DNA from: an uncultured Microthrixaceae bacterium
GTDB taxonomy: Bacteria; Actinomycetota; Acidimicrobiia; Acidimicrobiales; DATDAH01
Reading direction: 5' to 3'
Length of the DNA: 64,000 nucleotides
Assembly: GCA_963845425.1 (NCBI GenBank)
Contig: CAWJSC010000005.1
Location: 238,246-302,245 of the forward strand
The notes beneath the pieces were generated by a model. It was not told where the DNA came from. It saw nothing but the letters and a program-made list of their open reading frames with translations, and did not search any database. A program made the translations under genes and the position numbers. Each line of letters begins with the position of its first letter. Positions within the stretch are counted from its first letter, which is position 1. Positions 1-64,000 of this stretch are shown here, in pieces.

Positions 1-1110
1 GCGCCCACCGAGGACAACGCCCGTTTCGCCCTGGACCTCGTGGCTGAGCTCACCGGCCACCACACCGGCCGGACCGTGAACATCGGCTGTGACGAGGTCT
101 TCGAGCTCCACGGCCAGAAGGCGGTGTTCCTCGAACACCTCGGCCGCCTCCTGGAGGGCACCCGGGCCCTCGGCCTCCACCCCCGGTTCTGGGCGGACAT
201 GATCCACGGGGACCCGGCGGCCGCGGCCGACATCGTCGGTGACGCCACCGCCCTGCTCTGGCACTACGAGGCCCCGATGGCCGAGGACACACCGGACCTC
301 CTGCGGGGCCTCGAGTTGCCGCCGCCGTTCGACGCGATCATCCAGGACTGGATCGACAGCCGGGCCTACCTGGGCTTCGGGCCCCGCGCCGAGCGCTTCC
401 GCGGGGCGGGCATCGACTGGTGGGTGTGCCCGGGCACCAGCGGCTGGAACTCGCTGGTCGGCCGGTGGTCCAACGCCCGGGGCAACGCCCTCGACGCCGT
501 CACCGCGGCCGCCCACTTCGGTGCCACCGGGATGCTGGTCACCGAGTGGGGCGACAACGGCCACCTGCAGCCGCCCACGGTCATGCTCCCCGCGCTCACC
601 TGTGCCGCGTCCGTGGCGTGGTGCCGGGCGACGAACGAGGGCCAGGACACCGCTGCGGCCCTTGACGCCCTCGTCCTGCCCGACGCCGCCGGCCGCGCCG
701 GCGAAGCCCTGCTCGCGGCGGGGGAGGTCTACAGCCGCACGGGGGTCATCCAGCCCAACGGCTCGGCCCTCCACGAAGCGCTGGTCGGCGGGGGGTTGGG
801 GGGTTTCGGTGAACCGACGGCCGAGGCGCTGGCTGGGATCGAGGCCACCCTGAGCGCCGTCGACGACGACCTGGCGGCCGCCGACTTCACCGACCCCGAC
901 GGCGCCGTCACCCAGCGGGAGCTGCGCCAGGCGGTGGCCCTGGCCCGGCACGGAGCTTCTCGCCTGGCCATGCGCCACGGCCTGCCCGCGCCGGACCTCG
1001 CCTCCCTGGCCGTCGACCTCGACTGCTTGCGCGAGGAGCAGGCCGCTTGTTGGAACGCCCGCAGCCGCCCCGGTGGCCTCACCGACAGCCTCGCCCGGCT
1101 GCCGGGATGA
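1..1110 (+). CDS. Glycoside hydrolase family 20-like (beta-N-acetylhexosaminidase-type) protein, C-terminal part; 5' end lies upstream of the window
   Basis: The frame is open from the window edge to the stop at 1108-1110. Motifs IGCDEV, GTSGWNSLVGRW and LVTEWGDNGHLQ resemble bacterial GH20-type enzymes. Composition is coding-like. Confidence 0.55.
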   Translation, partial: APTEDNARFALDLVAELTGHHTGRTVNIGCDEVFELHGQKAVFLEHLGRLLEGTRALGLHPRFWADMIHGDPAAAADIVGDATALLWHYEAPMAEDTPDLLRGLELPPPFDAIIQDWIDSRAYLGFGPRAERFRGAGIDWWVCPGTSGWNSLVGRWSNARGNALDAVTAAAHFGATGMLVTEWGDNGHLQPPTVMLPALTCAASVAWCRATNEGQDTAAALDALVLPDAAGRAGEALLAAGEVYSRTGVIQPNGSALHEALVGGGLGGFGEPTAEALAGIEATLSAVDDDLAAADFTDPDGAVTQRELRQAVALARHGASRLAMRHGLPAPDLASLAVDLDCLREEQAACWNARSRPGGLTDSLARLPG

Positions 1111-1166
1111 TGCCGCGTCCCGTGTCGGTGCGGGTCCGGCCCGCCGGCTGATCTACCGTCTGCGCC

Positions 1167-1631
1167 GTGACTCCACTTCGCTACGACGACATCGACGGGA
1201 TCAACGCCTCGGCCGGCGGCGACTACGGGGACTGGGGCCCCGAGATCGAGGTGACTCAGGAGAAGATCAACCAGTTCGCCGAGCTCACGGGCGACCACCA
1301 GTGGATCCACGTGGACATCGAGCGGGCCAACGCGGGGCCCTTCGGCGGCCCCATCGCCCACGGCTTCCTGACCCTGTCCCTGCTGCCCGCGCTCACGGCC
1401 GGCAACGCCCTCACCCTCGAGGGTGTGCTCAACGCCGTCAACTACGGCGCCGACGGCCTGCGCTTCCTGGCCCCCGTGCCCGCCGGCGCCAAGGTCCACG
1501 CCCGCAGCAAGCTGGTCAGCGCCGAGGCCAAGGGCAGCGGCACGCTGATCAAGTCCGAGACAGCCGTCCACGTCGTCGGCGCCGAGAAGCCCAGCCTCGT
1601 CTACCAGATGCTCGTCCTCTACATGGGCTGA
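1167..1631 (+). CDS. MaoC-like (R)-specific enoyl-CoA hydratase / hot-dog dehydratase
   Basis: 154-aa ORF with a GTG start. MaoC hot-dog signature around FAELTGDHQWIHVD and GPIAHGFLTLS. Confidence 0.8.
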   Translation: MTPLRYDDIDGINASAGGDYGDWGPEIEVTQEKINQFAELTGDHQWIHVDIERANAGPFGGPIAHGFLTLSLLPALTAGNALTLEGVLNAVNYGADGLRFLAPVPAGAKVHARSKLVSAEAKGSGTLIKSETAVHVVGAEKPSLVYQMLVLYMG

Positions 1632-1699
1632 CGCCGCGGCCGCGCTTCGGCCTCCACGAGGCCCCGCCCGATGCCTTCGACCTCGTCCGGGGGCCGGAC

Positions 1700-2491
1700 T
1701 CAGCCGGCCGCCAGCCAGTCGGCGATGGCGGGCAGGGCGGTGCGGTCCTGGACGAAGAAGGCGTGGCCCCCGTCGAACCAGTGGAGATCCGCGCCCTGGA
1801 TCTGACCGAGGAGTGCCTCCTGGTTGGTGGGAGGGGCGATGCCGTCGAAGCGTCCGGCGGCGATCAGGACGGGTAGGTCCAGGTGCGGAAGCCGGTTCCA
1901 CACGTCGTGGTGGGACCGGGCCTGCAGTTGGAGCCGCTCGCCTTCGGTGGGTGGGTGGCCGGCCAGGGCGGCCATGGCCTCGGTCCAGACGGCCCGCAGT
2001 TCGGGGTCCTCGACGGTACGGGTGTCCAGCCAGGCCACCTGCTGGGCCAGACGCGCGTCGGGCGGGAGGTCGGCCAGGGTGTGCAAGGGAGCCGACGAGC
2101 CGCCGGCCCCTCCCGGTGACGTGCAGGCCAGGCCGAGACGCTCGATGCGTTCGGGGGTGGTGACGGCCAGTTCCTGGGCGACCATGCCGCCGAAGGACAC
2201 GCCCAGGACGCGGCAGGCGTCCCAGCCCACGTGGTCCAGCAGGCCGATGGCGTCGGCCGCGTAGTCCGCCATCGTGGGCTCGCGGTGCGGGTCGTCGGGC
2301 ACCGAGGACCCCAACCCCCGGTGGTCGTAGGCCAGGACCTCGAACCGCTCGGCCAGCGCCGGATGGTCGTGCGTGCGGGGCTGGCGCCGCAGGTCCGACC
2401 CCGATCCTGAGATCAGCAACAGCCGTGGCGCTCCGGCCGTCCCCCCGAGCTCGTACTCGAGCCGCACCCCCGGCAACATCACGCTGCTCAT
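1700..2491 (-). CDS. Alpha/beta-fold hydrolase
   Basis: 263 aa. Oxyanion region LLLISGSG, nucleophile elbow GVSFGG (G-x-S-x-G), C-terminal His region GGHAFF. Confidence 0.8.
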   Translation of the reverse strand: MSSVMLPGVRLEYELGGTAGAPRLLLISGSGSDLRRQPRTHDHPALAERFEVLAYDHRGLGSSVPDDPHREPTMADYAADAIGLLDHVGWDACRVLGVSFGGMVAQELAVTTPERIERLGLACTSPGGAGGSSAPLHTLADLPPDARLAQQVAWLDTRTVEDPELRAVWTEAMAALAGHPPTEGERLQLQARSHHDVWNRLPHLDLPVLIAAGRFDGIAPPTNQEALLGQIQGADLHWFDGGHAFFVQDRTALPAIADWLAAG

Positions 2492-2549
2492 CTCGCGTTC
2501 TTACCCGGGATCTGGCCCCCGCGGGGCCTCGCCGCGAGGAGGAACGCGG

Positions 2550-3116
2550 TCAGTTGGCGCTGAGGTCGTCGGGGAAGAGGGCGAGGCGGGCGAGGTCGGC
2601 GTCGGGTTGGCGGCGCAGGACGGCGCGCCAGAGGTCGTCGGGGGCGGTGGTGGTGATGTCCTCCGCCTCGGCCTCGACGACGAACCAGCCGCCCATCGCC
2701 AGCTCGCCCTCCAACTGGTTGGGGCCCCAGCCCGCGTAGCCGGTGAAGAGGCGGACGCCGCCGACGTCACCCAGCAGGCCGACGGGGTCGGCCTCGAGGT
2801 CGAGCACGCCGATCCCGGCGTGGACGGGGGTCAGGCCCTCGGGCGCCGCGTCGTGGACCATCCGGCCGAGGCCCAGGACCGAGCCCTGCTCCACCGGGCC
2901 GCCGATGAAGACCGCAGAGGGCGCGGCGGCCAGGTCAGCCCACTGGGGGAGGGCGTCGGCCAGGTCTATGGGGGAGGGGCGGTTGAGGACCACGCCCAGC
3001 GCTCCTTCCTCGTTGTGCTCGATCATGAACACGACGGTGCGACGGAAGTTGGGGTCCTCCAGCGGGGGCCCGGCCACCAGCAGGCGGCCCCGCGTCGGTG
3101 TCGGGCCGAAGCTCAC
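2550..3116 (-). CDS. YqgE/AlgH family protein (UPF0301)
   Basis: LLVAGPPLEDPNFRRTVVFMIEHNEEGALGVVLNRP and FTGYAGWGPNQLEGE are typical of YqgE/AlgH. The GTG start at 3116 overlaps the upstream stop by 4 nt (GTGA). The upstream part of the 450-aa ORF is Arg/Pro-rich shadow. Confidence 0.75.
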   Translation of the reverse strand: MSFGPTPTRGRLLVAGPPLEDPNFRRTVVFMIEHNEEGALGVVLNRPSPIDLADALPQWADLAAAPSAVFIGGPVEQGSVLGLGRMVHDAAPEGLTPVHAGIGVLDLEADPVGLLGDVGGVRLFTGYAGWGPNQLEGELAMGGWFVVEAEAEDITTTAPDDLWRAVLRRQPDADLARLALFPDDLSAN

Positions 3117-3475
3117 GCCGGCGGGTCGGGCTGGTTGAGCTCGATGAGGTTGCCGGCCGGGTCGTGGAAGAAGCACTGGCGCCCGGTCCCGATCGGCGAC
3201 GGCTCGCTGACCTCCACGCCATGGTCGATCAACCGGGCCCGGGCGGCGTCGGCGTCGGCGACCCGGAACGCGAAGTGCTGGCCGGCGGGCGCTTGGTGGC
3301 CGGCGATCTCGATCAGGTGGATCTGGACGTCTCCCGCGTCGAGCCAGACCCCCGGGATGCCCAGCTCGGGTCGCTCGAGTCGGCGCAGACCGAGGATGTC
3401 CTCGTAGAAGGCCCGACCCGCTTCTGCGTCGTCCACGTTGAGGGACACATGGTGGATGCCGGCGAGCAGGTTCAT
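3113..3475 (-). CDS. VOC (glyoxalase/bleomycin-resistance/dioxygenase) family protein
   Basis: 120 aa. IHHVSLNVDD...FYEDILGL and HFAFRV...FFHDPAGNLIEL match the VOC fold pattern. Confidence 0.8.
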   Translation of the reverse strand: MNLLAGIHHVSLNVDDAEAGRAFYEDILGLRRLERPELGIPGVWLDAGDVQIHLIEIAGHQAPAGQHFAFRVADADAARARLIDHGVEVSEPSPIGTGRQCFFHDPAGNLIELNQPDPPA

Positions 3476-3918
3476 CCGTCGTCCTCCAGGCCAGGCCAGA
3501 ACGAGCGGAGGTGCTCGGAGAACTCCTGGCTGCCCTGACCCTCGGCCTCCAGGGCGTGCAGGAACGACGTGACGAGCATGCGGTAGAACTCCTCGCTCTC
3601 GGGTGGGGCCTGGGAATAACCCCGTTCTTCGGCGCGGGCGGCCAGGTTGCTGGCCACGCGGAAGAAGGCGTGGGACAGGTACTCGGCCTCCTCCGCCGGG
3701 ACCTCGTGCTCCCAGCGCATCTCCTCGACGCCGGTGGCCGCCGCCTCCCAGTCGTCCAGGTAACGCGCGAAGGTCTGGAGGGTGTCGTCGGGCAGCCAGA
3801 CGTCATCGGAGCCGGGCTGGCCGACGACCTCCTCGAGTGCTTTGCGGGCGTAGCCCACCCAGGCCGTGACGCTCGCGGCCGGGACCGGCCCGATCTGCAC
3901 ATGCACTGTTCCCGACAC
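3472..3918 (-). CDS. Hypothetical protein
   Basis: 148-aa ORF with coding-like composition. ATGA overlap with the downstream VOC gene suggests a three-gene operon. No family recognised. Confidence 0.5.
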   Translation of the reverse strand: MSGTVHVQIGPVPAASVTAWVGYARKALEEVVGQPGSDDVWLPDDTLQTFARYLDDWEAAATGVEEMRWEHEVPAEEAEYLSHAFFRVASNLAARAEERGYSQAPPESEEFYRMLVTSFLHALEAEGQGSQEFSEHLRSFWPGLEDDG

Positions 3919-4032
3919 TACGCCGCGGTCGCCGGGCCGTCAGGCCGACGGTCCCGGCATCGCCTTGGGGGGGATCGGGAGGGGGGCGCTAGCGTCGTTT
4001 TGCTCGCATTCGGTCCAACGAAGGAAACCCCA

Positions 4033-5241
4033 ATGCCCGAAGCCGTCGTCGTCGCCGCCACCCGGAGCCCCATCGGCCGGGCCAACAAGGGGTCGCTGGT
4101 CGACATGCGCCCCGATGACCTGGCCACCCAGGTCGTGACCTCGCTCATGAAGCGGTCCGGTGTGGACGCCTCCGAGGTCGAGGACCTGATCATGGGCTGT
4201 GGCCAGCCCGCCGGCGAGTCCGGCTACAACATCGGTCGCGTCGTCGCCGTCGAGGCCGGGATGCCCGACGTCCCCGGCGTGACCGTCAACCGCTACTGCT
4301 CGTCGTCGCTGCAGACGACCCGCATGGCCGCCCACGCCATCAGGGCGGGCGAGGGCGACTGCTTCATCTCCGCCGGCGTCGAGACGGTCAGTCGCTTCAT
4401 GAGCGGCATGTCCGACGGCATGCCCGGCACCACCAACCCGAGCTTCGATGGCGCCCGGGCCCGCACCGCCGAGCGCAGCCAGGGGGGCCAGGGCGCCTGG
4501 GCCCCGCCGGAGGGCCTGCCCGACATCTACATCGCCATGGGCGAGACGGCCGAGAACGTGGCCGAGTACAAGCAGGTCGAGCGGTCCCGCATGGACGAGT
4601 TCGCCGCCCTCTCCCAGCAGCGGGCCGTGACGTCCCAGCAGGAGGGCTGGTTCGACTGGGAGATCACCCCGATCACGCTCCCCGACGGCACGGTGGTCAC
4701 CAAGGACGACGGCCCCCGGGACGGCACCACCAAGGAGAAGCTGGGTGAGCTGAAGCCGGTCTTCCGCCCCGACGGCAGCATCACGGCCGGCAACGCCTGC
4801 CCCCTCAACGACGGGGCCGCCGCCGTGCTGGTCATGAGCGACACCAAGGCCAAGGCCCTGGGCCTCACCCCGCTGGCCCGCATCGTGGCCTCGGGCGTGT
4901 CGGGCCTGAACCCCGAGATCATGGGCCTCGGCCCCATCGAGGCCTCCAAGCAGGCCATGGCCCGGGCCGGGCTGGGCATGGACGACATCGACCTGGTCGA
5001 GATCAACGAGGCCTTTGCCGCCCAGGTCATCCCCTCGGCCGACGAGCTGGGCATCGAGTGGGACAAGCTGAACGTGGCCGGCGGCGCCATCGCCCTGGGC
5101 CACCCCTTCGGTATGACCGGTGCCCGCATCACGGCCACGCTGATCCACAACCTCCGGGAGCACGACAAGACGTTCGGCCTGGAGACCATGTGTGTCGGCG
5201 GGGGACAGGGCATGGCGATGATCTTCGAGCGCTTGGTCTGA
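4033..5241 (+). CDS. Acetyl-CoA C-acetyltransferase / thiolase
   Basis: ATG at 4033 preceded by AAGGAAA. Active-site Cys context NRYCSSSLQ, plus C-terminal GHPFGMTGAR and CVGGGQG thiolase signatures. Confidence 0.9.
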   Translation: MPEAVVVAATRSPIGRANKGSLVDMRPDDLATQVVTSLMKRSGVDASEVEDLIMGCGQPAGESGYNIGRVVAVEAGMPDVPGVTVNRYCSSSLQTTRMAAHAIRAGEGDCFISAGVETVSRFMSGMSDGMPGTTNPSFDGARARTAERSQGGQGAWAPPEGLPDIYIAMGETAENVAEYKQVERSRMDEFAALSQQRAVTSQQEGWFDWEITPITLPDGTVVTKDDGPRDGTTKEKLGELKPVFRPDGSITAGNACPLNDGAAAVLVMSDTKAKALGLTPLARIVASGVSGLNPEIMGLGPIEASKQAMARAGLGMDDIDLVEINEAFAAQVIPSADELGIEWDKLNVAGGAIALGHPFGMTGARITATLIHNLREHDKTFGLETMCVGGGQGMAMIFERLV

Positions 5242-5356
5242 GTCTTCGGGGTGACTGGCTGGGGGGCGGGGAGCGCTCGACGATCACCACCTGCTGTTTG
5301 AGGCGGGAGGTGTAGGGCTAGACCTCTACTCGAGGTTCACCCCTCCCTGTCGCCTG

Positions 5357-5410
5357 CCTGAAATTGCGCCGATTTGTCACGCCAGGCGTGACAAATCGGC
5401 GCAATTTGGC
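5357..5410. repeat. 54-nt palindromic element, variant B (perfect 23-bp arms)
   Basis: cctgAAATTGCGCCGATTTGTCACGCC-a-GGCGTGACAAATCGGCGCAATTTggc. The arms are exact reverse complements separated by 1 nt. It lies between the convergent thiolase and nfu-like genes. Confidence 0.9.
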
Positions 5411-5473
5411 TGGACGGTGGCTGAGGACTCGCCCTCGGCCGCCTACGTGCGTCGGTTTCGGTAGGACTCAGCC

Positions 5474-6139
5474 TTAGACGTAGGGATTTTCGCCGGCGGC
5501 GTGGTCGGTGACATCCACGATCTCGGTGATCTCGGGGATGTTGTCCCGGAGGGCCACCTCGATGCCGTTGCGCAGGGTCTGGGCGGCCATGCCGCAACCC
5601 TGGCAGCCCCCGCTGAGGCGGAGGGACACGACGCCGTCGTCGGTGACCGAGACCAGCTCGGCCCGGCCGCCGTGGCCGGCCACTGCCGGGTTGATCTGGC
5701 GGTCCAGCACGGTGCGCACCCGCTCGGCCACGGTCCCGGTCAGCTCGCCGAGGTCCTGGGCCATCTCAGGGCTCACCGCGCCCGAAGGCGGCCGGTTCGG
5801 GTTGTCGAGGACCATCCCCGGGTTGAGCAGGTCGCGGCTGACGTCCAGGGTCGCGCCCTCCAGGAAGTCGCGGCTGCCATCGGGGACGATGACGGTCAGG
5901 TCCTCGGCGACGAGCACCAGGTCATCGGGATCGGCGTGCTCGGGAGCCTGGAAGTAGAGGTCGTAGACGAATTCGGTGGTGTCGGCCCCGACCACCTCGA
6001 CCCAGAGGGCCAGGCCGTCGGGCTGGGGCTCGTCGGCCCGCAGGGTCAGGACCCGCTTGCGGGCCTTGTCGGTGACGGTGAAGGAGTCGCTCACTGCCGC
6101 CCAGGATACGGACGGTCGGTGCCGGTGGTTCGGTGACAT
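5474..6139 (-). CDS. NfuA-like Fe-S cluster assembly protein (IscA/HesB-like N-domain + NifU-like C-domain)
   Basis: C-terminal NifU motif LRLSGGCQGCG. The N-terminal half resembles HesB/IscA-type scaffolds. The start is taken at the MSPNH Met; an upstream Met at 6199 is possible. Confidence 0.7.
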   Translation of the reverse strand: MSPNHRHRPSVSWAAVSDSFTVTDKARKRVLTLRADEPQPDGLALWVEVVGADTTEFVYDLYFQAPEHADPDDLVLVAEDLTVIVPDGSRDFLEGATLDVSRDLLNPGMVLDNPNRPPSGAVSPEMAQDLGELTGTVAERVRTVLDRQINPAVAGHGGRAELVSVTDDGVVSLRLSGGCQGCGMAAQTLRNGIEVALRDNIPEITEIVDVTDHAAGENPYV

Positions 6140-6204
6140 CGGATCGTCATCGGGGATGTTGAGGAAATCGATGGGAAAACGGCATGTGACAGCAATCACA
6201 AGCG

Positions 6205-6414
6205 TGAATGTTGCGGTTGAGTTACGAACGCGGTGATCCTGTTGTCACCCCACCAAGAGAAGCGCCTTCTGGCTGACCCCGATTCGAGGGTCATCCGGTC
6301 AACGGCCGCTCGAGCCGCTGCCCCGACGGGCCGGCCGGTGATCCCCTCACCTCCGAGCTCCGCCGCGCGCCCACAGACCGGTGGGGGTCGTCCCCCGAAG
6401 GAGCACACCCCCCT
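6205..6414 (+). promoter_or_regulatory. Structured 5' leader of the rpf gene; possible ydaO-type (c-di-AMP) riboswitch, unverified
   Basis: About 200-nt untranslated leader with two GGTGATCC...TCACC hairpins (6232-6249, 6337-6351). CGCGGUGAUCC and CCCGAUUCGA...GGUCAAC segments loosely resemble ydaO conserved blocks. A GAAGGAG RBS lies at 6397-6403. Confidence 0.25.
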
Positions 6415-7170
6415 GTGCGAGCAATGAACAAGAAGATCGGACTGACGGCCATCGGCCTGACGCTCGTTCTGAGTCTCATCGGTGCGATCGATGGCGGCGC
6501 GGCGTTCGCGACCGACAGCGAGGACACCACCCCGTCGACAGTGCCCGCCACCACGGTGGCTCCGGCCCCGACGACGAGCGAGGTGCCGCCGACCACGGCC
6601 GCGCCCGCACCCTCGACGGCGGAGGAGGCGGCAACCACGACCACCGTGGTGCCCGCCGACACCACCACCACGGAGGTCGAGCCCAAACGTCGCTGGGGCC
6701 CCGATCCCCGCTGGGTCGACTACGGCAACTGTGGCGCCGGTTACACCGCCTGCCACGTGGCCAAGCGCCACCAGGCCCAGGGCCGCTTCCAGTGGCGAGA
6801 CGGTTACTGGTTCCGCTGGGGCGAGACCTGGGTCCGCGGCCACCGCGGCGAGACCTGGGCCGCCTTCCGTGAGGAGGCCCGCCAGGTGCGCCTGTACCTG
6901 TACTACCTGGCCGTGGCCCGGCACCGTCGGGCCCTGGTGAGTCGTTGGTCCGGCGTGGCCAACTGCGAGTCCGGCGGGAACTGGGCGATCGCCTCCGGCA
7001 ACGGGTACTACGGCGGCCTCCAGTTCAACATGGGCACCTGGGAGGCCTACGGCGGCCAGGGCATGCCCCACCAGCGTCCGGCCTGGTACCAGGCGACCAT
7101 CGCCGACCGCGTCCGTACCCAGGGTCAGGGCCTCGGCGCCTGGCCGCGCTGCGGTGCCTACTACGGCTGA
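6415..7170 (+). CDS. rpf: Resuscitation-promoting factor (Rpf) family secreted transglycosylase-like protein
   Basis: Signal-peptide-like N-terminus (KKIGLTAIGLTLVLSLIGA), Thr/Pro-rich linker, C-terminal Rpf motif WSGVANCESGGNWAIASGNGYYGGLQFNMGTW. Confidence 0.85.
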   Translation: MRAMNKKIGLTAIGLTLVLSLIGAIDGGAAFATDSEDTTPSTVPATTVAPAPTTSEVPPTTAAPAPSTAEEAATTTTVVPADTTTTEVEPKRRWGPDPRWVDYGNCGAGYTACHVAKRHQAQGRFQWRDGYWFRWGETWVRGHRGETWAAFREEARQVRLYLYYLAVARHRRALVSRWSGVANCESGGNWAIASGNGYYGGLQFNMGTWEAYGGQGMPHQRPAWYQATIADRVRTQGQGLGAWPRCGAYYG

Positions 7171-7193
7171 TCCGTACGTCAGCCCAAGCTGTC

Positions 7194-7239
7194 GGAAGCC
7201 CGTCCCCCAACGATGTGGGACGGGCTTCCGCCGTTTTCG
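7194..7239. terminator. Rho-independent terminator between convergent rpf and enoyl-CoA hydratase genes
   Basis: 13-bp perfect stem GGAAGCCCGTCCC / GGGACGGGCTTCC with a 10-nt loop, followed by GCCGTTTTCG. Confidence 0.7.
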
Positions 7240-7252
7240 ACCGACATCGGAT

Positions 7253-8017
7253 TCAGTCGAAGGTGCCGTGGCGGCCTTCGCCGGAGGCGAAGCGCCGGGC
7301 GCCCTCCCGGGTCTCGCCACTGGCGATGACGGTGAGGCCCAGTTCGGTCTCCCGGAGGAGGGCGGCGTCGACGTCGAGGGACCACTGGTCATAGGAGGAC
7401 TCCCGGTCCGAGCGCAGGCAGTGCTGGGGGAAGCGGGCGATGTCCTCGGCCAGCGCGATGGCCGCGGTCAACGCCCCGCCGGGCTCGACCAGCCGGTTGG
7501 CCAGGCCCATGCGGAGGGCCTCCTCGCCGGAGACACCCCTCCCCGTGAGGATGAGGTCGAGGGCGTGGCTGTGGCCGATCAGGCGGGGGAGGCGGATGGT
7601 GCCGCCGTCGACCAGGGGCACGCCCCAGCGGCGGCAGTACACGCCGAAGACGGCATCGGTCGCGGCCACCCGCAGGTCACACCAGACCGCCAGCTCCAGG
7701 CCACCGGCCACCGCGGAGCCCTCGACCGCGGCGATGACGGGCTTGTCCAGCAGCATCCGGGTCGGGCCCATGGGACCGTCGCCCTCGATGGTCACCCGAC
7801 TGCCTCGCCCGTCGGCCACGCCCTTCAGGTCGGCTCCCGCACAGAAGGTGTTGCCCTCCCCGGTCAGGACGGCGACGGCGAGGTCGTCGTCGGCCTCGAA
7901 GCGGCGGAACGCCTCGGCCAGGTGCCCCGCCGTCGGCCCGTCGACGGCGTTGCGCACCTCCGGCCGGTTGATGGTGACGATGGCCACCGGTCCCTCGGTC
8001 TCATAGCGCACGGTCAT
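7253..8017 (-). CDS. Enoyl-CoA hydratase/isomerase (crotonase) family protein
   Basis: 254 aa. IVTINRPEVRNAV, FCAGADLKG oxyanion motif, AAVEGSAVAGGLELA. Confidence 0.85.
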   Translation of the reverse strand: MTVRYETEGPVAIVTINRPEVRNAVDGPTAGHLAEAFRRFEADDDLAVAVLTGEGNTFCAGADLKGVADGRGSRVTIEGDGPMGPTRMLLDKPVIAAVEGSAVAGGLELAVWCDLRVAATDAVFGVYCRRWGVPLVDGGTIRLPRLIGHSHALDLILTGRGVSGEEALRMGLANRLVEPGGALTAAIALAEDIARFPQHCLRSDRESSYDQWSLDVDAALLRETELGLTVIASGETREGARRFASGEGRHGTFD

Positions 8018-8039
8018 GCCCGGAGAGTAGAAGTGTCCC

Positions 8040-8255
8040 GTGCTGCCGGACGGGGTCTATGACGTGTTCGTGGTCGACGCCGACGAGGAGGACGGGATCA
8101 TCCGCCTGGAGCTGACGATCCTGGCGGGGGACCAGAAGGGCGAGGTCGTCAACCTCGCGTCGCCCGACCTGCCGGGCGAGCCGGCCCTGCTCCTCGGTAC
8201 CCCCGGCACCCTGACCGTCACCGACGCCGTCCCCGCCCTCCGCCTCGAGCCCTGA
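8040..8255 (+). CDS. Small hypothetical protein (71 aa)
   Basis: GTG-initiated ORF with acidic, coding-like composition. No family recognised. Confidence 0.4.
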   Translation: MLPDGVYDVFVVDADEEDGIIRLELTILAGDQKGEVVNLASPDLPGEPALLLGTPGTLTVTDAVPALRLEP

Positions 8256-8375
8256 CCCCGCCGTTCCTGCAGGACCTCCAACGATGCAACGAATGGGGCG
8301 TCGGGACGGCCTGCCACCCGTCGGGGGCGAGCCAGGCCTTCCGACGCCGTGAATGTCACCCGCAGTGACCGGACC

Positions 8376-8429
8376 TCGTTCTGGCGCCTGATTCGGGCGC
8401 CATGACACCACAATCAGGCGCCAGAACGA
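8376..8429. repeat. 54-nt palindromic element, variant A (GTTCTGGCGCC arms)
   Basis: TCGTTCTGGCGCCTGATT-18 nt-AATCAGGCGCCAGAACGA, with perfect 18-bp arms. It lies between convergent genes. Confidence 0.9.
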
Positions 8430-8552
8430 CAGGGTGGGGTGACGAACTGCGGTTTGGCCACGGTGGGTGGGGATCGCGCTCGAACGGCGCCGCCGAGGCA
8501 GGCGCGAAGAGCCCGGCTCCCGTGGTTGCTGTCGGTTTCCCGCCCGGCGACG

Positions 8553-9179
8553 TCAGACGGGCTTGACCGCGTGGCCGCGGACCGTGACGCGGACGAAGGG
8601 GGGCGACTTGCGCATGGACTCGCGGCGCGCCTCGACCAGTTCGAAGCCGGCGGCGGGGATGGCCTGGTCGGTGGTGCGGGTCAGGTGGCAGTTGCCGGCC
8701 CAGCGCTTCCAGAGGGGCTCGATGCGGCGTTGCCACTTGTGGCGCTTTGGGTTCTCGTAGGCGGCCACGTGCTCCAGGAAGACGAGGCGGCCGCCGGGGC
8801 GCAGGACCCGGTGGATCTCCACCAGCGCGGCTTCGTGATCGGGGACCGAGCACAGGACGAGGGTCGACACGACGGCGTCGAAGCTCTCGTCGGCATGGGG
8901 GAGAGCGTCTACCCCGGCCTCGGCCAGCTCGACGGGGAACGACGCCGACCGGGCCGCCACCTTCGGCTCGAGCTTGGCCCGCATGTGGCGGTCCGGCTCG
9001 GCGAGCACGAGGCGGGTGACGGTGTCCGGGTAGTGCGCCAGGTTGAGCCCGGTCCCGGCGCCGATCTCCAACACCTCGCCCGACAGCCCGCCCAGCAGGT
9101 CGGCCCGCCAGTCCCGGAGGCCGGCGGCCTCGGTCTCGGCCATCGTGCGGTCGTACCAGGCAGCCATGAGTCGGGGCAC
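8553..9179 (-). CDS. Class I SAM-dependent methyltransferase (small-molecule type)
   Basis: Motif I VLEIGAGTG, acidic loop LAEPD, motif RPGGRLVFLEH. No DNA-methyltransferase motifs. Confidence 0.85.
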   Translation of the reverse strand: MPRLMAAWYDRTMAETEAAGLRDWRADLLGGLSGEVLEIGAGTGLNLAHYPDTVTRLVLAEPDRHMRAKLEPKVAARSASFPVELAEAGVDALPHADESFDAVVSTLVLCSVPDHEAALVEIHRVLRPGGRLVFLEHVAAYENPKRHKWQRRIEPLWKRWAGNCHLTRTTDQAIPAAGFELVEARRESMRKSPPFVRVTVRGHAVKPV

Positions 9180-9202
9180 GCCCGGACTGTAGGGCCGAAA
9201 CC

Positions 9203-9899
9203 ATGCCTCGGCGGCGGGGAGTGGTGGGCGAGACTGGCGCGGTGGCGCACCCGTACTGGCCGTTGTTCGACCTCCGGGTGCGCACGCCCCGCCTCGAGCT
9301 GCGGCCGCCGACCGACGAGGACCTGCTGGCCGTCGTCGACCTCGTCCGCCGCGGGGTCCACGAGCCGGACATGATGCCGTTCTCCACGCCGTGGACCGAT
9401 GCGCCGTCGCCCGACCTGGAGCGCAACACCCTCCAGTGGAACTGGCGCCAGCGGGTCGAGTTCACCCCGGAGAGCTGGGCCCTCGGCCTCATCGTGGTCG
9501 TCGACGAGCCGGAGCCCACGATCGTCGGGGTGCAGGACCTGTTCGCCAAGAACTTCGTGGCGACCCGGGTGGCTGAGAGCGGATCGTGGCTCGGTCTGGC
9601 CCACCAGGGAAGGGGCATCGGCAAGGAGATGCGGGCCGCGATCCTGCACCTCGCCTTCGCCGGCCTCGGCGCTGCGTGGTGTGAGACCTTTGCCTGGGAG
9701 GACAACGCTTCGTCCCTCGGGGTCACCGAGCGCCTCGGCTACGAGCCCAACGGTGTGGAGATGGACCTGCGCCGGGGCGAGGGCCGGCCGCTGCGCCGCT
9801 TCCGCATGACCCGGGAGGCCTGGGACGGCCCAGCGGCGCAGGGACATCCGCATCGAGGGCCTGGAGCACTGCCTCGACCTGTTCGGGCTCCCCCAGGCG
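9203..9899 (+). CDS. GNAT family N-acetyltransferase (RimJ/RimL-like); 3' end unresolved, probable frame break near 9812-9840
   Basis: LELRPPTDEDL, GLAHQGRGIGKEMRAAILHLAF and SSLGVTERLGYEPNG are GNAT-like. After MTREAWDG the annotated frame becomes Arg/Pro/Gly shadow. Frame 0 reads RRDIRIEGLEHCLDLFGL and runs without a stop into the next gene. Confidence 0.6.
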
Positions 9900-10598
9900 G
9901 TGGCCGGGGCCGACGCGTGCCGGGGCGGATGGTGCGTGGTCACCCTGCCCGTCGAGGGCGACGCCACCGTGGAGGTCATCGACCGCTTCACCAAGGTCGC
10001 CGCCCGCCAGGCCAAGGGCCGGCTGGGCGCCGTCGGCGTCGACATCCCCATCGGCCTGTCCGACGGCCCGCCCCGCAAGTGCGACGTCGACGCCCGGGCC
10101 CTGCTCGGTGACCGGCGGTCTTCGGTGTTCCCCGCGCCGCTCCGCCCGGTGTTGGGTGCCCGGAGCTACGAGGCGGCGCTGGCCCGCTCCCGGGAGGCCA
10201 GCGGCGTCGGCCTGTCCAAGCAGGCCTGGAACCTCGTGCCGAAGGTCACCGAGGTGGACCGCCTGCTCGACCCGACCCGCCAGGGCCGCATCTTCGAGTG
10301 CCACCCCGAGGCCGCCTTCGCCGCCCTCCACGGTGTCCCGATGGCCCATCCCAAGAAGGGCCGGCCCGGGCGGGACGAGCGCCTGATGGTCCTCCGTCCC
10401 CACGTGCCGGGGATCGACGCCCTCGTGGCCCAGCCGCCCTCGGGCGCCGCGGCCGACGACGTCCTCGACGCCGCGGTCGTCGCCGTCACGGCCAAGGCCA
10501 TGCTCGCCGGCAAGGTCCGTCGCCTCGGCGAGCGCCGCCACGACGCCGAGGGCCTCGTCATGGAGATCGTCATCCCCGAGCCCGGCTACACCCCCTGA
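9900..10598 (+). CDS. DUF429 domain protein (predicted RNase H-like fold)
   Basis: N-terminus VAGADACRGGWCVV and DIPIGL...CD..AR..LG are typical DUF429 features. GTG start. Confidence 0.65.
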   Translation: MAGADACRGGWCVVTLPVEGDATVEVIDRFTKVAARQAKGRLGAVGVDIPIGLSDGPPRKCDVDARALLGDRRSSVFPAPLRPVLGARSYEAALARSREASGVGLSKQAWNLVPKVTEVDRLLDPTRQGRIFECHPEAAFAALHGVPMAHPKKGRPGRDERLMVLRPHVPGIDALVAQPPSGAAADDVLDAAVVAVTAKAMLAGKVRRLGERRHDAEGLVMEIVIPEPGYTP

Positions 10599-10602
10599 GT
10601 CC

Positions 10603-10656
10603 CCCTTCTGGCGCCGCTTTCGGCGGCCAGGACGACCGAAACGGGCGCCAGAACCG
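10603..10656. repeat. 54-nt palindromic element, variant A (degenerate)
   Basis: cccTTCTGGCGCCgcTTTCG-14 nt-CGAAAcgGGCGCCAGAAccg. It starts 5 nt after the DUF429 stop and lies upstream of the WS/DGAT gene. Confidence 0.8.
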
Positions 10657-10766
10657 CGGTGACCGGACCTCGCCGGGGCGAGAGGCGTCACCTGGTGGTA
10701 CCGCTTGAGGGTCACGGGCCCGGAAGTCGTCGTACGATCGGGGCGACATCGACTTGGGGGTGGCGC

Positions 10767-12398
10767 ATGCAACGGTTGACCGGGCTCGACGCCGGGTTCC
10801 TCTCCATGGAGACGCCCACGGCCCCGATGCACGTGGCGGGCCTGGCCGTGTTCGACCCGTCCGAGGTCGAGGGCCGTTTCGACATCGACCACCTGCGGGA
10901 GGTCTACGAGCCCCGCCTGCACATGGCCCCGCCGTTCCGGCGCCGCCTGCGTGAGGTCCCCTTCGGCCTCCACCACCCGCTGTGGATCGAGGATCCGGAC
11001 TTCGACATCGAGTGGCACCTCCGCCGGGTGGCGGTCCCCGCCCCGGGTGGTCCCCGGGAGCTGGCCGAGTTGGCTGCCCACCTGAACGCCATCCCGCTCG
11101 ACCGCAGCCGGCCCCTGTGGGAGATGTGGCTGATCGACGGTGTCGCCGGCGGTCACGTCGCCGTCCTCAGCAAGGTCCACCACGCCGCCATCGACGGGGC
11201 ATCGGGCAACGAGATCACCGTGGCCACTCTTGACCTGTCCCCGGAGGGCGGCGAGGTCCCGCCGCCCGAGGAGGAGTGGAAGCCGGACACGATCCCGTCC
11301 GACGCCGAGATGCTGGCCCACGCCACGGCCTCGCTCCTGTCCTCGCCCATCCGCATGATGAAGGTCACCCGCCGCACGATCGACGCCGCTCTGGGCCGGC
11401 GGCGCCTGCCGAGCTCGAGCTCGCCGCCCTCGCCGTTCGCCGCGCCGAAGACGTCGATCAACGGACCGCTCACCCGTCAGCGGGTCCTGGCGACGACCTC
11501 GCTCTCGCTGCCCGCGGTGAAAGCCATCAAGGCCCACCACGACGTGAAGGTGAACGACGTCATCCTGGCGCTGTGCGCCGGGGCGCTACGGCGCTGGTTC
11601 GACGACCGGGGGGAGGACCTGTCCGGCCCGCTCGTGGCCATGGTCCCCGTCTCGGTGCGGACCGAGGGTGAGAAGGGGGCCATGGGCAACCGGGTGTCCT
11701 CGATGCTGGTCAGCCTGGCCACCGAGGTGAGCGATCCGGCGGTGCGCCTGCAGGTCATCGGCGACGCCACCCGGGAGGCCAAGGAGCGCCACGCCATCGG
11801 GGCGGATGCCCTGACCGACTGGGCGGAGTTCGCCGCCCCGGCGCTGCTGGGCCGGGCCGCCCGGCTCTACTCCCGCATGCACCTGGCCAACATGCACCGG
11901 CCGGTGTTCAACGTGACCATCTCCAACGTGCCCGGCCCGCCGTTCCCGCTCTACTCGGCCGGCGCCCGCCTCGTCGCCAACTACCCGATCGGGCCGATCT
12001 ACGACGGGTCCGGCCTGAACATGACCGTCATGAGCTACCGGGAGCAGCTCGACTTCGGCCTGCAGGGTGACCCCGAGCTGCTGGGCGACCCCTGGGTCCT
12101 GGCCGGCCACCTCGAGGACGCTCTGGCCGAGTTGGCCGCCACCGTCCCCGAGTTGGACGGCGTGCCGCTCGTGGTGCACCCCTTCGGCGACGAGGCCGAG
12201 CCCGTGACGGCGACGGTGACGGTGACGGCGCCCGAGTCGGACCCCGACGACCTCACCGTGATCCAGGACACCGAGGAGCTGATCGCCCGGGCCCAGGAGG
12301 CCCTCGGCCGGGCCCAGACCGATCGGGCCGACGCCGCCGCCATCAGCGCCGCCCTCGACCAGCTCCGCCGCGCCGCCGACTTCAGCCAATCCGCCTGA
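10767..12398 (+). CDS. Wax ester synthase / diacylglycerol acyltransferase (WS/DGAT)
   Basis: N-terminus MQRLTGLDAGFL, catalytic HHAAIDGASG (HHxxxDG), C-terminal NVPGP...LY motif. Confidence 0.85.
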   Translation: MQRLTGLDAGFLSMETPTAPMHVAGLAVFDPSEVEGRFDIDHLREVYEPRLHMAPPFRRRLREVPFGLHHPLWIEDPDFDIEWHLRRVAVPAPGGPRELAELAAHLNAIPLDRSRPLWEMWLIDGVAGGHVAVLSKVHHAAIDGASGNEITVATLDLSPEGGEVPPPEEEWKPDTIPSDAEMLAHATASLLSSPIRMMKVTRRTIDAALGRRRLPSSSSPPSPFAAPKTSINGPLTRQRVLATTSLSLPAVKAIKAHHDVKVNDVILALCAGALRRWFDDRGEDLSGPLVAMVPVSVRTEGEKGAMGNRVSSMLVSLATEVSDPAVRLQVIGDATREAKERHAIGADALTDWAEFAAPALLGRAARLYSRMHLANMHRPVFNVTISNVPGPPFPLYSAGARLVANYPIGPIYDGSGLNMTVMSYREQLDFGLQGDPELLGDPWVLAGHLEDALAELAATVPELDGVPLVVHPFGDEAEPVTATVTVTAPESDPDDLTVIQDTEELIARAQEALGRAQTDRADAAAISAALDQLRRAADFSQSA

Positions 12399-12522
12399 GG
12401 CCAAAGTCGGCCCCCTGGGCGGCGCCGGCGTGGGTTGTCCGACTGCTCAGCTCCTAGGACGCTGTTGAAGAATCCGGGTGGCGGTGCTCGCGTTCTGGGC
12501 CGGGGCGCGGGACAATTCGGGG

Positions 12523-13823
12523 ATGCAGGGCAAGAGCGACCCGAACGCTGAGTTGCTGGACGCGGGGGCGTTGTGCCGCCATCTGGTCCCGGACGACTCG
12601 GTGCATGCGTTCCTGGCTGACCACCGTCGGGATCTGTTCCCTGACGAGTTGTTCGCCGACTTGTTCTCGTCGGGGCGGGGCCGGCCGTCGGTGCCGGCTG
12701 ATGTGGTCGCGACAGTGATGGTGCTGCAGTCGTTGGAGGGGCTGTCGGACCGTGACGCGGCTTCGGCGTTGCGGACCAACATCGCCTGGAAGGTCGCCGC
12801 TGGGTTGGCGCTCGACGACGACGGCATCCACTACTCGGTGCTCACCTATTGGCGGTCACGCCTGCGTGATTCCGACGCGCCGGAACGGGTCTTTGACGCG
12901 GTGCGGGCGGTGATCGACGCCACCGGTGTCCTCAAAGGTCGCCGGCGTCGGGCGTTGGACTCGACCCGTTGGACGACGCGTCGCGACCCAGGACACCGTC
13001 AGCCAGGCCAAGTCTGGTCGGGCCGATGCCCTCGCCATCATCGCCGCGCTCGAGGGCCAGGCCCGCCAAGCCGCGCGGCTTCACTCAACGAGCCCGACGC
13101 GTGTTGACCCGGAGTCGCGACACATGCACAAGTCCCGGTCGGTCTACCGCGACGGCTACAAGGCCCACATCGCCGTCGAGCCCGAGACGGGGTTGATCAC
13201 CGCCACCGCGTTGACCCCGGCCAATGCCGGGGACGGCCCCACCGGCATCGAGCTCCTGGCCGGCGAGGGGCCGGGTCTGCAGGTCCTGGCCGACTCCGCC
13301 TACGGGTCCGGCCAGGTTCGCACCTCACTTGACCAGGCCGGCCACACCGCTGCGATCAAAGCGATCCCTCAGCACCGCAACCCCAAGCTCGGGGTCGACC
13401 AGTTCACCCGCGACGACTTCGTCGTCGACCACGACCGCCGGCACGGTGAGGTGTCCCGGCGGCCACACCGTCACGGTCACCGCCGCCAACAACGCCGTGT
13501 TCGGGACCCGCTGCCGGGGATGCCCGCTGCGCTCACGATGCACCACCGCCGTCGATGGCCGCACCCTGCACCTCCACCCCCACGACGCCGAGCTCGTCGC
13601 CGCCCGACACGCCTGGGCCAACGGCGACTTCGCGGATGACTACCGCCAATGGCGGCCATGGTCGAACGCTCCATCGCCTGGCTCGTCGCCCGCAAACCGC
13701 CGGACAACGGCACCTGGACCCTCGCCTGAGGCGGGCCGCGAAGGCTGTCAAAGGGAACGGCTCATTTGGCACAGGGCCACCGCGCGACCGGCTTTCACCC
13801 TCAACACCGGCCTTCGGTCGGAC
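12523..13823 (+). mobile_element. IS1182-family transposase remnant (multiple frameshifts, internal deletion)
   Basis: N-terminal LFPDELFADLFSSGRGRPSVPADVVATVMVLQSLEGLSDRDA. DDE-region GYKAHIAVEPETGLITA...LQVLADSAYGSG in a second frame. CPGGHTVT...CRGCPLRSRCTT...YRQWRP in a third. Shorter than an intact IS1182 transposase. Confidence 0.75.
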
Positions 13824-14240
13824 CTAGTGGGCCAGGGCGGCCCGCAACGTGGCGGCCACCTCGTCCGCGTGGGCGTCGTCGGTGTACTTGTGGCGGGGCC
13901 AGAAGAAGCCCTTGAGCCCGTCCTTGCGGTTGCGGGGGACGACGTGCACGTGGAGGTGGGGGACGCTCTGGCTGACCTTGTTGTTCAGGGCCACGAAGGA
14001 CCCGGCGGAACCCAGCGCCGTCTCCATCACCGAGGACAGGTGCCGGGCCTGCCTGAACAGCGGCTCGACCAGCTCGTCGGGCAGATCGGCCAGCGTCTCC
14101 ACATGGACCTTCGGCATCAGCAGCACATGCCCCGGGAACAACGGCGTCCGGTCGAGGAAGGCCAGCGTGTGCTCGTCCTCGCAGACGACCCGCGCCGGAA
14201 GCGCCCCGCCCACGATCCCACAGAAGACGCAGTTCGCCAC
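13824..14240 (-). CDS. HIT (histidine triad) family protein
   Basis: 138 aa. CVFCGI N-terminus and the triad HLHVHVVP. Confidence 0.85.
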   Translation of the reverse strand: MANCVFCGIVGGALPARVVCEDEHTLAFLDRTPLFPGHVLLMPKVHVETLADLPDELVEPLFRQARHLSSVMETALGSAGSFVALNNKVSQSVPHLHVHVVPRNRKDGLKGFFWPRHKYTDDAHADEVAATLRAALAH

Positions 14241-14340
14241 GGCCCGTCAAGCTAGGCGCCCCCGGGCCTTCACCGGAGAGCCCCTTGTGCCTGTCGGCGG
14301 CCTACCGCCTCGGCCGGTCGGGGTGCGTACGGTTGGCGGG

Positions 14341-15084
14341 GTGCGGGTCACGTTGCTGGTCACCTGTGTGGTGGACCTCGTGGCGCCCGAGGTGGCCGAA
14401 GCGACGGTGCGCGTGCTGCGGGCCACTGGGTGCGAGGTGAGCGTGTCGGCCGACCAGACCTGTTGTGGGCAGCCGGCCTGGAACGCCGGTCACGCCCCCG
14501 AGGCGGCGAAGGTGGCCGGGGGGACCCTCGCGGCGCTCGAGGCCGAACTGGCCGACGGCGCCGAGGCGGTCGTGGTCCCCAGTGGCTCGTGCACGTCGAT
14601 GGTCCGGGTGTTCTGGCCGGAGCTGTTCGACCTGGCGGGCGACCCGGATGCCGCCGAGCGGGCCCGGGGCGTCGGTGAGGTCACCTTCGAGCTGTCGGAG
14701 TTCCTGGCCGAGCGGGACCTGCCCGCGCTGTCCGGCCCGGAGCAGCGGGTCGCCTACCACCACTCGTGCCACATGCTCCGGGAGCTGGGCGTCAGAGCGG
14801 CGCCCGAGGCGCTGGTCGACCGGGTCGCGGGCGCCGATCGGGTGGCCTGGGACGGCGACGACCGCTGCTGCGGGTTCGGCGGCCTGTTCTCGGTGAAGCT
14901 GCCCGAGCTGTCGGTGGCCATGGCCGACGAGAAGCTGGCCGACCTGGTCGCCACCCAGCCCGACGTGCTCGTCGGCTGCGACACCTCCTGCCTGGCCCAG
15001 CTCCGGACGCGCAGCGAAGCCGTCGGCCTCCCCGTGCGCACCCGCCACCTCGCCCAACTCCTCGACGAGTCCCTCCCCTCATGA
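14341..15084 (+). CDS. lutA: L-lactate utilization protein LutA ((Fe-S)-binding, CCG-domain oxidoreductase)
   Basis: VTLLVTCVVD...CCGQPAWN and HHSCH...CCGFGG cysteine-rich CCG motifs, followed by lutB and lutC. Confidence 0.8.
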   Translation: MRVTLLVTCVVDLVAPEVAEATVRVLRATGCEVSVSADQTCCGQPAWNAGHAPEAAKVAGGTLAALEAELADGAEAVVVPSGSCTSMVRVFWPELFDLAGDPDAAERARGVGEVTFELSEFLAERDLPALSGPEQRVAYHHSCHMLRELGVRAAPEALVDRVAGADRVAWDGDDRCCGFGGLFSVKLPELSVAMADEKLADLVATQPDVLVGCDTSCLAQLRTRSEAVGLPVRTRHLAQLLDESLPS

Positions 15085-15096
15085 CCCGTCGCCGAC

Positions 15097-15150
15097 CTGT
15101 TCTGGTCATCCTCCTCTGTTGTGGGGGACAGAGGGGAGCAACCAGAACGG
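15097..15150. repeat. 54-nt palindromic element, variant A2 (GTTCTGGT arms)
   Basis: ctGTTCTGGTcatcctcctctgt-tgtgggg-gacagaggggagcaACCAGAACgg. A long imperfect hairpin fills the lutA-lutB spacer. Confidence 0.8.
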
Positions 15151-15163
15151 GAAAGGGGCGGGG

Positions 15164-16537
15164 GTGAGCGGGCACGCGGTCGAGGGGACGTTTCGCGACC
15201 GGGCGACGGTCGCCGTGGCGGACACGGAGCTGCACGGACGGGTGGCCGCGGCGGTCGACCGGTTCGTGCACAAGCGGGCCGAGGGCCTGGCCGGCCTGGA
15301 GGATGCGGACGGGCTGCGTCGGGCGGCCCGGGGGGTGAAGGCCGACGTCCTCCAACGGTTGCCCGACCTGCTGGAGCAGTTCGCCGATCGGGTCCTGGCC
15401 GAGGGCGGCCATGTCTGCTGGGCGCCCACCGCGGCCGACGCCACCCGCTACGTCACCGGCGTCGCCGTCCGGGCCGGCGGGAAGGTCGTGAAGGCCAAGT
15501 CGATGGCCACCGAGGAGATCGGCCTCAACGCCGCCCTGGCCGACGCCGGCTGCGAGGTCGTGGAGACCGACCTCGGGGAGTGGGTCATCCAGCTGGCGGG
15601 GGAGACCCCCAGCCACATCATCATCCCGGCCCTGCACCGGGACCGGCACACGATCCGGGACGTCCTGATCGCGGCGGCGGGGGCCGACCCCGACGAGCTG
15701 GACGCCGATCCGGAGGCCATAGCCGCGTACGCCCGGGCCGCCCTGCGGCCCCGCTTCCTCGACGCCGACGTCGGCATCACGGGGGCCAACTTCGCCGTGG
15801 CCGAGACCGGCTCGATCGTCCTCGTCACGAACGAGGGCAACGGCCGCCTGGCCACGTCGCTGCCCCGGGTCCAGGTCGTCGTGCTGGGCATGGAGCGCCT
15901 GGTCGCTGATTGGGCCCAACTCGACCTGATGATCAACCTCTTGGCCCGCTCGGCCAGCGGCCAGCCCCTCAGCTCGTACACCAGCATCACCACCGGCCTG
16001 CGGCGGCGCGGAGAGACCGACGGCCCCGACGAACTGCACGTCGTCATCCTCGACAACGGCCGCGGCGACCTGCTGGCCGGCGAGTACCACGAGATGCTCG
16101 GCTGCATCCGCTGCGGCGCCTGCCTGAACGTGTGCCCGGTGTTCCGCCAGACCGGCGGCCACGCCTACGGCTGGGTCTACAGCGGTCCGATGGGAGCGGT
16201 GTTGAGCCCGCTGCTGACCCACGGCGCTGACGACCTCAGTGGCGCCTCGACCCTGTGCGGCGCCTGCATGGACGCCTGCCCCGTGCAGATCCCCCTGCAG
16301 GACCTGCTCCTCGCCCTTCGCCGGGATCGGGCCGCCGAGGCGGGCGTGGGGGAGCGGGCGGCCTGGGCGGCCTGGGCCACCGCCTGGTCCAGCCCCCGCG
16401 GCTACCGAGCGTCGACCGCGGCAGGGAAGTGGGGTGCCGGCCTTTCACCCCTCGCCCGCAACTGGTCCTCCGGCCGCACCCCGCTGAAGCCCGTCCGCCG
16501 CCCCTTCCACACCCGCTGGAAGGCCGGCGAGACATGA
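15164..16537 (+). CDS. lutB: L-lactate utilization iron-sulfur protein LutB
   Basis: GTG at 15164 after GAAAGGGG. LUD-like region KAKSMATEEIGLN, two 4Fe-4S motifs CIRCGACLNVCP and CGACMDACP. Confidence 0.85.
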   Translation: MSGHAVEGTFRDRATVAVADTELHGRVAAAVDRFVHKRAEGLAGLEDADGLRRAARGVKADVLQRLPDLLEQFADRVLAEGGHVCWAPTAADATRYVTGVAVRAGGKVVKAKSMATEEIGLNAALADAGCEVVETDLGEWVIQLAGETPSHIIIPALHRDRHTIRDVLIAAAGADPDELDADPEAIAAYARAALRPRFLDADVGITGANFAVAETGSIVLVTNEGNGRLATSLPRVQVVVLGMERLVADWAQLDLMINLLARSASGQPLSSYTSITTGLRRRGETDGPDELHVVILDNGRGDLLAGEYHEMLGCIRCGACLNVCPVFRQTGGHAYGWVYSGPMGAVLSPLLTHGADDLSGASTLCGACMDACPVQIPLQDLLLALRRDRAAEAGVGERAAWAAWATAWSSPRGYRASTAAGKWGAGLSPLARNWSSGRTPLKPVRRPFHTRWKAGET

Positions 16538-17198
16538 CGGAGACCGGAGATCGGCGGGCGTTCCTGGAGAACGCGCGGCGACGGCTGGGGGACGGCGTCC
16601 AGGCCAACCCGGTGCACATTCCGCCGGCGCCGACGGCCGCACCGCCGGAGGTCCGGTTCACGACGCTGGATCGGGCCGACCTGGTGGGCAGCATTCGTGG
16701 CTATGGCGACGGAGGTGGATGCCGTCGTCCACCGGGTGACCCCGGCCGACCTCGCCTCGCGGGCGCTCGACCTGGCCCGGCGGTACGGGGCCACGAGCGT
16801 CGTGCGCAGCGGAGAGCCCGGGCTCGATCCGCTGGCCCGCGCCCTCACCGCCGGCCGGACTGACCGTCGAGCCGTATTCGGCCGATGCCGCGGCCACGGC
16901 CGACCTGGGCCTCACCGGCGCCGTGGCGGGCATCGCCGCCACCGGGTCGCTCGTGCTCGACGCATCAGTAGCCGGGTCCCGGGCCGCGGGGCTCCTGCCC
17001 CCCGTCCACGTCTGTGTCCTCCGAGAGGACCAGGTCGTCGCCACCCCGGCCGACGTCCTCCACCGCCTCAGTGCCGGGGCGCCGTCATCGCTCGTCCTCG
17101 TCGGCGGCCCCAGCCGCACCGGTGACGTCGAGCAGATCCTCACCCTCGGCGTTCACGGCCCCCGCCACGTCCACATCCTCCTCGTCGCGCCGGTTTGA
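16534..17198 (+). pseudogene. lutC: LutC (LUD domain) with two +1 frame breaks (about 16692 and about 16855)
   Basis: ATGA overlap with the lutB stop. The protein reads through three frames: MTETGDRRAFLENA...DLVGS / FVAMATEVDAVVHRV...ARALTA / GLTVEPYSAD...GIAATGSLVLD...GPSRTGDVEQ. Confidence 0.7.
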
Positions 17199-17235
17199 AC
17201 GGTCGTCGGCCGGGGTCGTCGTAGCCTCGGGGCTG

Positions 17236-17910
17236 ATGGCTGCGCCGACCTCACCTCTGCTGGCGCCGCTGAACTGGGTGATCGACCAGGTGGCGGCCCG
17301 GGTCACGGGCCGGACGGCCAACGTGCGCTGGGACGGGGCCCCACTCGACCTCCTCCGGGGGCGGGCCCGCCTGCTCACGATCGGGGTCGAGGACCTGCGG
17401 GTCGCGGGCCTCACCGTCAACAAGGGCATCGTGCGCATCGAGAACGCCCGGATCGCCCCCTCGCTGGAGCCCCGGCTGACGGGCGGCCCCGTCACGGCGA
17501 AGCTGACCGTCGAGCAGGATCGGGTCGACGAGTGGGTCGGTCGGGCCAGCCTGCCCTTCCGCCTGGAACTGACCGAGGAGGGCATCGTGTCCAGCGCCGG
17601 CGTCGGCCCGCTGCGCATGGGCAAGGTCCTGACCGAGGTGGCCGTCCGGGAGGACGGCGCCCTCCGTCTCCGCCCCCTGAAGGCTGTCGGCCGCACCCTG
17701 CCGGCGGGCTTGGGCGACGTTCTCACCGGCAGTCTGCCACTGCCCCGGCTGCCCATCGAGGCCCAACTCGTCGAGATCGAACACGGCCCGGGCCGCCTGT
17801 CGCTCACCGTGGCCCTGGAGGACTTCGACGAGGCCCTCGACCTCGGCGCCCCTGACCGCCTCCGGGCCCGCCTCGAGGACATCGAACAGGGCCGCCGCCC
17901 CACCGTCTGA
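17236..17910 (+). CDS. Hypothetical protein, DUF2993/LmeA-like
   Basis: 224-aa ORF from the ATG at 17236. Repetitive beta-rich pattern (LLTIGVEDLRVAGLTV...VRIENARI) resembles DUF2993 proteins. Low certainty. Confidence 0.45.
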   Translation: MAAPTSPLLAPLNWVIDQVAARVTGRTANVRWDGAPLDLLRGRARLLTIGVEDLRVAGLTVNKGIVRIENARIAPSLEPRLTGGPVTAKLTVEQDRVDEWVGRASLPFRLELTEEGIVSSAGVGPLRMGKVLTEVAVREDGALRLRPLKAVGRTLPAGLGDVLTGSLPLPRLPIEAQLVEIEHGPGRLSLTVALEDFDEALDLGAPDRLRARLEDIEQGRRPTV

Positions 17911-17938
17911 CTCTCCCGAGCGGTGGAGGCCGACGACG

Positions 17939-19069
17939 TCACAGATCGAAGTAGCCGGGGACGTCGCGGTGGGGGGTGTCGAGGTAGACCTTGGCCTCCG
18001 GTGGCTGGCCGAAACGGCCGTGGCTCCAGCGAACCTCGACGTGGCCCGCGGCGACCCGGTGCTCGTCGATCTCCCGGTCGTGGACCTCCAGGCGCCACGA
18101 GACCCGGGGCTGACCGCCGGCTTCGGGCGCCACGTCGAAGGCCTTCAGGTCGAAGCGCTGGCGCCAGTCCCAGGGCGTTCCCACCCGCACCCGCAGTGTC
18201 GCCCCCTCGGTCGTGCCCAGCACGAAGTACGGCGCCGCCTGCAGGCGCAGCAGGCGCCACGCCATCTCCTCGCGGGCGAGGGGCTTGCCGAGCTGGTGGC
18301 GCCAACGAGTGGCTGACGCCTCGGCGACGACCGTCGTCATCTCCTCGTAGCGGGCCAGCGCGCCGTCCGGCCATCCGGTCTTGAGGGTCTCGCTCAGGGC
18401 CCGCCGCTGGTCGCGGGTCATGTCAGTGGCCCGGGCCGGGAGGGCGTCGTTGCGCACGACCTCGTAGAGGGCCTGGAACTCCGTCGGCGCCACCTCGGCG
18501 TACCAGTTGGCGATCCGCTCGTCGGTCGCCCCGAGCCGATGGTCGAACAGCGCGGAGGGCGAGGCGTTGTGCAGGATCGAGGACAGGTACTTGCAGCTGA
18601 CCAGGTAGACGTGGTCGATCCGCAGGTCGGCCGGCACCCGCTCGTCGCCCGGGGCCTTGTGCGGGCCTTTCCACTCCACCCGCAGCGGCGCCTTCCCCCG
18701 CAGCCCGGTCCGAGCCTTGAGGAAGGCGAACCCGTTGGCCCAGGCGGCGAAGAACTCCTGGCCGAGCTCCCGCCGGTCCCACGCGCCGGTGATCCGTCCC
18801 CAGGTGGCGTCGTCGACGTTCAGCAGCTCGGGCGGCCGGTGCTGGAGGGCGATGTCGAGGTCCGCCCGCCCGCACATCGCCAGGCCGGTCACGATCTCGG
18901 TGACCTCGGTCTTCAGCGCCGGCACCCCGGCAGTGTGCCAGCCCACCTCGGAGCCGCTCGGGATCGGGCGTCGGTTGGTCACGGTGGGTACACCGAGGTC
19001 GACGACGCCGGTCACCGAGATGCCGAACCCCTCCTCCGCCATCACCCCCGCGACCCACGTGGATGTCAC
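17939..19069 (-). CDS. Hypothetical protein (376 aa) with a PD-(D/E)XK-like segment
   Basis: Long ORF with coding-like composition. The segment PADLRIDHVYLVSCKYLSSILHNASP has a D...S-x-K arrangement reminiscent of restriction-endonuclease-fold proteins. No family recognised. Confidence 0.55.
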   Translation of the reverse strand: MTSTWVAGVMAEEGFGISVTGVVDLGVPTVTNRRPIPSGSEVGWHTAGVPALKTEVTEIVTGLAMCGRADLDIALQHRPPELLNVDDATWGRITGAWDRRELGQEFFAAWANGFAFLKARTGLRGKAPLRVEWKGPHKAPGDERVPADLRIDHVYLVSCKYLSSILHNASPSALFDHRLGATDERIANWYAEVAPTEFQALYEVVRNDALPARATDMTRDQRRALSETLKTGWPDGALARYEEMTTVVAEASATRWRHQLGKPLAREEMAWRLLRLQAAPYFVLGTTEGATLRVRVGTPWDWRQRFDLKAFDVAPEAGGQPRVSWRLEVHDREIDEHRVAAGHVEVRWSHGRFGQPPEAKVYLDTPHRDVPGYFDL

Positions 19070-19163
19070 TGGTCCCGGGCAGACTCGGGGTCGGCTCGCG
19101 CTCCGGCCTCACGGGCGCCATGAAGGGTCTCCCGCAGGGAGGCCACGTGCACCGGAGGCCACC

Positions 19164-20045
19164 GTGGCCCGCACCTGCCGTTCCCGTCCCCGTCCGACCC
19201 GCGACCTCGAGGCCCTGGCCCGCCGGCTCGACGCCATCGCCGAGGAGGCCGGCTGGGACGCCCCGCCCCTCCTCGTCGGCCTCACCGACGAGGGGGTGGA
19301 GGACGTCGACCTGCCCGCCCCCGTCCCGGGCTCCTCGGGCACCGACCCCGCCGACCTCGTGGCCTCCCTCGTGGGCTTCGACGCCCCGGCCACCTGGGAC
19401 GCCATGGCCGTGGTCGTCCAGGGCCGATCCTGGGCTCTCGACGACGCGGACGCTGACCCCCGGCCCATTCGGCTGACCCACGTGGTCGACCGCCACGGCG
19501 GCTCGGCGTCGGTCATGCGCCACGCCGGCGAAGAGCCGACCGTCGGCGGCGCCGAGGGCCAGGGTCGCCTCGTCGACGTCTGCCGCCGGGCCCTCGGACT
19601 GGCCACCGCGCCGCCCCCCGAGGAGTCGACGGGCCTGTGGGCCCTGCTGTGGCTCGACGGCCTGCTGGCCCGGGCCGCCCGGGGCGAGAACCTGGCCGGC
19701 CTGGTCGCCGCGGCCCGGGCCCATCCCGCGGTCGAGATGGTGGCCGAGCGCGAGCCCGAGCTGGTCGACGACGCGGCCCACCGCCTTGTCCGGCTCGGCC
19801 GACTGTTCGGCCAGGCCCGGGACTGGCCGCACCTGCGGCAGGCCGCGGCGACGGGCGAGTGGCCCGTCGAGGGCCTCGCCCCCGAGGGGGCGGCGTGGAT
19901 GGACGACGGCATGTTCGCCCGCTGGGTCACCGCCGACTTCCCGCTGCTGGACGACTACCTGGCCGAGCTGGACGCCCTCCTCTCCGAACACGTCATGGCC
20001 GGCGTCCGCGGCGTTCTCGCCCAGTGGGAGCTGCTGGGGCAGTGA
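19164..20045 (+). CDS. Conserved actinobacterial hypothetical protein (possibly PPA1309-like)
   Basis: In-frame GTG at 19164. LARRLDAIAEEAGWDAPPLLVGL and FDAPATWDAMAVVVQG resemble a conserved actinobacterial family. Start is uncertain. Divergent from the previous gene. Confidence 0.45.
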   Translation: MARTCRSRPRPTRDLEALARRLDAIAEEAGWDAPPLLVGLTDEGVEDVDLPAPVPGSSGTDPADLVASLVGFDAPATWDAMAVVVQGRSWALDDADADPRPIRLTHVVDRHGGSASVMRHAGEEPTVGGAEGQGRLVDVCRRALGLATAPPPEESTGLWALLWLDGLLARAARGENLAGLVAAARAHPAVEMVAEREPELVDDAAHRLVRLGRLFGQARDWPHLRQAAATGEWPVEGLAPEGAAWMDDGMFARWVTADFPLLDDYLAELDALLSEHVMAGVRGVLAQWELLGQ

Positions 20046-20050
20046 GCGGC

Positions 20051-21092
20051 CTACTCGACGTCGGGCCAGGTGGCGAAGAGGCGGTTGAGGAGGGCGATGT
20101 TGGTGTCGCTGAGGGTGGCCCAGTCGTAGATGGAGCCACCCACGGCGCCGGTCGCGGCCAGCGTCTCGGTGAAGGCCAGGATGTCCGCCTCGCTGGTCTC
20201 GTCGCCGATCCCGCCGATGCCGTGGACCACCGCGTCGGGGTTGCCCAGGTTCGCCAGGAGCCGTTCCTGGCTCTCTTCGTGGTAGCGGGCGCCGTCGTTG
20301 TAGCCGGAGGACTCGGTGCGCTGGGTCCAGTAGCTCATGGGCAGCCAGATGTCGTAGTGCGGCTCCAGCTCGGCCCACGGGAACCCGGGCCAGAAGTCCG
20401 GGTTCACCACCTCGGTCAGCACGGGCGGCAAGACGATGGCGCTGATCGGCGTCTCCGCCGCGGCCCGATCCAGCCGCCGGGAGAGCTGCAGCAGCTTGGT
20501 GTTGCGACGGGCGGCGTCGGGGACGGCCGTCGGTGTACTCGATGTCCACGCCGATCCCGTCGAGGCGCTGACCGTCGACCTCGTAGTCGAGCAGGTCCTG
20601 CAGGTGGCCCAGGTCGGTGGCCACGCTGGCGAAGGTGGGCAGGTACCAGCCGACCACCGCCATGTCCCGCGCGTGGGCCCGGCGTACGAACTCGTCGAGC
20701 AGGCTCCGGTCGATGAACCCGTCGGGCGAACGCTCGTCGTCCCGGTTGGCCTGGATGTAGAGGGTGTGGACACCGGAGTCGGCCATGGCGTCGATGTCGT
20801 CGGGGGTGACCGCCGGGTCCCCGTCGGTGTAGGCGGGCCCGTAGTCATAGGCGTCGATCCAGGTGCCCAGGCCCTCGTACGCGCCGAGGTCCCGCACGGC
20901 TGCGGGCTCGGGCGGGAGCCGGTCGAGGTCGACGTCGGCGGAGAACAGGCTGCCCCTGGTCAGGAAGCCCACTACGGCGACGGTCGCCACGACGGCCATC
21001 GTCCGCGGGGACGGCACCGTGGGGGCCATCCGTCGACCGTACCGGCGGCCGTCCGGTGTCGAACCGTCGCCCCGTCCGGTGGCTCGCGGCAT
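20051..21092 (-). pseudogene. Membrane-anchored putative glycoside-hydrolase-like protein with one frame break (about 20535)
   Basis: The N-terminal frame has a TM segment MAVVATVAVVGFL, then GTWIDAYDY...HTLYIQANRDDE...GIGVDIEYT. The C-terminal frame continues VPDAARRNTKLLQL...WLPMSYWTQ...GGSIYDW. Confidence 0.5.
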
Positions 21093-21168
21093 CCACCTGT
21101 CGTTCTTCGCGGGTCACCCGCAACGCGTACGGTGACCGCGGGATGGCGATTCCCAGGGGGAGCCCGAG

Positions 21169-22278
21169 ATGAGTGAGGTCGTCTTCGAGGCGGTGACCAA
21201 GCGGTTCGGCGACGTGACCGCCGTGGACGCGCTGACCCTGGACATCGCCGACCAGGAGTTCATGGTCCTGCTCGGGCCCTCCGGCTGCGGCAAGACCACG
21301 GCCCTGCGCATGATCGCCGGCCTCGAGACCGTGAGCGACGGGAAGCTGCGCATCGGCGACCAGGTGGTGAACGACATCGAGGCCAAGGACCGTGACATCG
21401 CCATGGTCTTCCAGAGCTACGCCCTCTACCCGCACATGACCGTGCGGGGGAACATCGAGGTCCCGCTCAAGGCCCGCAAGTACTCCGTGGACGGCAACCA
21501 GGCCCGCAAGCTCACCGGAGCCGAGCGCACCGAGCGGGTCGACGAGGCCGCCCGGATCCTGGGCCTCGAGCCCTACCTGGACCGCAAGCCCGGCGCCCTC
21601 TCCGGCGGTCAGCGCCAGCGGGTGGCCCTGGCTCGGGCCATCGTCCGCCGGCCCGAGGCGTTCCTCATGGACGAGCCGCTGTCCAACCTGGACGCCAAGC
21701 TCCGGGCCCAGACCCGGGTCGAGCTGGTCCAGCTCCACGAGCAGCTGGCCACCACCTTCATCTACGTGACCCACGACCAGATCGAGGCCATGACCATGGC
21801 CGACCGCATCGCCGTCATCGCCGATGGTCGCCTCCAGCAGGTCGGCCCGCCGCAGGCCGTCTACGACCGGCCCCAGAACCTCTTCGTCGCCCGCTTCATC
21901 GGCAGCCCGCCGATGGACGTCGTCGAGGGCACGGTCACCTCGTCCACCCCCACCGAGGCGACCATCGACCTCGGCGAGGCCGGGTCGATCCCGGCCGCCG
22001 TCGCCGGCGGCCGGCCCCTCGCCGAGGGTCGGCGGGTCGCGGTCGGCATCCGGCCCGAGCACCTCACGCTCGGCTCCGGCGGTCTCCGGGGCGCGGTGAA
22101 GGTCGTCGAGTCCCTGGGCCACGAGCGCCACCTCTTCGTCGACCTCTGCGGCAACAACATCATCTGCCGCCAGTCCTCCGAGGACGCCGCCCCGGCCATC
22201 GGCGAGCGGGTCGAGCTGCTGGTCAGGCCCGAGCACGTCCACCTCTTCGATCCCGAGAGCTCCGAGCGGGTCAACTGA
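21169..22278 (+). CDS. Carbohydrate ABC transporter ATP-binding protein (MalK/UgpC/MsiK type)
   Basis: Walker A GPSGCGKTT, signature LSGGQRQRVALAR, Walker B FLMDEPLSNLD, C-terminal regulatory domain. Confidence 0.9.
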   Translation: MSEVVFEAVTKRFGDVTAVDALTLDIADQEFMVLLGPSGCGKTTALRMIAGLETVSDGKLRIGDQVVNDIEAKDRDIAMVFQSYALYPHMTVRGNIEVPLKARKYSVDGNQARKLTGAERTERVDEAARILGLEPYLDRKPGALSGGQRQRVALARAIVRRPEAFLMDEPLSNLDAKLRAQTRVELVQLHEQLATTFIYVTHDQIEAMTMADRIAVIADGRLQQVGPPQAVYDRPQNLFVARFIGSPPMDVVEGTVTSSTPTEATIDLGEAGSIPAAVAGGRPLAEGRRVAVGIRPEHLTLGSGGLRGAVKVVESLGHERHLFVDLCGNNIICRQSSEDAAPAIGERVELLVRPEHVHLFDPESSERVN

Positions 22279-23141
22279 TGCGGAAGGGCCGCCTCAAGGA
22301 GTCGGGCCTGGCCCTGGCCTTCCTCGCCCCCTCCCTGGTCATCTTCGGGGCGTTCTTCTTCTACCCGATCGTCCGCATCGTCTACTGGGGCTTCTACCAA
22401 CAGAACCGGCTGGGCACCGAGATGCGGTGGGTGGGCTGGAGCCAGTACCAGGACGTCCTCACCGGTGAGGACTTCCTCGACGGCCTGAAGACCACCCTGC
22501 TCTACGTCGTCTACACCGTGCCCGCCGGCTTGATCCTCGGTGTCGCCCTGGCGATGGTCGCCCACCGCAAGCTCAAGGGCATCAAGGTCTTCCACACGAT
22601 CTTCAGCTCGACGGTGGCCACGTCGGTCGCGGTCGCCTCGGTCATCTGGCTGGTGCTCATCAACCCGACCCAGGGCTACTTCCCGGTCGACTGGCTGTCG
22701 GACCCGAGCCGGGGTCCGGGGGGTGCGCTCTTCGGCGTGTCGATCTCGTCCATCTGGCAGAACCTGGGCCTGACCTTCATCATCGTGCTGGCCGGCCTGC
22801 AGGCCGTGCCCGACGAGTTGATGGAGGCGGCCACGGTCGACGGCATGAGCGCCGCCCGCCGCTTCTTCACCGTCACCCTGCCCCTGCTCACGCCGACCCT
22901 GCTCTTCCTCGTCGTGGTGCTGACCGTGTTCGCCTTCCAGGCCTTCGCCCAGATCGACATCCTCACCTCGGGCGGTCCGGCGGGCTCGACCGAGACCCTC
23001 GTCTACAAGATCTTCCAGAACCAGGCCCCCAGCGACCTCGGGGTGGGCTCGGTCATGGCCGTGGGCCTGTTCGCGATCACCTTCATCGTGGCCTTGGCCC
23101 AGTTCCTCATCCTGGAGCGGCGGGTGCACTATGGCCGCTGA
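22278..23141 (+). CDS. Carbohydrate ABC transporter permease
   Basis: 287 aa, multi-TM, EAA-loop region DELMEAATVDGMSAARRFFTVTLP. Confidence 0.9.
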   Translation: MRKGRLKESGLALAFLAPSLVIFGAFFFYPIVRIVYWGFYQQNRLGTEMRWVGWSQYQDVLTGEDFLDGLKTTLLYVVYTVPAGLILGVALAMVAHRKLKGIKVFHTIFSSTVATSVAVASVIWLVLINPTQGYFPVDWLSDPSRGPGGALFGVSISSIWQNLGLTFIIVLAGLQAVPDELMEAATVDGMSAARRFFTVTLPLLTPTLLFLVVVLTVFAFQAFAQIDILTSGGPAGSTETLVYKIFQNQAPSDLGVGSVMAVGLFAITFIVALAQFLILERRVHYGR

Positions 23142-24048
23142 CGCCTTGGGCCCGGACCTGGAGCTCGAGGTCGCCCCGGCGGTCCTCGGCGGCGACACGG
23201 TCGTCGGCTCGGACCGCCCCGGCCGGCGCACGCACGGCATCAAGCAGGCCGGGTGGTACGGGCTGCTCGGCGGGCTCTCGCTGATCGTGCTCTTCCCGAT
23301 ATGGATGACCCTGGTGCGGGCCCTGTCCACCCCGATCGCCTACATCGACGCCGGCCAGCCCGTCACCCCCGTCGAGCCCCAGTGGGACGTCTTCTCGCGG
23401 GCCTGGACCGAGGGCGAGCTGGCCCAGAAGTTCGCCATCACCATCGTGGTCACCCTGATCATCACGGTGGCCCAGGTGGGCACGTCGCTGCTGGCCGCCT
23501 ACGCCTTCGTGTTCCTGCGCTTCCCGCTGCGGGGGCCGCTGTTCGCGCTGTTCATGGCCACCCTCATGCTGCCCATCGAGGTCACGCTGCTGGTCAACGC
23601 CGTGACCATCCGCAACCTCGGATGGCTGGACAGCTTCCAGGGCCTGACCGCACCGTTCCTGGCGGCGGCGTTCGGCACCTTCCTGCTGCGGCAGGGCTTC
23701 CTGGGGATCCCCATGGACCTGCGCGACGCGGCGGAGCTGGACGGCCTCGGCCACCTCGGCTTCCTGCGCCGGGTCGCCATCCCCGTGACCCGGCCGATCA
23801 TCGCCAGCTTCACCCTGGTCGCCTTCCTGGCCGCCTGGAACCAGTACACGTGGCCCCGGGTGGCGGTCACCCAGCAGGACTGGGAGACGATCCAGATCGC
23901 GCTCAAGGGGCTGGCCGCCCGCAACATCGACCAGCTCAACATCGGCTTCGCCGCCGCCATCATCGCCGCCGTGCCGATCCTGATCCTGCTGCTGGCCTTC
24001 CAGAAGCACATCGTCCGGGGCCTGACCGCCGGCGCGGTGAAGGGGTGA
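23131..24048 (+). CDS. Carbohydrate ABC transporter permease
   Basis: Multi-TM, EAA-loop DLRDAAELDGLGHLGFLRRVAIP. Overlaps the upstream permease gene by 11 nt. Confidence 0.85.
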   Translation: MAADALGPDLELEVAPAVLGGDTVVGSDRPGRRTHGIKQAGWYGLLGGLSLIVLFPIWMTLVRALSTPIAYIDAGQPVTPVEPQWDVFSRAWTEGELAQKFAITIVVTLIITVAQVGTSLLAAYAFVFLRFPLRGPLFALFMATLMLPIEVTLLVNAVTIRNLGWLDSFQGLTAPFLAAAFGTFLLRQGFLGIPMDLRDAAELDGLGHLGFLRRVAIPVTRPIIASFTLVAFLAAWNQYTWPRVAVTQQDWETIQIALKGLAARNIDQLNIGFAAAIIAAVPILILLLAFQKHIVRGLTAGAVKG

Positions 24049-24076
24049 CGCCCGTTCGGGCCGGCCGCGCGGGAGC

Positions 24077-25546
24077 ATGAGGTCCGTGCGCCGTCCCCTG
24101 ACCGCCGTCGTCCTCCTCGGCGCCGCCGCTCTGATCGCCTCGGCCTGTGGCCCCGCCGGTGGCGGGGCGCTGACCTACGCCACCGAGTGCCCGGTCGATG
24201 CGCTCGACACCGCGGACGGGACCGTCGACATCACCCTCTGGCACAGCTATGTGGGCCTGACCGAGCAGACCCTCAACGACATCGCCGACACCTACAACGC
24301 CAGTCAGGACCGGGTGCACGTCGACGTCCAGAGCCAGGGCGTGGGCTACGCCGAGCTGCAACGGGCCTACGAGCGGGCCATCCCCGCCGACGACCTGCCC
24401 GACATCGCCATCCTCGAGGACACCTACACCCAGAGCCTGGCCGACCTCGGCACGGTCCTGCCCGCCGCCCAGTGCGCCGAGGCCGACGGCTACACCGATT
24501 TCCAGGACGAGTTCCTGCCCATCACCACGGACTACTACTCGGTGCCGGGGACGGTGAACGGCGAGGAGACCGATGTCCTGCTCCCCGGATCGGTGAACCT
24601 GGCCACCGCGCTCCTCTACTACAACCGGGACCACTTCGAGGCGGCCGGCCTCGACCCCGATGACCCGCCCCAGACCCTCGACGAACTGGCCGACGCGGCC
24701 CGGGCGATCAAGGACGCCGGGGTCTCCGATCGCCCCTTCGTCTGGAACATGCAGCCGTGGATGGTCGAGTTCTGGCTGACCGGGGCCGGCGCGCCGCTGG
24801 TCGACAACGACAACGGCCGGGACCTGGACGGCGCCGAGGCGTCGGCCTTCGACAACCCCACGACCCACCGGCTGTTCGAGTTCATGGACCAGATGCAGGA
24901 GGAGGGCCTCATCAATGCCCTGCCCGGCACCGACGCCCAGTTCGACCACTACTTCGCCATGGGTCTCGAAGAGGCCTCGATGACCGTCGAGACCTCGACC
25001 GCGGTCACCACCATCAACGCCGTGCTCGAGGGCACCGCCTCGGGCGAGGACCTCGGCCTGGGCGACCTGGAGCTGCCCGAGATCGACGTGAACCTGGACG
25101 CCGCCGAGTTCCCGGGCCTGGACGCCCCGGGCCAGGGCCAGATGGGTGGCGGGGTCTGGTACATCGCCTCCACGGTCACCTCCGAGCGGCAGGCCGCGGC
25201 CTGGGACTTCATGAAGTACGTCAACGAGCCCGAGCAGCAGGCGCTGTGGCACACCCAGGGCTCGTACCTGCCGTCCCGGGGAGACGTGGCCGAGGACCCC
25301 GAGATCCAGCGCTTCTGGGAGGAGACCCGCCCAGGCCGGTGGCTCCGGAAGGCCTTCACCCTCGCCGAGGGGCTGAACCCCGACTTCCCCGGCCCGCTGA
25401 TCGGCCCCTACCGGGAGGTGCGCAATGCCGTGGGTGACGCCCTCGACCGGATGATGTTCGACGGCATGAGCCCGGCGGAGACCATCGCCGAGGCCGACGA
25501 CGACATCAATGCCGCCATCGTCCGCTACAACGAGGTCAACTTCTGA
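24077..25546 (+). CDS. ABC transporter extracellular solute-binding lipoprotein (family 1)
   Basis: Lipobox-like LGAAALIASAC. 489 aa, last gene of the ATPase-permease-permease-SBP array. Confidence 0.85.
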   Translation: MRSVRRPLTAVVLLGAAALIASACGPAGGGALTYATECPVDALDTADGTVDITLWHSYVGLTEQTLNDIADTYNASQDRVHVDVQSQGVGYAELQRAYERAIPADDLPDIAILEDTYTQSLADLGTVLPAAQCAEADGYTDFQDEFLPITTDYYSVPGTVNGEETDVLLPGSVNLATALLYYNRDHFEAAGLDPDDPPQTLDELADAARAIKDAGVSDRPFVWNMQPWMVEFWLTGAGAPLVDNDNGRDLDGAEASAFDNPTTHRLFEFMDQMQEEGLINALPGTDAQFDHYFAMGLEEASMTVETSTAVTTINAVLEGTASGEDLGLGDLELPEIDVNLDAAEFPGLDAPGQGQMGGGVWYIASTVTSERQAAAWDFMKYVNEPEQQALWHTQGSYLPSRGDVAEDPEIQRFWEETRPGRWLRKAFTLAEGLNPDFPGPLIGPYREVRNAVGDALDRMMFDGMSPAETIAEADDDINAAIVRYNEVNF

Positions 25547-25703
25547 CGGTGGTCGCGCACCGGCGGGCTGTCCGGGCGGGTGGGGCTCAGGAGTCGGTGA
25601 ACTCGACCGAGGCGATCAGGGGGTCAATCGTCGCCGTCCCCGGCGTCGTCGACGGGGCCGATGAGGCGGCGGTGCGGCTGCCGGCCGGGCACCGGTCCCA
25701 CGC

Positions 25704-26459
25704 TCAGTCCGGGGCGGGCTCCTCGCCGGAGGCGACGAGGGCGGCGCCGACGATGCCCGCTTGGTTGCGGAGCTCGGCGGGGACGACCTCGGCCCGCACG
25801 TCCAGGTAGGCGGCGAACTTGTCGAACTTGCGGCTGACCCCGCCGCCGATGACGAAGCGGTCGGGGGTGAAGAGCAGCTCCAGGTGGTGGAGGTAGCGGT
25901 TCACGCGGCCGCCCCAGTCCTCCCAGGAGAGGTCCTCGTCGTCGCGTACGGCGGCGGCGGCATAGGCCTCGGCGGCGCCGCCTTCCAGCTGGAGGTGGCC
26001 GAACTCGGTGTTGGGCACCAGCTCGCCGCGGTGGAGGAGGGCCGAACCGATGCCGGTGCCGAAGGTGAGGACGAGGACGACGCCGTGCTGCCCGCGGGCC
26101 GCGCCGTAGTGGGTCTCGGCGAGTCCGGCGGCGTCCGCGTCGTTGAGCACGATCACCGGTCGGCCGACGGCGGCGGAGAAGACGTGGGCGGCGTCGGTGC
26201 CGACCCAGCTCTTGTCCATGTTCGCCGCACTGCGGATGACGCCGTGCTGGACGATGCCGGGGAACGTGCAGCCGATGGTCCCCTCGGTGGGGAAGCGCTC
26301 GACGACCGCCTTGAAGGCACCGGTCACCGCCCGGGGCGTGGCCGGCTGGGGTGTCTCCAGCCGGAAGCGCTCGGCGGTGAACTCGGCCGTGGCCAGGTCG
26401 ACGGGCGCGCCCTTGACCCCGCTGCCCCCGATGTCGACCCCCAGCACCGGCCCGGTCAT
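25704..26459 (-). CDS. ppgK: Polyphosphate glucokinase (ROK family)
   Basis: [14 protein letters not shown]-terminal ATPase motif, [25 protein letters not shown]. Typical size and pattern for actinobacterial PpgK. Confidence 0.85.
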
Positions 26460-26478
26460 GCCCGACCCCTCCGACCCA

Positions 26479-26532
26479 TCCGAAATTGCGTCGATTTGTC
26501 ACGCTGAGCGTGACAAATCAGCGCCAGAACGC
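26479..26532. repeat. 54-nt palindromic element, B/A chimera
   Basis: tccgAAATTGCGTCGATTTGTCACGC-tga-GCGTGACAAATCAGCGCCAGAACgc. The left arm is variant-B-like and the right arm ends in the variant-A terminus GCGCCAGAAC. Confidence 0.85.
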
Positions 26533-26544
26533 CGGCGGTCGCCA

Positions 26545-27475
26545 TCACTTGACCAGGGTCGGGGCGACGGGGCTGCCGGCGCCCCGGGTGAAGGGGAGGG
26601 GGGTGGCGGTGAGGAGGCCGTCGTACTGGCCGTCGGCCGCGCAGTCCTCGGCCAGGTCGTCCAGGAACCAGAGCTGGCCCTGCAGCAGCCCCATGTCCCG
26701 CAGGTGCAGCAGGTGTACCGGCAGCAGGACGGCGGGGTCCTCGCACGGGAAGCACTCGAACACCAGCGTGTCGGTGGCCACGGCGGCCACGTCGTGGTCC
26801 CGCAGCCACTCGACGGACTGGGTCGACAGCCCCGGGCTGGGGTTGGCGAACCGCAGCTTGTCGCCCTGGGCGAGGAAGGCCATCTGGCCGGTGCGGACCA
26901 TGAGGACGTCGCCGGGCTGCACGTCGATGACGCCGAGGGCGGCGGCCTCGTCCAGGTCGTCGCCGGTGATGGGGTGGCCGTCGTCGAAGCGTGTCGACGC
27001 CGAGGGCGCGGGCCACGTCCAGCAGGACGCCCCGGCTGACCAGCGGCCCGACGGTGTCGATGCCGAGGCGGTGGCAGCCCGCCTCGTCGACCTCGGCGAA
27101 GGGGACGTCGTTGTAGTACCGCTCCTCGTAGCCGGCGTGGGCCAGGGAGTCCCAGTGGGTGGCGGCCTGGATGCCCATGCTCACCCGGTCGTCGGTGGCG
27201 CAGAAGTCGGCGGTGTCGCCGGTGTAGGACTGGTTGACGGCGATCATCGTGCGCTCGGGGTTGTCCCGGCCGGGGATCATCCCGGTCTGGGGGCCGTCCT
27301 CGTCGAAGGGGATGGCCAGGCTGAAGGCCTTCCCCTGCTTGGCGGCGGCCACCCCCCGCAGGACGGCGGCCTGGTCGATCAGGTTGAGCGTGCCCCGCTG
27401 GTCGTCCTCACCCCAGCGTCCCCAGTTGGAGACACGGGCGGCCAGGTCCTTGAGGTGCGGCGGCAGTGCCATCAC
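26545..27475 (-). pseudogene. Putative cyclase family protein (kynurenine-formamidase-like fold) with one frame break (about 26990)
   Basis: N-terminal frame SNWGRWGEDDQRGTLN...ATHWDSLAH...VSRGVLLDVARALGVDTL. C-terminal frame QPGDVLMVRTGQ...DHDVAAVATD...LPVHLLHLRDMG. Confidence 0.65.
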
Positions 27476-27538
27476 CCCAGCCTCGCGCGCCGGTGGTCGC
27501 CGCCGGACACCGGCGGGCCCGGCACCTACCGTGACGCC

Positions 27539-28480
27539 ATGAGCGAGACACCGGAGGGCTTCGACGCCCTCGACTTCGGGATGACCTTCGCCGGGCCCCT
27601 GTCCTTCGCCCGGCTGCCCACCCGGGCCGAGCCCGGGACGCCGAGATCGCCGTGGTCGGGGTCCCGTTCGACCTCGGCACCACCAACCGGTCGGGGACCC
27701 GCCTGGGCCCGCGGGCGATCCGGGAGGAGTCGAGCCTGGCGGGGGAGTTCCCCGAGGGGCTGTGGCCCTGGGACCACGACGTGCGGGAGCGCTTCCGCAT
27801 CGTGGACCTCGGCGACATCGGCTTCTCGATCCCGTCGGTCGACTCGATGCTCAGCCAGGTCACGGCGCGGGCGTCGGCGCTGGCGGCGGCGGGCATCTCG
27901 GTCCTCGGCCTGGGCGGCGACCACCTCGTGGCCTACCCGCTCCTGCGGGCCCAGGCCGAGCACCACGGGCCGCTGTCGCTGGTCCACCTCGACGCCCACT
28001 CCGACACGTGGCCCGATGACGGCAACGTCAACCACGGCTCCATGTTCCGGCGGGCGGCCGACGAGGGACTGGTGGACCCGGCCCGGTCGGTCCAGATCGG
28101 GATGCGGACCCCCAACGAGACCTACGGCTTCAACGTGATCCACGCCGACGAGCTGTTCTCGCTCGGCGTCGACGCCGTGGTCGCCCGATGCCACGAGATC
28201 GTCGGCGATCGGCCCACGTACCTCACCGTCGACATCGACTTCCTCGACCCCGCCTACGCCCCGGGGACGGGCACCCCCGTCATCGGCGGGCCGACCACCT
28301 GGGAGGCCCGGCGACTGCTGCTCGGCTTGGACGGCCTCGACATCGTCGCCGCCGACCTGGTCGAGGTCGCCCCGCCCTACGACCACAGCGGCGATCACGG
28401 CCCTGGCCGGGGCCACGCTCGCCATCGACGAGCTCCACCTGCTGGGTGCCGCCCGCACGGCTCGGGCCGCCCGGGGCTGA
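27539..28480 (+). pseudogene. Agmatinase/arginase (ureohydrolase) family protein with two frame breaks (about 27636 and about 28392)
   Basis: DAEIAVVGVPFDLGTTNRSGTRLGPRAIR, GGDH, HLDAHSD, TVDIDFLDPAYAPGTGTP. The N-terminus (MSETPEGFDAL...) and C-terminus (ITALAGATLAIDELHLLG) lie in other frames. Confidence 0.7.
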
Positions 28481-28526
28481 CGGCGGCCGTTCGTCCCCGG
28501 CGGTCCGGCGCGAGCATGATGCGGCG

Positions 28527-29213
28527 ATGGACACCATGGCCGGCGTGGAGCTCGACCCCGACGATCCCGCCACCCGACTGGCGGACGAGCTGCGGGGCGC
28601 CATCGAGGAGCTGAGCTCGGTGGCCCATGACCCCGAGCGGGTGGCCCAGGCCATCGAGATGGCCGCCGAGCTGCGGACGTTCCTCGACGGCCCCCGGGCG
28701 CCCCGCTGGTACGAGGCCGGTGCGGTGGCCGGCGTGCTCGACGAACAGAGCGGCACGGCCTTCCAGAAGCAGAGCCTGTTCCGGGGCGCCCACAACCCGC
28801 TGGCCCCGCCGATGGCGATGGACGTCGTCGAGGACGAGGACGGCCGCCGCATCGAGTCGAGGGTCACCCTCGGCCTGGCCTACGAGGGGCCGCCCCACGG
28901 CGTCCACGGCGGCTACGTGGCGGGGATGTTCGACGACGTGCTCGGCGCCACCCAGCGGCTGATGGAGAAGCCGGGGGTGACCGGGCGCCTGACCGTCCAC
29001 TACCGCCACATCACCCCCATCGAGGAGGAGCTGACGCTGCGGGCCTGGGTGACCGAGGACGAGGGCCGCCGCATCGTGGCCAAGGCCACCTGCCACGCCG
29101 GTGACCTGCTCACCGCCGAGGCCGAGGCCCTCTTCATCCGGGTCGACTTCACCGAGGTCATGGACCGCATGGCCGCAAGGCGCGACCCGACATCCGACCG
29201 TTCTGGCGCCTGA
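28527..29213 (+). CDS. PaaI-family hot-dog thioesterase
   Basis: GPPHGVHGGYVAGMFDDVLG and TGRLTVHYRHITP are hot-dog thioesterase features. The last residues (SGA) and the TGA stop lie inside the palindromic element. Confidence 0.7.
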   Translation: MDTMAGVELDPDDPATRLADELRGAIEELSSVAHDPERVAQAIEMAAELRTFLDGPRAPRWYEAGAVAGVLDEQSGTAFQKQSLFRGAHNPLAPPMAMDVVEDEDGRRIESRVTLGLAYEGPPHGVHGGYVAGMFDDVLGATQRLMEKPGVTGRLTVHYRHITPIEEELTLRAWVTEDEGRRIVAKATCHAGDLLTAEAEALFIRVDFTEVMDRMAARRDPTSDRSGA

Positions 29214-29977
29214 TCTTCCGGCCATGTCCGGCGAATCGGGCGCCAGTACGGCGGTGTACGCTCGGCGGCAGGTGTCAGGGGTGAGCAGCGCAGGCCTTCG
29301 GCGGCGGTGCGGGCGGCGGTGGTGGCCGCCGCGGTGGCGTTCCGGGCGAGCTCGGCCAGGCCGGGGACCTTGTCGGGGTGGCGCAGCACGTAGCGGAGGG
29401 CGGCGCCGACCTTGGGGGAGCCGTCGGGGTTGACCATGGTGAGGGTGGCGGTGTCGACGGTGTCGTCGTCGGCCCGGTCGCTGATGGCCCGGACCGCCGA
29501 CCACGGCACGCCCCGCTCCTGGCAGACGACGGCGACGGCGACGGTCTCCATGTCGACGGCCACGACCCCCGAGTCGATGAAGGTCGCCAGCGTGTCGGGC
29601 GGGTAGCCGTACTCGTCGGAGGACACGATCTCACCCGCCGGATCCAGGTCGCCGAGCGGTGCCGGCGCGAAGCCCCGTCGCTCCGGGAAGTCGCTGACGA
29701 CGCTGGGGATCACGAGGTCCCCGATGGCGACCGACGGTCCGATGCCCCCGGCGATGCCGACGACCACGACGTGGTCGACCTCGGCCCGGTCGAGCATCTG
29801 CCCGACGGCCTCGGTGGCCAGGTCGATGCCGATACCGGTGGTCGTGGCCACGACGTCGGCACCGCCCACCGTGCCGACGTGGCCCTCGAGGTCACCCGAT
29901 CGCCCCTTCGTCAGCCCGAAGGCCTTGACCACCGGCCGCAACTCCGAAGGCATCGGCGCCAGGATCCCGAACCTCAT
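29000..29977 (-). CDS. Nucleoside phosphorylase family protein (MTA/SAH nucleosidase-like); 3' end doubtful
   Basis: MRFGILAPMPSELRP, GIGIDLAT, VVVVGIAGG, VAVDMETVAVA and AVRAISD match the PNP_UDP_1 pattern. The ORF reads on through the palindromic element and 213 nt antisense into the thioesterase gene, so the true stop is probably near 29250-29280. Confidence 0.6.
   Translation of the reverse strand: MRFGILAPMPSELRPVVKAFGLTKGRSGDLEGHVGTVGGADVVATTTGIGIDLATEAVGQMLDRAEVDHVVVVGIAGGIGPSVAIGDLVIPSVVSDFPERRGFAPAPLGDLDPAGEIVSSDEYGYPPDTLATFIDSGVVAVDMETVAVAVVCQERGVPWSAVRAISDRADDDTVDTATLTMVNPDGSPKVGAALRYVLRHPDKVPGLAELARNATAAATTAARTAAEGLRCSPLTPAAERTPPYWRPIRRTWPEDQAPERSDVGSRLAAMRSMTSVKSTRMKRASASAVSRSPAWQVALATMRRPSSSVTQARSVSSSSMGVMWR
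29198..29251. repeat. 54-nt palindromic element, variant A
   Basis: cCGTTCTGGCGCCTGATcttccggccatgtccggcgaATCGGGCGCCAGTACGg. It contains the thioesterase stop codon (29211-29213). Confidence 0.85.
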
Positions 29978-30061
29978 CAGCCCCGTCGCGTCCCGTCCAC
30001 GGGTCCACGGTAGGCGTCGGAGTGTTGCGCGATTCTGCCGGAGGCCCGCCGAGCGGCGAGA

Positions 30062-32225
30062 ATGCCTGCCATGTCCATCGCTCTCACCGACGATCACAAG
30101 GCGCTCGCCGACACCGCTTCGGAGCTGCTGACCAAGCGGGACGCCCGAGGCGCCAACCGGGCGCTGCTCGAGGCGGCCGACGAGCCCATGCCCGCGTTCT
30201 GGGACGAGGTCGCCGGCCTGGGGTGGCTGGGCCTGCACGTGCCCGAGGACCACGGCGGGTCGGGCTTCGGCCTGCCCGAGCTGGTGGTCGTCGTCGAGGA
30301 GCTGGGCCGGGCCGTCGCCCCGGGGCCGTTCGTGCCCACGGTGATCGCCTCGGCGGTGCTCGCCGCGGCGGCGCCCGAGGACGTCCAGAAGCGGGTGCTG
30401 CCCGGTCTGGCCGACGGCTCGGTCGTCGGCGCGGTGGCCGTGGGTGGCGATGTCGCCGTCAGCGGCGGTCAGGCCTCCGGCTCCGCCGTCGTCGTCGGTG
30501 GGGGACTGGCGGATCTGTTCCTGCTCGCCGTCGGTGACGACATCGCCCTGGTCGAGTCGCTCCGCCGACGGCGTGACCGTCGAGGTCCCGGCCAACCTGG
30601 ACCAGGGCCGCCGGTCCGCCCGGGTCACGCTCGACGGTGTGTCCGTCGAGGTCCTGCCCGGCGCCGGCCAGGCGCTGGTCGACCACACCCGCCTGCTGCT
30701 GGCCGCCGAGTGCGTCGGCGTGGCCCGGGAATGCACCGAGCAGGCCGCGGCCTACGCCAAGGAGCGGGAGCAGTTCGGCCGCCCGATCGCCATGTTCCAG
30801 GCGGTCAAGCACCACTGCGCCAACATGCTGGTGGCCACCGAGCTGTCGACCGGCCTGGTGTGGGACGCCGCCCGGGCTGCCGCCGTCGGCGGGGACGAGT
30901 TCTCGGCCGCCGCTGCCATGGCCGCCACCGTCGCCCTCCCGGCCGCGGACGAGTGCGCCAACCTGAACATCCAGGTCCACGGTGGCATCGGCTTCACCTG
31001 GGAGCACGACGCCCACCTCTACCTGCGCCGGGCCACGGCCATCGCCGCCGTAGTCGACGCCGAGCAGGCCGCCGAGGACGTCGTGGACCTCACCCGCAAC
31101 GGTGTGAAGGTCACCCGGGACGTCGAGCTGCCGCCCGAGGCCGAGCCCATCCGGGACGAGGTCCGGGCCTTCGCCGAGCGCATCAAGGGGCTGTCCGCCG
31201 AGGACCAGCGCACCGAGATGATCGAGACCGGGTACGTGCAGCCCCACTGGCCCAAGCCCTGGGGCCGGGAGGCCGCGCCGGTCGAGCAACTGGTCGTCGA
31301 GCAGGAGTTTGCCGCCGCCGGCATCAAGCGCCCGGCCTACGGGATCACCGGATGGGTCATCCTCACGATGATCCAGCACGGCACCGAGGACCAGGTCGCC
31401 CGCTGGGTGCGGCCCACGCTGAACCAGGAGGTCATCTGGTGCCAGCTGTTCAGTGAGCCCGACGCCGGGTCCGACGCCGCCGGGGTGAAGACCAAGGCCA
31501 CGAGGGTCGACGGCGGGTGGCTGGTCAACGGCCAGAAGGTGTGGACGAGCGGGGCGCACGTGGCGTCGTGGGGCCTGGCCACCGTGCGCACCGATCCCGA
31601 CGTGCCCAAGCACGACGGCATCACGACGATGGTCATCGACATGCACGCCGAGGGCGTCGAGGTGCGGCCGCTGCGCATGACCTCGGGGATGAGCGAGTTC
31701 AACGAGGTCTTCTTCAACGACGTCTTCGTGCCCGACGACGACGTGATCGGCCCCGTCGACGGCGGCTGGACCGTCGCTCGAGCCACCCTCGGCAACGAGA
31801 GCGTGTCCATCGGTGGCGGCGACGGCGGGATGTCCTTCCCCGGTGACGGCCTGATCCCGCCCTTCGACGCCGCCCCCGACCGTCTCCCTGGCGGCGCCGG
31901 CCGGATCGGCCGCTACATCGCCACCCACGAGGCCATGGGCATCATGAACCTCCGCAGCGTCCACCAGGCCCTCGGTGGCGGTGGCCCCACGCCCACCGGC
32001 AACGTGACCAAGCTCGTACTGTCCGAGCAGGGCCACGAAGCCGCGGCGATGCTCGCCGCCATGGCCGGCCCCGACGGCGCCTTCCTCGACGGCGCCGGCG
32101 CCATGAGCGGCATGCTCGTCCTCATGCACCGCGCCATGTCCATCGCCGGCGGCACCAGCGAGATCAAGCGCAACCAGATCGGCGAACGCATCCTGGGCCT
32201 GCCGAGGGACCCGCTGATCCGCTAG
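30062..32225 (+). pseudogene. Double-domain acyl-CoA dehydrogenase (FadE-like) with one frame break (about 30555)
   Basis: Two tandem ACAD units: FWDEVAGLGWLGLHVPEDHGGSG...FGRPIAMFQAVKH...IQVHGGIGFTWE, then LFSEPDAGSDAAG...WLVNGQKVWTSGA...GGTSEIKRNQIGERILGLP. Confidence 0.75.
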
Positions 32226-32346
32226 CCGGGCGGCGGGTCCGCCGTCGCGGGGGACTCGTCCCGGCGTTTCCGGCTCCGTCGTCGGCCGGAACGCCGCGGC
32301 GGTGGTCGACGTCGTGGAGGGTCGCTCGGCGGCGAGGGAGAGGCCG

Positions 32347-33296
32347 ATGACCGACTTTCCGACCGTGCGGGTTGCGGCGGTGCAGGCGACGCCGGTGTTG
32401 CTCGACGCCGAGGCGACGGTCGACAAGGCCGTCGGGCTGATCGACGAAGGCCGGCTGCCGACGGCGCCCGGCTGGCCGTGCTGCCGGAGTGCTTCGTGTC
32501 GGCGTACCCGTCGGGGGCGTGGGGGGCGGCCGCGGCGCACTTCGGTGGGGCCGACGAGCTGTGGGAGCGGATGTGGGCGTCCTCGGTCGACGTCGGCGGC
32601 CCACACGTCCAGCGTCTGGTCGATGCCTGTCGCCGCAACGACGTGCACCTCGTCATCGGCGTCAACGAGCGGGAGGACGTCCGCCCGGGCTCGCTCTACA
32701 ACACGATGCTGCTCCTCGGCCCGGACGGCGTGCTGCTGCGACACCGCAAGACGATGCCCACGATGCACGAGCGGGTGTTCCACGGCATCGGCGCCGGCGA
32801 CGACCTGCGGGTGGTGGACGTCCCTGGAGTCGGCCGGGTCGGCGGGCTGATCTGCTGGGAGAACCGCATGCCGCTCGCCCGCTGGGCGCTCTACCAGGGT
32901 GGCCCGCAGATCTGGGTGGCGCCGACGGCCGACGACAGCGACAGCTGGCAGGCGTCGATGCGTCACATCGCCATCGAGGCGGGGGCCTTCGTCATCAGCG
33001 TCCCGCAGTACCTGCCCCGGTCGGCGTTCCCCGACGACTTCCCGGCGGACATCGGCGAGGCCGACTGCCTCGGCCGTGGTGGGGCGGTCGTCATCGACCC
33101 GATGGGCACGGTGATCGGCGGGCCGCTGTACGACGAGGAGGGGATGGTGGTCGCCGACTGCGACCTCCGGGTCGGCCTGCGGGCCAAGCGGTGGTTCGAC
33201 AGCGTCGGCCACTACTCCCGCCCTGACCTGTTCCCGCCGGCTGCCGCCGACGGGCCCGAGCCGGTCGACTCGCCGGTCGCGCCGCCGGACGTCTGA
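32347..33296 (+). pseudogene. Nitrilase/cyanide-hydratase family carbon-nitrogen hydrolase with one frame break (about 32450)
   Basis: VRVAAVQATPVLLD, LAVLPECFVSAYP (catalytic Glu), RHRKTMPT (Lys), GGLICWENRMPLAR (Cys). Confidence 0.75.
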
Positions 33297-33315
33297 CCGG
33301 CAAGCGAGCCTCAGG

Positions 33316-34053
33316 TCAGAGGTCGTCGACCAGCTTGAAGGCCTCGCCGTGGGCGAACCCGGCCGGCTCGCCCATGGCCGCCGTCTGCTCCGCGCTCCCG
33401 CGCCCGGAAGGCCTCCCGTTCGGAGGCGACCTCGCCGAGGTCCTTGAACATGGTCGTCTCGAACTGGGACTCGTGGCACTCGAGGGCCGCCAGCTTGGGC
33501 TCGACCCAGCCGGTGACGTCCTCGACGTGGTCGGGCTCGTCGGCCTCGAAGAGGAGCAGGGTGGACGGGCCGCCAGGGATCGACATCGTGCTCGGGGAAG
33601 AAGTGGGGGTCCCGGGCGGCGACGATGCCGTCACAGGCGAGGAAGCCGGCGGCACGGTGGTCGGGGTGGATGCGGTAGCGCTTCCAGGGGTCGTGGGCCA
33701 GGACGACATCGGGGCGGAAACGGCGGATCCACCAGGCGACGACACCTCGTCGCTGCCAGGGTGACCTCCAGCTCGCCGTCGACCCAGCCGCAGAAGCCGA
33801 CCTCGCCGGTCGCGCCCAGCGCCCGGGCGGCGGCCCGCTGTTCCTCCTGGCGGAGGGCGACCAGCTCATCGGTGTCCTGCGTCGGGTCCCAGGAGCCTTT
33901 GGACCCGTCGGTGAGGATCAGGTGGTTCACCACGCAACCGGCGGCGGACCACTTGGCGAAGGTGGCGCCGCAGTTGAACTCGACGTCGTCGGGGTGGGCG
34001 GCGATGGCCAGGGCCCGGGCGGGGACCTCGAGGTCGGTCGTGAACTCGGTCAT
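33316..34053 (-). pseudogene. PIG-L/LmbE family deacetylase with three frame breaks (about 33400, 33570, 33768)
   Basis: ALAIAAHPDDVEFNCGAT, LTDGSKG, IRRFRPDVVLAHDP...HPDHRAAG and LLLFEADEPDH...ECHESQF are spread over alternating frames. The corrected C-terminus is MGEPAGFAHGEAFKLVDDL. Confidence 0.65.
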
Positions 34054-34633
34054 CCCGCGGCCAGTAGGGGCGTTGTCGGGATGTCCGGCGGCAGGTCCAG
34101 GTCCGCGGGGACGTCGACGTCCCAGGTCAGGCGGGGAGGACGCTCGACGCTGAGGGCCAGGCCCAGGCGCTCGGCCTCCTTGCAGTGGGCGGCGAAGGAT
34201 CCCGGCCCGTAGGCGAACGTGAACCCCGAGGCGGCGGGGACCGAGGCCACGTTCGTCCCGTCCTCGTGGCGGTCGGGAACGAGCGCGACCCCGTCGACCT
34301 CCGCAGCAGGTCGTCGAAGCCGGTCGCCAGCGGGAGGTCGGCGTGGGTGACCAGCACCCGGTCGACGCCCTCGGCGGCGACGGTGGCCACGGCGTCGTTG
34401 ACCGCTCCGTTCAGGCCGTGACCCGGCCGCCACAGCACCCGGGCATCCCGGGACTCGGCCCAGGCGGCCACGTCGTCGTCGTCGCAGACCACGGCGACAG
34501 GCAGGGGAGCGGCCGCGGTCAGGACCCGGTCGGCCATCTCCCGGGCCAGCGCCGCCCGGGCCGGTCCGTCCAGGACCTCGGCGAGGCGCAGCTTCGCCCG
34601 CCCGAAGGCCTTGACCGGCACGAGGACGAGCAT
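34050..34633 (-). pseudogene. cofC: 2-phospho-L-lactate guanylyltransferase (CofC/FbiD, F420 biosynthesis) with one frame break (about 34293)
   Basis: MLVLVPVKAFGRAKLRL, GLNGAVNDAV, LVTHADLPLAT, then in a second frame GVALVPDRHEDGTN...GPGSFAAH. ATGA overlap with the downstream PIG-L gene. Confidence 0.65.
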
Positions 34634-34757
34634 GAAGGGGCGAGTCTACGAACCGTGGGCGTCAGTCACTGAAGACGTGGATCGTGCCGCGGGTTGCGTC
34701 CGCCCACCCGCTGGTCGTGGGCGCGCACGCTGCGGTGCGCCCGTAGTGTGAGCGGCC

Positions 34758-35753
34758 ATGGACGTCCGAGTGGTGGTTCTCGGCGCCGGGTCGTGGGGGA
34801 CGACGGTCGCCCACCTCGCCGCGCACAACACGCCGACCACGCTGTGGGCCCGACGGCCGGACGTGGCCGAGGAGATCAACGCCCACCACACCAACAGCCG
34901 CTACCTGCCCGACTTCACCCTCCACGAGCGCCTCGAGGCCACCGCCGACCTGGCCGCGGCCGTCGGCCAGGCCGACGTGCTGGTCATGGGCGTGCCCAGC
35001 TCCGGCTTCCGGGAGACCCTCGAGGAGGTGCGCCTGCACCTGCGCCCCTGGGTCCCGGTGGTCAGCCTGGCCAAGGGCCTCGAGCAGGGCACCAAGCTGC
35101 GCATGACCGAGGTCATCAACGAGATGGTCCCCGGCCACCCCTACGGCGTGCTCACCGGCCCCAACCTGGCCAAGGAGATCCTCGCCGGCCACGCGGCCGC
35201 GGCGGTCATCGCCATGTCCGACGTCACCGTGGCGACCCGGCTCCAGGACCTGTTCGCCACCGAGCTCTTCCGGGTCTACACCAACGAGGACGTCGTCGGC
35301 TCCGAGTTGGGCGGGGCCCTGAAGAACGTGATCGCCCTCGCCTCGGGCATGGCCGACGGGCTGGGCGCCGGCGACAACACCCGGGCCGCCGTCATCACCC
35401 GGGGCCTCAACGAGCTCACCCGCCTGGGCGTGGCCATGGGCGGCGAAGCCGAGACCTTCTCCGGCCTCGCCGGGATGGGCGACCTGCTCGCCACCTGCAT
35501 CTCCACCCAGAGCCGCAACCGCCACGTCGGCGAGGAGCTGGGCAAGGGCAAGACCATCGAGCAGATCATCGAGGAGATGGACCAGGTCGCCGAGGGCGTG
35601 AAGTCGGCCAAGGTCGTGTTGGAACTGGCCGAGCAGTACGGCATCGAGATGCCCATCACCGCCGAGGTGGCCAGCGTGTGCGCCGGGGCGGCGCCCGCCG
35701 AGAGCGCCTACCGGGGCCTGCTCAAGCGCTCGGCCGCCTCCGAACGGGGCTGA
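34758..35753 (+). CDS. gpsA: NAD(P)H-dependent glycerol-3-phosphate dehydrogenase
   Basis: [12 protein letters not shown] dinucleotide fold, [39 protein letters not shown]. Confidence 0.9.
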
Positions 35754-35754
35754 G

Positions 35755-37602
35755 GTGACCGATCTCGGGGTCCTCGGCACCGGTCGGCTCGGCGCGGTCG
35801 ACGCCTCGGGCGGGCTGCGGGCTGCCGGGGCCGACTGGTCGCTGGGCTGGTGGATCGGGTCCGAGGACCGCTGGCACGTGCCGCCCGTCGAGGCCGCCGT
35901 GCGCCAGACCCTCGTCGGCCACACCCCCGTGGTCGAGACCCGGGTCCGGGTTGTCAGTGGCGACATCGTGCACCACGCCTTCGCCGCCACCGGCCCGGGC
36001 GGGGCGCCTGCCCTCGTCGTCGAGATCACCAACGAGACGCCGATCCCGGTCGCCATCGGCTTCGTGGTCGACGGCGCGGCGTCGGTCGGCGTGGATGGTG
36101 CGGTGTTGACCGTGGACGGCTACCAGGTCCGCCTGCCCCGCCCGCCGAGCGAGTGGGTGGCGCCCGTCGCCTTCCTGCCGCTGCCCCACAAGGCGACCCT
36201 GCGGGTGGTCGTGGCCCGGGAGGCCCCCGACGCCGATGGCCTGCCCGACGCCGAACAGGTCGCCGCCGGCTGGCGGGCCCAGGGCGACGTCGGCTCCCGG
36301 TGGGTCCTGCCCGAGCCCACCATCGCCGCCGCGGCGGATGCCGCACGCGGTTTTCTGCTCGTGCACGACGGGCCCGACCTGGCCACCACCGCCTGGCTGG
36401 CCGAGGCCCGCCACCAGCTCGGCCTCCGGGCCGAGCAGGGCTTCCGGACCGGCCTCGTGGCCGGCCAGCGCCTGTCGGGCCGGATCCCCGACGTGACCGC
36501 CTCGGAGGCGTCGACCGGCCAGGCTCTCGTCGCCCTCGGTGTCGACCCCGCTCCCGAGCTGGTGGGCCCCGTGGCCAAGGCGGCCCACGCCATCGAGCGT
36601 CGACGTCGGGTCCGCAGGCACCGCAAGGACCCCCAGCGAGCCGGCCTCCTGCCCGGGGGGCCGCAGCCCCCGATCCTCGGCCACGAGGCCCAGACCTACC
36701 TCGACGACTGGTGGTCCGTCGCCGGCCTCGTCCGGGCCGCCCGCCTTCTGGAGGCCGAGGCCCAGCTCGAGGCCTCCGTCGACGCCTGGCGCTTCGCCCG
36801 GGGCCTCGCCGCCGACGTCGACCGCGCCATCACCGTCGTTCTGGCGCCCGATCCTCCGCCCCTGACCGGCGAATCAGGCGCCAGAACGAGCCCGGCGATT
36901 CCCGCGGGGCCGGGGCGGGCGGTGGATGCGGGGATCGTGGGGGTCCTCGTCGGGGCGGGACTGGGGGCGGTCGATCCGGAGGCGCCGGCCGTGGCGGCCA
37001 CCCTGGACCTGATCCGGGATGACCTGACGACGGCGACCGGCGGGGTGACGGCCGGGGTGCTGTCCGACGGGTGGTCGCCGTGGCTGACGGCCCTCCTGGC
37101 CAAGACCGAGATCGGCCTGGGTGACCCCCGCGGCCTCGACCGCCTGCGGGCGCTCGCCACGGTGGCCGCCGGCCGCGGCTCGTGGCCCGAGTTGGTGGGC
37201 GGCGAGCCGGCGATCCCCGTCGACCTGGCCGACCACCACGGGCCGGCCACGGCTGCCTTCCTCCTGGCGGTGCGCTCGTTGCTCGTCGTCGAGCGGGGGC
37301 CGTACCTCCAGCCGCCGGACCGACTGGCCGTTCTTCCCGTCATGGCCCCCGAGTGGTACGGCCAGGGCATCGAGCTCCACGACACGCCCACGGCGTTCGG
37401 TACCTTCGGCTTCGCCGTCCGCTGGCACGGCGACCGCCCGGCGTTGCTGTGGGAGCTGGATCCGTCGCCCACGGCCCCGGCCTTCCGGCTCGAGGCGCCG
37501 GGCCTCGACCCCGCCTGGTCCAGCGCGGACGCCAAGGGTGAGGCCCTCCTCGCCCCCTGCAAGGCCCCCGACGCCGCCGACGTCGAGGTCGACTTCTCGT
37601 GA
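35755..37602 (+). CDS. Hypothetical 615-aa protein, possibly (alpha/alpha)6-barrel glycoside-hydrolase-like, carrying an in-frame palindromic-element insertion
   Basis: Continuous coding-like ORF starting 2 nt after the gpsA stop. Helical-repeat segments (YLDDWWSVAGLVRAARLL, WSPWLTALLAKTE, HHGPATAAFLLAVRSL) suggest a GH15-like barrel. Family assignment is tentative. Confidence 0.5.
   Translation: MTDLGVLGTGRLGAVDASGGLRAAGADWSLGWWIGSEDRWHVPPVEAAVRQTLVGHTPVVETRVRVVSGDIVHHAFAATGPGGAPALVVEITNETPIPVAIGFVVDGAASVGVDGAVLTVDGYQVRLPRPPSEWVAPVAFLPLPHKATLRVVVAREAPDADGLPDAEQVAAGWRAQGDVGSRWVLPEPTIAAAADAARGFLLVHDGPDLATTAWLAEARHQLGLRAEQGFRTGLVAGQRLSGRIPDVTASEASTGQALVALGVDPAPELVGPVAKAAHAIERRRRVRRHRKDPQRAGLLPGGPQPPILGHEAQTYLDDWWSVAGLVRAARLLEAEAQLEASVDAWRFARGLAADVDRAITVVLAPDPPPLTGESGARTSPAIPAGPGRAVDAGIVGVLVGAGLGAVDPEAPAVAATLDLIRDDLTTATGGVTAGVLSDGWSPWLTALLAKTEIGLGDPRGLDRLRALATVAAGRGSWPELVGGEPAIPVDLADHHGPATAAFLLAVRSLLVVERGPYLQPPDRLAVLPVMAPEWYGQGIELHDTPTAFGTFGFAVRWHGDRPALLWELDPSPTAPAFRLEAPGLDPAWSSADAKGEALLAPCKAPDAADVEVDFS
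36836..36889. repeat. 54-nt palindromic element, variant A, inside a CDS (in frame)
   Basis: TCGTTCTGGCGCCCGATcctccgcccctgaccggcgaATCAGGCGCCAGAACGA. It is translated as V-LAPDPPPLTGESGART within the 35755-37602 ORF. Confidence 0.85.
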
Positions 37603-37615
37603 GCGACCCGCGATC

Positions 37616-37669
37616 CCGTTCTGGTACCAGCCCTGTATGCCCCAGTGGACATGGCTGGTACCAGAACGG
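37616..37669. repeat. 54-nt palindromic element, variant A2 (GTTCTGGTACC arms)
   Basis: CCGTTCTGGTACCAGCC-20 nt-GGCTGGTACCAGAACGG, with perfect arms (18 bp including the flanking C/G). An extra partial arm GGCTGGTTCTGGT lies at 37676-37688. Confidence 0.9.
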
Positions 37670-37747
37670 GCTGGCGGCTGGTTCTGGTGACGGACCATGG
37701 CCCTCCACGGGCACCTCCAGCCGCCCGAACGGGGTGGGGGTGAGGGC

Positions 37748-38965
37748 GTGAGCAGCTTCTGGGAGCGAATACGGAGGAAGCCGTCGGTCGAGGAGGCGTT
37801 ACGGGCAGGGGGTGTGCCGCAGGAGGAGATCGAGCACGCCGCCGCCGTGGGTGGGTTGGAGCTGCTGGCCATCGACCGGCTGCTGGACGATTCGCCCCGC
37901 ACCCTCAGCCAGCGGGACATCGCGGCCGAGAGCGGGATCGAGCTGGAGGAGGTCTCCCGGGTCTGGCGGGCACTGGGCTTCCCCCACGTGGAGCCCGACG
38001 AGCCGGTCTACACCCGGGCCGACGCGGACATGACCGTGCTGGTCGGCTCCCTGCTCGACCGGGGCCTGGCCGACGCCGATCTCACGATGCAGATGGCCCG
38101 GGTCATCGGCCAGTCTCTCTCCCGGGTGGCGGCCGCCCAGGTGGCCGTCACCGTCGACCGCCAGACCAAGATGCCCGCCGAGCAGGTGGCCGGCGCCCCG
38201 TTCGCCGAGCGGGTCGAGCTGCTCTTCCAGTTCATGCCCGGCGTCCTCGAGTACGTCTGGCGCCGCCACCTCGAGGTCGAGGCCCGCCGCCGGTTGGCCC
38301 AGCTCGAGGGCGCCGACGCCGAGGGCGAGCCGGCCACGCTGGTCGTGGGCTTCGCCGACCTGGTCGGCTTCACCGCCCTGTCCCAGCAGATCCCCGAGAG
38401 TGAACTGGCCCACGTCGTCGGCCGCTTCGAGGAGGTGGCGGCCGACGTGGTCAGCAGCCACGGTGGCCGCCTGGTCAAGACCATCGGCGACGAGGTCATG
38501 TTCAGCGCCGACGACATCGTGGCCGGCGCCGAGATCGCCCTCGGGCTCTCGGAACAGTTCCGGGCCGAGGAGGTCGTCTCCGACGTCCGGGTCGGCCTCG
38601 CCTACGGCCCGGTCCTGCAGTACGAGGGCGACCTCTACGGTCCGATCGTCAACCTGGCCCACCGCATCGTCGGCATCGCCTACCCGGGCTCGGTCGTGGT
38701 GCCCGAGCCTGTCGAACAGGCGCTGGACGCCGACGGTCGCTTCACCCTCCACAGCATCCGGGCCCACACCCTGCGCGACATCGGCAAGGTGCCGCTCTGG
38801 CTCCTGCGCCGCAAGGAGGAGGAGATGTCCCTCCTCGACAAGGCCCGCCTCCGCCGCGAGGTCGGGCGGGCCTGGATCGAGGAGCGCTTCGGCACCGTCC
38901 TCGATCGCGGCGTTCAGCCCGCCCCGCCGCCGACCCCGGCCGAGGATGAGGCCGACGATGCCTGA
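37748..38965 (+). CDS. Adenylate/guanylate cyclase (class III) domain protein with N-terminal regulatory domain
   Basis: Cyclase core VVGFADLVGFTALS...RLVKTIGDEVMF...VRVGLAYGPV...GDLYGPIVNLAHRI. GTG start chosen at 37748. Confidence 0.8.
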   Translation: MSSFWERIRRKPSVEEALRAGGVPQEEIEHAAAVGGLELLAIDRLLDDSPRTLSQRDIAAESGIELEEVSRVWRALGFPHVEPDEPVYTRADADMTVLVGSLLDRGLADADLTMQMARVIGQSLSRVAAAQVAVTVDRQTKMPAEQVAGAPFAERVELLFQFMPGVLEYVWRRHLEVEARRRLAQLEGADAEGEPATLVVGFADLVGFTALSQQIPESELAHVVGRFEEVAADVVSSHGGRLVKTIGDEVMFSADDIVAGAEIALGLSEQFRAEEVVSDVRVGLAYGPVLQYEGDLYGPIVNLAHRIVGIAYPGSVVVPEPVEQALDADGRFTLHSIRAHTLRDIGKVPLWLLRRKEEEMSLLDKARLRREVGRAWIEERFGTVLDRGVQPAPPPTPAEDEADDA

Positions 38966-39091
38966 CGACCGCAACCGGACGTCGAGGGTCCCACGAGCGC
39001 GTTAGCGGGGGACGCCGCCGAGCCGGACGGTTCGACGGACGCCCCCCGGGAGTGGACGTACCTGGCCGAGCTCATCGGCCTGACGGCGGTC

Positions 39092-41074
39092 GTGGTCGCC
39101 CAGCCCGTCCTCGACGTGGTCGGCGACGCCCCCGACGCCTTCATCACCCGGGGCGCGGGCGCCGGCCTGATCGTGGTCTACGCCCTCCTCGTCGGCCTGG
39201 GCCCGCCCCTCGGGCTGTGGCTGCTCGAACAGCCGGCCCGGCTCGGCGGTCGGTGGCTCCGGGACGGGGTGCACGCCGGACTGCTCGGGATGGGCATCGG
39301 CGTGTTCGTCATGGCCGCAGCCAAGGCCGCCCTCGGGGGAGACGCCCGGCCCCGGCTGGTGCTGGTCGGCGTCGCCGTCGCGGTCGGGGCGACCGTCCTC
39401 GTGTTCCGCTCCCGGACCGTGCGGTCGGTCTTCCGCTACCTGGCCCTGGCGCTGCCCGTCTTCCTGGCCCTCTTCCTCTTCGCCTCGCCGGTGAGCGACC
39501 TCGTCGTCGGCGGCGGGGTCGAGCCGGCCGAGGTCGAGGTCCGCAACCCGGCGCCGGTCGTGCTGATCGTCCTCGACGAGCTGCCCCTGCTGTCCCTCCT
39601 CGACGGTGAGGGCGCCGTGGACGCCGCCCGCTTCCCGGCCTTCGCCGCGCTCGCCGCCGAATCGACCTGGTACCGCAACGCCACCACCGTCGCCCCCGTC
39701 ACCCAAGCCGCGGTCCCCGCCGTCCTCACCGGCCAGCTGCCCGAGGACCCCGAGGCCGCACCCGTCGCCACCACCTACGACGAGAGCATCTTCACCCTCC
39801 TGGGCGGCACCTACGACGTGCGGGCGACCGAGTCGCTGACCCGCCTCTGCCCGCCGTCGGTCTGCGCCCCGTCGGCGGGACCCGGCACCGTGGGGACCCT
39901 GCGCTCGCTGGCCCGGGAGAGCGCAGAGGTGTTCGGCGCCGTCGTGTCACCCCGGGTCGACGACGACGAGGCCGACTTCGGCGTCGACCTGGACCAGAGC
40001 GAGGTGGACGAAGCGCTCGGCATCAGCCGGTCCGACGCCCTGGCCCACGAGCCGCTCGGTCCCGGCGCCACCCTCGACGTGACCCACGTCGTCCTGCCGC
40101 ACCAGCCGTGGGTCTACCTGCCGTCGGGGGCCACCTACGCGGCCCCCCATCCCGCCCGGGGGGCCGAGTTCACGGGGTGGTACGACCAGGGGGCCGCCGA
40201 CGAGGCCCGCCAGCGCCACCTCCTCCAGCTGCAGTACGCCGACACCCTGCTGGGCGAGGCGCTCGACCGGCTCCGGGCCGAACCCTGGTGGGACGACGCC
40301 CTCGTGGTGGTCACCGCCGACCACGGGATCAGCTTCACCGACGAGCAGTCCCTGCGGGGCGTCAGCGAGGGCAACGCCCACGAGACGCTGTGGGTCCCGT
40401 TGTTCGTCAAGTATCCCGGCCAGGAGGACGGCGAGGTCGACGACCGCGACGCGGAGACCGTCGACGTCGTCCCGACGGTGGCCGACGTGGTCGGTGCGGA
40501 CCTGCCCTGGTCGGTCGACGGGGTCTCGCTGCTCGCGGCGCCGCAGGACCGCCCGGCCCGGACGGTGGACTGGTCGGGCAACTCGATCGAGGGCGAGGAC
40601 GGTGTGGCCACCGTCGACCGGGACGAGAACTTCGCCCTCGTGCTCGACGCCGAGGGGCCCGCGGCCGGCGCTCCCGCCGACGACCCCGACGCCCTGCTGC
40701 GCCTCGGCCCCTACGGCGCACTGGTCGGCGCCGAGCTGGACCCGGCGTGGGTCGACGCCACCGAGCCAGGCCCGGAGATGACGACCCGGTACTCGGCGGA
40801 CGGCACCGTTCCGCCGGGCGCCACCGAGCTGCCGGCCTTCGTCGAGGGGGAATGGCGAGGGGCCACCTCGGACTGGGTCGCCGTCGTGGTCGACGGCACG
40901 ATCGCCGGCATCGGGCCGGTCCTCGAGGACGGCCAGGGTGGCTGGGTCTTCTGGACGATGGTGGCCGAGCGCCTCGTCGGCCCCGGCGAACACGAGATGG
41001 CGGTCCACCGGCTCACCGGCCCCCCGTCGACCCCCACCCTCCGCCCGTTCCGCCTGGCCGACCAGCCTTCCTGA
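39092..41074 (+). CDS. Membrane-anchored sulfatase / LTA-synthase-like (alkaline-phosphatase superfamily) protein, paralog 1; true start probably upstream
   Basis: N-terminal TM helices, then VVLIVLDELP (metal-binding Asp), TVAPVTQAAVPAVLTG and VVVTADHG motifs. Similarity to paralog 2 extends upstream of the first in-frame start codon (YLAELIGLTAV). Confidence 0.7.
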   Translation: MVAQPVLDVVGDAPDAFITRGAGAGLIVVYALLVGLGPPLGLWLLEQPARLGGRWLRDGVHAGLLGMGIGVFVMAAAKAALGGDARPRLVLVGVAVAVGATVLVFRSRTVRSVFRYLALALPVFLALFLFASPVSDLVVGGGVEPAEVEVRNPAPVVLIVLDELPLLSLLDGEGAVDAARFPAFAALAAESTWYRNATTVAPVTQAAVPAVLTGQLPEDPEAAPVATTYDESIFTLLGGTYDVRATESLTRLCPPSVCAPSAGPGTVGTLRSLARESAEVFGAVVSPRVDDDEADFGVDLDQSEVDEALGISRSDALAHEPLGPGATLDVTHVVLPHQPWVYLPSGATYAAPHPARGAEFTGWYDQGAADEARQRHLLQLQYADTLLGEALDRLRAEPWWDDALVVVTADHGISFTDEQSLRGVSEGNAHETLWVPLFVKYPGQEDGEVDDRDAETVDVVPTVADVVGADLPWSVDGVSLLAAPQDRPARTVDWSGNSIEGEDGVATVDRDENFALVLDAEGPAAGAPADDPDALLRLGPYGALVGAELDPAWVDATEPGPEMTTRYSADGTVPPGATELPAFVEGEWRGATSDWVAVVVDGTIAGIGPVLEDGQGGWVFWTMVAERLVGPGEHEMAVHRLTGPPSTPTLRPFRLADQPS

Positions 41075-41097
41075 CCCCCCCAATCTCTACGGACCGG

Positions 41098-43727
41098 TCA
41101 GTCGGTGAGGTGGAGGGTGGCGATCTGGTGGGGGGCGAGCGTGACGGTCTGCTCGAAGGGGGCGACGGGGCGGCCGCGGAGGTCGACCAGCCAGCCCCGA
41201 CGGCCGTCGACGGTGACGGTGACCTCGTCGTCGGTCGGGTTGAAGACCCGAACGTGGAGCGACCCGCCGTCGCGGTACAGGGCAGACACCTCGGCGCCGG
41301 AGACCGACAGGTGCTGACCGTCGCCGGGGACGGTGCCCGAGGCCGGCGCCGGTCGCCACCTGCAGGGGGACAAAGGCGGACTCGACCAGCTCGTAGGGGT
41401 CGCGGTCGCCGCACCCGCACGGCGTAGCGGAAGGTCTGGCGGCCCTGCTGCTGGGCGCCCTCCAGCGGGATCTCGGGGCCGGCGGGCAGCGGCCGGGTCG
41501 TCATCGGGCCCTGGCTGAGCATCCCCGTGCAGCGGAGCAGGGTCAGGGCGAGCAGGTGCGACCGGCCGTCGGCGATGTCGCACAGCTCGTACTCCAGCAG
41601 GCCCTCGTGGGCGACGGTCAGGCCGCCGGCCCGCACGAAGCGGCGGGACGGGAAGGTGCTCATCGGCCGCTCGGTCGGCCCGCCCTCGGCGTCCAGCCCT
41701 CGGCGCACGACCGTGAAGGCGCATTCCGCCTCGGAGTGGTCCGTGGGTGACGGCAGCGGGAAGCCGACCCGCATCCGGTGGTCCCGGGCCTGGTTGTCGA
41801 CCGTGGTGGTGACCCGCACGAAGTCCTCACCGGCCCGTAGCTCGATGACGGTCTGCACCGCCAGGTCGACCTCGCCGACCCGGGTCTGGTCCTCGATGTG
41901 GTGGGGCAGCCGGTAGACGGCGTCGACCGCCACCCGGGCCCGTACCGGCCCGGTCTCGACGCTGGCCACCGACACGGACGCGGGTCCGCCCACGAACACG
42001 TCGTTGTCGGGTGGCGACCAGTTGTAGGTGTCGCCCGCGTCCCCGTCGTCGACGATGTGGCCGAGGCCGCTGTGGCCGTCGATCGAGAACGTCCCGTCGG
42101 ACGGATCGACCTCGACGGTGATCAGCCCGTTGACCAGCGTCGTGCCGTCGACGGTGACGGCCGCCGACCCGCTGGAGCGGGTGGGGTCCCACTGTTGCCA
42201 GCCGTAGCCGGGGACCGAGTCGACCCGGGCCAGCGCCCGGCGGCGGGGCGGCCCCTGACGCTCGACCCGGACCAGGCCGGTCGGATGCTCCCGGGCGTGG
42301 TCGGACAGCGTGGCCAGCACGGCGGTCGTGTTCTCCGGTGGGGCGTCCATCAGCCGCTCGCCCTCCCGCAGGAGGACCTCGGCCCGGTCGCCGTGCACCG
42401 CCAGCTCCAGCTCGACGAGGGCCGGGTGCAGGAAGATCTCCCGCTCCACCACGAGCACGGCGTCGGCGGCGGCGATCTCGTGCAGGACCTCCTCGGCCGG
42501 CGTCTCCGACAGCAGTTGCAGCCCCTCGGCCGCTCCGGACCCCGGCAGGTCCAGTACGACCACGCCGCCCCGGGTGCGGGCGGACGGGTTGACCACGACG
42601 GCACCGACGACGGCCAAGGACGAGCCGAAGCGCTCCAGCGTCCGGTCCACCACGCCTTTGCCGATGTGGCGGGCCTCGGCGAAGCGGTGGACGACGGCAG
42701 CCACCACGTCGTCGTGGGAGCAGGCGCAGATCGAGTCGTGGGCCGAGTTGCGGATGACTTCGAGCCAGGCCAGGTCCAGGACGCGCTCGGGCCACTCGGC
42801 CGACGGGGTGAACAGGGCGGCCAGCGGCTCGGCCAACTGCTCCAGAGTGCGCTCGGTCACGGCGGCGGCCGCCTTCACGTCGGTGCGGTTGGAGGCCACG
42901 CCCATCAGCAGGTTGGCCCGGGCCCCGGACCGCAGCTCGCCCGTCCACTCCGGAAGCCCCGACGTCGGCGCCGAGGCCACGTGCTCGGCCAACGAGCGGA
43001 TGACCAGCTCGTAGTCGTCCTGCAGGTCGTTGGCCTCCAGCACGACCCGGCCCAGCCACGGCCGCGGCGTCTGGTGGTCGGTGCCGACCATCCAGAGCAC
43101 CGGCCCGTCCAGCAGGGCGTCATGGGTGGTCACGAACCCGTCGACCAGGTGCAGCAGGGCCTTGGCGTCGTCGGGCACGCGGGCCCCGTTGCCGTAGCCC
43201 TCGGGCAGGTACTCGGCCCGGATCGTGGTCCCATCCGGCGCCGTCCACCAGAAACCGCTGCGGTCCACCGCCGACGGCACGCCCCGCCACACGACGGTGT
43301 GGGCGAAGCCGAACTGGTCGAGCAACTGGGGCATCTGGGCGACGTGGCCGAACATGTCGGGCAGGTAGCCGACGTCCATGGCCCCGCCGAAGGCCGCCGC
43401 TCGGCGCAGGCCCAGCTGCAGGTTGCGCACGAGGGTCTCGCCCGACACCAGGAACTCGTCGGGCAGGGCGTACCAGGGACCCATGGCCAGGCGCCCGGAG
43501 GTGGCCAGCGCCCGCAACCGGGTCTCGGCCTCGGGGCGGATCTCCAGGTAGTCGTCGACCACCGCCATCTGGCCGTCGAGCAGGAAGTGGCGGAACGACG
43601 GGTCGGCCTCGAGGTGGTCGAGGAGGTCGTCGAGCAGGTCGACCAGCCGCAGCCGGAACCGCTGGAACGGGTCGTACCACTCCCGGTCCCAGTGCGTGTG
43701 GGGGACGACCGACACCGTGCGGGCCAT
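41098..43727 (-). pseudogene. GH38 alpha-mannosidase with two frame breaks near the C-terminus (about 41412 and about 41348)
   Basis: VVPHTHWDREWY, FLLDGQ, GPWYALPDEFL and GYLPDMFGH are GH38 signatures. The C-terminal beta domain continues in other frames (GDRDPYELVESAFVPLQV / TVPGDGQHLSVSGAEV...VRVFNPTDDEVTVTVDG). Confidence 0.8.
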
Positions 43728-43880
43728 GGCCCCGAGGCTACGGGCCTGGACCTGCCGGCACGGCCGCCGACGGCCGAGTGACGCGACGGCGCGGAGCGCA
43801 GTCGCATCCGGGGGTCTTCCTGATCGACGGAGCGGAGGCGAAGCACGGTGATGAACGCGGTCTGACTACCGTCTGAATGA

Positions 43881-45942
43881 ATGGAGAAGGGCGACGGTGT
43901 CGGTTGGCGCCGCGAGGGCAGGTACCTGCTCGAGCTGATCGGCGTCACGGCAGTGACCGTGGCCCAGCCGGTCTTCAACGTCATCCAGCAGGCACCCGAG
44001 GAGCTGGTCTCATTGCGGGCCGGGCCGACCGAGATCGTGGCCTACGCCGTTCTGCTGGTCCTCGGCCCTCCCCTCGTGCTCTGGCTGATCGAGCAGCCGT
44101 TCCGGCTCCTCGGCCCGACCGTGCGGGGCGGTGTCCACGCCGGGATCCTCGGCTTCGGCGTCGGCCTCTTCGTCATCGAGATCGTCAAGTCCGGGCTGCT
44201 CGACGCCGAGGGTCGGACCTGGCTGCTTTTCGTCGGCTTCGCGGTCGCCGCCGGGGCGACCTGGGCGTTCCTGCGGACGGAGAAGGCCCGCGTCGGTCGT
44301 GCGCTACCTCGCCCTGGCGGCGCCGGTGTTCCTCGGCATGTTCCTCCTCGCTTCGCCGGTGGCGGACCTCGTCGTGTCCGGCGGTGTCGATCCCGTCGAC
44401 GCCGAGGTGGCCGAACCCGTCCCGGTCGTGGTGATCGCCTTCGACGAGTTCCCCGTGATGTCGCTCCTCGACGGGGAGGGGGGCATCGATGCCGACGCCT
44501 ATCCGGCCTTCGGCGCCCTCGCCGCGGAGTCCACCTGGTTCCGCAACAACACCGGGGTCTCGCCGCTGACGCCGTCGGCCCTGCCGGCCATCCTCACCGG
44601 CCAGCTGCCGGATGAGCTCTTCCCGGCGCCGGTCGCGGCGAAGTTCGACGAGAGCCTGTTCACCCTCCTCGGCGGTACCTACGACATCGACGCCGTCGAG
44701 AACCTGACCGAGTTGTGCCCCCCGGGCATCTGTGACGAGCGGGACCGCCCGTCGCGATCGAGCATCATGCGCACCCTGTTCGACCAGGCGACCACGGTGT
44801 TCGAGGGGGTGGCCGAGCCCTGGTCCGACCAGGCTCCGGTCGGCTTCGTCATCGACCGGGCCCCGTCCGACGCCGAGGCCCCCGCCCGGCTGCGGGCCTT
44901 CGGCCGGGAGGCCGTGCCCGGCGACCGGCCGACGCTGGACTTCGGCCACTTCCTCCTGCCCCACCAGCCCTGGGACTGGTTGGCCTCGGGCCGGACCTAC
45001 GAGGCGCCCGACCCGCCCCGCTCCGCGGAGTTCGGGGACTGGCACGACGACACCACGGCCGCCCTCGGTCGTCAGCGTCACCTCGTCCAACTCGAGTACA
45101 CCGATGCCCTCCTGGGCCAGGCCCTGAACGACCTCCGGGACAACGGCCTCTACGACGACGCCCTGGTGATCGTGACGGCCGACCACGGGGTCGGCTTCGT
45201 CGGCGGCTCGCCGCTGCGGGCGGTGTCGGAGGAGAACCACGAGCAGATCCTCTGGACCCCCATGTTCGTCAAGCTCCCCGGCCAGACCGAGGGCGAGGTC
45301 GACGACCGCCCGACCGAGACGATCGACGTCGTGCCGACCATCGCCGACGTGCTGGGCGTCGAGATCCCGTGGGAGGTCGACGGCATCTCGATGTTCGACG
45401 ACGACGCCGACCGGTCGGACAAGTCGGCCCGGATGATCGACTGGCGCTTCAACACCGTCGAGCCGAACGAGGACGGCTACGTCGAGTTCGACCGGGCCGA
45501 GGGCCTCGCCGTGGTGCTCGAGGGTTCGACGCCGATGGCCGGCCACGGCGACGACCCCGACGCGGTGCTCCGCATCGGCGAGTACGACGCCCTCGTGGGC
45601 ACGCCGGTGGCCCAGGCCGCCGAGGGCCCCGTCGCCGACTTCGCCGTGACGACCTACTCCCGTCCCACCTTCACCGTGGCCGAAGGGGCGACCGGTCTGC
45701 CCGCCTACGTGGAGGGCATCTGGGTCGAGGAGCCCGAGCCGTGGATCGCGGTCTCCGTGGACGGGACGGTGGCCGGGATCGCGCCGACCTACCGCCAGGG
45801 CCAGTTCGCCACCTTCTGGGCATTGCTCGCCGAGCGCCTGCTCACCCCGGGTGAGCACGACCTCGGCTTCCACGTCGTGAGCGGACCGCCGACGAACCCC
45901 TCGCTCTCCCCGCCGCTCGAGATGGCGCCGCGCCAGAACTGA
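43881..45942 (+). pseudogene. Membrane-anchored sulfatase / LTA-synthase-like protein, paralog 2, with one frame break (about 44295)
   Basis: Collinear with paralog 1: LLELIGVTAVTVAQPVF, VVVIAFDEFP, GVSPLTPSALPAILTG, IVTADHG, VDVVPTIADVLG. The N-terminal TM region is in a different frame from the rest. Confidence 0.7.
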
Positions 45943-45973
45943 CCGGTCCGGTCGCGGTGGCTACGGTCGCGGC

Positions 45974-46276
45974 ATGCCGATCTTCGTGATGCTCTCCACG
46001 ATCGGGCCGGACGGGTTCCACAAGCTCAACACCCAGCCCGAGCGGCTCCGCGAGGTCAACGACGACGTCGAGGCGCTGGGCGTGACGATCTTGCACCAGT
46101 ACGCCCTGCTCGGCCAGTACGACTTCCTGAACATCATCGACGCCCCCGACGACGTCACCGTGGCCAAGCTGGCCACCCGCCTGGCGGCCCGAGGGACCAT
46201 GAAGACCACGACCATCAAGGCCATCGACGTGGACGAGTACATCGCCGCCATGGCCGAGGATCCCGACCCCCTGTAG
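45974..46276 (+). CDS. GYD domain protein
   Basis: 100 aa. MPIFVMLST...LLGQYDFLNIIDAPDD matches the GYD family pattern. Confidence 0.7.
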   Translation: MPIFVMLSTIGPDGFHKLNTQPERLREVNDDVEALGVTILHQYALLGQYDFLNIIDAPDDVTVAKLATRLAARGTMKTTTIKAIDVDEYIAAMAEDPDPL

Positions 46277-46300
46277 GGCGGTCGGCACAGGAGCGCGGAG

Positions 46301-47047
46301 GTGTTGGCGACCAGGGGGCTGACCGTCACGTTCGGGGGGCTGCACGCGGTCCACGACGTGGACCTGGAGGTGGCCGAGGGCGAGTTCGTGGGCCTCATCG
46401 GGCCCAACGGTGCGGGCAAGACGACCCTGATCGACGCCGTCACCGGGTTCGTGCCGCTCTCCGGGGGCTCCGCGCACTTCGCCGGTGACGAGATCACCGA
46501 CCTGCCGCCGGCCGAGCGGGCCCGTCGGGGGCTCGTCCGTACCTTCCAGAGCCTGGAGCTGTTCGAGGACCTGTCCGTGGTCGACAACCTGCGGGTGGCG
46601 GCCACCCCGGCCAAGTGGTGGGACCCCCTGGCCGACGCCGTCCGCCCCCGGCGCGGCAACGAGCGGTTCGAGCAGGTGACGTGGGCTCTGGAGGTGGTGG
46701 GCCTCGGCGACGCCGCCTCGGCCAAGCCCAGTGACCTGAGCCACGGCCAGCGCAAGCTGGTGGCGGTGGCCCGGGCCCTCGCCGGCCGGCCCCGCCTCGT
46801 CCTCCTGGACGAGCCTGCCGCCGGTCTCGACACCGACGAGACCATGGCCCTCGGCGAGCACCTGCGCACCCTGCCCGAGCACGGAGTCAGCGTCCTGCTC
46901 GTCGACCATGACATGGGCCTCGTGCTCGGCATCTGTGACCGGGTCGTGGTCCTCGACGTCGGCTCGGTCATCGCCGACGGCACGCCCGAGGAGATCCGGG
47001 GCGACGAGCAGGTCGTCGACGCCTACCTGGGCGCCGCCCCGTCGTGA
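46301..47047 (+). CDS. livG: Branched-chain amino acid-type ABC transporter ATP-binding protein (LivG-like)
   Basis: Walker A GPNGAGKTT, LSHGQRKLVAVARAL, Walker B LLDEPAAGL, HDMGLV. Confidence 0.85.
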   Translation: MLATRGLTVTFGGLHAVHDVDLEVAEGEFVGLIGPNGAGKTTLIDAVTGFVPLSGGSAHFAGDEITDLPPAERARRGLVRTFQSLELFEDLSVVDNLRVAATPAKWWDPLADAVRPRRGNERFEQVTWALEVVGLGDAASAKPSDLSHGQRKLVAVARALAGRPRLVLLDEPAAGLDTDETMALGEHLRTLPEHGVSVLLVDHDMGLVLGICDRVVVLDVGSVIADGTPEEIRGDEQVVDAYLGAAPS

Positions 47048-47748
47048 GCACGGTGCTCGAGATCCACGGCCTGGTGGCCGGGTACGAGGGCGTCCCGGTC
47101 GTGCGGGGCCTCGACCTGACGGTGGTCGAGGGTGAGGTGGTGGCGCTGCTCGGGCCCAACGGAGCGGGCAAGACGACGACGCTGCAGACGATCTCCGGCC
47201 TGCTGCCGATCATCGACGGGACGGTCGAGGTCCTGGGGGGCCCACCGTCGGCCCGCTCGCCCCACAAGGTCGCCCGGCGGGGTGTGGGTCACGTCACCGA
47301 GGACCGATCGCTGTTCTTCGCACTGACCGCCCGCCAGAACCTCCGTCTCGGGGTGCGGGGCCGGCGCCGTCAGCGGCTGGCCCTGGAGCGGGTACTGGGT
47401 CTCTTCCCGGAACTGGAGGCACTGCTCGACCGCAAGGCCGGCCTGCTGTCCGGCGGCCAGCAGCAGATGCTGGCGCTGGCGCGGGCCCTGGTGGCCGAGC
47501 CCCGGCTCCTGCTGGTGGACGAGATGAGCCTCGGCCTCGCTCCGATCATCGTCCAGCGCCTGCTGCCGATGGTCCGCTCGATCGCCGATGAGACCGGGGC
47601 CGGCGTCGTGCTGGTGGAGCAGCACCTGTCCATGGCGCTGGCCGTGGCCGACACCGCCTGCATCCTCGTCCACGGCGAGGTCGCCGCCCACGGCCCCGCC
47701 GCTGACCTCCGCGACCGCGACCTCCTGGCCGAGGCCTACCTCGGCTGA
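47044..47748 (+). CDS. livF: Branched-chain amino acid-type ABC transporter ATP-binding protein (LivF-like)
   Basis: GPNGAGKTTT, LSGGQQQMLALARAL, LLVDEMSLGLAP. 4-nt overlap with livG. Confidence 0.85.
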   Translation: MSTVLEIHGLVAGYEGVPVVRGLDLTVVEGEVVALLGPNGAGKTTTLQTISGLLPIIDGTVEVLGGPPSARSPHKVARRGVGHVTEDRSLFFALTARQNLRLGVRGRRRQRLALERVLGLFPELEALLDRKAGLLSGGQQQMLALARALVAEPRLLLVDEMSLGLAPIIVQRLLPMVRSIADETGAGVVLVEQHLSMALAVADTACILVHGEVAAHGPAADLRDRDLLAEAYLG

Positions 47749-47775
47749 CGGAGTTGCTGAGCGGAGCGAAGCCAC

Positions 47776-48537
47776 TCAAATGTTGACGACGAGCTTGCCG
47801 CGGGCTTGGCCGTCGATGAGGTGGCGCATGGCGGTGGCGGCCTCGGCCAGGGGGTAGATCCCGCCGACGGCCGGGGTGACCTGACCGGACTCGATCAGCT
47901 CGCGGAGGGCGACCAGGTCCTCGCCCTTCTCCAGGGAGGCGACCTGGCCCAGGGTCTGGCGCACGAAGGGGGAGAGCAGGCCGGCCCGGAGCTGGCGGTC
48001 GAAGCCCCCGAGCCAGCGGCCGTCGGTCTCGCCGCCGACGATGAGCAGACGACCCTTCGGCGTCAGGGCGCGGCGCAGTTCGCCCAGTGTCCGGTTGCCG
48101 CCGATGTCGATGACGACGTCGTAGGGGCCGTCGTCGGCGTAGTCCCGCTGGGTGTAGTCCACAACGTGATCGGCCCCCAGGTCCTGGACGAGATCGACCT
48201 TGGTCGTGCTGCACACGCCCGTGACCTCCGCGCCGGCGGCCTTGGCGATCTGCACGACGAAGCTGCCCACGCCGCCGGACGCGCCCAGGACCGCCACGGA
48301 CTGACCGGCCTGGACCTTGGCCTTGCGCACGGCCGGAACTCGGCGAGGAGCCGCTCGGGGTGGTCGCCCAGAGGCTCCGTAGACGGAGCGAAGCCGGCGC
48401 CCGGGCACCCGCACCTTCGGCCGCCGGAGGCCGGAGGCCAGGCGGGCCAAGAGGGGAGGGGAAGCAGGTCCCCCCACGGCGGCGGGAGGGGGGGGGCCGT
48501 ACTCGTCCTGGACGACCGCGGTCATCGTGTCCTGCAT
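47776..48537 (-). pseudogene. Zinc-type/MDR NADPH:quinone oxidoreductase remnant (N-terminal catalytic domain collapsed)
   Basis: Intact Rossmann half: KAKVQAGQSVAVLGASGGVGSFVVQIAKAAGAEVTG...GKLVVNI. The N-terminus MTAVVQDEYGPP is followed by only about 55 scrambled residues, whereas an MDR catalytic domain normally occupies this position. A G9 run lies at 48488-48496. Confidence 0.55.
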
Positions 48538-48591
48538 CAGGCGTTCCTAGCCGGATTCCGGCCTCGCCGGGGGCCAGATCCCGGGAACGCC

Positions 48592-50151
48592 TCAGATGGA
48601 GCGGCCGGTGCCTTCCCAGTAGGGGGCGCGGAGGTCGCGCTTGAGGAGCTTTCCCGCCTCGGAGCGAGGGAGGGCCTCGGTCCAGTCGATGGTCTTCGGT
48701 CGCTTGTAGCCGGCCAGCTTGTCCCGGCTGAGGGTGATCAGCTCCTCGGCCAGCACCTCGGACGGCTCGGTCCCCTCGACCAGTTGGACGACGGCCTTCA
48801 CCTGCTCGCCGAACTCCTCGTCGGGGACCCCGATCACGGCCACATCGGCCACGGCGGGGTGGCCAGCCAGGACCGTCTCGATCTCGGCGGGGTAGATGTT
48901 GACCCCACCCGAGATGATCATGTCGATCTTGCGGTCCGACAGCCAGAGATAGCCCTCGTCGTCGATGTAGCCGATGTCCCCGGTCGTGAAGACGCCCGGC
49001 TCCCGATGGGCGGCGGCGGTCTTGTCGGGGTCGTTGTGGTACTCGAAGTCCATTCCCATCAGACTGCGGAACCACAAGGTCCCGGCTTGGCCGGGGGGGA
49101 CGGGCTCATCGTCCTCGCCGATGACCATGACCTCCATCGTCGGCAGCGGCCTGCCGACCGACCCCCCCTTGGCCAGCCACTCCTCGCCGGAGATGCGGGA
49201 GATGAACGAGCCCTCGGTGGAGCCGTAGTACTCGTGGACCTTGGGCCCCAGCCAGTCGAGCATGGCCCGCTTCCAGGGCGCGGGGCAGGGCGCGGCGCCG
49301 TGCCAGACGGCTTCGAGGCTGGAGCCGTCCAGCTGGTCCCGGACGGCCTCGGGCAGGTCGAGCAGGCGCTTGAACTGCACCGGCACCAGGTGGACGTTGG
49401 TGATGCCGGCGTCGTCGATGAGGCGCACGGTCTCGGCCGGGTCGAAGCGTTGGCGCATGACCACCGAGGAACCGCTCACCATCGGCAGGAAGCCGAAGGC
49501 CCATTGGGCCGAGTGGTACACGGGACCGGCCAGCAGCGTCCGACCGGGGGTCGGGACGTACTCACTGACCGCCCCGGCGACCAGTTGCAGGACCTCGCTG
49601 GGGACGCTCTCGCCGCCCGAGAGCATCCCCCGCACGCCCTTAGGCCGGCCCGTGGTGCCCGAGGTGTAGAACATCGGCCCGCCCATGACGGCCTCGTCGG
49701 GCTCGTCGGACGACGCCCCGGCCAGGGCGACTTCGTAGCTGTGCAGCCGGGCGTGGTCGGTGTCGCCGGTGACGAGGGCCAGCTCGACGGACCCGGCCCG
49801 GGGATCGCCGAGGGCGGCGTCGACCACGTCGAGGAAGCGCTCGTCGACGATCACGGCCCGACAGGCGGCGTCCTCGATCACGTAGGCCAGCTCGTCGGCG
49901 GTCCAGTGCCAGTTGACCGGCACGTAGGTGACGCCCGTGTGGGCCGCCGCCCAGAACGCCTCGAAGGCCTCCCGGCGGTTGCCCATCATCAGCGCGAAAG
50001 TGTCCCCGGGCACCAAGCCGGCCTCACGAAGGACGTTGCCCAGCCGGGCGACCCGGTCGGCCAGTTCGGCCCAGGTGCACTCGCCCCGGTCGTCAGCCAG
50101 GGCGAGCTCGTCGCCCTTCTCGGCGACGAATCCGTCGAGCAGCTTCGGCAT
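48592..50151 (-). CDS. Acyl-CoA synthetase (AMP-forming, FadD-like)
   Basis: AMP-binding motif [50 protein letters not shown]-terminal KRPKTIDW...[12 protein letters not shown]. Confidence 0.85.
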
Positions 50152-50197
50152 GTGGTCCCCCTCGGATGTGGCTGGTCCGTGCCGCGATGCTGTCCGG

Positions 50198-51562
50198 TCA
50201 GTCGGTGGGGAGCCAACTCCCGTGGGCGCCGTAGGGCACCCGCTGGGGGAGGACCACCCGGGCCACCGGCTCGGCGGCGAAGTCCTGGGCCTCGATGACC
50301 CGCAGCTCGGTCACGCCGGTGGCCTCGTCGGTGGCATACACGAGCACCCAGCCCTCGTCCTCGTCGGCGTCCCGGCCGGCGGGGGCGAACACCGGCTCGC
50401 CCAGTCGGGTGGTGGCGTTGGTGGTGTGGGTCTCGACCCCTCCGGTCCGCAGGTCGTACTTGTAGAGCTCGGAGCCGATCGCCGCGCCGATCCCCGGCTC
50501 CTCGCGGATCTCGGTGAGGTAGCCGTATCGGCTGTGGTGGCCGACGAGGCGGTCGTCGACCCGGGGGAAGTCCGCGATGCGGTCGTCCAATTGGGTCTCG
50601 GTGACCGTGCCGGTCCTCTGGTCGATGCTCCAGCGCCAGAGGTGGGCCCGGGCGCTCTCGATGTCGTCGAAGCCCCCGGCCATGGCCCGGTCCTGACGGC
50701 ACACCAACAGCTCGATCCGGTCGCCGTCCTCGTAGGCGTTGAGGGGGTGGAACACGTAGCAGGGGTCGATCTCGTGCCAGGTGACATCCGCATTGGTGCC
50801 CTCGCGGGGCATCACCCCCAGGCGGGCACCGGATTCGGGGTGCCAGCCGAAGGGCTGGTCGCCTGCCATCGCCCGTTCGAGGCCGAAGCGCACGGGCAGG
50901 TCCATGAACACGACGTGGTGTTCGGTGACGTTCCAGTCGTGCATCATCACCGGGTTGGGGATCTCGATCGGCTCGACCGCGAGGACCTCGCCGGTCGGGC
51001 CGATCCGGAAGTAGGTGAGGTACGGCGTGGTCACCACGTTGTACCCGAAGGCCAGGAGCTCGCCGGTGACGGGACACAGCTTCGGATGGGCGGTGAAGCT
51101 GGTGGCCACGGCGCCACCGAAGTCCTCGACGCCAAGGGTGTCCAGGTGGTCATCGAGGGCATAGGGCTGGTGCACCTCCTCGAGGGCCAGCCACCTGCCG
51201 TTGTGGCGCACGACGTGGGTGTTGGCGGGCGAGCAGGCGGGGTCGAGCGCCCAGTCGAGGCCGGTGCCGTCATGGTCCTTGAACGGGGTGTCCACATAGC
51301 GGTTGCGGTAGCGGGCGCCACTCTCACCGTCCAGGTCGACGGCGTGCAGCATCCCGTGGCCGAAGAACCAGTGGGGGCTGAAGCCGCTGCGGGGGTTGAA
51401 GCCGTTGCGGACATAGGTCCCCGCGAGTCCCTCCGGGAGCCGGCCGATGACCTCGAGGCCGCTGACGTCGAGCTCGTCGCGGACCGGGGCGAAGTTCCCC
51501 TGGAGGTGCCACGGCGGCGGCGCGGTGGCCGCTTCAGTGGTGGAGATCTCGGTATGGGTCAT
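50198..51562 (-). CDS. Carotenoid oxygenase family dioxygenase (CCD / lignostilbene-dioxygenase-like)
   Basis: [56 protein letters not shown] and GAHGSW (conserved His set). ATG at 51562 preceded by GAGGGA. Confidence 0.85.
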
Positions 51563-51642
51563 GGGTCCCTCAGCGGTCAGCGGCCGGCGATGTGCCATGC
51601 TAACCGGACACTGAACGGTGTTAAGTCAGATCCGGGGGGACC

Positions 51643-52965
51643 ATGCGCAGGAGATTCGGGATCGGCGTGTTGGCGGGGCTGCTGTTGGTGGCCGCCTGCA
51701 GCGAGCCGGCACCGGACGAGGACGCGACCGGCTCGAGTGACGTCACGACCGTCACCGGCGACGAGGTCCGTGAGGGCGACACCGTCGTCGAGCGCTTCGC
51801 CGGCGAGGAGTGGTTCATGGGCACCATGCCCGACACCCCGGTGGCGGCCGACCCGGCCGCGGCCCCGATCGTGATCGGCATGATCAACCAGGAGGACACC
51901 CCCCTGGGCTCGTTCCCGGAGGTCCGCCGGGCGGTCGAGGGCGGCGTCGAGTTCGTCAACACCGAGCTGGGCGGTGTGGGTGGTCGGCCCATCGAGCTGC
52001 ACACCTGCATCACCAGCTTCGATCCCGAGCAATCGGCTGGCTGCGCCCAGGAGATGGTGGCCGAGGACGTGGTCGCTCTGGTGGGCGGCATCGACGTCAC
52101 CAGCAACGGCTCGATGCCCGTGTTGGAGGACAACGGCATCCCCCAACTCGGCGGCATCCCGGCCAACCTGGTCGAGCAGCAGAGCCCGGTCACCTTCTTC
52201 TTCTCCGGCGGGGTGACCGGTGGCCTCGGCGCCTTCCTGGCCGACACCGCGGACAAGGGTGGGACCTCGTCGGTCCTGGCCTACGGCGAGTTCGAGAGCT
52301 TCCAGGTGTCCGCCGAGGACTATGCCGCGCCCCTGGCTGACACGCTCGGCATCGATCTGGAGCTCATCTCCTATCCGTTGACCGCGACCGATTTCCTGCC
52401 GGTGCTGACCCGGGCCGCCGAGTCCGAGCCGGACTCGATCATCGTGGCCGCCGCGGGCTCGGCCTGCGTCCCGATCATGACCACCTACCAGGACCTGGGG
52501 ATCGAGGCCCAGCTCTACCTGGTCGGCGCCTGTGCCGACGCGGAGATCATCGAGGCTGCCGGCGGCGCCCACGAGGGCGTGCTCTTCAACTCGGAGGGCC
52601 CGCCCCTCAGCGTCGAGACCATCGAGGGAGAGGTCTTCAACGCGGTCAACGAGCTCTACGCCGACGACGAAGGCGGCGGTGCCGGGACCGTCGGCCTCCG
52701 CGGGTTCCTCAATCTCTACGCCTCGATGGCGGACCTCGGCCCCGACGGCGTGAGCCGGGAGGCGGTCCTCCGGGCGGCGCAGGTGGCCGAGAACGAGCCC
52801 AGCTTCTGGGGTCACCCCTACACCTGTGACGGGGCCCAGATCGAGGGGCTGCCCTCCCTGTGCGCCCCCCAGCAGACGCTGCTGCGCGTCGAGGATCCGG
52901 GTGAGAACCTCCCGGTCAGCGACGCATGGATCGACACCGTCGCGCTGTTCGCCGCGGCGGAGTAG
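51643..52965 (+). CDS. Branched-chain amino acid-type ABC transporter substrate-binding lipoprotein (LivJ-like)
   Basis: Lipobox LLLVAACS. Type I periplasmic binding protein pattern (IVIGMINQEDTPLGSFPE...). Confidence 0.8.
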   Translation: MRRRFGIGVLAGLLLVAACSEPAPDEDATGSSDVTTVTGDEVREGDTVVERFAGEEWFMGTMPDTPVAADPAAAPIVIGMINQEDTPLGSFPEVRRAVEGGVEFVNTELGGVGGRPIELHTCITSFDPEQSAGCAQEMVAEDVVALVGGIDVTSNGSMPVLEDNGIPQLGGIPANLVEQQSPVTFFFSGGVTGGLGAFLADTADKGGTSSVLAYGEFESFQVSAEDYAAPLADTLGIDLELISYPLTATDFLPVLTRAAESEPDSIIVAAAGSACVPIMTTYQDLGIEAQLYLVGACADAEIIEAAGGAHEGVLFNSEGPPLSVETIEGEVFNAVNELYADDEGGGAGTVGLRGFLNLYASMADLGPDGVSREAVLRAAQVAENEPSFWGHPYTCDGAQIEGLPSLCAPQQTLLRVEDPGENLPVSDAWIDTVALFAAAE

Positions 52966-52983
52966 CCGCGGGCCCTCCTGTTC

Positions 52984-54975
52984 GTGACCGAGCATCTCAC
53001 GTACCTGGTCCTCGGCCTCGGGGGTGGCGCCGTCATCGGCGCGCTCGCGGTCGGGGTGGTCATCACCCACCGGGCGAGCAACGTCATCAACTTCGGCCAT
53101 GCCGCGATCGGGATGTACCTCGCCTTCGCCTACTACGAGTTCCGGCGCAGCGGGGACCTGGTGCTGCCGATCCTCGGCCTACCCGAGCGGGTGGCCCTCT
53201 TGGACCGCCCGACGGTCGCCAGCGCGCTGGTCGTCGTCGTGCTGCTCGGGGCGGCGGTGGGGGCGACCTGCTTCCTGCTGATCTTCCGCCCGCTGCGACA
53301 GGCCCCGGCCCTGGCCCGGGTCGTGGCCAGCCTCGGGTTGATGGTGTACCTGATCGGGGTCGTCGACCTTCGCTTCGAGGGTCCGGCCGCGACCTCGCTG
53401 CAACTGGAAGGCCCGCTGTCGAGTCGGCTGATCGACGCGTTCGGGATCCAGGTGCCGGCTGACCGGTACGTGTTGGCGGCCCTGACGTTGGGGGTCATCG
53501 GCGTCCTCTGGCTGGTCGACCGCTTCACCCGCTTCGGCCTCGCGACCCGGGCGACGGCCGAGAACGAACGGGGGGCCCTGGTCCTCGGCCTGTCGCCGAC
53601 GGCCATCGGCCTGACCAACTGGATCCTGGCCTCGGTGTCGGCGGGCCTCGCGGTCATCGCCGCCGCTCCGTTGGCGGGCCTCGACCCGGCGGGCACCAGC
53701 CTGCTGATCGTGCCCGCCCTCGGGGCCGCCCTCCTCGGCGGCTTCCGGTCGATCGCTATTGCCGGTCTGGCCGGCATCGGCATCGGCATGCTCCAGTCTG
53801 AGATCCTCAACGTCCAGGCCAGTAGCTCGTGGCTGCCCGAGGTCGGCCTCCAGCAGGGGCTCCCCTTCCTGATCGTCGTGGTGGCCCTCGTGGTCCAGGG
53901 CAACCGCCTCCCCGACCGGAGCGCGGTCATCACCAGCCGGCTGCCCGTCGCGGCCGAGCCCCGACACACTATGGCGGTCACCGGGGTGATCGTGGTGGCC
54001 GGGGCCATCGCCCTCCTGACCTTGGACAGCAGCTACCGCCTGGGGATCATCGTGTCGGCCATCGCGACCGTCGTAGCCCTGTCGGTGGTCGTCCTCACCG
54101 GCCTGGTGGGCCAGATCTCGCTGGCCACCTTCGCCTTGGCCGGCACCGCAGGCTTCGCCATGGTCCGGGCCGGCGACAGCCTCGGACTGGGCTTCCCCCT
54201 CGCCCCGCTGGTGGGCATCGCCGTCGCGGTCGGATTCGGCATCCTCGCCGGCCTGCCTGCGGTTCGGGTGCGTGGCCTGACCCTGGCGGTGACCACGCTG
54301 GCGGCGTCGATCGCCATCGAGGAGCTGCTCTTCCGTTGGAGCTGGTTCAGCGGTGGGGCCGAGGGTGCCCGCGTGCCCGAGCCCAGCCTCTTCGGCATCG
54401 ACCTCGGCATCGCCGCTCCCGGCGACGCCTACCCTCGGGTCGCCTTCGGCCTGCTCGTCCTGGTGGCGATGGCCGCGGCCATGGCCCTGGTGGTCAACCT
54501 CCGGCGGGGAGCCACGGGCCGCCAGTGGCTGGCGGTGCGGGCCAACGAGCGGGCGGCCGAAGCCGCGGGGGTGCCCGTCGCTCGGGTCAAGCTGGGTGCT
54601 ACCGCGGTCGCGGCCGCCCTGGCCGGACTGGCCGGTGTGCTGCTCGCCTACCAGTCCCAGGTCGTCTCGGCGGGGTCGTTCGGCGCCATCGAATCCCTGG
54701 TGGCGGTGGCCCTGGCCTACCTGGCCGGGATCGCGACGCCGGTGGCCGCCGTCCTGGCCGGGGTCCTCACCGCCGGTGGCCTGCTGACCGTGGTGCTGGA
54801 CGAGTTGAGCGAGGGCTCGTCCAAGTACCAGTTCGCGCTGAACGGGCTGCTGCTCATGGTCATCGCCGTGCGGTTCCCGGCCGGGCTGATCGGGTCGGCC
54901 CAGCGACGTCGACGCCGGGCCCCGGCCGACGCCGCGCAGGCGCCGGCGTCGACGACCGAGGCGGTCGAGGCGTGA
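52984..54975 (+). CDS. Fused branched-chain amino acid-type ABC transporter permease (LivH-LivM fusion)
   Basis: 663-aa polytopic protein. The N-terminal half is LivH-like (VINFGHAAIGMYLAF) and the C-terminal half is LivM-like (GQISLATFALAGTAGF). Confidence 0.8.
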   Translation: MTEHLTYLVLGLGGGAVIGALAVGVVITHRASNVINFGHAAIGMYLAFAYYEFRRSGDLVLPILGLPERVALLDRPTVASALVVVVLLGAAVGATCFLLIFRPLRQAPALARVVASLGLMVYLIGVVDLRFEGPAATSLQLEGPLSSRLIDAFGIQVPADRYVLAALTLGVIGVLWLVDRFTRFGLATRATAENERGALVLGLSPTAIGLTNWILASVSAGLAVIAAAPLAGLDPAGTSLLIVPALGAALLGGFRSIAIAGLAGIGIGMLQSEILNVQASSSWLPEVGLQQGLPFLIVVVALVVQGNRLPDRSAVITSRLPVAAEPRHTMAVTGVIVVAGAIALLTLDSSYRLGIIVSAIATVVALSVVVLTGLVGQISLATFALAGTAGFAMVRAGDSLGLGFPLAPLVGIAVAVGFGILAGLPAVRVRGLTLAVTTLAASIAIEELLFRWSWFSGGAEGARVPEPSLFGIDLGIAAPGDAYPRVAFGLLVLVAMAAAMALVVNLRRGATGRQWLAVRANERAAEAAGVPVARVKLGATAVAAALAGLAGVLLAYQSQVVSAGSFGAIESLVAVALAYLAGIATPVAAVLAGVLTAGGLLTVVLDELSEGSSKYQFALNGLLLMVIAVRFPAGLIGSAQRRRRRAPADAAQAPASTTEAVEA

Positions 54976-55562
54976 CGGCCCCCGCCGAACGGGACCTGCT
55001 CCGACGGGAGGCCATCGTGGCTCAGGCGCTGGAGATCGTGGACCAGGGAGGGGCTGAGGCCCTCTCCCTGCGTACTCTCGCGCGACGCCTGGGGGTGTCG
55101 GCCCCCGCGCTCTACAACCACATCCGGTCGAAGGACGAGCTCCTCCGGCTGGTGGCAGGCGAGGGCTATACGGAGTTGGCCCGTCGGTGGACGTCCCTCG
55201 ATCCCGCCGACCAGGAGGGCTGGATCCGGGCCTCCTGCCACGCCTACGTGGCCTTCGCCCTGGAACGCCCCGGCCTGTTCGCCCTGATGTTCCGGTTCCG
55301 CCCGGCGTTGATCGAGGGTCCGGGGGAGATCGAGGACCCTGTCGCCACTGCCGTGTTCGCGGAAGCCCTGGCCGTGATCGAGCGAGCGAGCGAGGATGGG
55401 CTGCTGATGGCGGCGCCACCGCTCGAACTGGCGTTGGGCTTCTGGGCGGCCTGCCACGGCGTGGCCACCGTGCTGTCGATGAGCCCGGAGATGACCAAGG
55501 AGCTGTGGCTGGTAGACCTCGTCATCGACGGGTTGCTGGCCGGATGGAAGGAACGAGGATGA
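54972..55562 (+). CDS. TetR/AcrR family transcriptional regulator
   Basis: The GTG start overlaps the permease stop (GTGA). HTH LSLRTLARRLGVSAPALYNHIRSKDELL. Confidence 0.85.
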   Translation: MTAPAERDLLRREAIVAQALEIVDQGGAEALSLRTLARRLGVSAPALYNHIRSKDELLRLVAGEGYTELARRWTSLDPADQEGWIRASCHAYVAFALERPGLFALMFRFRPALIEGPGEIEDPVATAVFAEALAVIERASEDGLLMAAPPLELALGFWAACHGVATVLSMSPEMTKELWLVDLVIDGLLAGWKERG

Positions 55563-55649
55563 GCCGCCTCCGCACGATCCTGGCCACCGGCCAGTCGGCG
55601 ACCTCGGCCTCGAGTCTGTGGCCGGGGCTGTGCCGCCAGGCCTAGACGG

Positions 55650-55898
55650 CTAGTACCACCACTGGCCGCGACGGGGTTCGCGCCGGACCTCGTCGGCGGT
55701 GAAGGCCGACGGCAGGACCTGGTCGTCGGAGCTCCGGCGGATGCGGTAGCCGTCCCCGATGACCTCGGCGACGACGAAGCCCCGCGTCCATCGACTGTCG
55801 AAGCGATTGCGCACCTCGACCCGGGTCCCTTCGGCCAGCACCCGCTCGGTTGGTTCCACGATGGTCACGACCGTCATTGTCGGCAAGGTCCTCTCCAC
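55650..55898 (-). CDS. Small hypothetical protein (82 aa)
   Basis: ORF with coding-like composition between the TetR and selD genes. No family recognised. Confidence 0.35.
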   Translation of the reverse strand: MERTLPTMTVVTIVEPTERVLAEGTRVEVRNRFDSRWTRGFVVAEVIGDGYRIRRSSDDQVLPSAFTADEVRREPRRGQWWY

Positions 55899-55993
55899 GT
55901 CAAGGGTTGGACCCCGATATCGGCCAGGGTTTACACGGCCTTCACCTACTTGTCGTGGCGGCTCCGCCTCCGGGACCTCTTAGCCTCCGACCC

Positions 55994-56998
55994 GTGACGC
56001 CCGAGGTGCGGTTGACCGAGTGGACCAACTGCGGAGGTTGCGCCGCCAAGTGGGGAGCCACCGCGCTGCGGGGCCTGGTGGGAGAGCTGCCCGCCAGCAT
56101 CGACGCCGAGCTCCTGGTCGGTCTCGCCCCGTCCGACGACGCCGCCGTCTACCGGGTGGCCGACGACGTGGCCATGGTGTCCACCGCCGACTTCTTCCCG
56201 CCGCTGGTCGATGACCCGGGCGACTTCGGCGCCATCGCCGCGGCCAACGCCTGCTCGGACGTCTTCGCCATGGGCGCTCGGGTGACGATCGCCCTCAACC
56301 TGTCGGCCTTCCCCGAGGCCCTGCCCCGCGCGGCCATCGCCGCCATCCTCGCCGCGGCGGCCGAGACCGTGGCCGCGGCCGGTGGGACGACTGCCGGGGG
56401 CCACACCATCCGGTCCGACGAGCCCATCTTCGGCCTCGCCGTCCAGGGCGTGGTCCACCCCGACCGCATCCTGACCAAGGCCGGCGCCCGGCCCGGCGAC
56501 GTCCTGGTGCTGTCAAAGGCACTGGGCACGGGGCTGGTGTTGGCGGGCGGTACCCCGTCCGACAAGGCTGGGGCCACGGCCGGGATGCGGGCCCTGAACC
56601 GGGCCGCGTCAGAGGCCTTGGTCGCCGCGGGTGGGGCGGTCCATGCCGCCACGGACGTGACCGGTTTCGGCTTGGCCGGCCACGGCTGGGAGATGGCCGA
56701 CCGCTCCGGGGTCCGCCTGGTGTTCGAGGGCTTCCGTCTCCCGCTCTACCCCGGCGCCCGGGCCGCGGCGGAGGCCGGCGTGCGCACCGGCGGCGACCCC
56801 CGCAACCGGGACTACCTCGACGACCACGTCGACGGCGACGCCGACGACGTGGTGCAGGCCCTCGTCTATGACCCCCAGACCTCCGGCGGCCTCCTCGCCG
56901 CCGTCGATGCGAGAGTGGTGGGGGAGCTGACCGAGGCGGGCTTCGTCCCGATCGGCGGGGTCACCGACGGCCCGGTGGGCGTGACCCTCAGCGCCTGA
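55994..56998 (+). CDS. selD: Selenide, water dikinase (selenophosphate synthetase), Cys-type
   Basis: N-terminal LTEWTNCGGCAAKWG aligns with the E. coli SelD GAGCGCK loop (Cys17/Lys20 equivalents kept). AIR-synthase-like fold motifs DDAAV, TADFFPP, ANACSDVFAMGA, ATDVTGFGLAGH. Confidence 0.85.
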   Translation: MTPEVRLTEWTNCGGCAAKWGATALRGLVGELPASIDAELLVGLAPSDDAAVYRVADDVAMVSTADFFPPLVDDPGDFGAIAAANACSDVFAMGARVTIALNLSAFPEALPRAAIAAILAAAAETVAAAGGTTAGGHTIRSDEPIFGLAVQGVVHPDRILTKAGARPGDVLVLSKALGTGLVLAGGTPSDKAGATAGMRALNRAASEALVAAGGAVHAATDVTGFGLAGHGWEMADRSGVRLVFEGFRLPLYPGARAAAEAGVRTGGDPRNRDYLDDHVDGDADDVVQALVYDPQTSGGLLAAVDARVVGELTEAGFVPIGGVTDGPVGVTLSA

Positions 56999-57473
56999 CG
57001 GCGGCGAGCAGGGCGGCGACGGCAAGGACACCGGCGGCCGCTTCGACGGCGCCGCTGCGGTGTCGGCACCAGCCGCCGAGGGCGCCGACCGAGAAGGCGG
57101 AGCCGATCGAGCCGATGGAGCCGATCGAGCCGATCGAGCCGATGGAGCCGATCGAGCCGATGGAGAGCACGGAGCCGGCGGACCCGATGGACAGGATCGA
57201 TCCCGCTGAGCCGATCGAAAGCACCGAACCGGCCGAACCGATCGACAGGATCGATCCGGCGGAGCCGATCGAGACGATCGAGTTCACGGCGGCGAGCGAG
57301 CCGAGCGATCCGTCGCGGTCGGCGGCATCCTCGACCTCGGTGGCCGACGGATCGAGCCGGCTCCGCGGTGAGAGCACTGGGTTGAACCGGACGGGGTCCG
57401 TCCCGGCCACGGCGACGAGGCGACTGCCGGGGGAGAGCACCGGGTTGAAGTAGATCGTCCCCCGCTCGGCCAC
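56988..57473 (-). CDS. Ser-Ile-Gly repeat protein with C-terminal transmembrane anchor (hypothetical)
   Basis: 161-aa GTG-initiated ORF. Duplicated FNPVLSP(G/R)SRL motif, then SIGSAGS(I/V)L x4 and SIGSIG runs, ending in the hydrophobic tail AAAGVLAVAALLAAVRR. The opposite strand is also open, so the strand call is tentative. Confidence 0.4.
   Translation of the reverse strand: MAERGTIYFNPVLSPGSRLVAVAGTDPVRFNPVLSPRSRLDPSATEVEDAADRDGSLGSLAAVNSIVSIGSAGSILSIGSAGSVLSIGSAGSILSIGSAGSVLSIGSIGSIGSIGSIGSIGSIGSAFSVGALGGWCRHRSGAVEAAAGVLAVAALLAAVRR
57100..57288. repeat. Tandem repeat: 21 units of 9 bp (7 near-identical GAGCCGAT[C/G] units, then two 54-bp higher-order units)
   Basis: 57100-57162 holds seven GAGCCGATC/GAGCCGATG units. 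57163-57216 and 57217-57270 are 54-bp copies of each other with a few substitutions. The period is a multiple of 3. Confidence 0.9.
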
Positions 57474-57525
57474 CTCCGCAAGCTAGCCCTGACCCCGGGC
57501 GGGCCCGGCGGTAGGGTCGGCCCGG

Positions 57526-58233
57526 ATGACGGTCACGGCTCCGCAGCTGCGTTCGGCGATCAAGCGCCGTTCGCCGTCGCTGACGGTCGAGCGGGGACTG
57601 TGGGCCGCGGGCCACGAGGTCATCGTCGGCATGGACGAGGTGGGCCGCGGCTCCTGGGCCGGGCCGCTCAGCGTCGGGGCCGCCGTGCTCCCACAGGGCC
57701 GGCGGGTCTACAAGGTACGCGACTCCAAGATGCTGACCGAGCCCGAGCGGGAGGTCATGTACGACCGCATCGCCGACTGGTGTGTGACCTGGGCGGTCGG
57801 CCACGCCAGCCAGGTCGAGTGCGACACGCTCGGCATGTCCGCCGCCCAGAAGCTGGCGGCGGCCCGGGCCATCGAGGGTCTCGGCGTCGAGCCCGACCAG
57901 GTCCTCATCGACGGCAACTGGGACTTCGTGGGCGGCGGCCGCCGGGTCCAGAAGCTGGTCAAGGGTGACGCCCGCTGCCTGTCCATCGCTGCGGCGTCGA
58001 TCCTGGCCAAGGTCACCCGGGACCGGATCATGCGGGCCGACGCCGCGCACTACCCGGGCTACGACTTCGAGTTCAACAAGGGCTACCCGTGCCCCCGCCA
58101 CAAGGCGGCCCTGCAGTGGCTCGGTCCCAGCGCCATCCACCGTCGCACCTGGGTCTTCATGGACCACTTGAGCTGGACCGGCGTCCCGCGACAGCGCCCC
58201 CCGTCGATGCAGGGCGAGCTGTTCGCGCCTTGA
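57526..58233 (+). CDS. rnhB: Ribonuclease HII
   Basis: GMDEVGRGSWAGPL (DEDD catalytic start), VRDSKML, IDGN, KGDARCLSIAAASILAKV, NKGYP. Confidence 0.9.
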   Translation: MTVTAPQLRSAIKRRSPSLTVERGLWAAGHEVIVGMDEVGRGSWAGPLSVGAAVLPQGRRVYKVRDSKMLTEPEREVMYDRIADWCVTWAVGHASQVECDTLGMSAAQKLAAARAIEGLGVEPDQVLIDGNWDFVGGGRRVQKLVKGDARCLSIAAASILAKVTRDRIMRADAAHYPGYDFEFNKGYPCPRHKAALQWLGPSAIHRRTWVFMDHLSWTGVPRQRPPSMQGELFAP

Positions 58234-58292
58234 TGCCGGCGCCGCGACGGCGCCGTCCGGCCACGGCCGGAGGGGGCGGTTAACATCGTTCA

Positions 58293-59639
58293 GTGACCAG
58301 CGCCGGATGCCTCTTGCTCACTGGTGGCTCGGTGCTCAGTGGCACGGGAGCGGAGCCGTCGCCGACCACCGACGTCCTGGTCTGCGGCGACCGGATCGAG
58401 GCGATCGGACCAGCGGCCTCCCGAGCGGTGGCAGAGCAGGCGGACGCCGAGGCGGTCCGGCGGATCGATGCCACGGGCTGCACCGTGATGCCCGGGCTCA
58501 TCGACGCCCACTGCCACATCACCTTCGGGGAGCCGGCCGGCAACGACGAGCTGTTCTTCCATCGAGAGCAGTCCACGGCTGCGCTCGTCGCGGCCTTCAA
58601 CGTCCAGAAGCTTCTCCTGGCCGGGGTCACGGGCTTTCTCGATGCGGACTGCCTGTGGAACCTGGGGCCGGCCCTGCGCGACGCCATCGACGCCGGGATC
58701 GTCGACGGCCCCCGGATGTCAGCCGGCATGAACGCGCTGCTCACCACCGTCGGCGGCACCGCCGGGAGACTCATCCCTGACGACGGGAGGGCCGCCTACG
58801 CCCACGTCGTGGGCGATCGCGACGAGATGGTGCGGGTGACGCGCCGGCAGATCAAGCACGGAGCGGACTGGGTGAAGATCCACGTCACCGGTTCCCTGCC
58901 CAACCGGACGGGCGAGCTCACCGCGTGGTCCCTCGACGAGCTCCGGGCCGTGACCGACACCGCCCATGCGCTCGGCACGCCGACCCTGGCTCATTGCCGC
59001 AACGCCGAGTCCACTCGTCTGGCCGCCGAGGCCGGTGTGGACCTGATCCTCCATGCCAGCTTCCTCGACGACGCGGCGCTGGAGGCCGTCGTCGAAAGCG
59101 GCTCGGCCATCGCTCCCACCTTCACGTTCCTCGACAACCTGGCCCGGCACGGCGACAAGGTCGGCGCCTTGAGCACCCAGGTCGACCTGTTCCGCGGCGA
59201 GATCGCGGCCACCGCCGTCATGCTCCGCCGAGCCCATGAGGCCGGGGTCCGGCTGCTCTGTGGCTCCGAGAGTGGGTTCTCCCTCACGCCCTATGGCCAC
59301 TGGCACGCCCGGGAGGCGGAGTTGTTGGTGACCGAGGTCGGGCTGTCCCCCCTGGAAGCGCTCACGTGCGCTACTCGAAACGGCGCGATGGCGCTGCGGC
59401 GGGAGGAGGGGACGATCGGGGTCGTCGCCGAAGGGGCCGCGGCCGACCTGCTCGTCGTGGTGGGTGACCCCGTCACCGACATCGGCCTGCTCGGTGATCG
59501 AACGAACCTCCGCCACGTGATCTCCCGAGGAGTGCCCGTCGATCTCGACCGCCCGTGGCCGGAACGGCGCGCCCTGCCGGCCGAGAAGGTCGGGCTGTGG
59601 TCGGCGCGCCCCCTGACCTGGGACATTGCCCACCGGTGA
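58293..59639 (+). CDS. Amidohydrolase family protein (metal-dependent hydrolase)
   Basis: VMPGLIDAHCHI (HxH metal motif), KIHVTG, AHC, LHASF and C-terminal DLLVVVGDP are typical of the superfamily. Confidence 0.8.
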   Translation: MTSAGCLLLTGGSVLSGTGAEPSPTTDVLVCGDRIEAIGPAASRAVAEQADAEAVRRIDATGCTVMPGLIDAHCHITFGEPAGNDELFFHREQSTAALVAAFNVQKLLLAGVTGFLDADCLWNLGPALRDAIDAGIVDGPRMSAGMNALLTTVGGTAGRLIPDDGRAAYAHVVGDRDEMVRVTRRQIKHGADWVKIHVTGSLPNRTGELTAWSLDELRAVTDTAHALGTPTLAHCRNAESTRLAAEAGVDLILHASFLDDAALEAVVESGSAIAPTFTFLDNLARHGDKVGALSTQVDLFRGEIAATAVMLRRAHEAGVRLLCGSESGFSLTPYGHWHAREAELLVTEVGLSPLEALTCATRNGAMALRREEGTIGVVAEGAAADLLVVVGDPVTDIGLLGDRTNLRHVISRGVPVDLDRPWPERRALPAEKVGLWSARPLTWDIAHR

Positions 59640-60445
59640 CCCGGGCCGTCGTCGTCAGCGGGGCCGGCAATGGGCTCGGCGCCTCGATCGCCCACGCCGC
59701 GGCCGGTACCGGGTGGACCGTCGGCGTCCTCGACCGCGACGCCGATGCCGTGGCGCAGGTGGCCCAGGACATAGGAACGCCGGCGGTGCCCCTCCTCGCC
59801 GACATCTCCGACGAAGGCGCCGTCGACGTGGCCCTCGATGCCTTCGCCGAGGCCACGGGTCAGCCCGCCCCCGACGCGCTGGTGGCCAACGCCGGCATCG
59901 TCCGCTTCGGGCCGCTGGCTGACCTCGACCTGGCCGACTGGAGGGCCGTGGTCGATGTCAACCTCACCGGCACCTTCGTCACCGCTCGCGCCGTGGCCCG
60001 TCGGATGCTCGCCGCGGAATCGACCGGTGCGATCGTGACCGTGACGTCCATGAACGGAGTGGCCGCCGGGCCGAATGCCGGGGCCTACGGCGCCACGAAG
60101 GCCGGGATCGCCCGCCTGACCACCCAGATGGCCCTCGAGTGGGGACCGCACGGCATTCGGTGCAATGCGGTGGCCCCCGGCCTGATCGACGGGGGCATGT
60201 CCGAGCCCATCTACGCCGATGCCGACATCCGGCAGCGTCGGGCCGGCCGCGTGCCGTTGGGCCGGTTGGGAACCAGCGACGATGTCGCCGGCGTGGTCCT
60301 GTTCCTGTTGTCCGATGCCGCCGGCTACGTCAACGGCACCGAGATCCTCGTCGACGGTGGGGTCACGGCCAGCGTGATCAGCACGCTGCCCCGGCCACGG
60401 TCGGTGGACTCGGCCGGCGCCGATGCCGATTCGGACCCGAGGTGA
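59636..60445 (+). CDS. SDR family oxidoreductase
   Basis: GTGA overlap with the upstream stop. VVSGAGNGLG, NAGI, catalytic S...YGATKAG, GYVNGTEILVDGG. Confidence 0.85.
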   Translation: MTRAVVVSGAGNGLGASIAHAAAGTGWTVGVLDRDADAVAQVAQDIGTPAVPLLADISDEGAVDVALDAFAEATGQPAPDALVANAGIVRFGPLADLDLADWRAVVDVNLTGTFVTARAVARRMLAAESTGAIVTVTSMNGVAAGPNAGAYGATKAGIARLTTQMALEWGPHGIRCNAVAPGLIDGGMSEPIYADADIRQRRAGRVPLGRLGTSDDVAGVVLFLLSDAAGYVNGTEILVDGGVTASVISTLPRPRSVDSAGADADSDPR

Positions 60446-61149
60446 CGGCCAATCTCCTGCTGTCCGGTGGGCCGACCCACGACTTCGCCGCCAGCTCGGA
60501 CCGGCTGGGTGAGCTGCTCTCGGTTGAAGGCATCGATTCGTTGGTGGAGGACGATCTCCATCGGGGCATCGAGCGCCTCCTCGACCCTGACGTCGTCTGG
60601 GACATGGTCACCGTGAACGCCCTCCGGTGGACCATGGGGGCCGAGCGCCACCGCCACCTCAGGGACGAGTGGGCCTTCGTCCTCACCGCGGAGGAGGCCG
60701 ATGCGATGGCGGCCCACGTACGTGGCGGCGGCGGTCTCCTGGCCCTGCACACGGCGGTGATCTGCTTCGACACCCGACCGGCATGGCACGAGACGGTGGG
60801 CGCCTCCTGGGACTGGGACCGCTCATCGCACCCACCGCTCGGCGAGATCTCGGTGACGGTCACCGACGCCGGTCGGCGCCATCCGCTCACCACCGGCCTC
60901 GAGTCGTTCTCCATCGTCGACGAGGCCTATGGCTTCCTCCGCGAGGAACCCGGCATCGTCCCGCTCCTCACCGCCGAGCACGGCGGCCGGGACCACCCCG
61001 TGCTGTGGGCCCGCCCGGTCGGCGCCGGCAGGGTCGTCACCGACCTGCTGGGCCATGACGCGTCGTCGTTCGCCCACCCGACCCATGCCGAGATCCTCCG
61101 TCGAGCGGCCCGGTGGGTCGCCGGGAGCCGAGCCGAGGAGCAGCGATGA
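60442..61149 (+). CDS. ThuA domain protein
   Basis: GTGA overlap with the SDR stop. LLLSGGPTHDF, GGGLLALHTA, HPLTTGLESFSIVDEAY and GAGRVVTDLLGH match the ThuA pattern. Confidence 0.7.
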   Translation: MTANLLLSGGPTHDFAASSDRLGELLSVEGIDSLVEDDLHRGIERLLDPDVVWDMVTVNALRWTMGAERHRHLRDEWAFVLTAEEADAMAAHVRGGGGLLALHTAVICFDTRPAWHETVGASWDWDRSSHPPLGEISVTVTDAGRRHPLTTGLESFSIVDEAYGFLREEPGIVPLLTAEHGGRDHPVLWARPVGAGRVVTDLLGHDASSFAHPTHAEILRRAARWVAGSRAEEQR

Positions 61150-61219
61150 GCGTTGAAGACGATCGGCGGGCCGAAGAGGCCCGCAAGCCGATGAGCCGTC
61201 AGGCGAAGAGGCATCAGCG

Positions 61220-62428
61220 ATGAGCGAGCCGAACACCGTCACCGTCACGACCTACGAGCAGGCCCGCGAGGCCTATCGACAAAAGGACCTCCGTCAGGCG
61301 CTGTACGACGAGGGCGACGTGGTGATGGCCGATGTCCTCGTGAACCTCCACGGTGACGAGCACCGGGCCCGCCGTCGCCTCGAGAACCGCCTGTTCCGGC
61401 GGGACACCCATGCCCGCTACGAGCACGACTTCTTCCCACCGGTGGTCGAGGCGACGCTCGCTCCCCACGTCGAGCGGGGTCGGGCCGAGCTGGTCAGCCT
61501 CAGCCACGAGATGATGATGAACCTCGCGGCGGTGACCGCCGGGGTCGACCGGCCCGCGGCGACGCCGGAGGAGTCGGCCCACCTGTACGCCTACCTCGTG
61601 GTGTTCATCGAGGGTGCCACCCTCGCCCACTACGCCGGTGACCGTGAGGCCAAGCGGGCCGAGGTCGCCGCCGCGCTCGAAGCCTTCGACGCCGAGTTCC
61701 TCGCCCCGTCGATCGCCCGACGTCGGGTTCTGCTGGCCGGGGTCGCCGCCGGTGACCGGAGCGAGGACGATCTGCCCCGCGACGTCCTCACCACGCTCCT
61801 GGCCCACGACGACGACCTCCACCTCCCCCCTGAGGCGCTCCGCCGCGAGATCGCCTTCTTCCTGCTCGCCGGCGCCCACACCAGTGCCACCGCCTTCGTC
61901 CGCACGCTGCACCACGTCCTGACCATGGCCGCGACCCGGCCGGCCGACCACGAGCAGGCCCGCACCGACCTGGGCTTCCTGCAGCGCTGCGTGCACGAGA
62001 CCGTCCGGCTGCAGCCCTCGAGTCCCGTCGCCATGCGCTGGGCCCTGTCCGACATCGAGCTGTCGGGTGGGGTCCAGGTGCCTGCGGGGTCCCGACTGGT
62101 CATCGACCTCATGGCGGTCAACCGCGACCCGTCGGTGTTCGGCCCGAACGCCGACGCCTTCGACCCGAGGCGTCCCTTGCCGGCCGGGGTCGCCCCGTGG
62201 GGGCTCAGCTTCGGCCTCGGCATGCACGCCTGCATCGGCCAGGACCTCGCGGCAGGCATCGATCCGCTGGGTCGGGCGGTGGCCGAGGACCACCTCTACG
62301 GGCTCGTGCCCGTGGCCGTCCGCGCCGTGCTCGACGCGGGCGCCGTGTTCGACCCCGACGATCCCCCGAGCCTCGATCCCGACACCACCCGTGGCTACTG
62401 GGGCCGCTATCCCGTGCGGTTCCCGTGA
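61220..62428 (+). CDS. Cytochrome P450
   Basis: I-helix AGAHTS, ExxR (HETVRL), heme-binding loop FGLGMHACIGQ. Confidence 0.9.
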   Translation: MSEPNTVTVTTYEQAREAYRQKDLRQALYDEGDVVMADVLVNLHGDEHRARRRLENRLFRRDTHARYEHDFFPPVVEATLAPHVERGRAELVSLSHEMMMNLAAVTAGVDRPAATPEESAHLYAYLVVFIEGATLAHYAGDREAKRAEVAAALEAFDAEFLAPSIARRRVLLAGVAAGDRSEDDLPRDVLTTLLAHDDDLHLPPEALRREIAFFLLAGAHTSATAFVRTLHHVLTMAATRPADHEQARTDLGFLQRCVHETVRLQPSSPVAMRWALSDIELSGGVQVPAGSRLVIDLMAVNRDPSVFGPNADAFDPRRPLPAGVAPWGLSFGLGMHACIGQDLAAGIDPLGRAVAEDHLYGLVPVAVRAVLDAGAVFDPDDPPSLDPDTTRGYWGRYPVRFP

Positions 62429-63447
62429 TCGACGTCCATGCCCACGTCGTGCTCGAGGCGGCCCTCGGCGCGGCCGGGTCCTACGGGCCCGAGTTGGACG
62501 AGGGCGACGAGGCGATGGGCCGACCCCCCTGCTTCCGCGTCGGGAGCTTCGTGCTCGAGGGCGTTCGTTACCGGGGGACCGCCTTCATGGACCTCGAGGT
62601 CCGCCTGGCCCGCATGGACGCGCTCGGCATCGACCTGCAGGTCCTGTCGCCCAACCCCCTCACCTACTTCCACCACATCGAAGCGGAGCGGGCGGTGACC
62701 TTCTGCCGACGTCACAACGAGGCCATGGCCGCGCTGGTGGACACTGAGCCGGCGCGGCTGGCGGGGTTGGCCCAGTTGCCGCTCCAGGACCCGGAAGCCG
62801 CGGCCCGGGAGCTGCGGCGCGCCGTCACCGACCTCGGCCTGCTCGGGGCCTACATCGGCACCGATCCCGGGCGTCCCCTCGACGACGCGTCGCTCGACGT
62901 GGTCTACGCCGCCTGCACCGAGCTCGACGTGCCGCTGTTCGTCCACCCCGCGCCGGCGGGCATCGACGGGCCGTCCCGCGATGAACGCCTGGAGCGCTTC
63001 GACGCCGAGTTGTGGCTGGGCTTCGCTTACGAGGAGGCCCTGGCTGTGGCCGCCCTCGTGCTCGGCGGCGTGCTCGGCCGCCACCCGGCCCTCGACGTGT
63101 GCGTCTCCCACGGCGGGGGCGCCACCAGTTGGCTGGCGGAACGGATGGCCCATGCCGCCCGCACCCGGTCCTGGGCCGACGAGGACCTGCGCCGCGACGG
63201 CGAGGTCGAGGCTCGCCTCGGACGCCTGTGGTGGGACGCCCACGTGGGCGGCCCGGACGCGCTGGCGGCCCTCCTCCGGGTGTTCGGGCCCGATCACCTC
63301 GTGGCCGGGACCAACCTGGCGGGCTGGGACGCGGCCGCGGACCCCAGCGGCGGTGACGGCGCGCTGGCCGCCACGATGGATGCCAACGCCCGTCGCCTGC
63401 TCCGTCTCGATCGCCGGGACACCCGCCAGCGCCGGGCGGTCGGCTGA
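62425..63447 (+). CDS. Amidohydrolase-2 family protein (ACMSD-like decarboxylase/hydratase)
   Basis: GTGA overlap with the P450 stop. VIDVHAHV N-terminal metal motif, LFVHP, VSHGGG and AGTN fit PF04909-type enzymes. Confidence 0.75.
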   Translation: MIDVHAHVVLEAALGAAGSYGPELDEGDEAMGRPPCFRVGSFVLEGVRYRGTAFMDLEVRLARMDALGIDLQVLSPNPLTYFHHIEAERAVTFCRRHNEAMAALVDTEPARLAGLAQLPLQDPEAAARELRRAVTDLGLLGAYIGTDPGRPLDDASLDVVYAACTELDVPLFVHPAPAGIDGPSRDERLERFDAELWLGFAYEEALAVAALVLGGVLGRHPALDVCVSHGGGATSWLAERMAHAARTRSWADEDLRRDGEVEARLGRLWWDAHVGGPDALAALLRVFGPDHLVAGTNLAGWDAAADPSGGDGALAATMDANARRLLRLDRRDTRQRRAVG

Positions 63448-63454
63448 GGCGGGA

Positions 63455-64000
63455 TCAGTCCGAGGCGGCGAACCAGTTGGCATGGAAGCCGAAGGGCATG
63501 CGGTGGGTCAGATGGACCCGAGCGATGGGGCCGGCGGACACGTCCCGGGCGTCCAGCACGCACACATCGGTGCGCTCCACGGCCGAGTCGTACACCGCGT
63601 TGACCAACCACCCGTCGTCCTCAGCGGAGCCCTGGGGATCGGGGGCGAAGACGCTCTCGCCGACGTGCCCGTCGGCCCCGGCGTTCCAGACTTGGCGGGC
63701 ACCGGTGGCGTCGTCGTACTTCACGATGCTGTCGAAGTCGCCGAGCCGTCGGTCCGGCGCGACGGTCGCGGACATGTAGCGGTGGCGTGAGCGCACGCCG
63801 TCGAAGTCGTCGTTGAAACGGCAGAAGTCTCCGCCCAGGTCATCGGTCTGCTCCCAGCCGGCGGTGTCGGTGGCGAGGTCGACCCAGAAGCGCGCCGGGA
63901 ACGGGGGGTCGTCGTCGCCGGCCCGTCGGTCGAGGGGGGCCGAGGCATCGATGCCGAAGTCCGGGTGTTCGAACCGGGTGCCGGAGAACTCGATGCGGTC
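63455..64000 (-). CDS. Carotenoid oxygenase family dioxygenase, C-terminal part (5' end beyond the window)
   Basis: The frame is open to the window edge: ...FWVDLATDTAGWEQ...CRFNDDFDGVR.RHRYMS...GESVFAP...DDGWLVNAVYD...VCVLDARDV..GPIARVHLTHRMPFGFHANW. Confidence 0.8.
   Translation of the reverse strand, partial: DRIEFSGTRFEHPDFGIDASAPLDRRAGDDDPPFPARFWVDLATDTAGWEQTDDLGGDFCRFNDDFDGVRSRHRYMSATVAPDRRLGDFDSIVKYDDATGARQVWNAGADGHVGESVFAPDPQGSAEDDGWLVNAVYDSAVERTDVCVLDARDVSAGPIARVHLTHRMPFGFHANWFAASD

Follow-up and report, generated by a model that had tools for sequence, protein, structure and literature searches.

The locus raises the question of what eight short palindromes of nearly equal length are doing among the genes of one actinobacterial contig: are they terminators, the debris of a transposon or a repeat family in their own right? 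The stretch analysed here, referred to as the window, comprises 64 kb from an uncultured Microthrixaceae bacterium. Its eight hairpins are members of a genuine dispersed family of palindromic DNA repeats of about 54 nt that occupies gene ends in Microthrixaceae and in Acidimicrobiia related to them. The eight loci are probably copies of a non-autonomous element that has dispersed in Microthrixaceae and related Acidimicrobiales, and the best reading is of a REP/REPIN-like or TRIT-like repeat ('Tuberculosis Rho-independent terminator'; PMC3152330, Gardner et al., 2011) that is tolerated or has been co-opted as a 3'-end hairpin. A preliminary description of the window had preferred a dispersed element of REP, MITE or RPE type to ordinary terminators. 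That preference is supported; among its three options a REP-like element fits best, an RPE-like in-frame insertion applies at one locus and a MITE is disfavoured, since no target-site duplications were found.

Eight palindromes in the window

The copies and their surroundings are as follows.

5357..5410, unstranded: variant copy of the AAATTGCG subfamily; perfect palindrome at 5361-5407, its 23-bp arms separated by 1 nt; flanked by a thiolase gene (+, stop 5241) and a NifU-like gene (-, stop 5474) that converge on it
8376..8429, unstranded: canonical copy of 54 nt, its outer stem perfect over 18 bp, 71 bits under the covariance model; lies in a non-coding spacer with a 71-aa ORF (+) on one side and a methyltransferase gene (-, 8553-9179) on the other
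10603..10656, unstranded: 54-nt copy starting 4 nt past the stop of a DUF429 gene (9900-10598, +), with a co-directional WS/DGAT gene downstream
15097..15150, unstranded: 54-nt copy, GTTCTGGT subfamily, in the operon spacer that separates a lutA-like gene (CCG domain) from a lutB-like one; begins 12 nt past a stop codon and finishes 13 nt ahead of the next start codon
26479..26532, unstranded: hybrid copy that combines a AAATTGCG arm with a CCAGAAC arm (covariance model span 26480-26532); a cyclase-like gene (-) stops 12 nt upstream of it and a ROK gene (-) follows 19 nt downstream
29198..29251, unstranded: 54-nt copy whose positions 14-16 (TGA) are the stop codon of a thioesterase-like gene (28446-29213, +); a convergent PNP_UDP_1 gene terminates about 23 nt downstream
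36836..36889, + strand: 54-nt in-frame copy within a conserved 615-aa ORF (35755-37602), encoding VLAPDPPPLTGESGART
37616..37669, unstranded: 54-nt copy belonging to the GTTCTGGTACC subfamily, its stem perfect over 17 bp; begins 13 nt past the stop codon that closes the 615-aa ORF, and an adenylate cyclase gene in the same direction follows downstream

All eight palindromes were found at the coordinates first assigned to them, and the contexts reported for them (after stop codons, between convergent genes, in the lutA-like/lutB-like operon spacer and in frame within a coding sequence) hold, as does the lack of a T-tract in every copy. Other details of the preliminary description need amending. 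A length of exactly 54 nt, given for all copies, applies to six; those at 5357-5410 and 26479-26532 align as 53 nt, and a 54-nt frame sits off-centre on their dyad. The former spans 5358-5410 in the covariance model (51 bits) and folds at -38.4 kcal/mol, and a hybrid built similarly to the latter is also present in a related contig (L089). The termini GTTCTGGCGCC(T/C)GAT, ascribed to four copies, occur in only three (8376, 29198 and 36836), the copy at 10603 having GCTT/CGTT. Whether four copies have perfect arms varies with the arm boundary chosen; the longest perfect runs are 23, 18, 17, 13, 10, 8 and 8 bp.

The arm sequence is strongly over-represented. With at most one mismatch, GTTCTGGCGCC occurs 12 times in the window against 2.7 expected, a count reached in 0 of 100 shuffles, and GATTTGTCACGC occurs four times against 0.2 expected. 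Single copies fold at -25 to -38 kcal/mol (z = -4.5 to -9.4). An unfiltered covariance model search of the window returned precisely these eight, with no other match above E = 0.2; as the eight were the training set of the model, this proves only the absence of a ninth copy.

Conservation and turnover in related genomes

A complete lack of further copies had been named at the outset as evidence against a dispersed family. Instead, a scan of a genome collection containing one genome per species yielded at least 105 further loci, and among the matches listed nearly all belong to Microthrixaceae/Acidimicrobiales MAGs. The family consensus is YC-GTTCTGGCGCC-YGATY-(7 variable nt)-(4-nt loop)-(7 variable nt)-RATCR-GGCGCCAGAAC-GR, 54 nt in total. 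In 86 of the 109 matches listed, the conserved GTTCTGGCGCC arms span exactly 50 nt, which makes 54 nt with the flanking bases, and in the alignment of these matches the palindrome reaches 54 nt and stops there. When the covariance model was run on 783 kb of the listed loci it recovered about 138 elements. Of the alignment cells, 86.5% are paired, compared with 77.4% after shuffling and 33-43% in slid controls, and 20 of the 25 base pairs have changed on both sides. No relevant Rfam match to the element was obtained. Among the matches listed, the outer arms are conserved from one Acidimicrobiales lineage to another and the inner stems are variable, and since the loci were selected by exact outer arms, this arm conservation is in part a selection effect.

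The inner stem is lineage-specific and defines subfamilies; in Ske_MAG14, for example, 13 of 13 copies carry GAAAC...GTTTC and form a subfamily of their own. The dispersed copies of one genome have a lineage-specific inner sequence in common, which would not be expected of fixed terminators that evolved independently. The nearest dispersed copies within a genome show one to four differences over the 28 inner nucleotides; none in the sample were identical, and recent bursts of transposition are therefore not evidenced. Elements also occur as tandem pairs and triples with a period of 61-62 nt. The family has thus multiplied within lineages both through dispersal to new sites and through local tandem duplication.

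Fixation of all copies at orthologous sites, the other outcome that the preliminary description had set against a mobile repeat, was not observed: some copies are conserved at orthologous positions, whereas at other loci species differ in presence or absence, or in having a single or a double element. The presence/absence cases are untidy, and no empty site was obtained that was clean and matched the element boundaries exactly. The most variable site is the in-frame one, where the copy at 36836-36889 adds 18 aa to a loop of a conserved protein and the orthologues of relatives contain 0, 1, 2 or about 3 copies or a remnant. Such a frame-keeping, variable insertion was demonstrated at this locus only. 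Copies within coding sequences are exceptional, being limited among the 134 elements scored to the orthologous pair 36836 / L085:1516 and possibly L041:2077.

Gene ends, termination and other readings

Among the elements at the loci listed, convergent contexts outnumber divergent ones by 24 to 2, and 107 element sides face a gene 3' end against 44 that face a 5' end. The upstream stop codon is mostly 0-13 nt away, and in 17 cases among the 134 elements scored the element's own TGA (positions 14-16) serves as the stop. Copies have persisted almost nowhere except where a strong hairpin does no harm: directly past a stop codon, in the gap between two convergent genes, in the spacer of an operon or, in frame, within a protein loop that tolerates it. 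Of 234 orientation-instances, 214 leave one reading frame (VLAPD...SGART) open. The sense (transcribed) strand contains 43 G·U and 71 A·C mismatches and hence no G·U excess, and the elements have no orientation bias relative to genes; together these two results place the signal at the level of DNA rather than RNA. When transcribed at its site, the 25-bp stem would most likely stabilise mRNA as a barrier at the 3' end, or else attenuate weakly in either direction.

An efficient intrinsic terminator is unlikely, since the element lacks a U-tract and is located inside operons. The U-rich tract of 7-9 nt that should directly follow a terminator hairpin is missing, the flanks of all eight copies having no T run, and a scan of the window for canonical terminators gave matches at chance level, only one of which overlaps an element (an internal match in copy 26479).

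A dedicated terminator or 3'-end motif that depends on a host factor, as proposed for TRIT, is a possibility that we regard as somewhat unlikely. Here a host protein would read the double-stranded GUUCUGGCGCC stem in RNA, or the palindrome in DNA, and the copies would be kept by selection and homogenised by gene conversion, not transposition. The tight coupling to stop codons, the favoured convergent gene pairs, a palindrome usable in both directions and a window with canonical terminators only at chance level all agree with this, as do the outer arms conserved across Acidimicrobiales lineages over varying inner stems and the copies held at orthologous sites between species. There is also a precedent in Mycobacterium, where the TRIT passages of PMC3152330 describe 147 palindromic copies at a narrow distance from stop codons. 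However, copies lie within the lutA-lutB operon and in frame within a coding sequence, where termination would be harmful, the sense strand is without a G·U excess, and tandem arrays and a copy number that ranges at one site from 0 to about 3 resemble the dynamics of repeats. Moreover, mycobacterial RNA polymerase requires a U-tract (PMC3993855), and TRITs themselves scarcely overlap mapped 3' ends (bioRxiv 10.1101/2022.06.01.494293).

If the element is instead a mobile REP-like repeat, its fixed length and invariant 11-bp outer arms are probably recognised by an enzyme that acts in trans, in a structure-specific way, on hairpins of single-stranded DNA, as the Y1 HUH transposases (RAYTs) do with REP/REPIN elements. 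A tblastn search with E. coli RayT over 0.94 Mb, which we estimate at less than 3% of the genomes concerned, gave no real match. The earlier statement that the window has no RAYT or IS200/IS605-type transposase gene agrees with our result, a weak test, in which no Y1 transposase was detected by the same search of the whole window and by Pfam on about 20 of its ORFs. The ORFs between closely spaced elements, judged from their translations by eye, are GNAT, MarR-GNAT, DUF559-like and similar genes and not Y1-like. It is conceivable, if rather improbable, that constancy of outer arms and length across several Acidimicrobiales lineages, with turnover of the inner stems, is the footprint of a novel trans-acting protein: a non-RAYT mobilising enzyme, or a dsRNA- or DNA-binding termination or processing factor as once suggested for TRIT. 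If so, the Actinomycetota would harbour a new repeat-plus-enzyme system and not one more REP family.

It is very improbable that the element is a MITE derived from a DDE transposon, with the GTTCTGGCGCC arms as terminal inverted repeats moved by an insertion sequence transposase. The family does have what a MITE would show, namely inverted repeats at the ends of the element, a large number of dispersed copies and subfamilies specific to lineages, and the sole transposase seen in the window belongs to a DDE insertion sequence of IS5/IS1182 type. Against this, the element is palindromic from end to end rather than at its termini alone, 54 nt is very short for the class, and at all six boundary offsets tested on 122 copies, direct repeats of 2-8 bp were at chance level. 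The window insertion sequence (12458-13823) contains neither the arm motif nor a covariance model match, its ends not having been aligned directly to the element. The sequence that terminal inverted repeats of a MITE-mobilising insertion sequence would match is CGTTCTGGCGCC.

We give equally little credence to a DNA-uptake motif of the kind seen in DUS/USS pairs, or to a chromosomal binding site for a protein, such as those of gyrase or nucleoid proteins. The conserved 11-mer, the symmetry of the element at the DNA level and the absence of an RNA signature would suit such a motif, but uptake sequences occur as singletons too, whereas this 11-mer is hardly ever alone: nine of its 12 near-matches in the window fall in elements, and the remaining three correspond to chance (2.7). 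A hairpin is indicated by inverted spacing that is fixed and by covariation in the inner stem.

Integron attC-type or other site-specific recombination sites bounding mobile gene cassettes are scarcely plausible: the single element of the window at 29198..29251 does correspond, in a related contig (L001), to two elements that enclose two GNAT genes (920 bp), several other gene-sized interspecies indels have an element at one edge and the element ends in GTT...AAC, but the L001/window junctions fall outside the elements, the other indels carry an element on one side only, no integrase was found among the window genes around elements, the elements are scattered without an array among housekeeping or core genes and operons in both gene orientations, and the order GTTCTGG...CCAGAAC is opposite to that of attC (RYYYAAC...GTTRRRY).

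Comparison with known palindromic systems

The likeness to a canonical intrinsic (Rho-independent) terminator is restricted to a GC-rich hairpin immediately downstream of a stop codon; the present element differs in lacking a U-tract, in being conserved in sequence across loci and in having copies within operons and coding sequences. Rickettsia palindromic elements (RPE) likewise enter protein-coding genes in frame and add a peptide segment, and the length of our element, a multiple of three with one frame almost always open, suits such insertion. RPE-1 elements are palindromic insertions longer than REPs. They measure about 100-150 nt and many lie within genes, whereas copies within coding sequences are exceptional in the present family.

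TRIT is compared here through its description in PMC3152330. It too belongs to a host in the phylum Actinomycetota and is a palindrome conserved in sequence, with about a hundred or more copies, bidirectional capacity, a very narrow spread of stop-codon distances and frequent overlap with the ends of coding sequences; it has no U-tract, and its function is unproven. The differences are that TRIT is reported as restricted to Mycobacterium and that in-frame copies, tandem arrays and lineage-specific subfamilies, as seen here, do not appear in the TRIT passages of that report.

REP/REPIN elements with RAYT transposases, known from E. coli, Pseudomonas and Stenotrophomonas, include GTAG- and CGTC-tagged REP superfamilies (PMC3733652; PMC3116915). 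CGTC REPs are themselves without a dedicated transposase, and head-to-head REP dimers 1-2 bp apart are already known. There are several differences. The first is in the termini, which here are YCGTTCTGG...CCAGAACGR, symmetric and paired, instead of an unpaired GTAG or CGTC tag at one end. The second is in the fold, a single near-perfect 25-bp hairpin of fixed length rather than a 5-13 bp stem with an unpaired tag. In addition, the actinobacterial host class is not listed in PMC3733652 or PMC6006769, and E. coli RayT found no counterpart in the 0.94 Mb searched; a comparable repeat family seems not to have been described before in this lineage. The features shared with REP/REPIN are short, dispersed palindromes in high copy number (here eight in 64 kb and about 138 in 783 kb), placed mostly 3' of genes a few nucleotides from the stop, which they sometimes supply, and in operon spacers, rarely in divergent regions; occasional in-frame copies in ORFs; clusters and dimers, species-specific subfamilies and within-genome clusters of related sequences; and no target-site duplication. 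Stop-codon supply and in-frame location inside ORFs are among the described behaviours of REPs (PMC3733652). By analogy, then, the family appears to behave like the proteobacterial REP elements and the mycobacterial TRIT motif.

The palindromes of the window and their anatomy

All eight palindromes of the preliminary description (starting at 5357, 8376, 10603, 15097, 26479, 29198, 36836 and 37616) are present in the window. They are not chance occurrences. At a G+C content of 72%, the left conserved 11-nt outer arm of the element, GTTCTGGCGCC, is found 12 times with at most one mismatch (2.7 expected), and GATTTGTCACGC four times (0.2 expected). The RNA folding energy of each copy lies between -25 and -38 kcal/mol (z = -4.5 to -9.4), and DNA folding was similarly strong for the two copies tested. 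Searching the window unfiltered with a covariance model trained on 93 family members returned exactly the eight copies; the runner-up, at 48541-48590, reached only E = 0.2 (12.8 bits). This 50-nt hairpin with ends GGCGTTCC...GGGAACGCC occupies the spacer between two minus-strand genes, and may be either a decayed element copy or unrelated.

Some details of the geometry required correction. A length of exactly 54 nt had been given for every copy, which holds for six of them; the two copies with the variant arm type AAATTGCG (5357-5410 and 26479-26532) are off-centre in their 54-nt frames and measure 53 nt in the family alignment. The perfect stems span 8 to 23 bp, so that the count of four copies with perfect arms of 16-23 bp varies with where an arm is taken to end, and the terminus GTTCTGGCGCC(T/C)GAT, ascribed to four copies, was found in three.

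The family consensus consists of YC, GTTCTGGCGCC, YGATY, 7 variable nt, a 4-nt loop, 7 variable nt, RATCR, the right outer arm GGCGCCAGAAC and GR. In the resulting 25-pair hairpin, 86.5% of positions are paired across 93 sequences, compared with 77.4% in shuffles and 33-43% in slid controls, and changes on both sides were observed in 20 of the pairs. Positions 14 and 41, which are partners, vary independently and mismatch in about one third of the copies. Compensated changes also define outer-arm subfamilies, for example GGTACC and GGCACC/GGTGCC. The AAATTGCG type forms a rare sub-lineage and is found in hybrids too.

Distribution of the family

A dispersed family would be expected to have further copies, and these were found: the arm pattern GTTCTGGCGCC-N(18-46)-GGCGCCAGAAC, run once on a genome collection in which each species is represented once, matched at least 105 further stretches. 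Among the matches listed, nearly all come from MAGs of Microthrixaceae or other Acidimicrobiales, and 86 of 109 span exactly 50 nt, that is 54 nt including the flanking YC...GR, even with the gap free to vary. The covariance model identified about 138 elements in 783 kb of the related loci that were listed; nhmmer and position-weight-matrix scans were kept out of these counts because they are less sensitive. Two metagenome contigs reached via a window protein (L001 and L002) are about 97-99% identical to the window, and part of CAVPAN010000005.1 matches it at 97% identity, so that this contig and the window probably represent one species. The element is found in soil and wastewater assemblies, both long-read and short-read, and is therefore no assembly artefact. 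A scan of viral contigs and a blastn search of plasmids gave no element match. Rfam gave no match for the whole window at the gathering threshold and, by E-value around one copy, only generic hairpin and miRNA matches.

The arms were also seen in other settings. In the alphaproteobacterial Caulobacter sp. MAG RYN_462 (L009 4832, L038 2318, L094 2793), the same 11-mer arms form the centre of another repeat, about 230 nt long, which has long inverted outer parts, TCCTCCCCAGG...CCTGGGGAGGA, and at least three copies. At one orthologous locus, a conserved hairpin of 45 nt that has these arms and is followed by CCCTTTTTCG is common to three Acidimicrobiia genomes of marine or sponge-associated origin (L020 7940-7984, L027 6394-6438, L058 5542-5586); this is a canonical terminator-like version. 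Separately from the element, two further loci (L003 at about 600-625 and L039 at about 6170-6195) carry a perfect conserved palindrome, CGCTACGCTAC-N-GTAGCGTAGCG, between divergent promoters, which resembles the operator of a repressor.

Placement at gene ends, gain and loss

Because our in-house gene caller, which works from codon usage, is imprecise and certain genes look split, possibly from long-read assembly errors, gene models were set aside and context was scored by the coding potential in the flanking sequence. Among the 134 elements with enough flank, the neighbouring genes are convergent in 24 cases, divergent in two and co-directional in 27, and the stop codon of a gene mostly ends 0-13 nt 5' of the element. 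In 17 cases the element itself supplies the stop codon, as the TGA of its positions 14-16, giving a ...RSGA C-terminus. Of 234 orientation-instances, 214 are open in frame 3 (GTT CTG GCG ..., read as VLAPD...SGART), compared with 156 and 137 in the other frames. In the window itself, one copy lies in the lutA-lutB spacer, another supplies the stop codon of the gene at 28446-29213, and a third forms an 18-aa in-frame insert in the conserved 615-aa ORF at 35755-37602, with the codon-position G+C signal running on at either side of the insert. Canonical terminators, scored as a hairpin plus T-run, showed no excess over chance in the first 40 kb of the window. The region 26545-27475 and other genes are apparently split or shortened, and single-base indels separate L001 from the window, which suggests residual long-read assembly errors and a need for care with gene models in these MAGs.

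Element subfamilies are lineage-specific, and dispersed non-orthologous copies within one genome are alike in their inner sequence, with differences at 1-4 of its 28 positions. Tandem pairs and triples are separated by spacers of 7-8 nt, giving a period of 61-62 nt. Presence/absence polymorphism had been proposed as a check; when species were compared, at least nine sites had the element in common, at least four varied in whether it is present, and two in the number of copies. The clearest gain-and-loss series occurs in one loop of the 615-aa protein, where orthologues range from no insert (e.g. L108) or a remnant, through a single copy in the window and four others, to two copies in L111 and about three decayed ones in L112; the reading frame is intact in all of these states. 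Internal-deletion remnants were recognized, for example TTCTGGCG in L087 and GTTCTGGCC-TCCGA-GGCCAGGAC in L110. No target-site duplications are present at the element boundaries. The search for an exact empty site yielded an untidy 105-nt indel in a divergent spacer (L048 against L100) and, at the in-CDS site, a difference of 33 nt rather than 54, both without exact insertion boundaries.

Larger indels were also observed near the elements. Opposite window 29252-29273, L001 carries, at its positions 14656-15574, about 920 bp that are missing from the window. This stretch comprises a second element and two genes for GNAT acetyltransferases, and its breakpoints fall just outside the elements. A gene-cassette reading of this arrangement failed on the aligned junctions and on other indels. 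Elements lie on both sides of GNAT-type genes at three unrelated loci (L048 4570-5720, L074 320-1130 and L001 14694-15518; the assignment in L048 and L074 was read from translations); chance may account for this, GNATs being frequent among accessory genes. At window 12458-13823 lies an IS5/IS1182-type insertion sequence of 1366 bp with the domains DUF772, DDE_Tnp_1 and DDE_Tnp_1_6. It is split into three overlapping ORFs, has CTAG at each junction and is missing in the 99%-identical L002.

Mechanism and relation to known repeat families

When the elements were oriented by the adjacent gene, G·U mismatches on the transcribed strand numbered 43 and A·C mismatches 71, and mirrored positions had the same composition; thus, these elements show no sign of pairing being kept for the sense RNA in particular. 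Their symmetry belongs to the DNA level, as expected if the hairpin is copied as a unit or recognized as single-stranded DNA. The family is dispersed, has multiplied within lineages, is strongly placed at gene ends and is tolerated in frame inside a CDS. An enzyme recognizing the conserved arms and fixed geometry would mobilize the element, as RAYT does REP, and the element may have a secondary role as a 3'-end hairpin. In 0.94 Mb, a small sample, the search for a Y1 transposase found none, and tblastn with E. coli RayT gave only one, spurious match, within a frameshifted FMN-dependent dehydrogenase gene.

For annotation, the motif marks gene ends and can aid work on Microthrixaceae MAGs, with the caution that stop codons may fall inside the element and that inserts of 18 aa reading VLAPD...SGART derive from the repeat. 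Strain typing of wastewater and soil Microthrixaceae is another possible use of the motif.

Except in minor details, the analysis supports the earlier reading as a dispersed palindrome of REP/MITE/RPE type: this is a real family of REP/TRIT-like character, and it adds no new category of element. A literature search on the arm sequence returned unrelated primers only and no paper describing the arm as a repeat. Like REPs, the elements lie downstream of genes, supply stop codons, occur in ORFs and form dimers (PMC3733652); unlike REPs, their termini are neither GTAG nor CGTC. CGTC-type REPs have no dedicated enzyme (PMC3733652). In a text search, Actinobacteria were unmentioned in two REP/TnpA-Y1 texts (PMC3733652 and PMC6006769), and Di Nocera's discussion notes untagged REP-like sequences in M. 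tuberculosis. The TRIT motif of Mycobacterium, with 147 copies, is likewise palindromic and keeps a narrow distance to the stop codon (PMC3152330); its function is still unproven (PMC3993855; bioRxiv 10.1101/2022.06.01.494293). The present family combines lineage-specific subfamilies, tandem arrays and a 0/1/2/3-copy in-frame series in one protein. Being another such family in Actinobacteria, and belonging to a separate class, it provides a comparison point for what is done by hairpins without a U-tract in high-GC bacteria that lack canonical terminators.

Follow-up and report, generated by a model that had tools for sequence, protein, structure and literature searches.

A 615-aa open reading frame in the stretch of Microthrixaceae DNA analysed here (64 kb, hereafter the window) carries a palindrome in its middle, which raises the question of whether a repeat element has entered a gene in frame and, if so, what the additional residues mean for the protein. 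The answer that we favour, and consider quite likely, is that a lineage-specific REP/MITE-like palindrome landed in frame in a loop of an enzyme-like protein, where it is carried as a translated passenger. The features of the window that bear on this question are collected in Table 1.

Table 1. Host gene and copies of the palindromic repeat in the window
Feature	Position	Strand	Remarks
Host gene, 615-aa uncharacterised protein	35755..37602	+	~47 homologues
In-gene palindromic copy	36836..36889	.	Reads TCGTTCTGGCGCCCGATCCTCCGCCCCTGACCGGCGAATCAGGCGCCAGAACGA; core TTCTGGCGCC...GGCGCCAGAA at 36839-36886
Extragenic family copy	8376..8429	.	Orthologous copy present in L114
Extragenic family copy	10604..10655	.	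Fills the 60-nt spacer between co-directional genes 9900-10598 and 10659-12398
Family copy, convergent-gene spacer	29198..29251	.	The upstream + gene (...DRSGA, then stop) ends on the TGA of the copy at 29211-29213
Sister-subfamily copy (CGTTCTGGTACCAG...CTGGTACCAGAACG, same 48-nt geometry)	37617..37668	.	15 nt past the host stop codon

An earlier inspection of the DNA without database searches (the sequence-only reading) had placed the palindrome inside one continuous gene, and the coding frame is indeed identical on either side of it. The third-position GC content (GC3) is 0.93 and 0.94 in the flanks of the host gene and 0.65 over the 17 element codons, among which GTT, AGA, TCA and GAA are rare. 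Translated on the + strand, the copy accounts for host residues 362-378 (VLAPDPPPLTGESGART), which are read as V362-LAPDPPPLTGESGAR-T378. Its arms of 23 nt are 87% complementary, and the predicted RNA hairpin of the copy has a value of -32.5 kcal/mol, compared with -15.5 +/- 2.7 kcal/mol for shuffled sequences. The in-gene copy is identical in L003, a contig 97% identical to the window, and a 620-nt metagenome contig (X3) covers it together with both flanks. DNA runs with the in-gene sequence show its presence; no RNA runs holding it were found. We infer that the element is expressed within a single polypeptide through transcription and translation of the whole ORF. A tryptic peptide over the copy would include ...AITVVLAPDPPPLTGESGAR.

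The same reading had set the TGA of the copy in the convergent spacer against a CGA in the in-gene copy. The TGA is present, but the contrast carries no meaning: the host gene is read in a different frame from this triplet, and the Y position concerned is polymorphic in the family (C in 44 and T in 32 of 81 copies). In the host gene, Y is the third base of a Pro codon (GCG CCC GAT), and a T would still encode Pro; therefore, the choice between C and T is unrelated to keeping the frame open, and a coding adaptation from TGA to CGA was ruled out.

The palindrome belongs to a repeat family, of which five copies lie within the window and at least 79 further copies lie beyond it, nearly all from Microthrixaceae or Acidimicrobiales MAGs; the Microthrixaceae MAG contigs often hold several copies each. 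The family is a near-perfect palindrome of 48-54 nt with the form (Y)CG-TTCTGGCGCC-YGAT-(variable self-complementary core)-ATCR-GGCGCCAGAA-CG(R). Its ends are symmetric, (Y)CGTTCTGG / CCAGAACG(R), and its 15-nt terminal inverted repeats (GTTCTGGCGCCYGAT / ATCRGGCGCCAGAAC) are conserved around a variable interior. In the window, 8 matches to the 15-nt arm motif were counted, where shuffled sequences predict 0.56; none of 100 shuffles reached 8. Across 81 aligned copies, the spacing is strictly 48 nt, and TTCTGGCGCC and GGCGCCAGAA are invariant, an invariance that follows from the design of the scan, which demanded both 10-mers. In this alignment, 86% of the stem cells are paired (78% in shuffles and 34-43% with the partners slid), 14 stem pairs are altered on both sides, and the median hairpin is -39 kcal/mol. 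The sister subfamily found behind the host gene also occurs in L087 and L191.

Several known classes of element were considered for this hairpin. Rfam gave no match over the whole window at the gathering threshold, and sub-threshold miRNA-precursor look-alikes from a permissive scan around the element were dismissed as generic hairpins. The 3' flanks read CGA or CGG followed by GC-rich sequence, and the hairpin thus lacks the T-run of an intrinsic (Rho-independent) terminator. Terminators without a U-tract have been discussed for actinobacteria, and the element may exert a terminator-like effect. An uptake-sequence-like or operator-like motif was rejected on the grounds that single 10-mer arms are almost absent and the strong matches in the window are all paired at 48 nt; the rarity of the element in divergent (promoter) spacers also argues against such a motif.

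About 90% of the copies sit outside genes, a short distance past a stop codon. With gene calls that are a GC3-based approximation, 31 of 82 copies were assigned to convergent, 32 to co-directional and 7 to divergent contexts. For half of these 82 copies, the distance to the upstream stop codon is at most 25 nt; about 10 of the 82 supply the TGA of the neighbouring gene, which thereby ends in a short C-terminal tail (...RSGA). In-frame internal copies were found in just two genes (2 of 82-83 copies, ~2-3%), namely the 615-aa ORF and a glcF homologue in another MAG. Three other candidates (L184, L143 and L133) were discarded because the real start codon follows shortly after the element, and the signal peptide or true N-terminus is encoded beyond it; a fourth (L148) was discarded because it sits in a shadow ORF.

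Orthologous spacers are empty, filled or occupied by another subfamily. The spacer corresponding to the copy at 10604, for example, is empty in L103 and contains a GGCACC-subfamily copy in L114, and the site equivalent to 29198 in L002 holds a copy with the same arms and a different core, where the called gene also stops at the TGA of the element. Many metagenome contigs carry the element with unrelated flanks, and short-read contigs end at the repeat. A target-site duplication was looked for and none is visible; the flanks prolong the palindrome (CG/CG, CC/GG) but form no clear direct repeats, and the filled and empty pairs are too diverged for base-level mapping. Metagenome contigs contained no insertion-polymorphism joints at any copy. 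A tblastn search of 1.3 Mb of sampled loci for RAYT/IS200-like proteins, with an approximate and distant IS200 TnpA query, gave a best E value of 1.5, and the 2-kb stretch between two L180 copies has no obvious transposase. Because neither a target-site duplication nor a transposase or RAYT was found, we infer the mobility of the element from its distribution alone.

The host gene lies in a conserved order between gpsA and an adenylate cyclase gene. Profile searches of its product against NCBIfam and the PDB gave no match, and a Pfam match to PRR22 was below the cut-off and spurious. The AlphaFold2 model (pTM 0.88) predicts that a beta-sandwich at the N-terminus (1-155) is followed by an (alpha/alpha)-barrel (166-510) and by a second beta-sandwich at the C-terminus, and Foldseek matched it to GH15/GH94/GH65-type enzymes with E values of 3e-8 to 1e-6; the modelled fold is glycoside hydrolase/phosphorylase-like. 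The insert is predicted to lie within a 27-residue coil (364-390) joining helices 338-363 and 391-403, with pLDDT below 50 at residues 371-377. In the model of the element-free orthologue P0017, the same helices are joined by a coil of 15 residues, with no other change to the fold. According to these models, the insert is at a permissive loop and leaves the fold unchanged. The assumption of the sequence-only reading that the two halves of the ORF form one protein is borne out by the single predicted architecture and by the continuity of the element-free orthologues.

The insert-bearing orthologues form one monophyletic clade, and the insert is absent from its sister (P0012) and from every outgroup. 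Relatives in which the DNA palindrome is missing have no counterpart of the residues either, and they are collinear through the insertion site; neither of the two outcomes that the sequence-only reading had named as refuting it was thus observed. Specifically, in the element-free proteins (P0012, P0014-P0017, P0019-P0022, P0024-P0026 and P0028-P0030), the region has about 19 residues (15-21), and L196 provided the DNA sequence of an empty site. With one copy, the region has 29-30 residues. Therefore, the proposal that the element adds 18 codons is correct as far as its 54 nt and the intact frame are concerned, but the net gain over the element-free orthologues is 10-11 residues and not a clean 18. 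This difference from the element length indicates either that the original insertion was not clean or that the loop was remodelled later. Each full-length orthologue in the clade with inserts (12 of 12) keeps the frame, and the loop spans 19-85 residues among them. Within the clade, this loop is a hot spot that contains either one to three tandem copies (three in P0004/L193, three in P0006/L194 and two in P0001/L006) or deletion remnants.

The second in-gene case is the glcF gene of L125, in which the element occupies an inter-domain linker in the same reading frame as in the 615-aa ORF. The element is present in the glcF orthologues P0049, P0051, P0054 and P0057-P0061 and absent from P0062, P0064, P0065, P0070, P0074 and P0096.

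The origin that we propose starts from a putatively selfish REP/MITE-like palindrome of Microthrixaceae, defined by its 48-nt geometry, 15-nt inverted termini and variable core, and normally placed within a few bases after a stop codon. In the ancestor of one clade, a copy would have entered the flexible inter-helix loop of the (alpha/alpha)-barrel protein. Its landing frame appears to be the only one that is always open and loop-friendly, GTT CTG GCG CCY GAT ... TCR GGC GCC AGA ACG (VLAPD...SGART), and the gene would have survived because this frame is open and the loop tolerates changes in length. Later, the loop would have been struck again, giving tandem copies, and trimmed by internal deletions, which would yield the present spread of lengths among close relatives. 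The inserted peptide would be a passenger rather than a designed feature, and it is presumably neutral.

An explanation that dispenses with insertion, in which two genes or a pseudogene were joined by chance through an open palindrome or a native coding sequence seeded the family, appears extremely improbable. It could draw on L003, the nearest relative, where gene calling split the gene into ORFs of 422 aa and 203 aa. That split is caused by a frameshift just before the element: a run of C is longer by one base at 8 nt upstream, in an otherwise identical sequence, and this frameshift is probably a homopolymer error of the long-read assembly. Moreover, this explanation is at odds with the twelve continuous orthologues, the collinearity of the element-free ones, the single barrel fold predicted to span both halves, the extragenic position of about 97% of the family copies and the non-coding-like codon usage of the insert. 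A harder question is whether the copies in the orthologues go back to one insertion. The chance that they do not, with the loop or a resident element acting as a preferred target and the window copy arriving later, to replace or outlast the ancestral one, is in our estimate a little below even. Different subfamilies occupy identical boundaries in the orthologues, and the triple array of P0004/L193 mixes GGCGCC and GGCCTCC types. The GGCCTCC arm type is restricted to the host gene and found in both sub-clades, and is thus probably the ancestral copy. The core of the window copy agrees at 25 of 28 positions with an unrelated intergenic copy (L142_7171; the family median is 24), a closeness equal to that among intergenic copies, and the in-gene cores of the orthologues are further from the family (19-22 of 28). 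The intergenic site at 29198, with the same arms and a different core in the window and in L002, offers a parallel. However, the tree favours a single origin on grounds of parsimony, the boundaries shared to the nucleotide by all orthologues are what descent would give, and the comparison covers just five to eight in-gene copies.

The in-gene hairpins are strong (-27 to -54 kcal/mol) across species that are ~25% apart in protein sequence, and the arms vary in a compensatory manner between orthologues (GGCGCC / GGCCTCC-GGAGGCC / GGCACCGG-CCGGTGCC); this is not what pure neutral decay predicts. A hairpin that is functional and under selection, as a pause or attenuator, an RNase III-type site (stem of ~22 bp) or a cruciform or protein-binding site, with the peptide as a by-product, would account for palindromy at a protein identity of ~75%, for the perfect 50-nt palindrome of the L001 copy, for orthologue cores that are almost wholly different yet partly self-complementary, and for a 48-nt length that is constant across subfamilies. 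We nevertheless regard it as distinctly unlikely. Conservation at third codon positions is not higher in the arms than in the flanks (0.59 vs ~0.7 in a crude ungapped flank alignment), and some copies are decayed or deleted (-16 to -27 kcal/mol in L194, remnants in L191 and L002). On the sense strand, G-T mismatches are not in excess over A-C mismatches (32 vs 44, p=0.21), and there is thus no pointer to selection at the RNA level. Intramolecular template switching at quasi-palindromes can keep arms matched without selection, as can copy replacement. A wider reading, also unlikely, is that the palindrome is actively kept or renewed within the coding sequence, either as an engine of loop hypervariability or as a functional hairpin embedded in the ORF. 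Its basis is the covariation of the arms between species, a perfect palindrome and a loop re-colonised up to three times; the mechanism would be quasi-palindrome template switching or element-targeted reinsertion within the gene.

Returning to the passenger palindrome, the analogy with Rickettsia palindromic elements (RPEs) drawn by the sequence-only reading is apt, but the phenomenon is broader, with REPs reported in genes of several phyla (PMC3733652) and in-frame MITEs in further bacteria (PMC10969869). RPEs are palindromes of roughly 100-150 nt that lie in frame in unrelated conserved genes and are reported to be unusually frequent in ORFs (Ogata et al. 2000, summarised in PMC10969869 and PMC3733652). 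The element shares with them in-frame insertion, a peptide tolerated at a surface or linker position and the use of the same element frame in different genes; in both the host gene and glcF, a conserved ORF keeps its frame and element-free orthologues lack the residues. In contrast, it is set apart by size (48-54 nt) and phylum (Actinomycetota vs Alphaproteobacteria), with only ~2-3% of the copies intragenic and gene 3' ends as the usual habitat. The element works like an RPE, and we do not claim membership of the RPE families. Intragenic REPs are reported in several phyla, where copies, dimers and clusters encode 20-80 extra residues (Di Nocera et al. 2013, PMC3733652), and in-frame MITEs include Coxiella QMITE1, Anabaena MITEs, intragenic ERIC and others (PMC10969869, PMC5896051).

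The repeat is a multi-copy GC-rich palindrome, mostly extragenic and downstream of genes, and resembles REP/BIME elements in its short hairpins, high copy number, convergent and co-directional spacers, position within ~20 bp of 3' ends, sub-families side by side in one genome and occasional in-ORF copies. It departs from REPs in its symmetric termini without a GTAG or CGTC end tag, its longer stem and its greater length (usually 20-40 nt in REPs). Like bacterial MITEs, it has terminal inverted repeats and a variable interior, is non-autonomous and permits translational fusions; unlike them, it is much smaller and entirely hairpin. MIRUs, which are direct tandem units of 46-101 bp in actinobacterial operon spacers that overlap neighbouring stop and start codons, are likewise short repeats wedged in spacers and overlapping stop codons, but they are not palindromic. 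To our knowledge, MIRUs have not been reported as in-frame inserts in enzyme loops. We therefore describe a new REP/MITE-like family with an RPE-like in-frame event, of a kind already known, in a new lineage and with a new repeat. The sequence-only reading knew of no such event in actinobacteria; our literature search likewise found no report for Actinobacteria or Microthrixaceae, and the REP survey makes no mention of Actinobacteria (PMC3733652).

In practical terms, the repeat breaks short-read assemblies, lengthens loops in orthologue alignments and misleads gene callers into spurious N-terminal extensions (L143, L184, L133). It gives a stop codon and a short tail to about one in eight of the genes that it abuts. 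The loop of 19-85 residues is a natural experiment on the insertion tolerance of an (alpha/alpha)-barrel loop. The finding adds an abundant, undescribed hairpin repeat family to the poorly studied, uncultured Microthrixaceae (Acidimicrobiia) of soil, sediment and wastewater, and the colonisation of enzyme loops in frame by putatively selfish palindromes, best known from Rickettsia, would extend to the high-GC Actinomycetota.

The palindromic element in the host gene, TCGTTCTGGCGCCCGATCCTCCGCCCCTGACCGGCGAATCAGGCGCCAGAACGA, has arms of 23 nt each that are 87% complementary and separated by 8 nt (repeat finder). Its RNA hairpin is predicted at −32.5 kcal/mol, compared with −15.5 ± 2.7 in shuffled sequence, and its 15-nt arm motif GTTCTGGCGCCYGAT occurs eight times in the window when up to two mismatches are permitted (0.56 expected; eight or more in 0 of 100 shuffles). 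GC3 is 0.93 upstream and 0.94 downstream of the element, and both flanks share one codon-position GC pattern, that of coding sequence. The element codons (n = 17) have a GC3 of 0.65 and include the genome-rare codons GTT, AGA, TCA and GAA. The sequence and the flanking GC3 bear out the sequence-only reading of a palindrome lying in frame inside the 615-residue ORF, which is one real gene. That reading had also contrasted a TGA in the copy at 29198 with a C in this one; the contrast has no bearing on the open frame, because the C of GCGCCCGAT occupies the third position of a Pro codon (GCG CCC GAT), where T would still encode proline, and the TGA of other family copies lies in a frame other than that of the host gene. 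This position (Y in the consensus) is an ordinary polymorphism, with C in 44 and T in 32 among 81 copies. In run X3, a short-read metagenome contig of 620 nt covers the element plus both flanks. Many further metagenome contigs have the element in common and diverge in their flanks, as expected of a dispersed repeat.

Coordinates of the repeat copies and associated features (L-numbers are comparison loci)
Feature	Locus	Position	Remark
Host gene	window	35755-37602 (+)	615 aa
Main-type copy	window	8376-8429	
Main-type copy	window	10604-10655	occupies a whole 60-nt spacer
Main-type copy	window	29198-29251	supplies stop codon (TGA 29211-29213)
Main-type copy	window	36836-36889	in host gene
Sister sub-family copy	window	37617-37668	TACC arms, CGTTCTGGTACCAG...CTGGTACCAGAACG; 48-nt geometry; 15 nt beyond host gene stop codon
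Second palindrome	window	5361-5407	unrelated to the element
Second palindrome	window	26488-26524	unrelated to the element
Frameshift in orthologue	L003	4080-4085	window about 36830
In-gene copy	L125	933-980	in minus-strand gene 94-1407 (glcF homologue)
Copy upstream of start	L143	7030-7077	open in frame
Copy upstream of start	L184	658-705	open in frame
Copy upstream of start	L133	484-531	open in frame
Empty site of P0017	L196	1527-1631	native 14-nt palindrome

A scan of 185,579 species genomes with the pattern TTCTGGCGCC-N15-45-GGCGCCAGAA returned at least 107 stretches. At least 79 matches have the exact 48-nt geometry, nearly all of them in Microthrixaceae or Acidimicrobiales MAGs and often many per contig; matches of other lengths are scattered over unrelated taxa and look like chance. 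The family consensus is (Y)CG-TTCTGGCGCC-YGAT-[about 9-nt stem]-[4-6-nt loop]-[stem']-ATCR-GGCGCCAGAA-CG(R). Across 81 aligned copies, 86% of the stem cells are paired, compared with 78% after shuffling and 34-43% with the partners slid, and 14 of the 24 stem pairs show both-sided changes. The cores form sub-families, and the arm variants GGCACCGG and GGTACC hold the 48-nt length. The TACC-armed sub-family recurs in L087 and, downstream of the orthologous gene, in L191; an unrelated hairpin occupies the equivalent spot in L197. Rfam yielded no family matching the repeat. The second palindrome of the window (AAATTGCGCCGATTTGTCACGCC and GGCGTGACAAATCGGCGCAATTT), perfect or near-perfect, had no exact match in the 196 loci compared, and a similar string occurs as a loose end in one metagenome contig (X3 at 8553). 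This palindrome may represent an operator site or a further repeat family.

According to our own GC3-based gene calls for 82 copies, 31 lie between convergent genes, 32 between co-directional genes and 7 between divergent genes; 5 are apparently inside an ORF, and the context of 7 was undetermined. For half of the copies, an upstream stop codon is at most 25 nt away. This is the same habitat as that described for repetitive extragenic palindromes (REPs; PMC3733652). In about 10 of the 82, the element's own TGA ends the neighbouring gene at a fixed offset of −13, giving the tail ...RSGA-stop and overlapping the 3' end of that gene by 13 nt. Besides the copy at 29198 and its counterpart in L002, stop-supplying copies occur in L089, L095, L113, L121, L123, L130, L142, L146, L185 and L187. 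In L103, the spacer orthologous to that filled by the copy at 10604 is empty; in L114, it is occupied by a copy of another sub-family. Copies in L143, L184 and L133 precede the true start codons by a few bases and add spurious N-terminal extensions to stop-to-stop ORFs, which makes wrongly annotated starts likely in these MAGs. The flanks of the copies have no T-run. Among mismatches, G-T is not in excess on the sense strand (32 vs 44, p = 0.21), and an RNA role of the element is therefore possible but not indicated.

The host protein has 47 homologues, all unnamed, and in Acidimicrobiales its gene always lies between gpsA and an adenylate-cyclase gene. Searches of Pfam, NCBIfam and PDB sequences with the protein gave no match. 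The AlphaFold2 model (28-sequence alignment, pTM 0.88) consists of a β-sandwich (1-155), a helical barrel (166-510) and a second β-sandwich. Foldseek matched it to glucoamylase, glucodextranase and cellobiose-phosphorylase type enzymes (8ic6_B, 4zle, 1v7v, 1ug9 and 1lf6; E 3e-8 to 1e-6). The family (P0001-P0047 and the window protein) is unannotated, and its glycoside hydrolase/phosphorylase-like (α/α)-barrel fold is confidently predicted. The more distant homologues P0034-P0038 have about 790-820 residues. In the closest relative, L003 (97% identical), the element is identical, and a C-run lying 8 nt upstream is longer by one C, so that the ORF is split and called as two (422 and 203 aa). Because the contig naming suggests a long-read assembly, the extra C is probably, though not provably, a homopolymer error next to the hairpin; it may instead mark a real pseudogene in that strain. 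Because the frame is conserved, the element-bearing ORF would be translated into one product.

In the orthologue alignment and in a neighbour-joining tree computed without the loop region, the proteins with extra residues form one clade (the window protein and P0001-P0011). At the site, a region of 15-21 residues, typically ...SIAxVTADLGVDAIP, is found in the sister P0012 and in all outgroups, and the insert residues are thus lineage-specific. Regions with one copy have 29-30 residues, so that the net gain is 10-11 residues and not the 18 of the sequence-only reading. The initial insertion was therefore either not clean or followed by remodelling of the loop. The modelled insert (V362-T378) runs from the end of helix 338-363 through the coil 364-390, with pLDDT below 50 at 371-377. 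The element-free P0017 is predicted to have the same helices and a coil of 15 residues (367-381). No copy of the element is present in the empty-site DNA of P0017 (L196), which has a small native palindrome, CGACCTCGAGGTCG, encoding DLEVD, at the position that the element occupies in the other clade; this may be a coincidence or a hint of hairpin-targeted insertion.

When 83 intact copies were screened with the reading frame taken into account, only two proved to lie inside a coding frame that is well supported on both sides, in the host gene and in the glycolate-oxidase Fe-S subunit homologue (glcF) of another Microthrixaceae MAG (L125). The remaining apparent intragenic copies turned out to precede the true start or to lie in shadow ORFs. 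The glcF insert is in an inter-domain linker that joins the ferredoxin-like domain to the CCG domain. There, a clade of orthologues (P0049, P0051, P0054 and P0057-P0061) has (V/E/A)LAP(D/E/G)...S(G/D)A(R/S), which is absent from P0062, P0064, P0065, P0070, P0074 and P0096. The element is read in one and the same frame (VLAPD...SGART) in the two genes. Of the other two frames, one has TGA if Y is T and the other reads FWR(L/P)(I/M).... In-gene carriage is thus not unique to the host gene, but it is rare.

Within the insert clade, the loop is a hot spot: the left and right boundaries of the insert are identical in all members, but the contents differ. The copy has GGCGCC arms in the window and L003, GGCCTCC/GGAGGCC arms in L001, L192 and L195, and GGCACCGG/CCGGTGCC arms in L004 and L005. 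Two tandem copies are present in L006 and L007, three in L193 and L194, and internally deleted remnants in L191 and L002. The frame is kept in all 12 full-length proteins of the clade. Arm differences between orthologous in-gene copies are compensatory, and the L001 copy is a perfect palindrome over 50 nt (−54 kcal/mol). A single ancestral insertion whose arms then co-evolved (template switching in the quasi-palindrome is one possible route) fits these data. The GGCCTCC type is probably the ancestral in-gene copy because it was found in the host gene alone and there in both sub-clades. The window core matches an unrelated intergenic copy (L142_7171) at 25 of 28 bases, and the median between intergenic copies is 24; the in-gene cores of other orthologues are more diverged (19-22 of 28). 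The intergenic site at 29198 parallels this pattern, since the window and L002 agree in site and arms and differ in core. Repeated insertion, either beside a resident copy or replacing it, with subsequent loss, fits the data as well and is in our estimate only slightly less likely than not.

The precedent named in the sequence-only reading, in-frame palindromes in Rickettsia (RPEs), is sound and extends further: besides these classic elements, REPs of several phyla and MITEs of Coxiella, Anabaena and enterobacteria are reported to form such inserts (PMC3733652, PMC10969869, PMC5896051). The Microthrixaceae repeat combines an RPE-like outcome with a REP habitat. Because it lacks the GTAG/CGTC tag of REPs, and neither a target-site duplication was detectable nor a transposase identified, we describe it as REP/MITE-like and as a member of neither family. 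Our literature search, whose coverage was incomplete, turned up no account of repeats of this kind from Actinobacteria, Acidimicrobiia or Microthrix, an absence that is not proof. It is well supported that a known kind of event has occurred in a new lineage, with a new hairpin repeat family read through in frame in a tolerant loop of a conserved, enzyme-like protein. More interesting still, palindromy appears to be kept up or renewed, and a single loop appears to have been colonised repeatedly.
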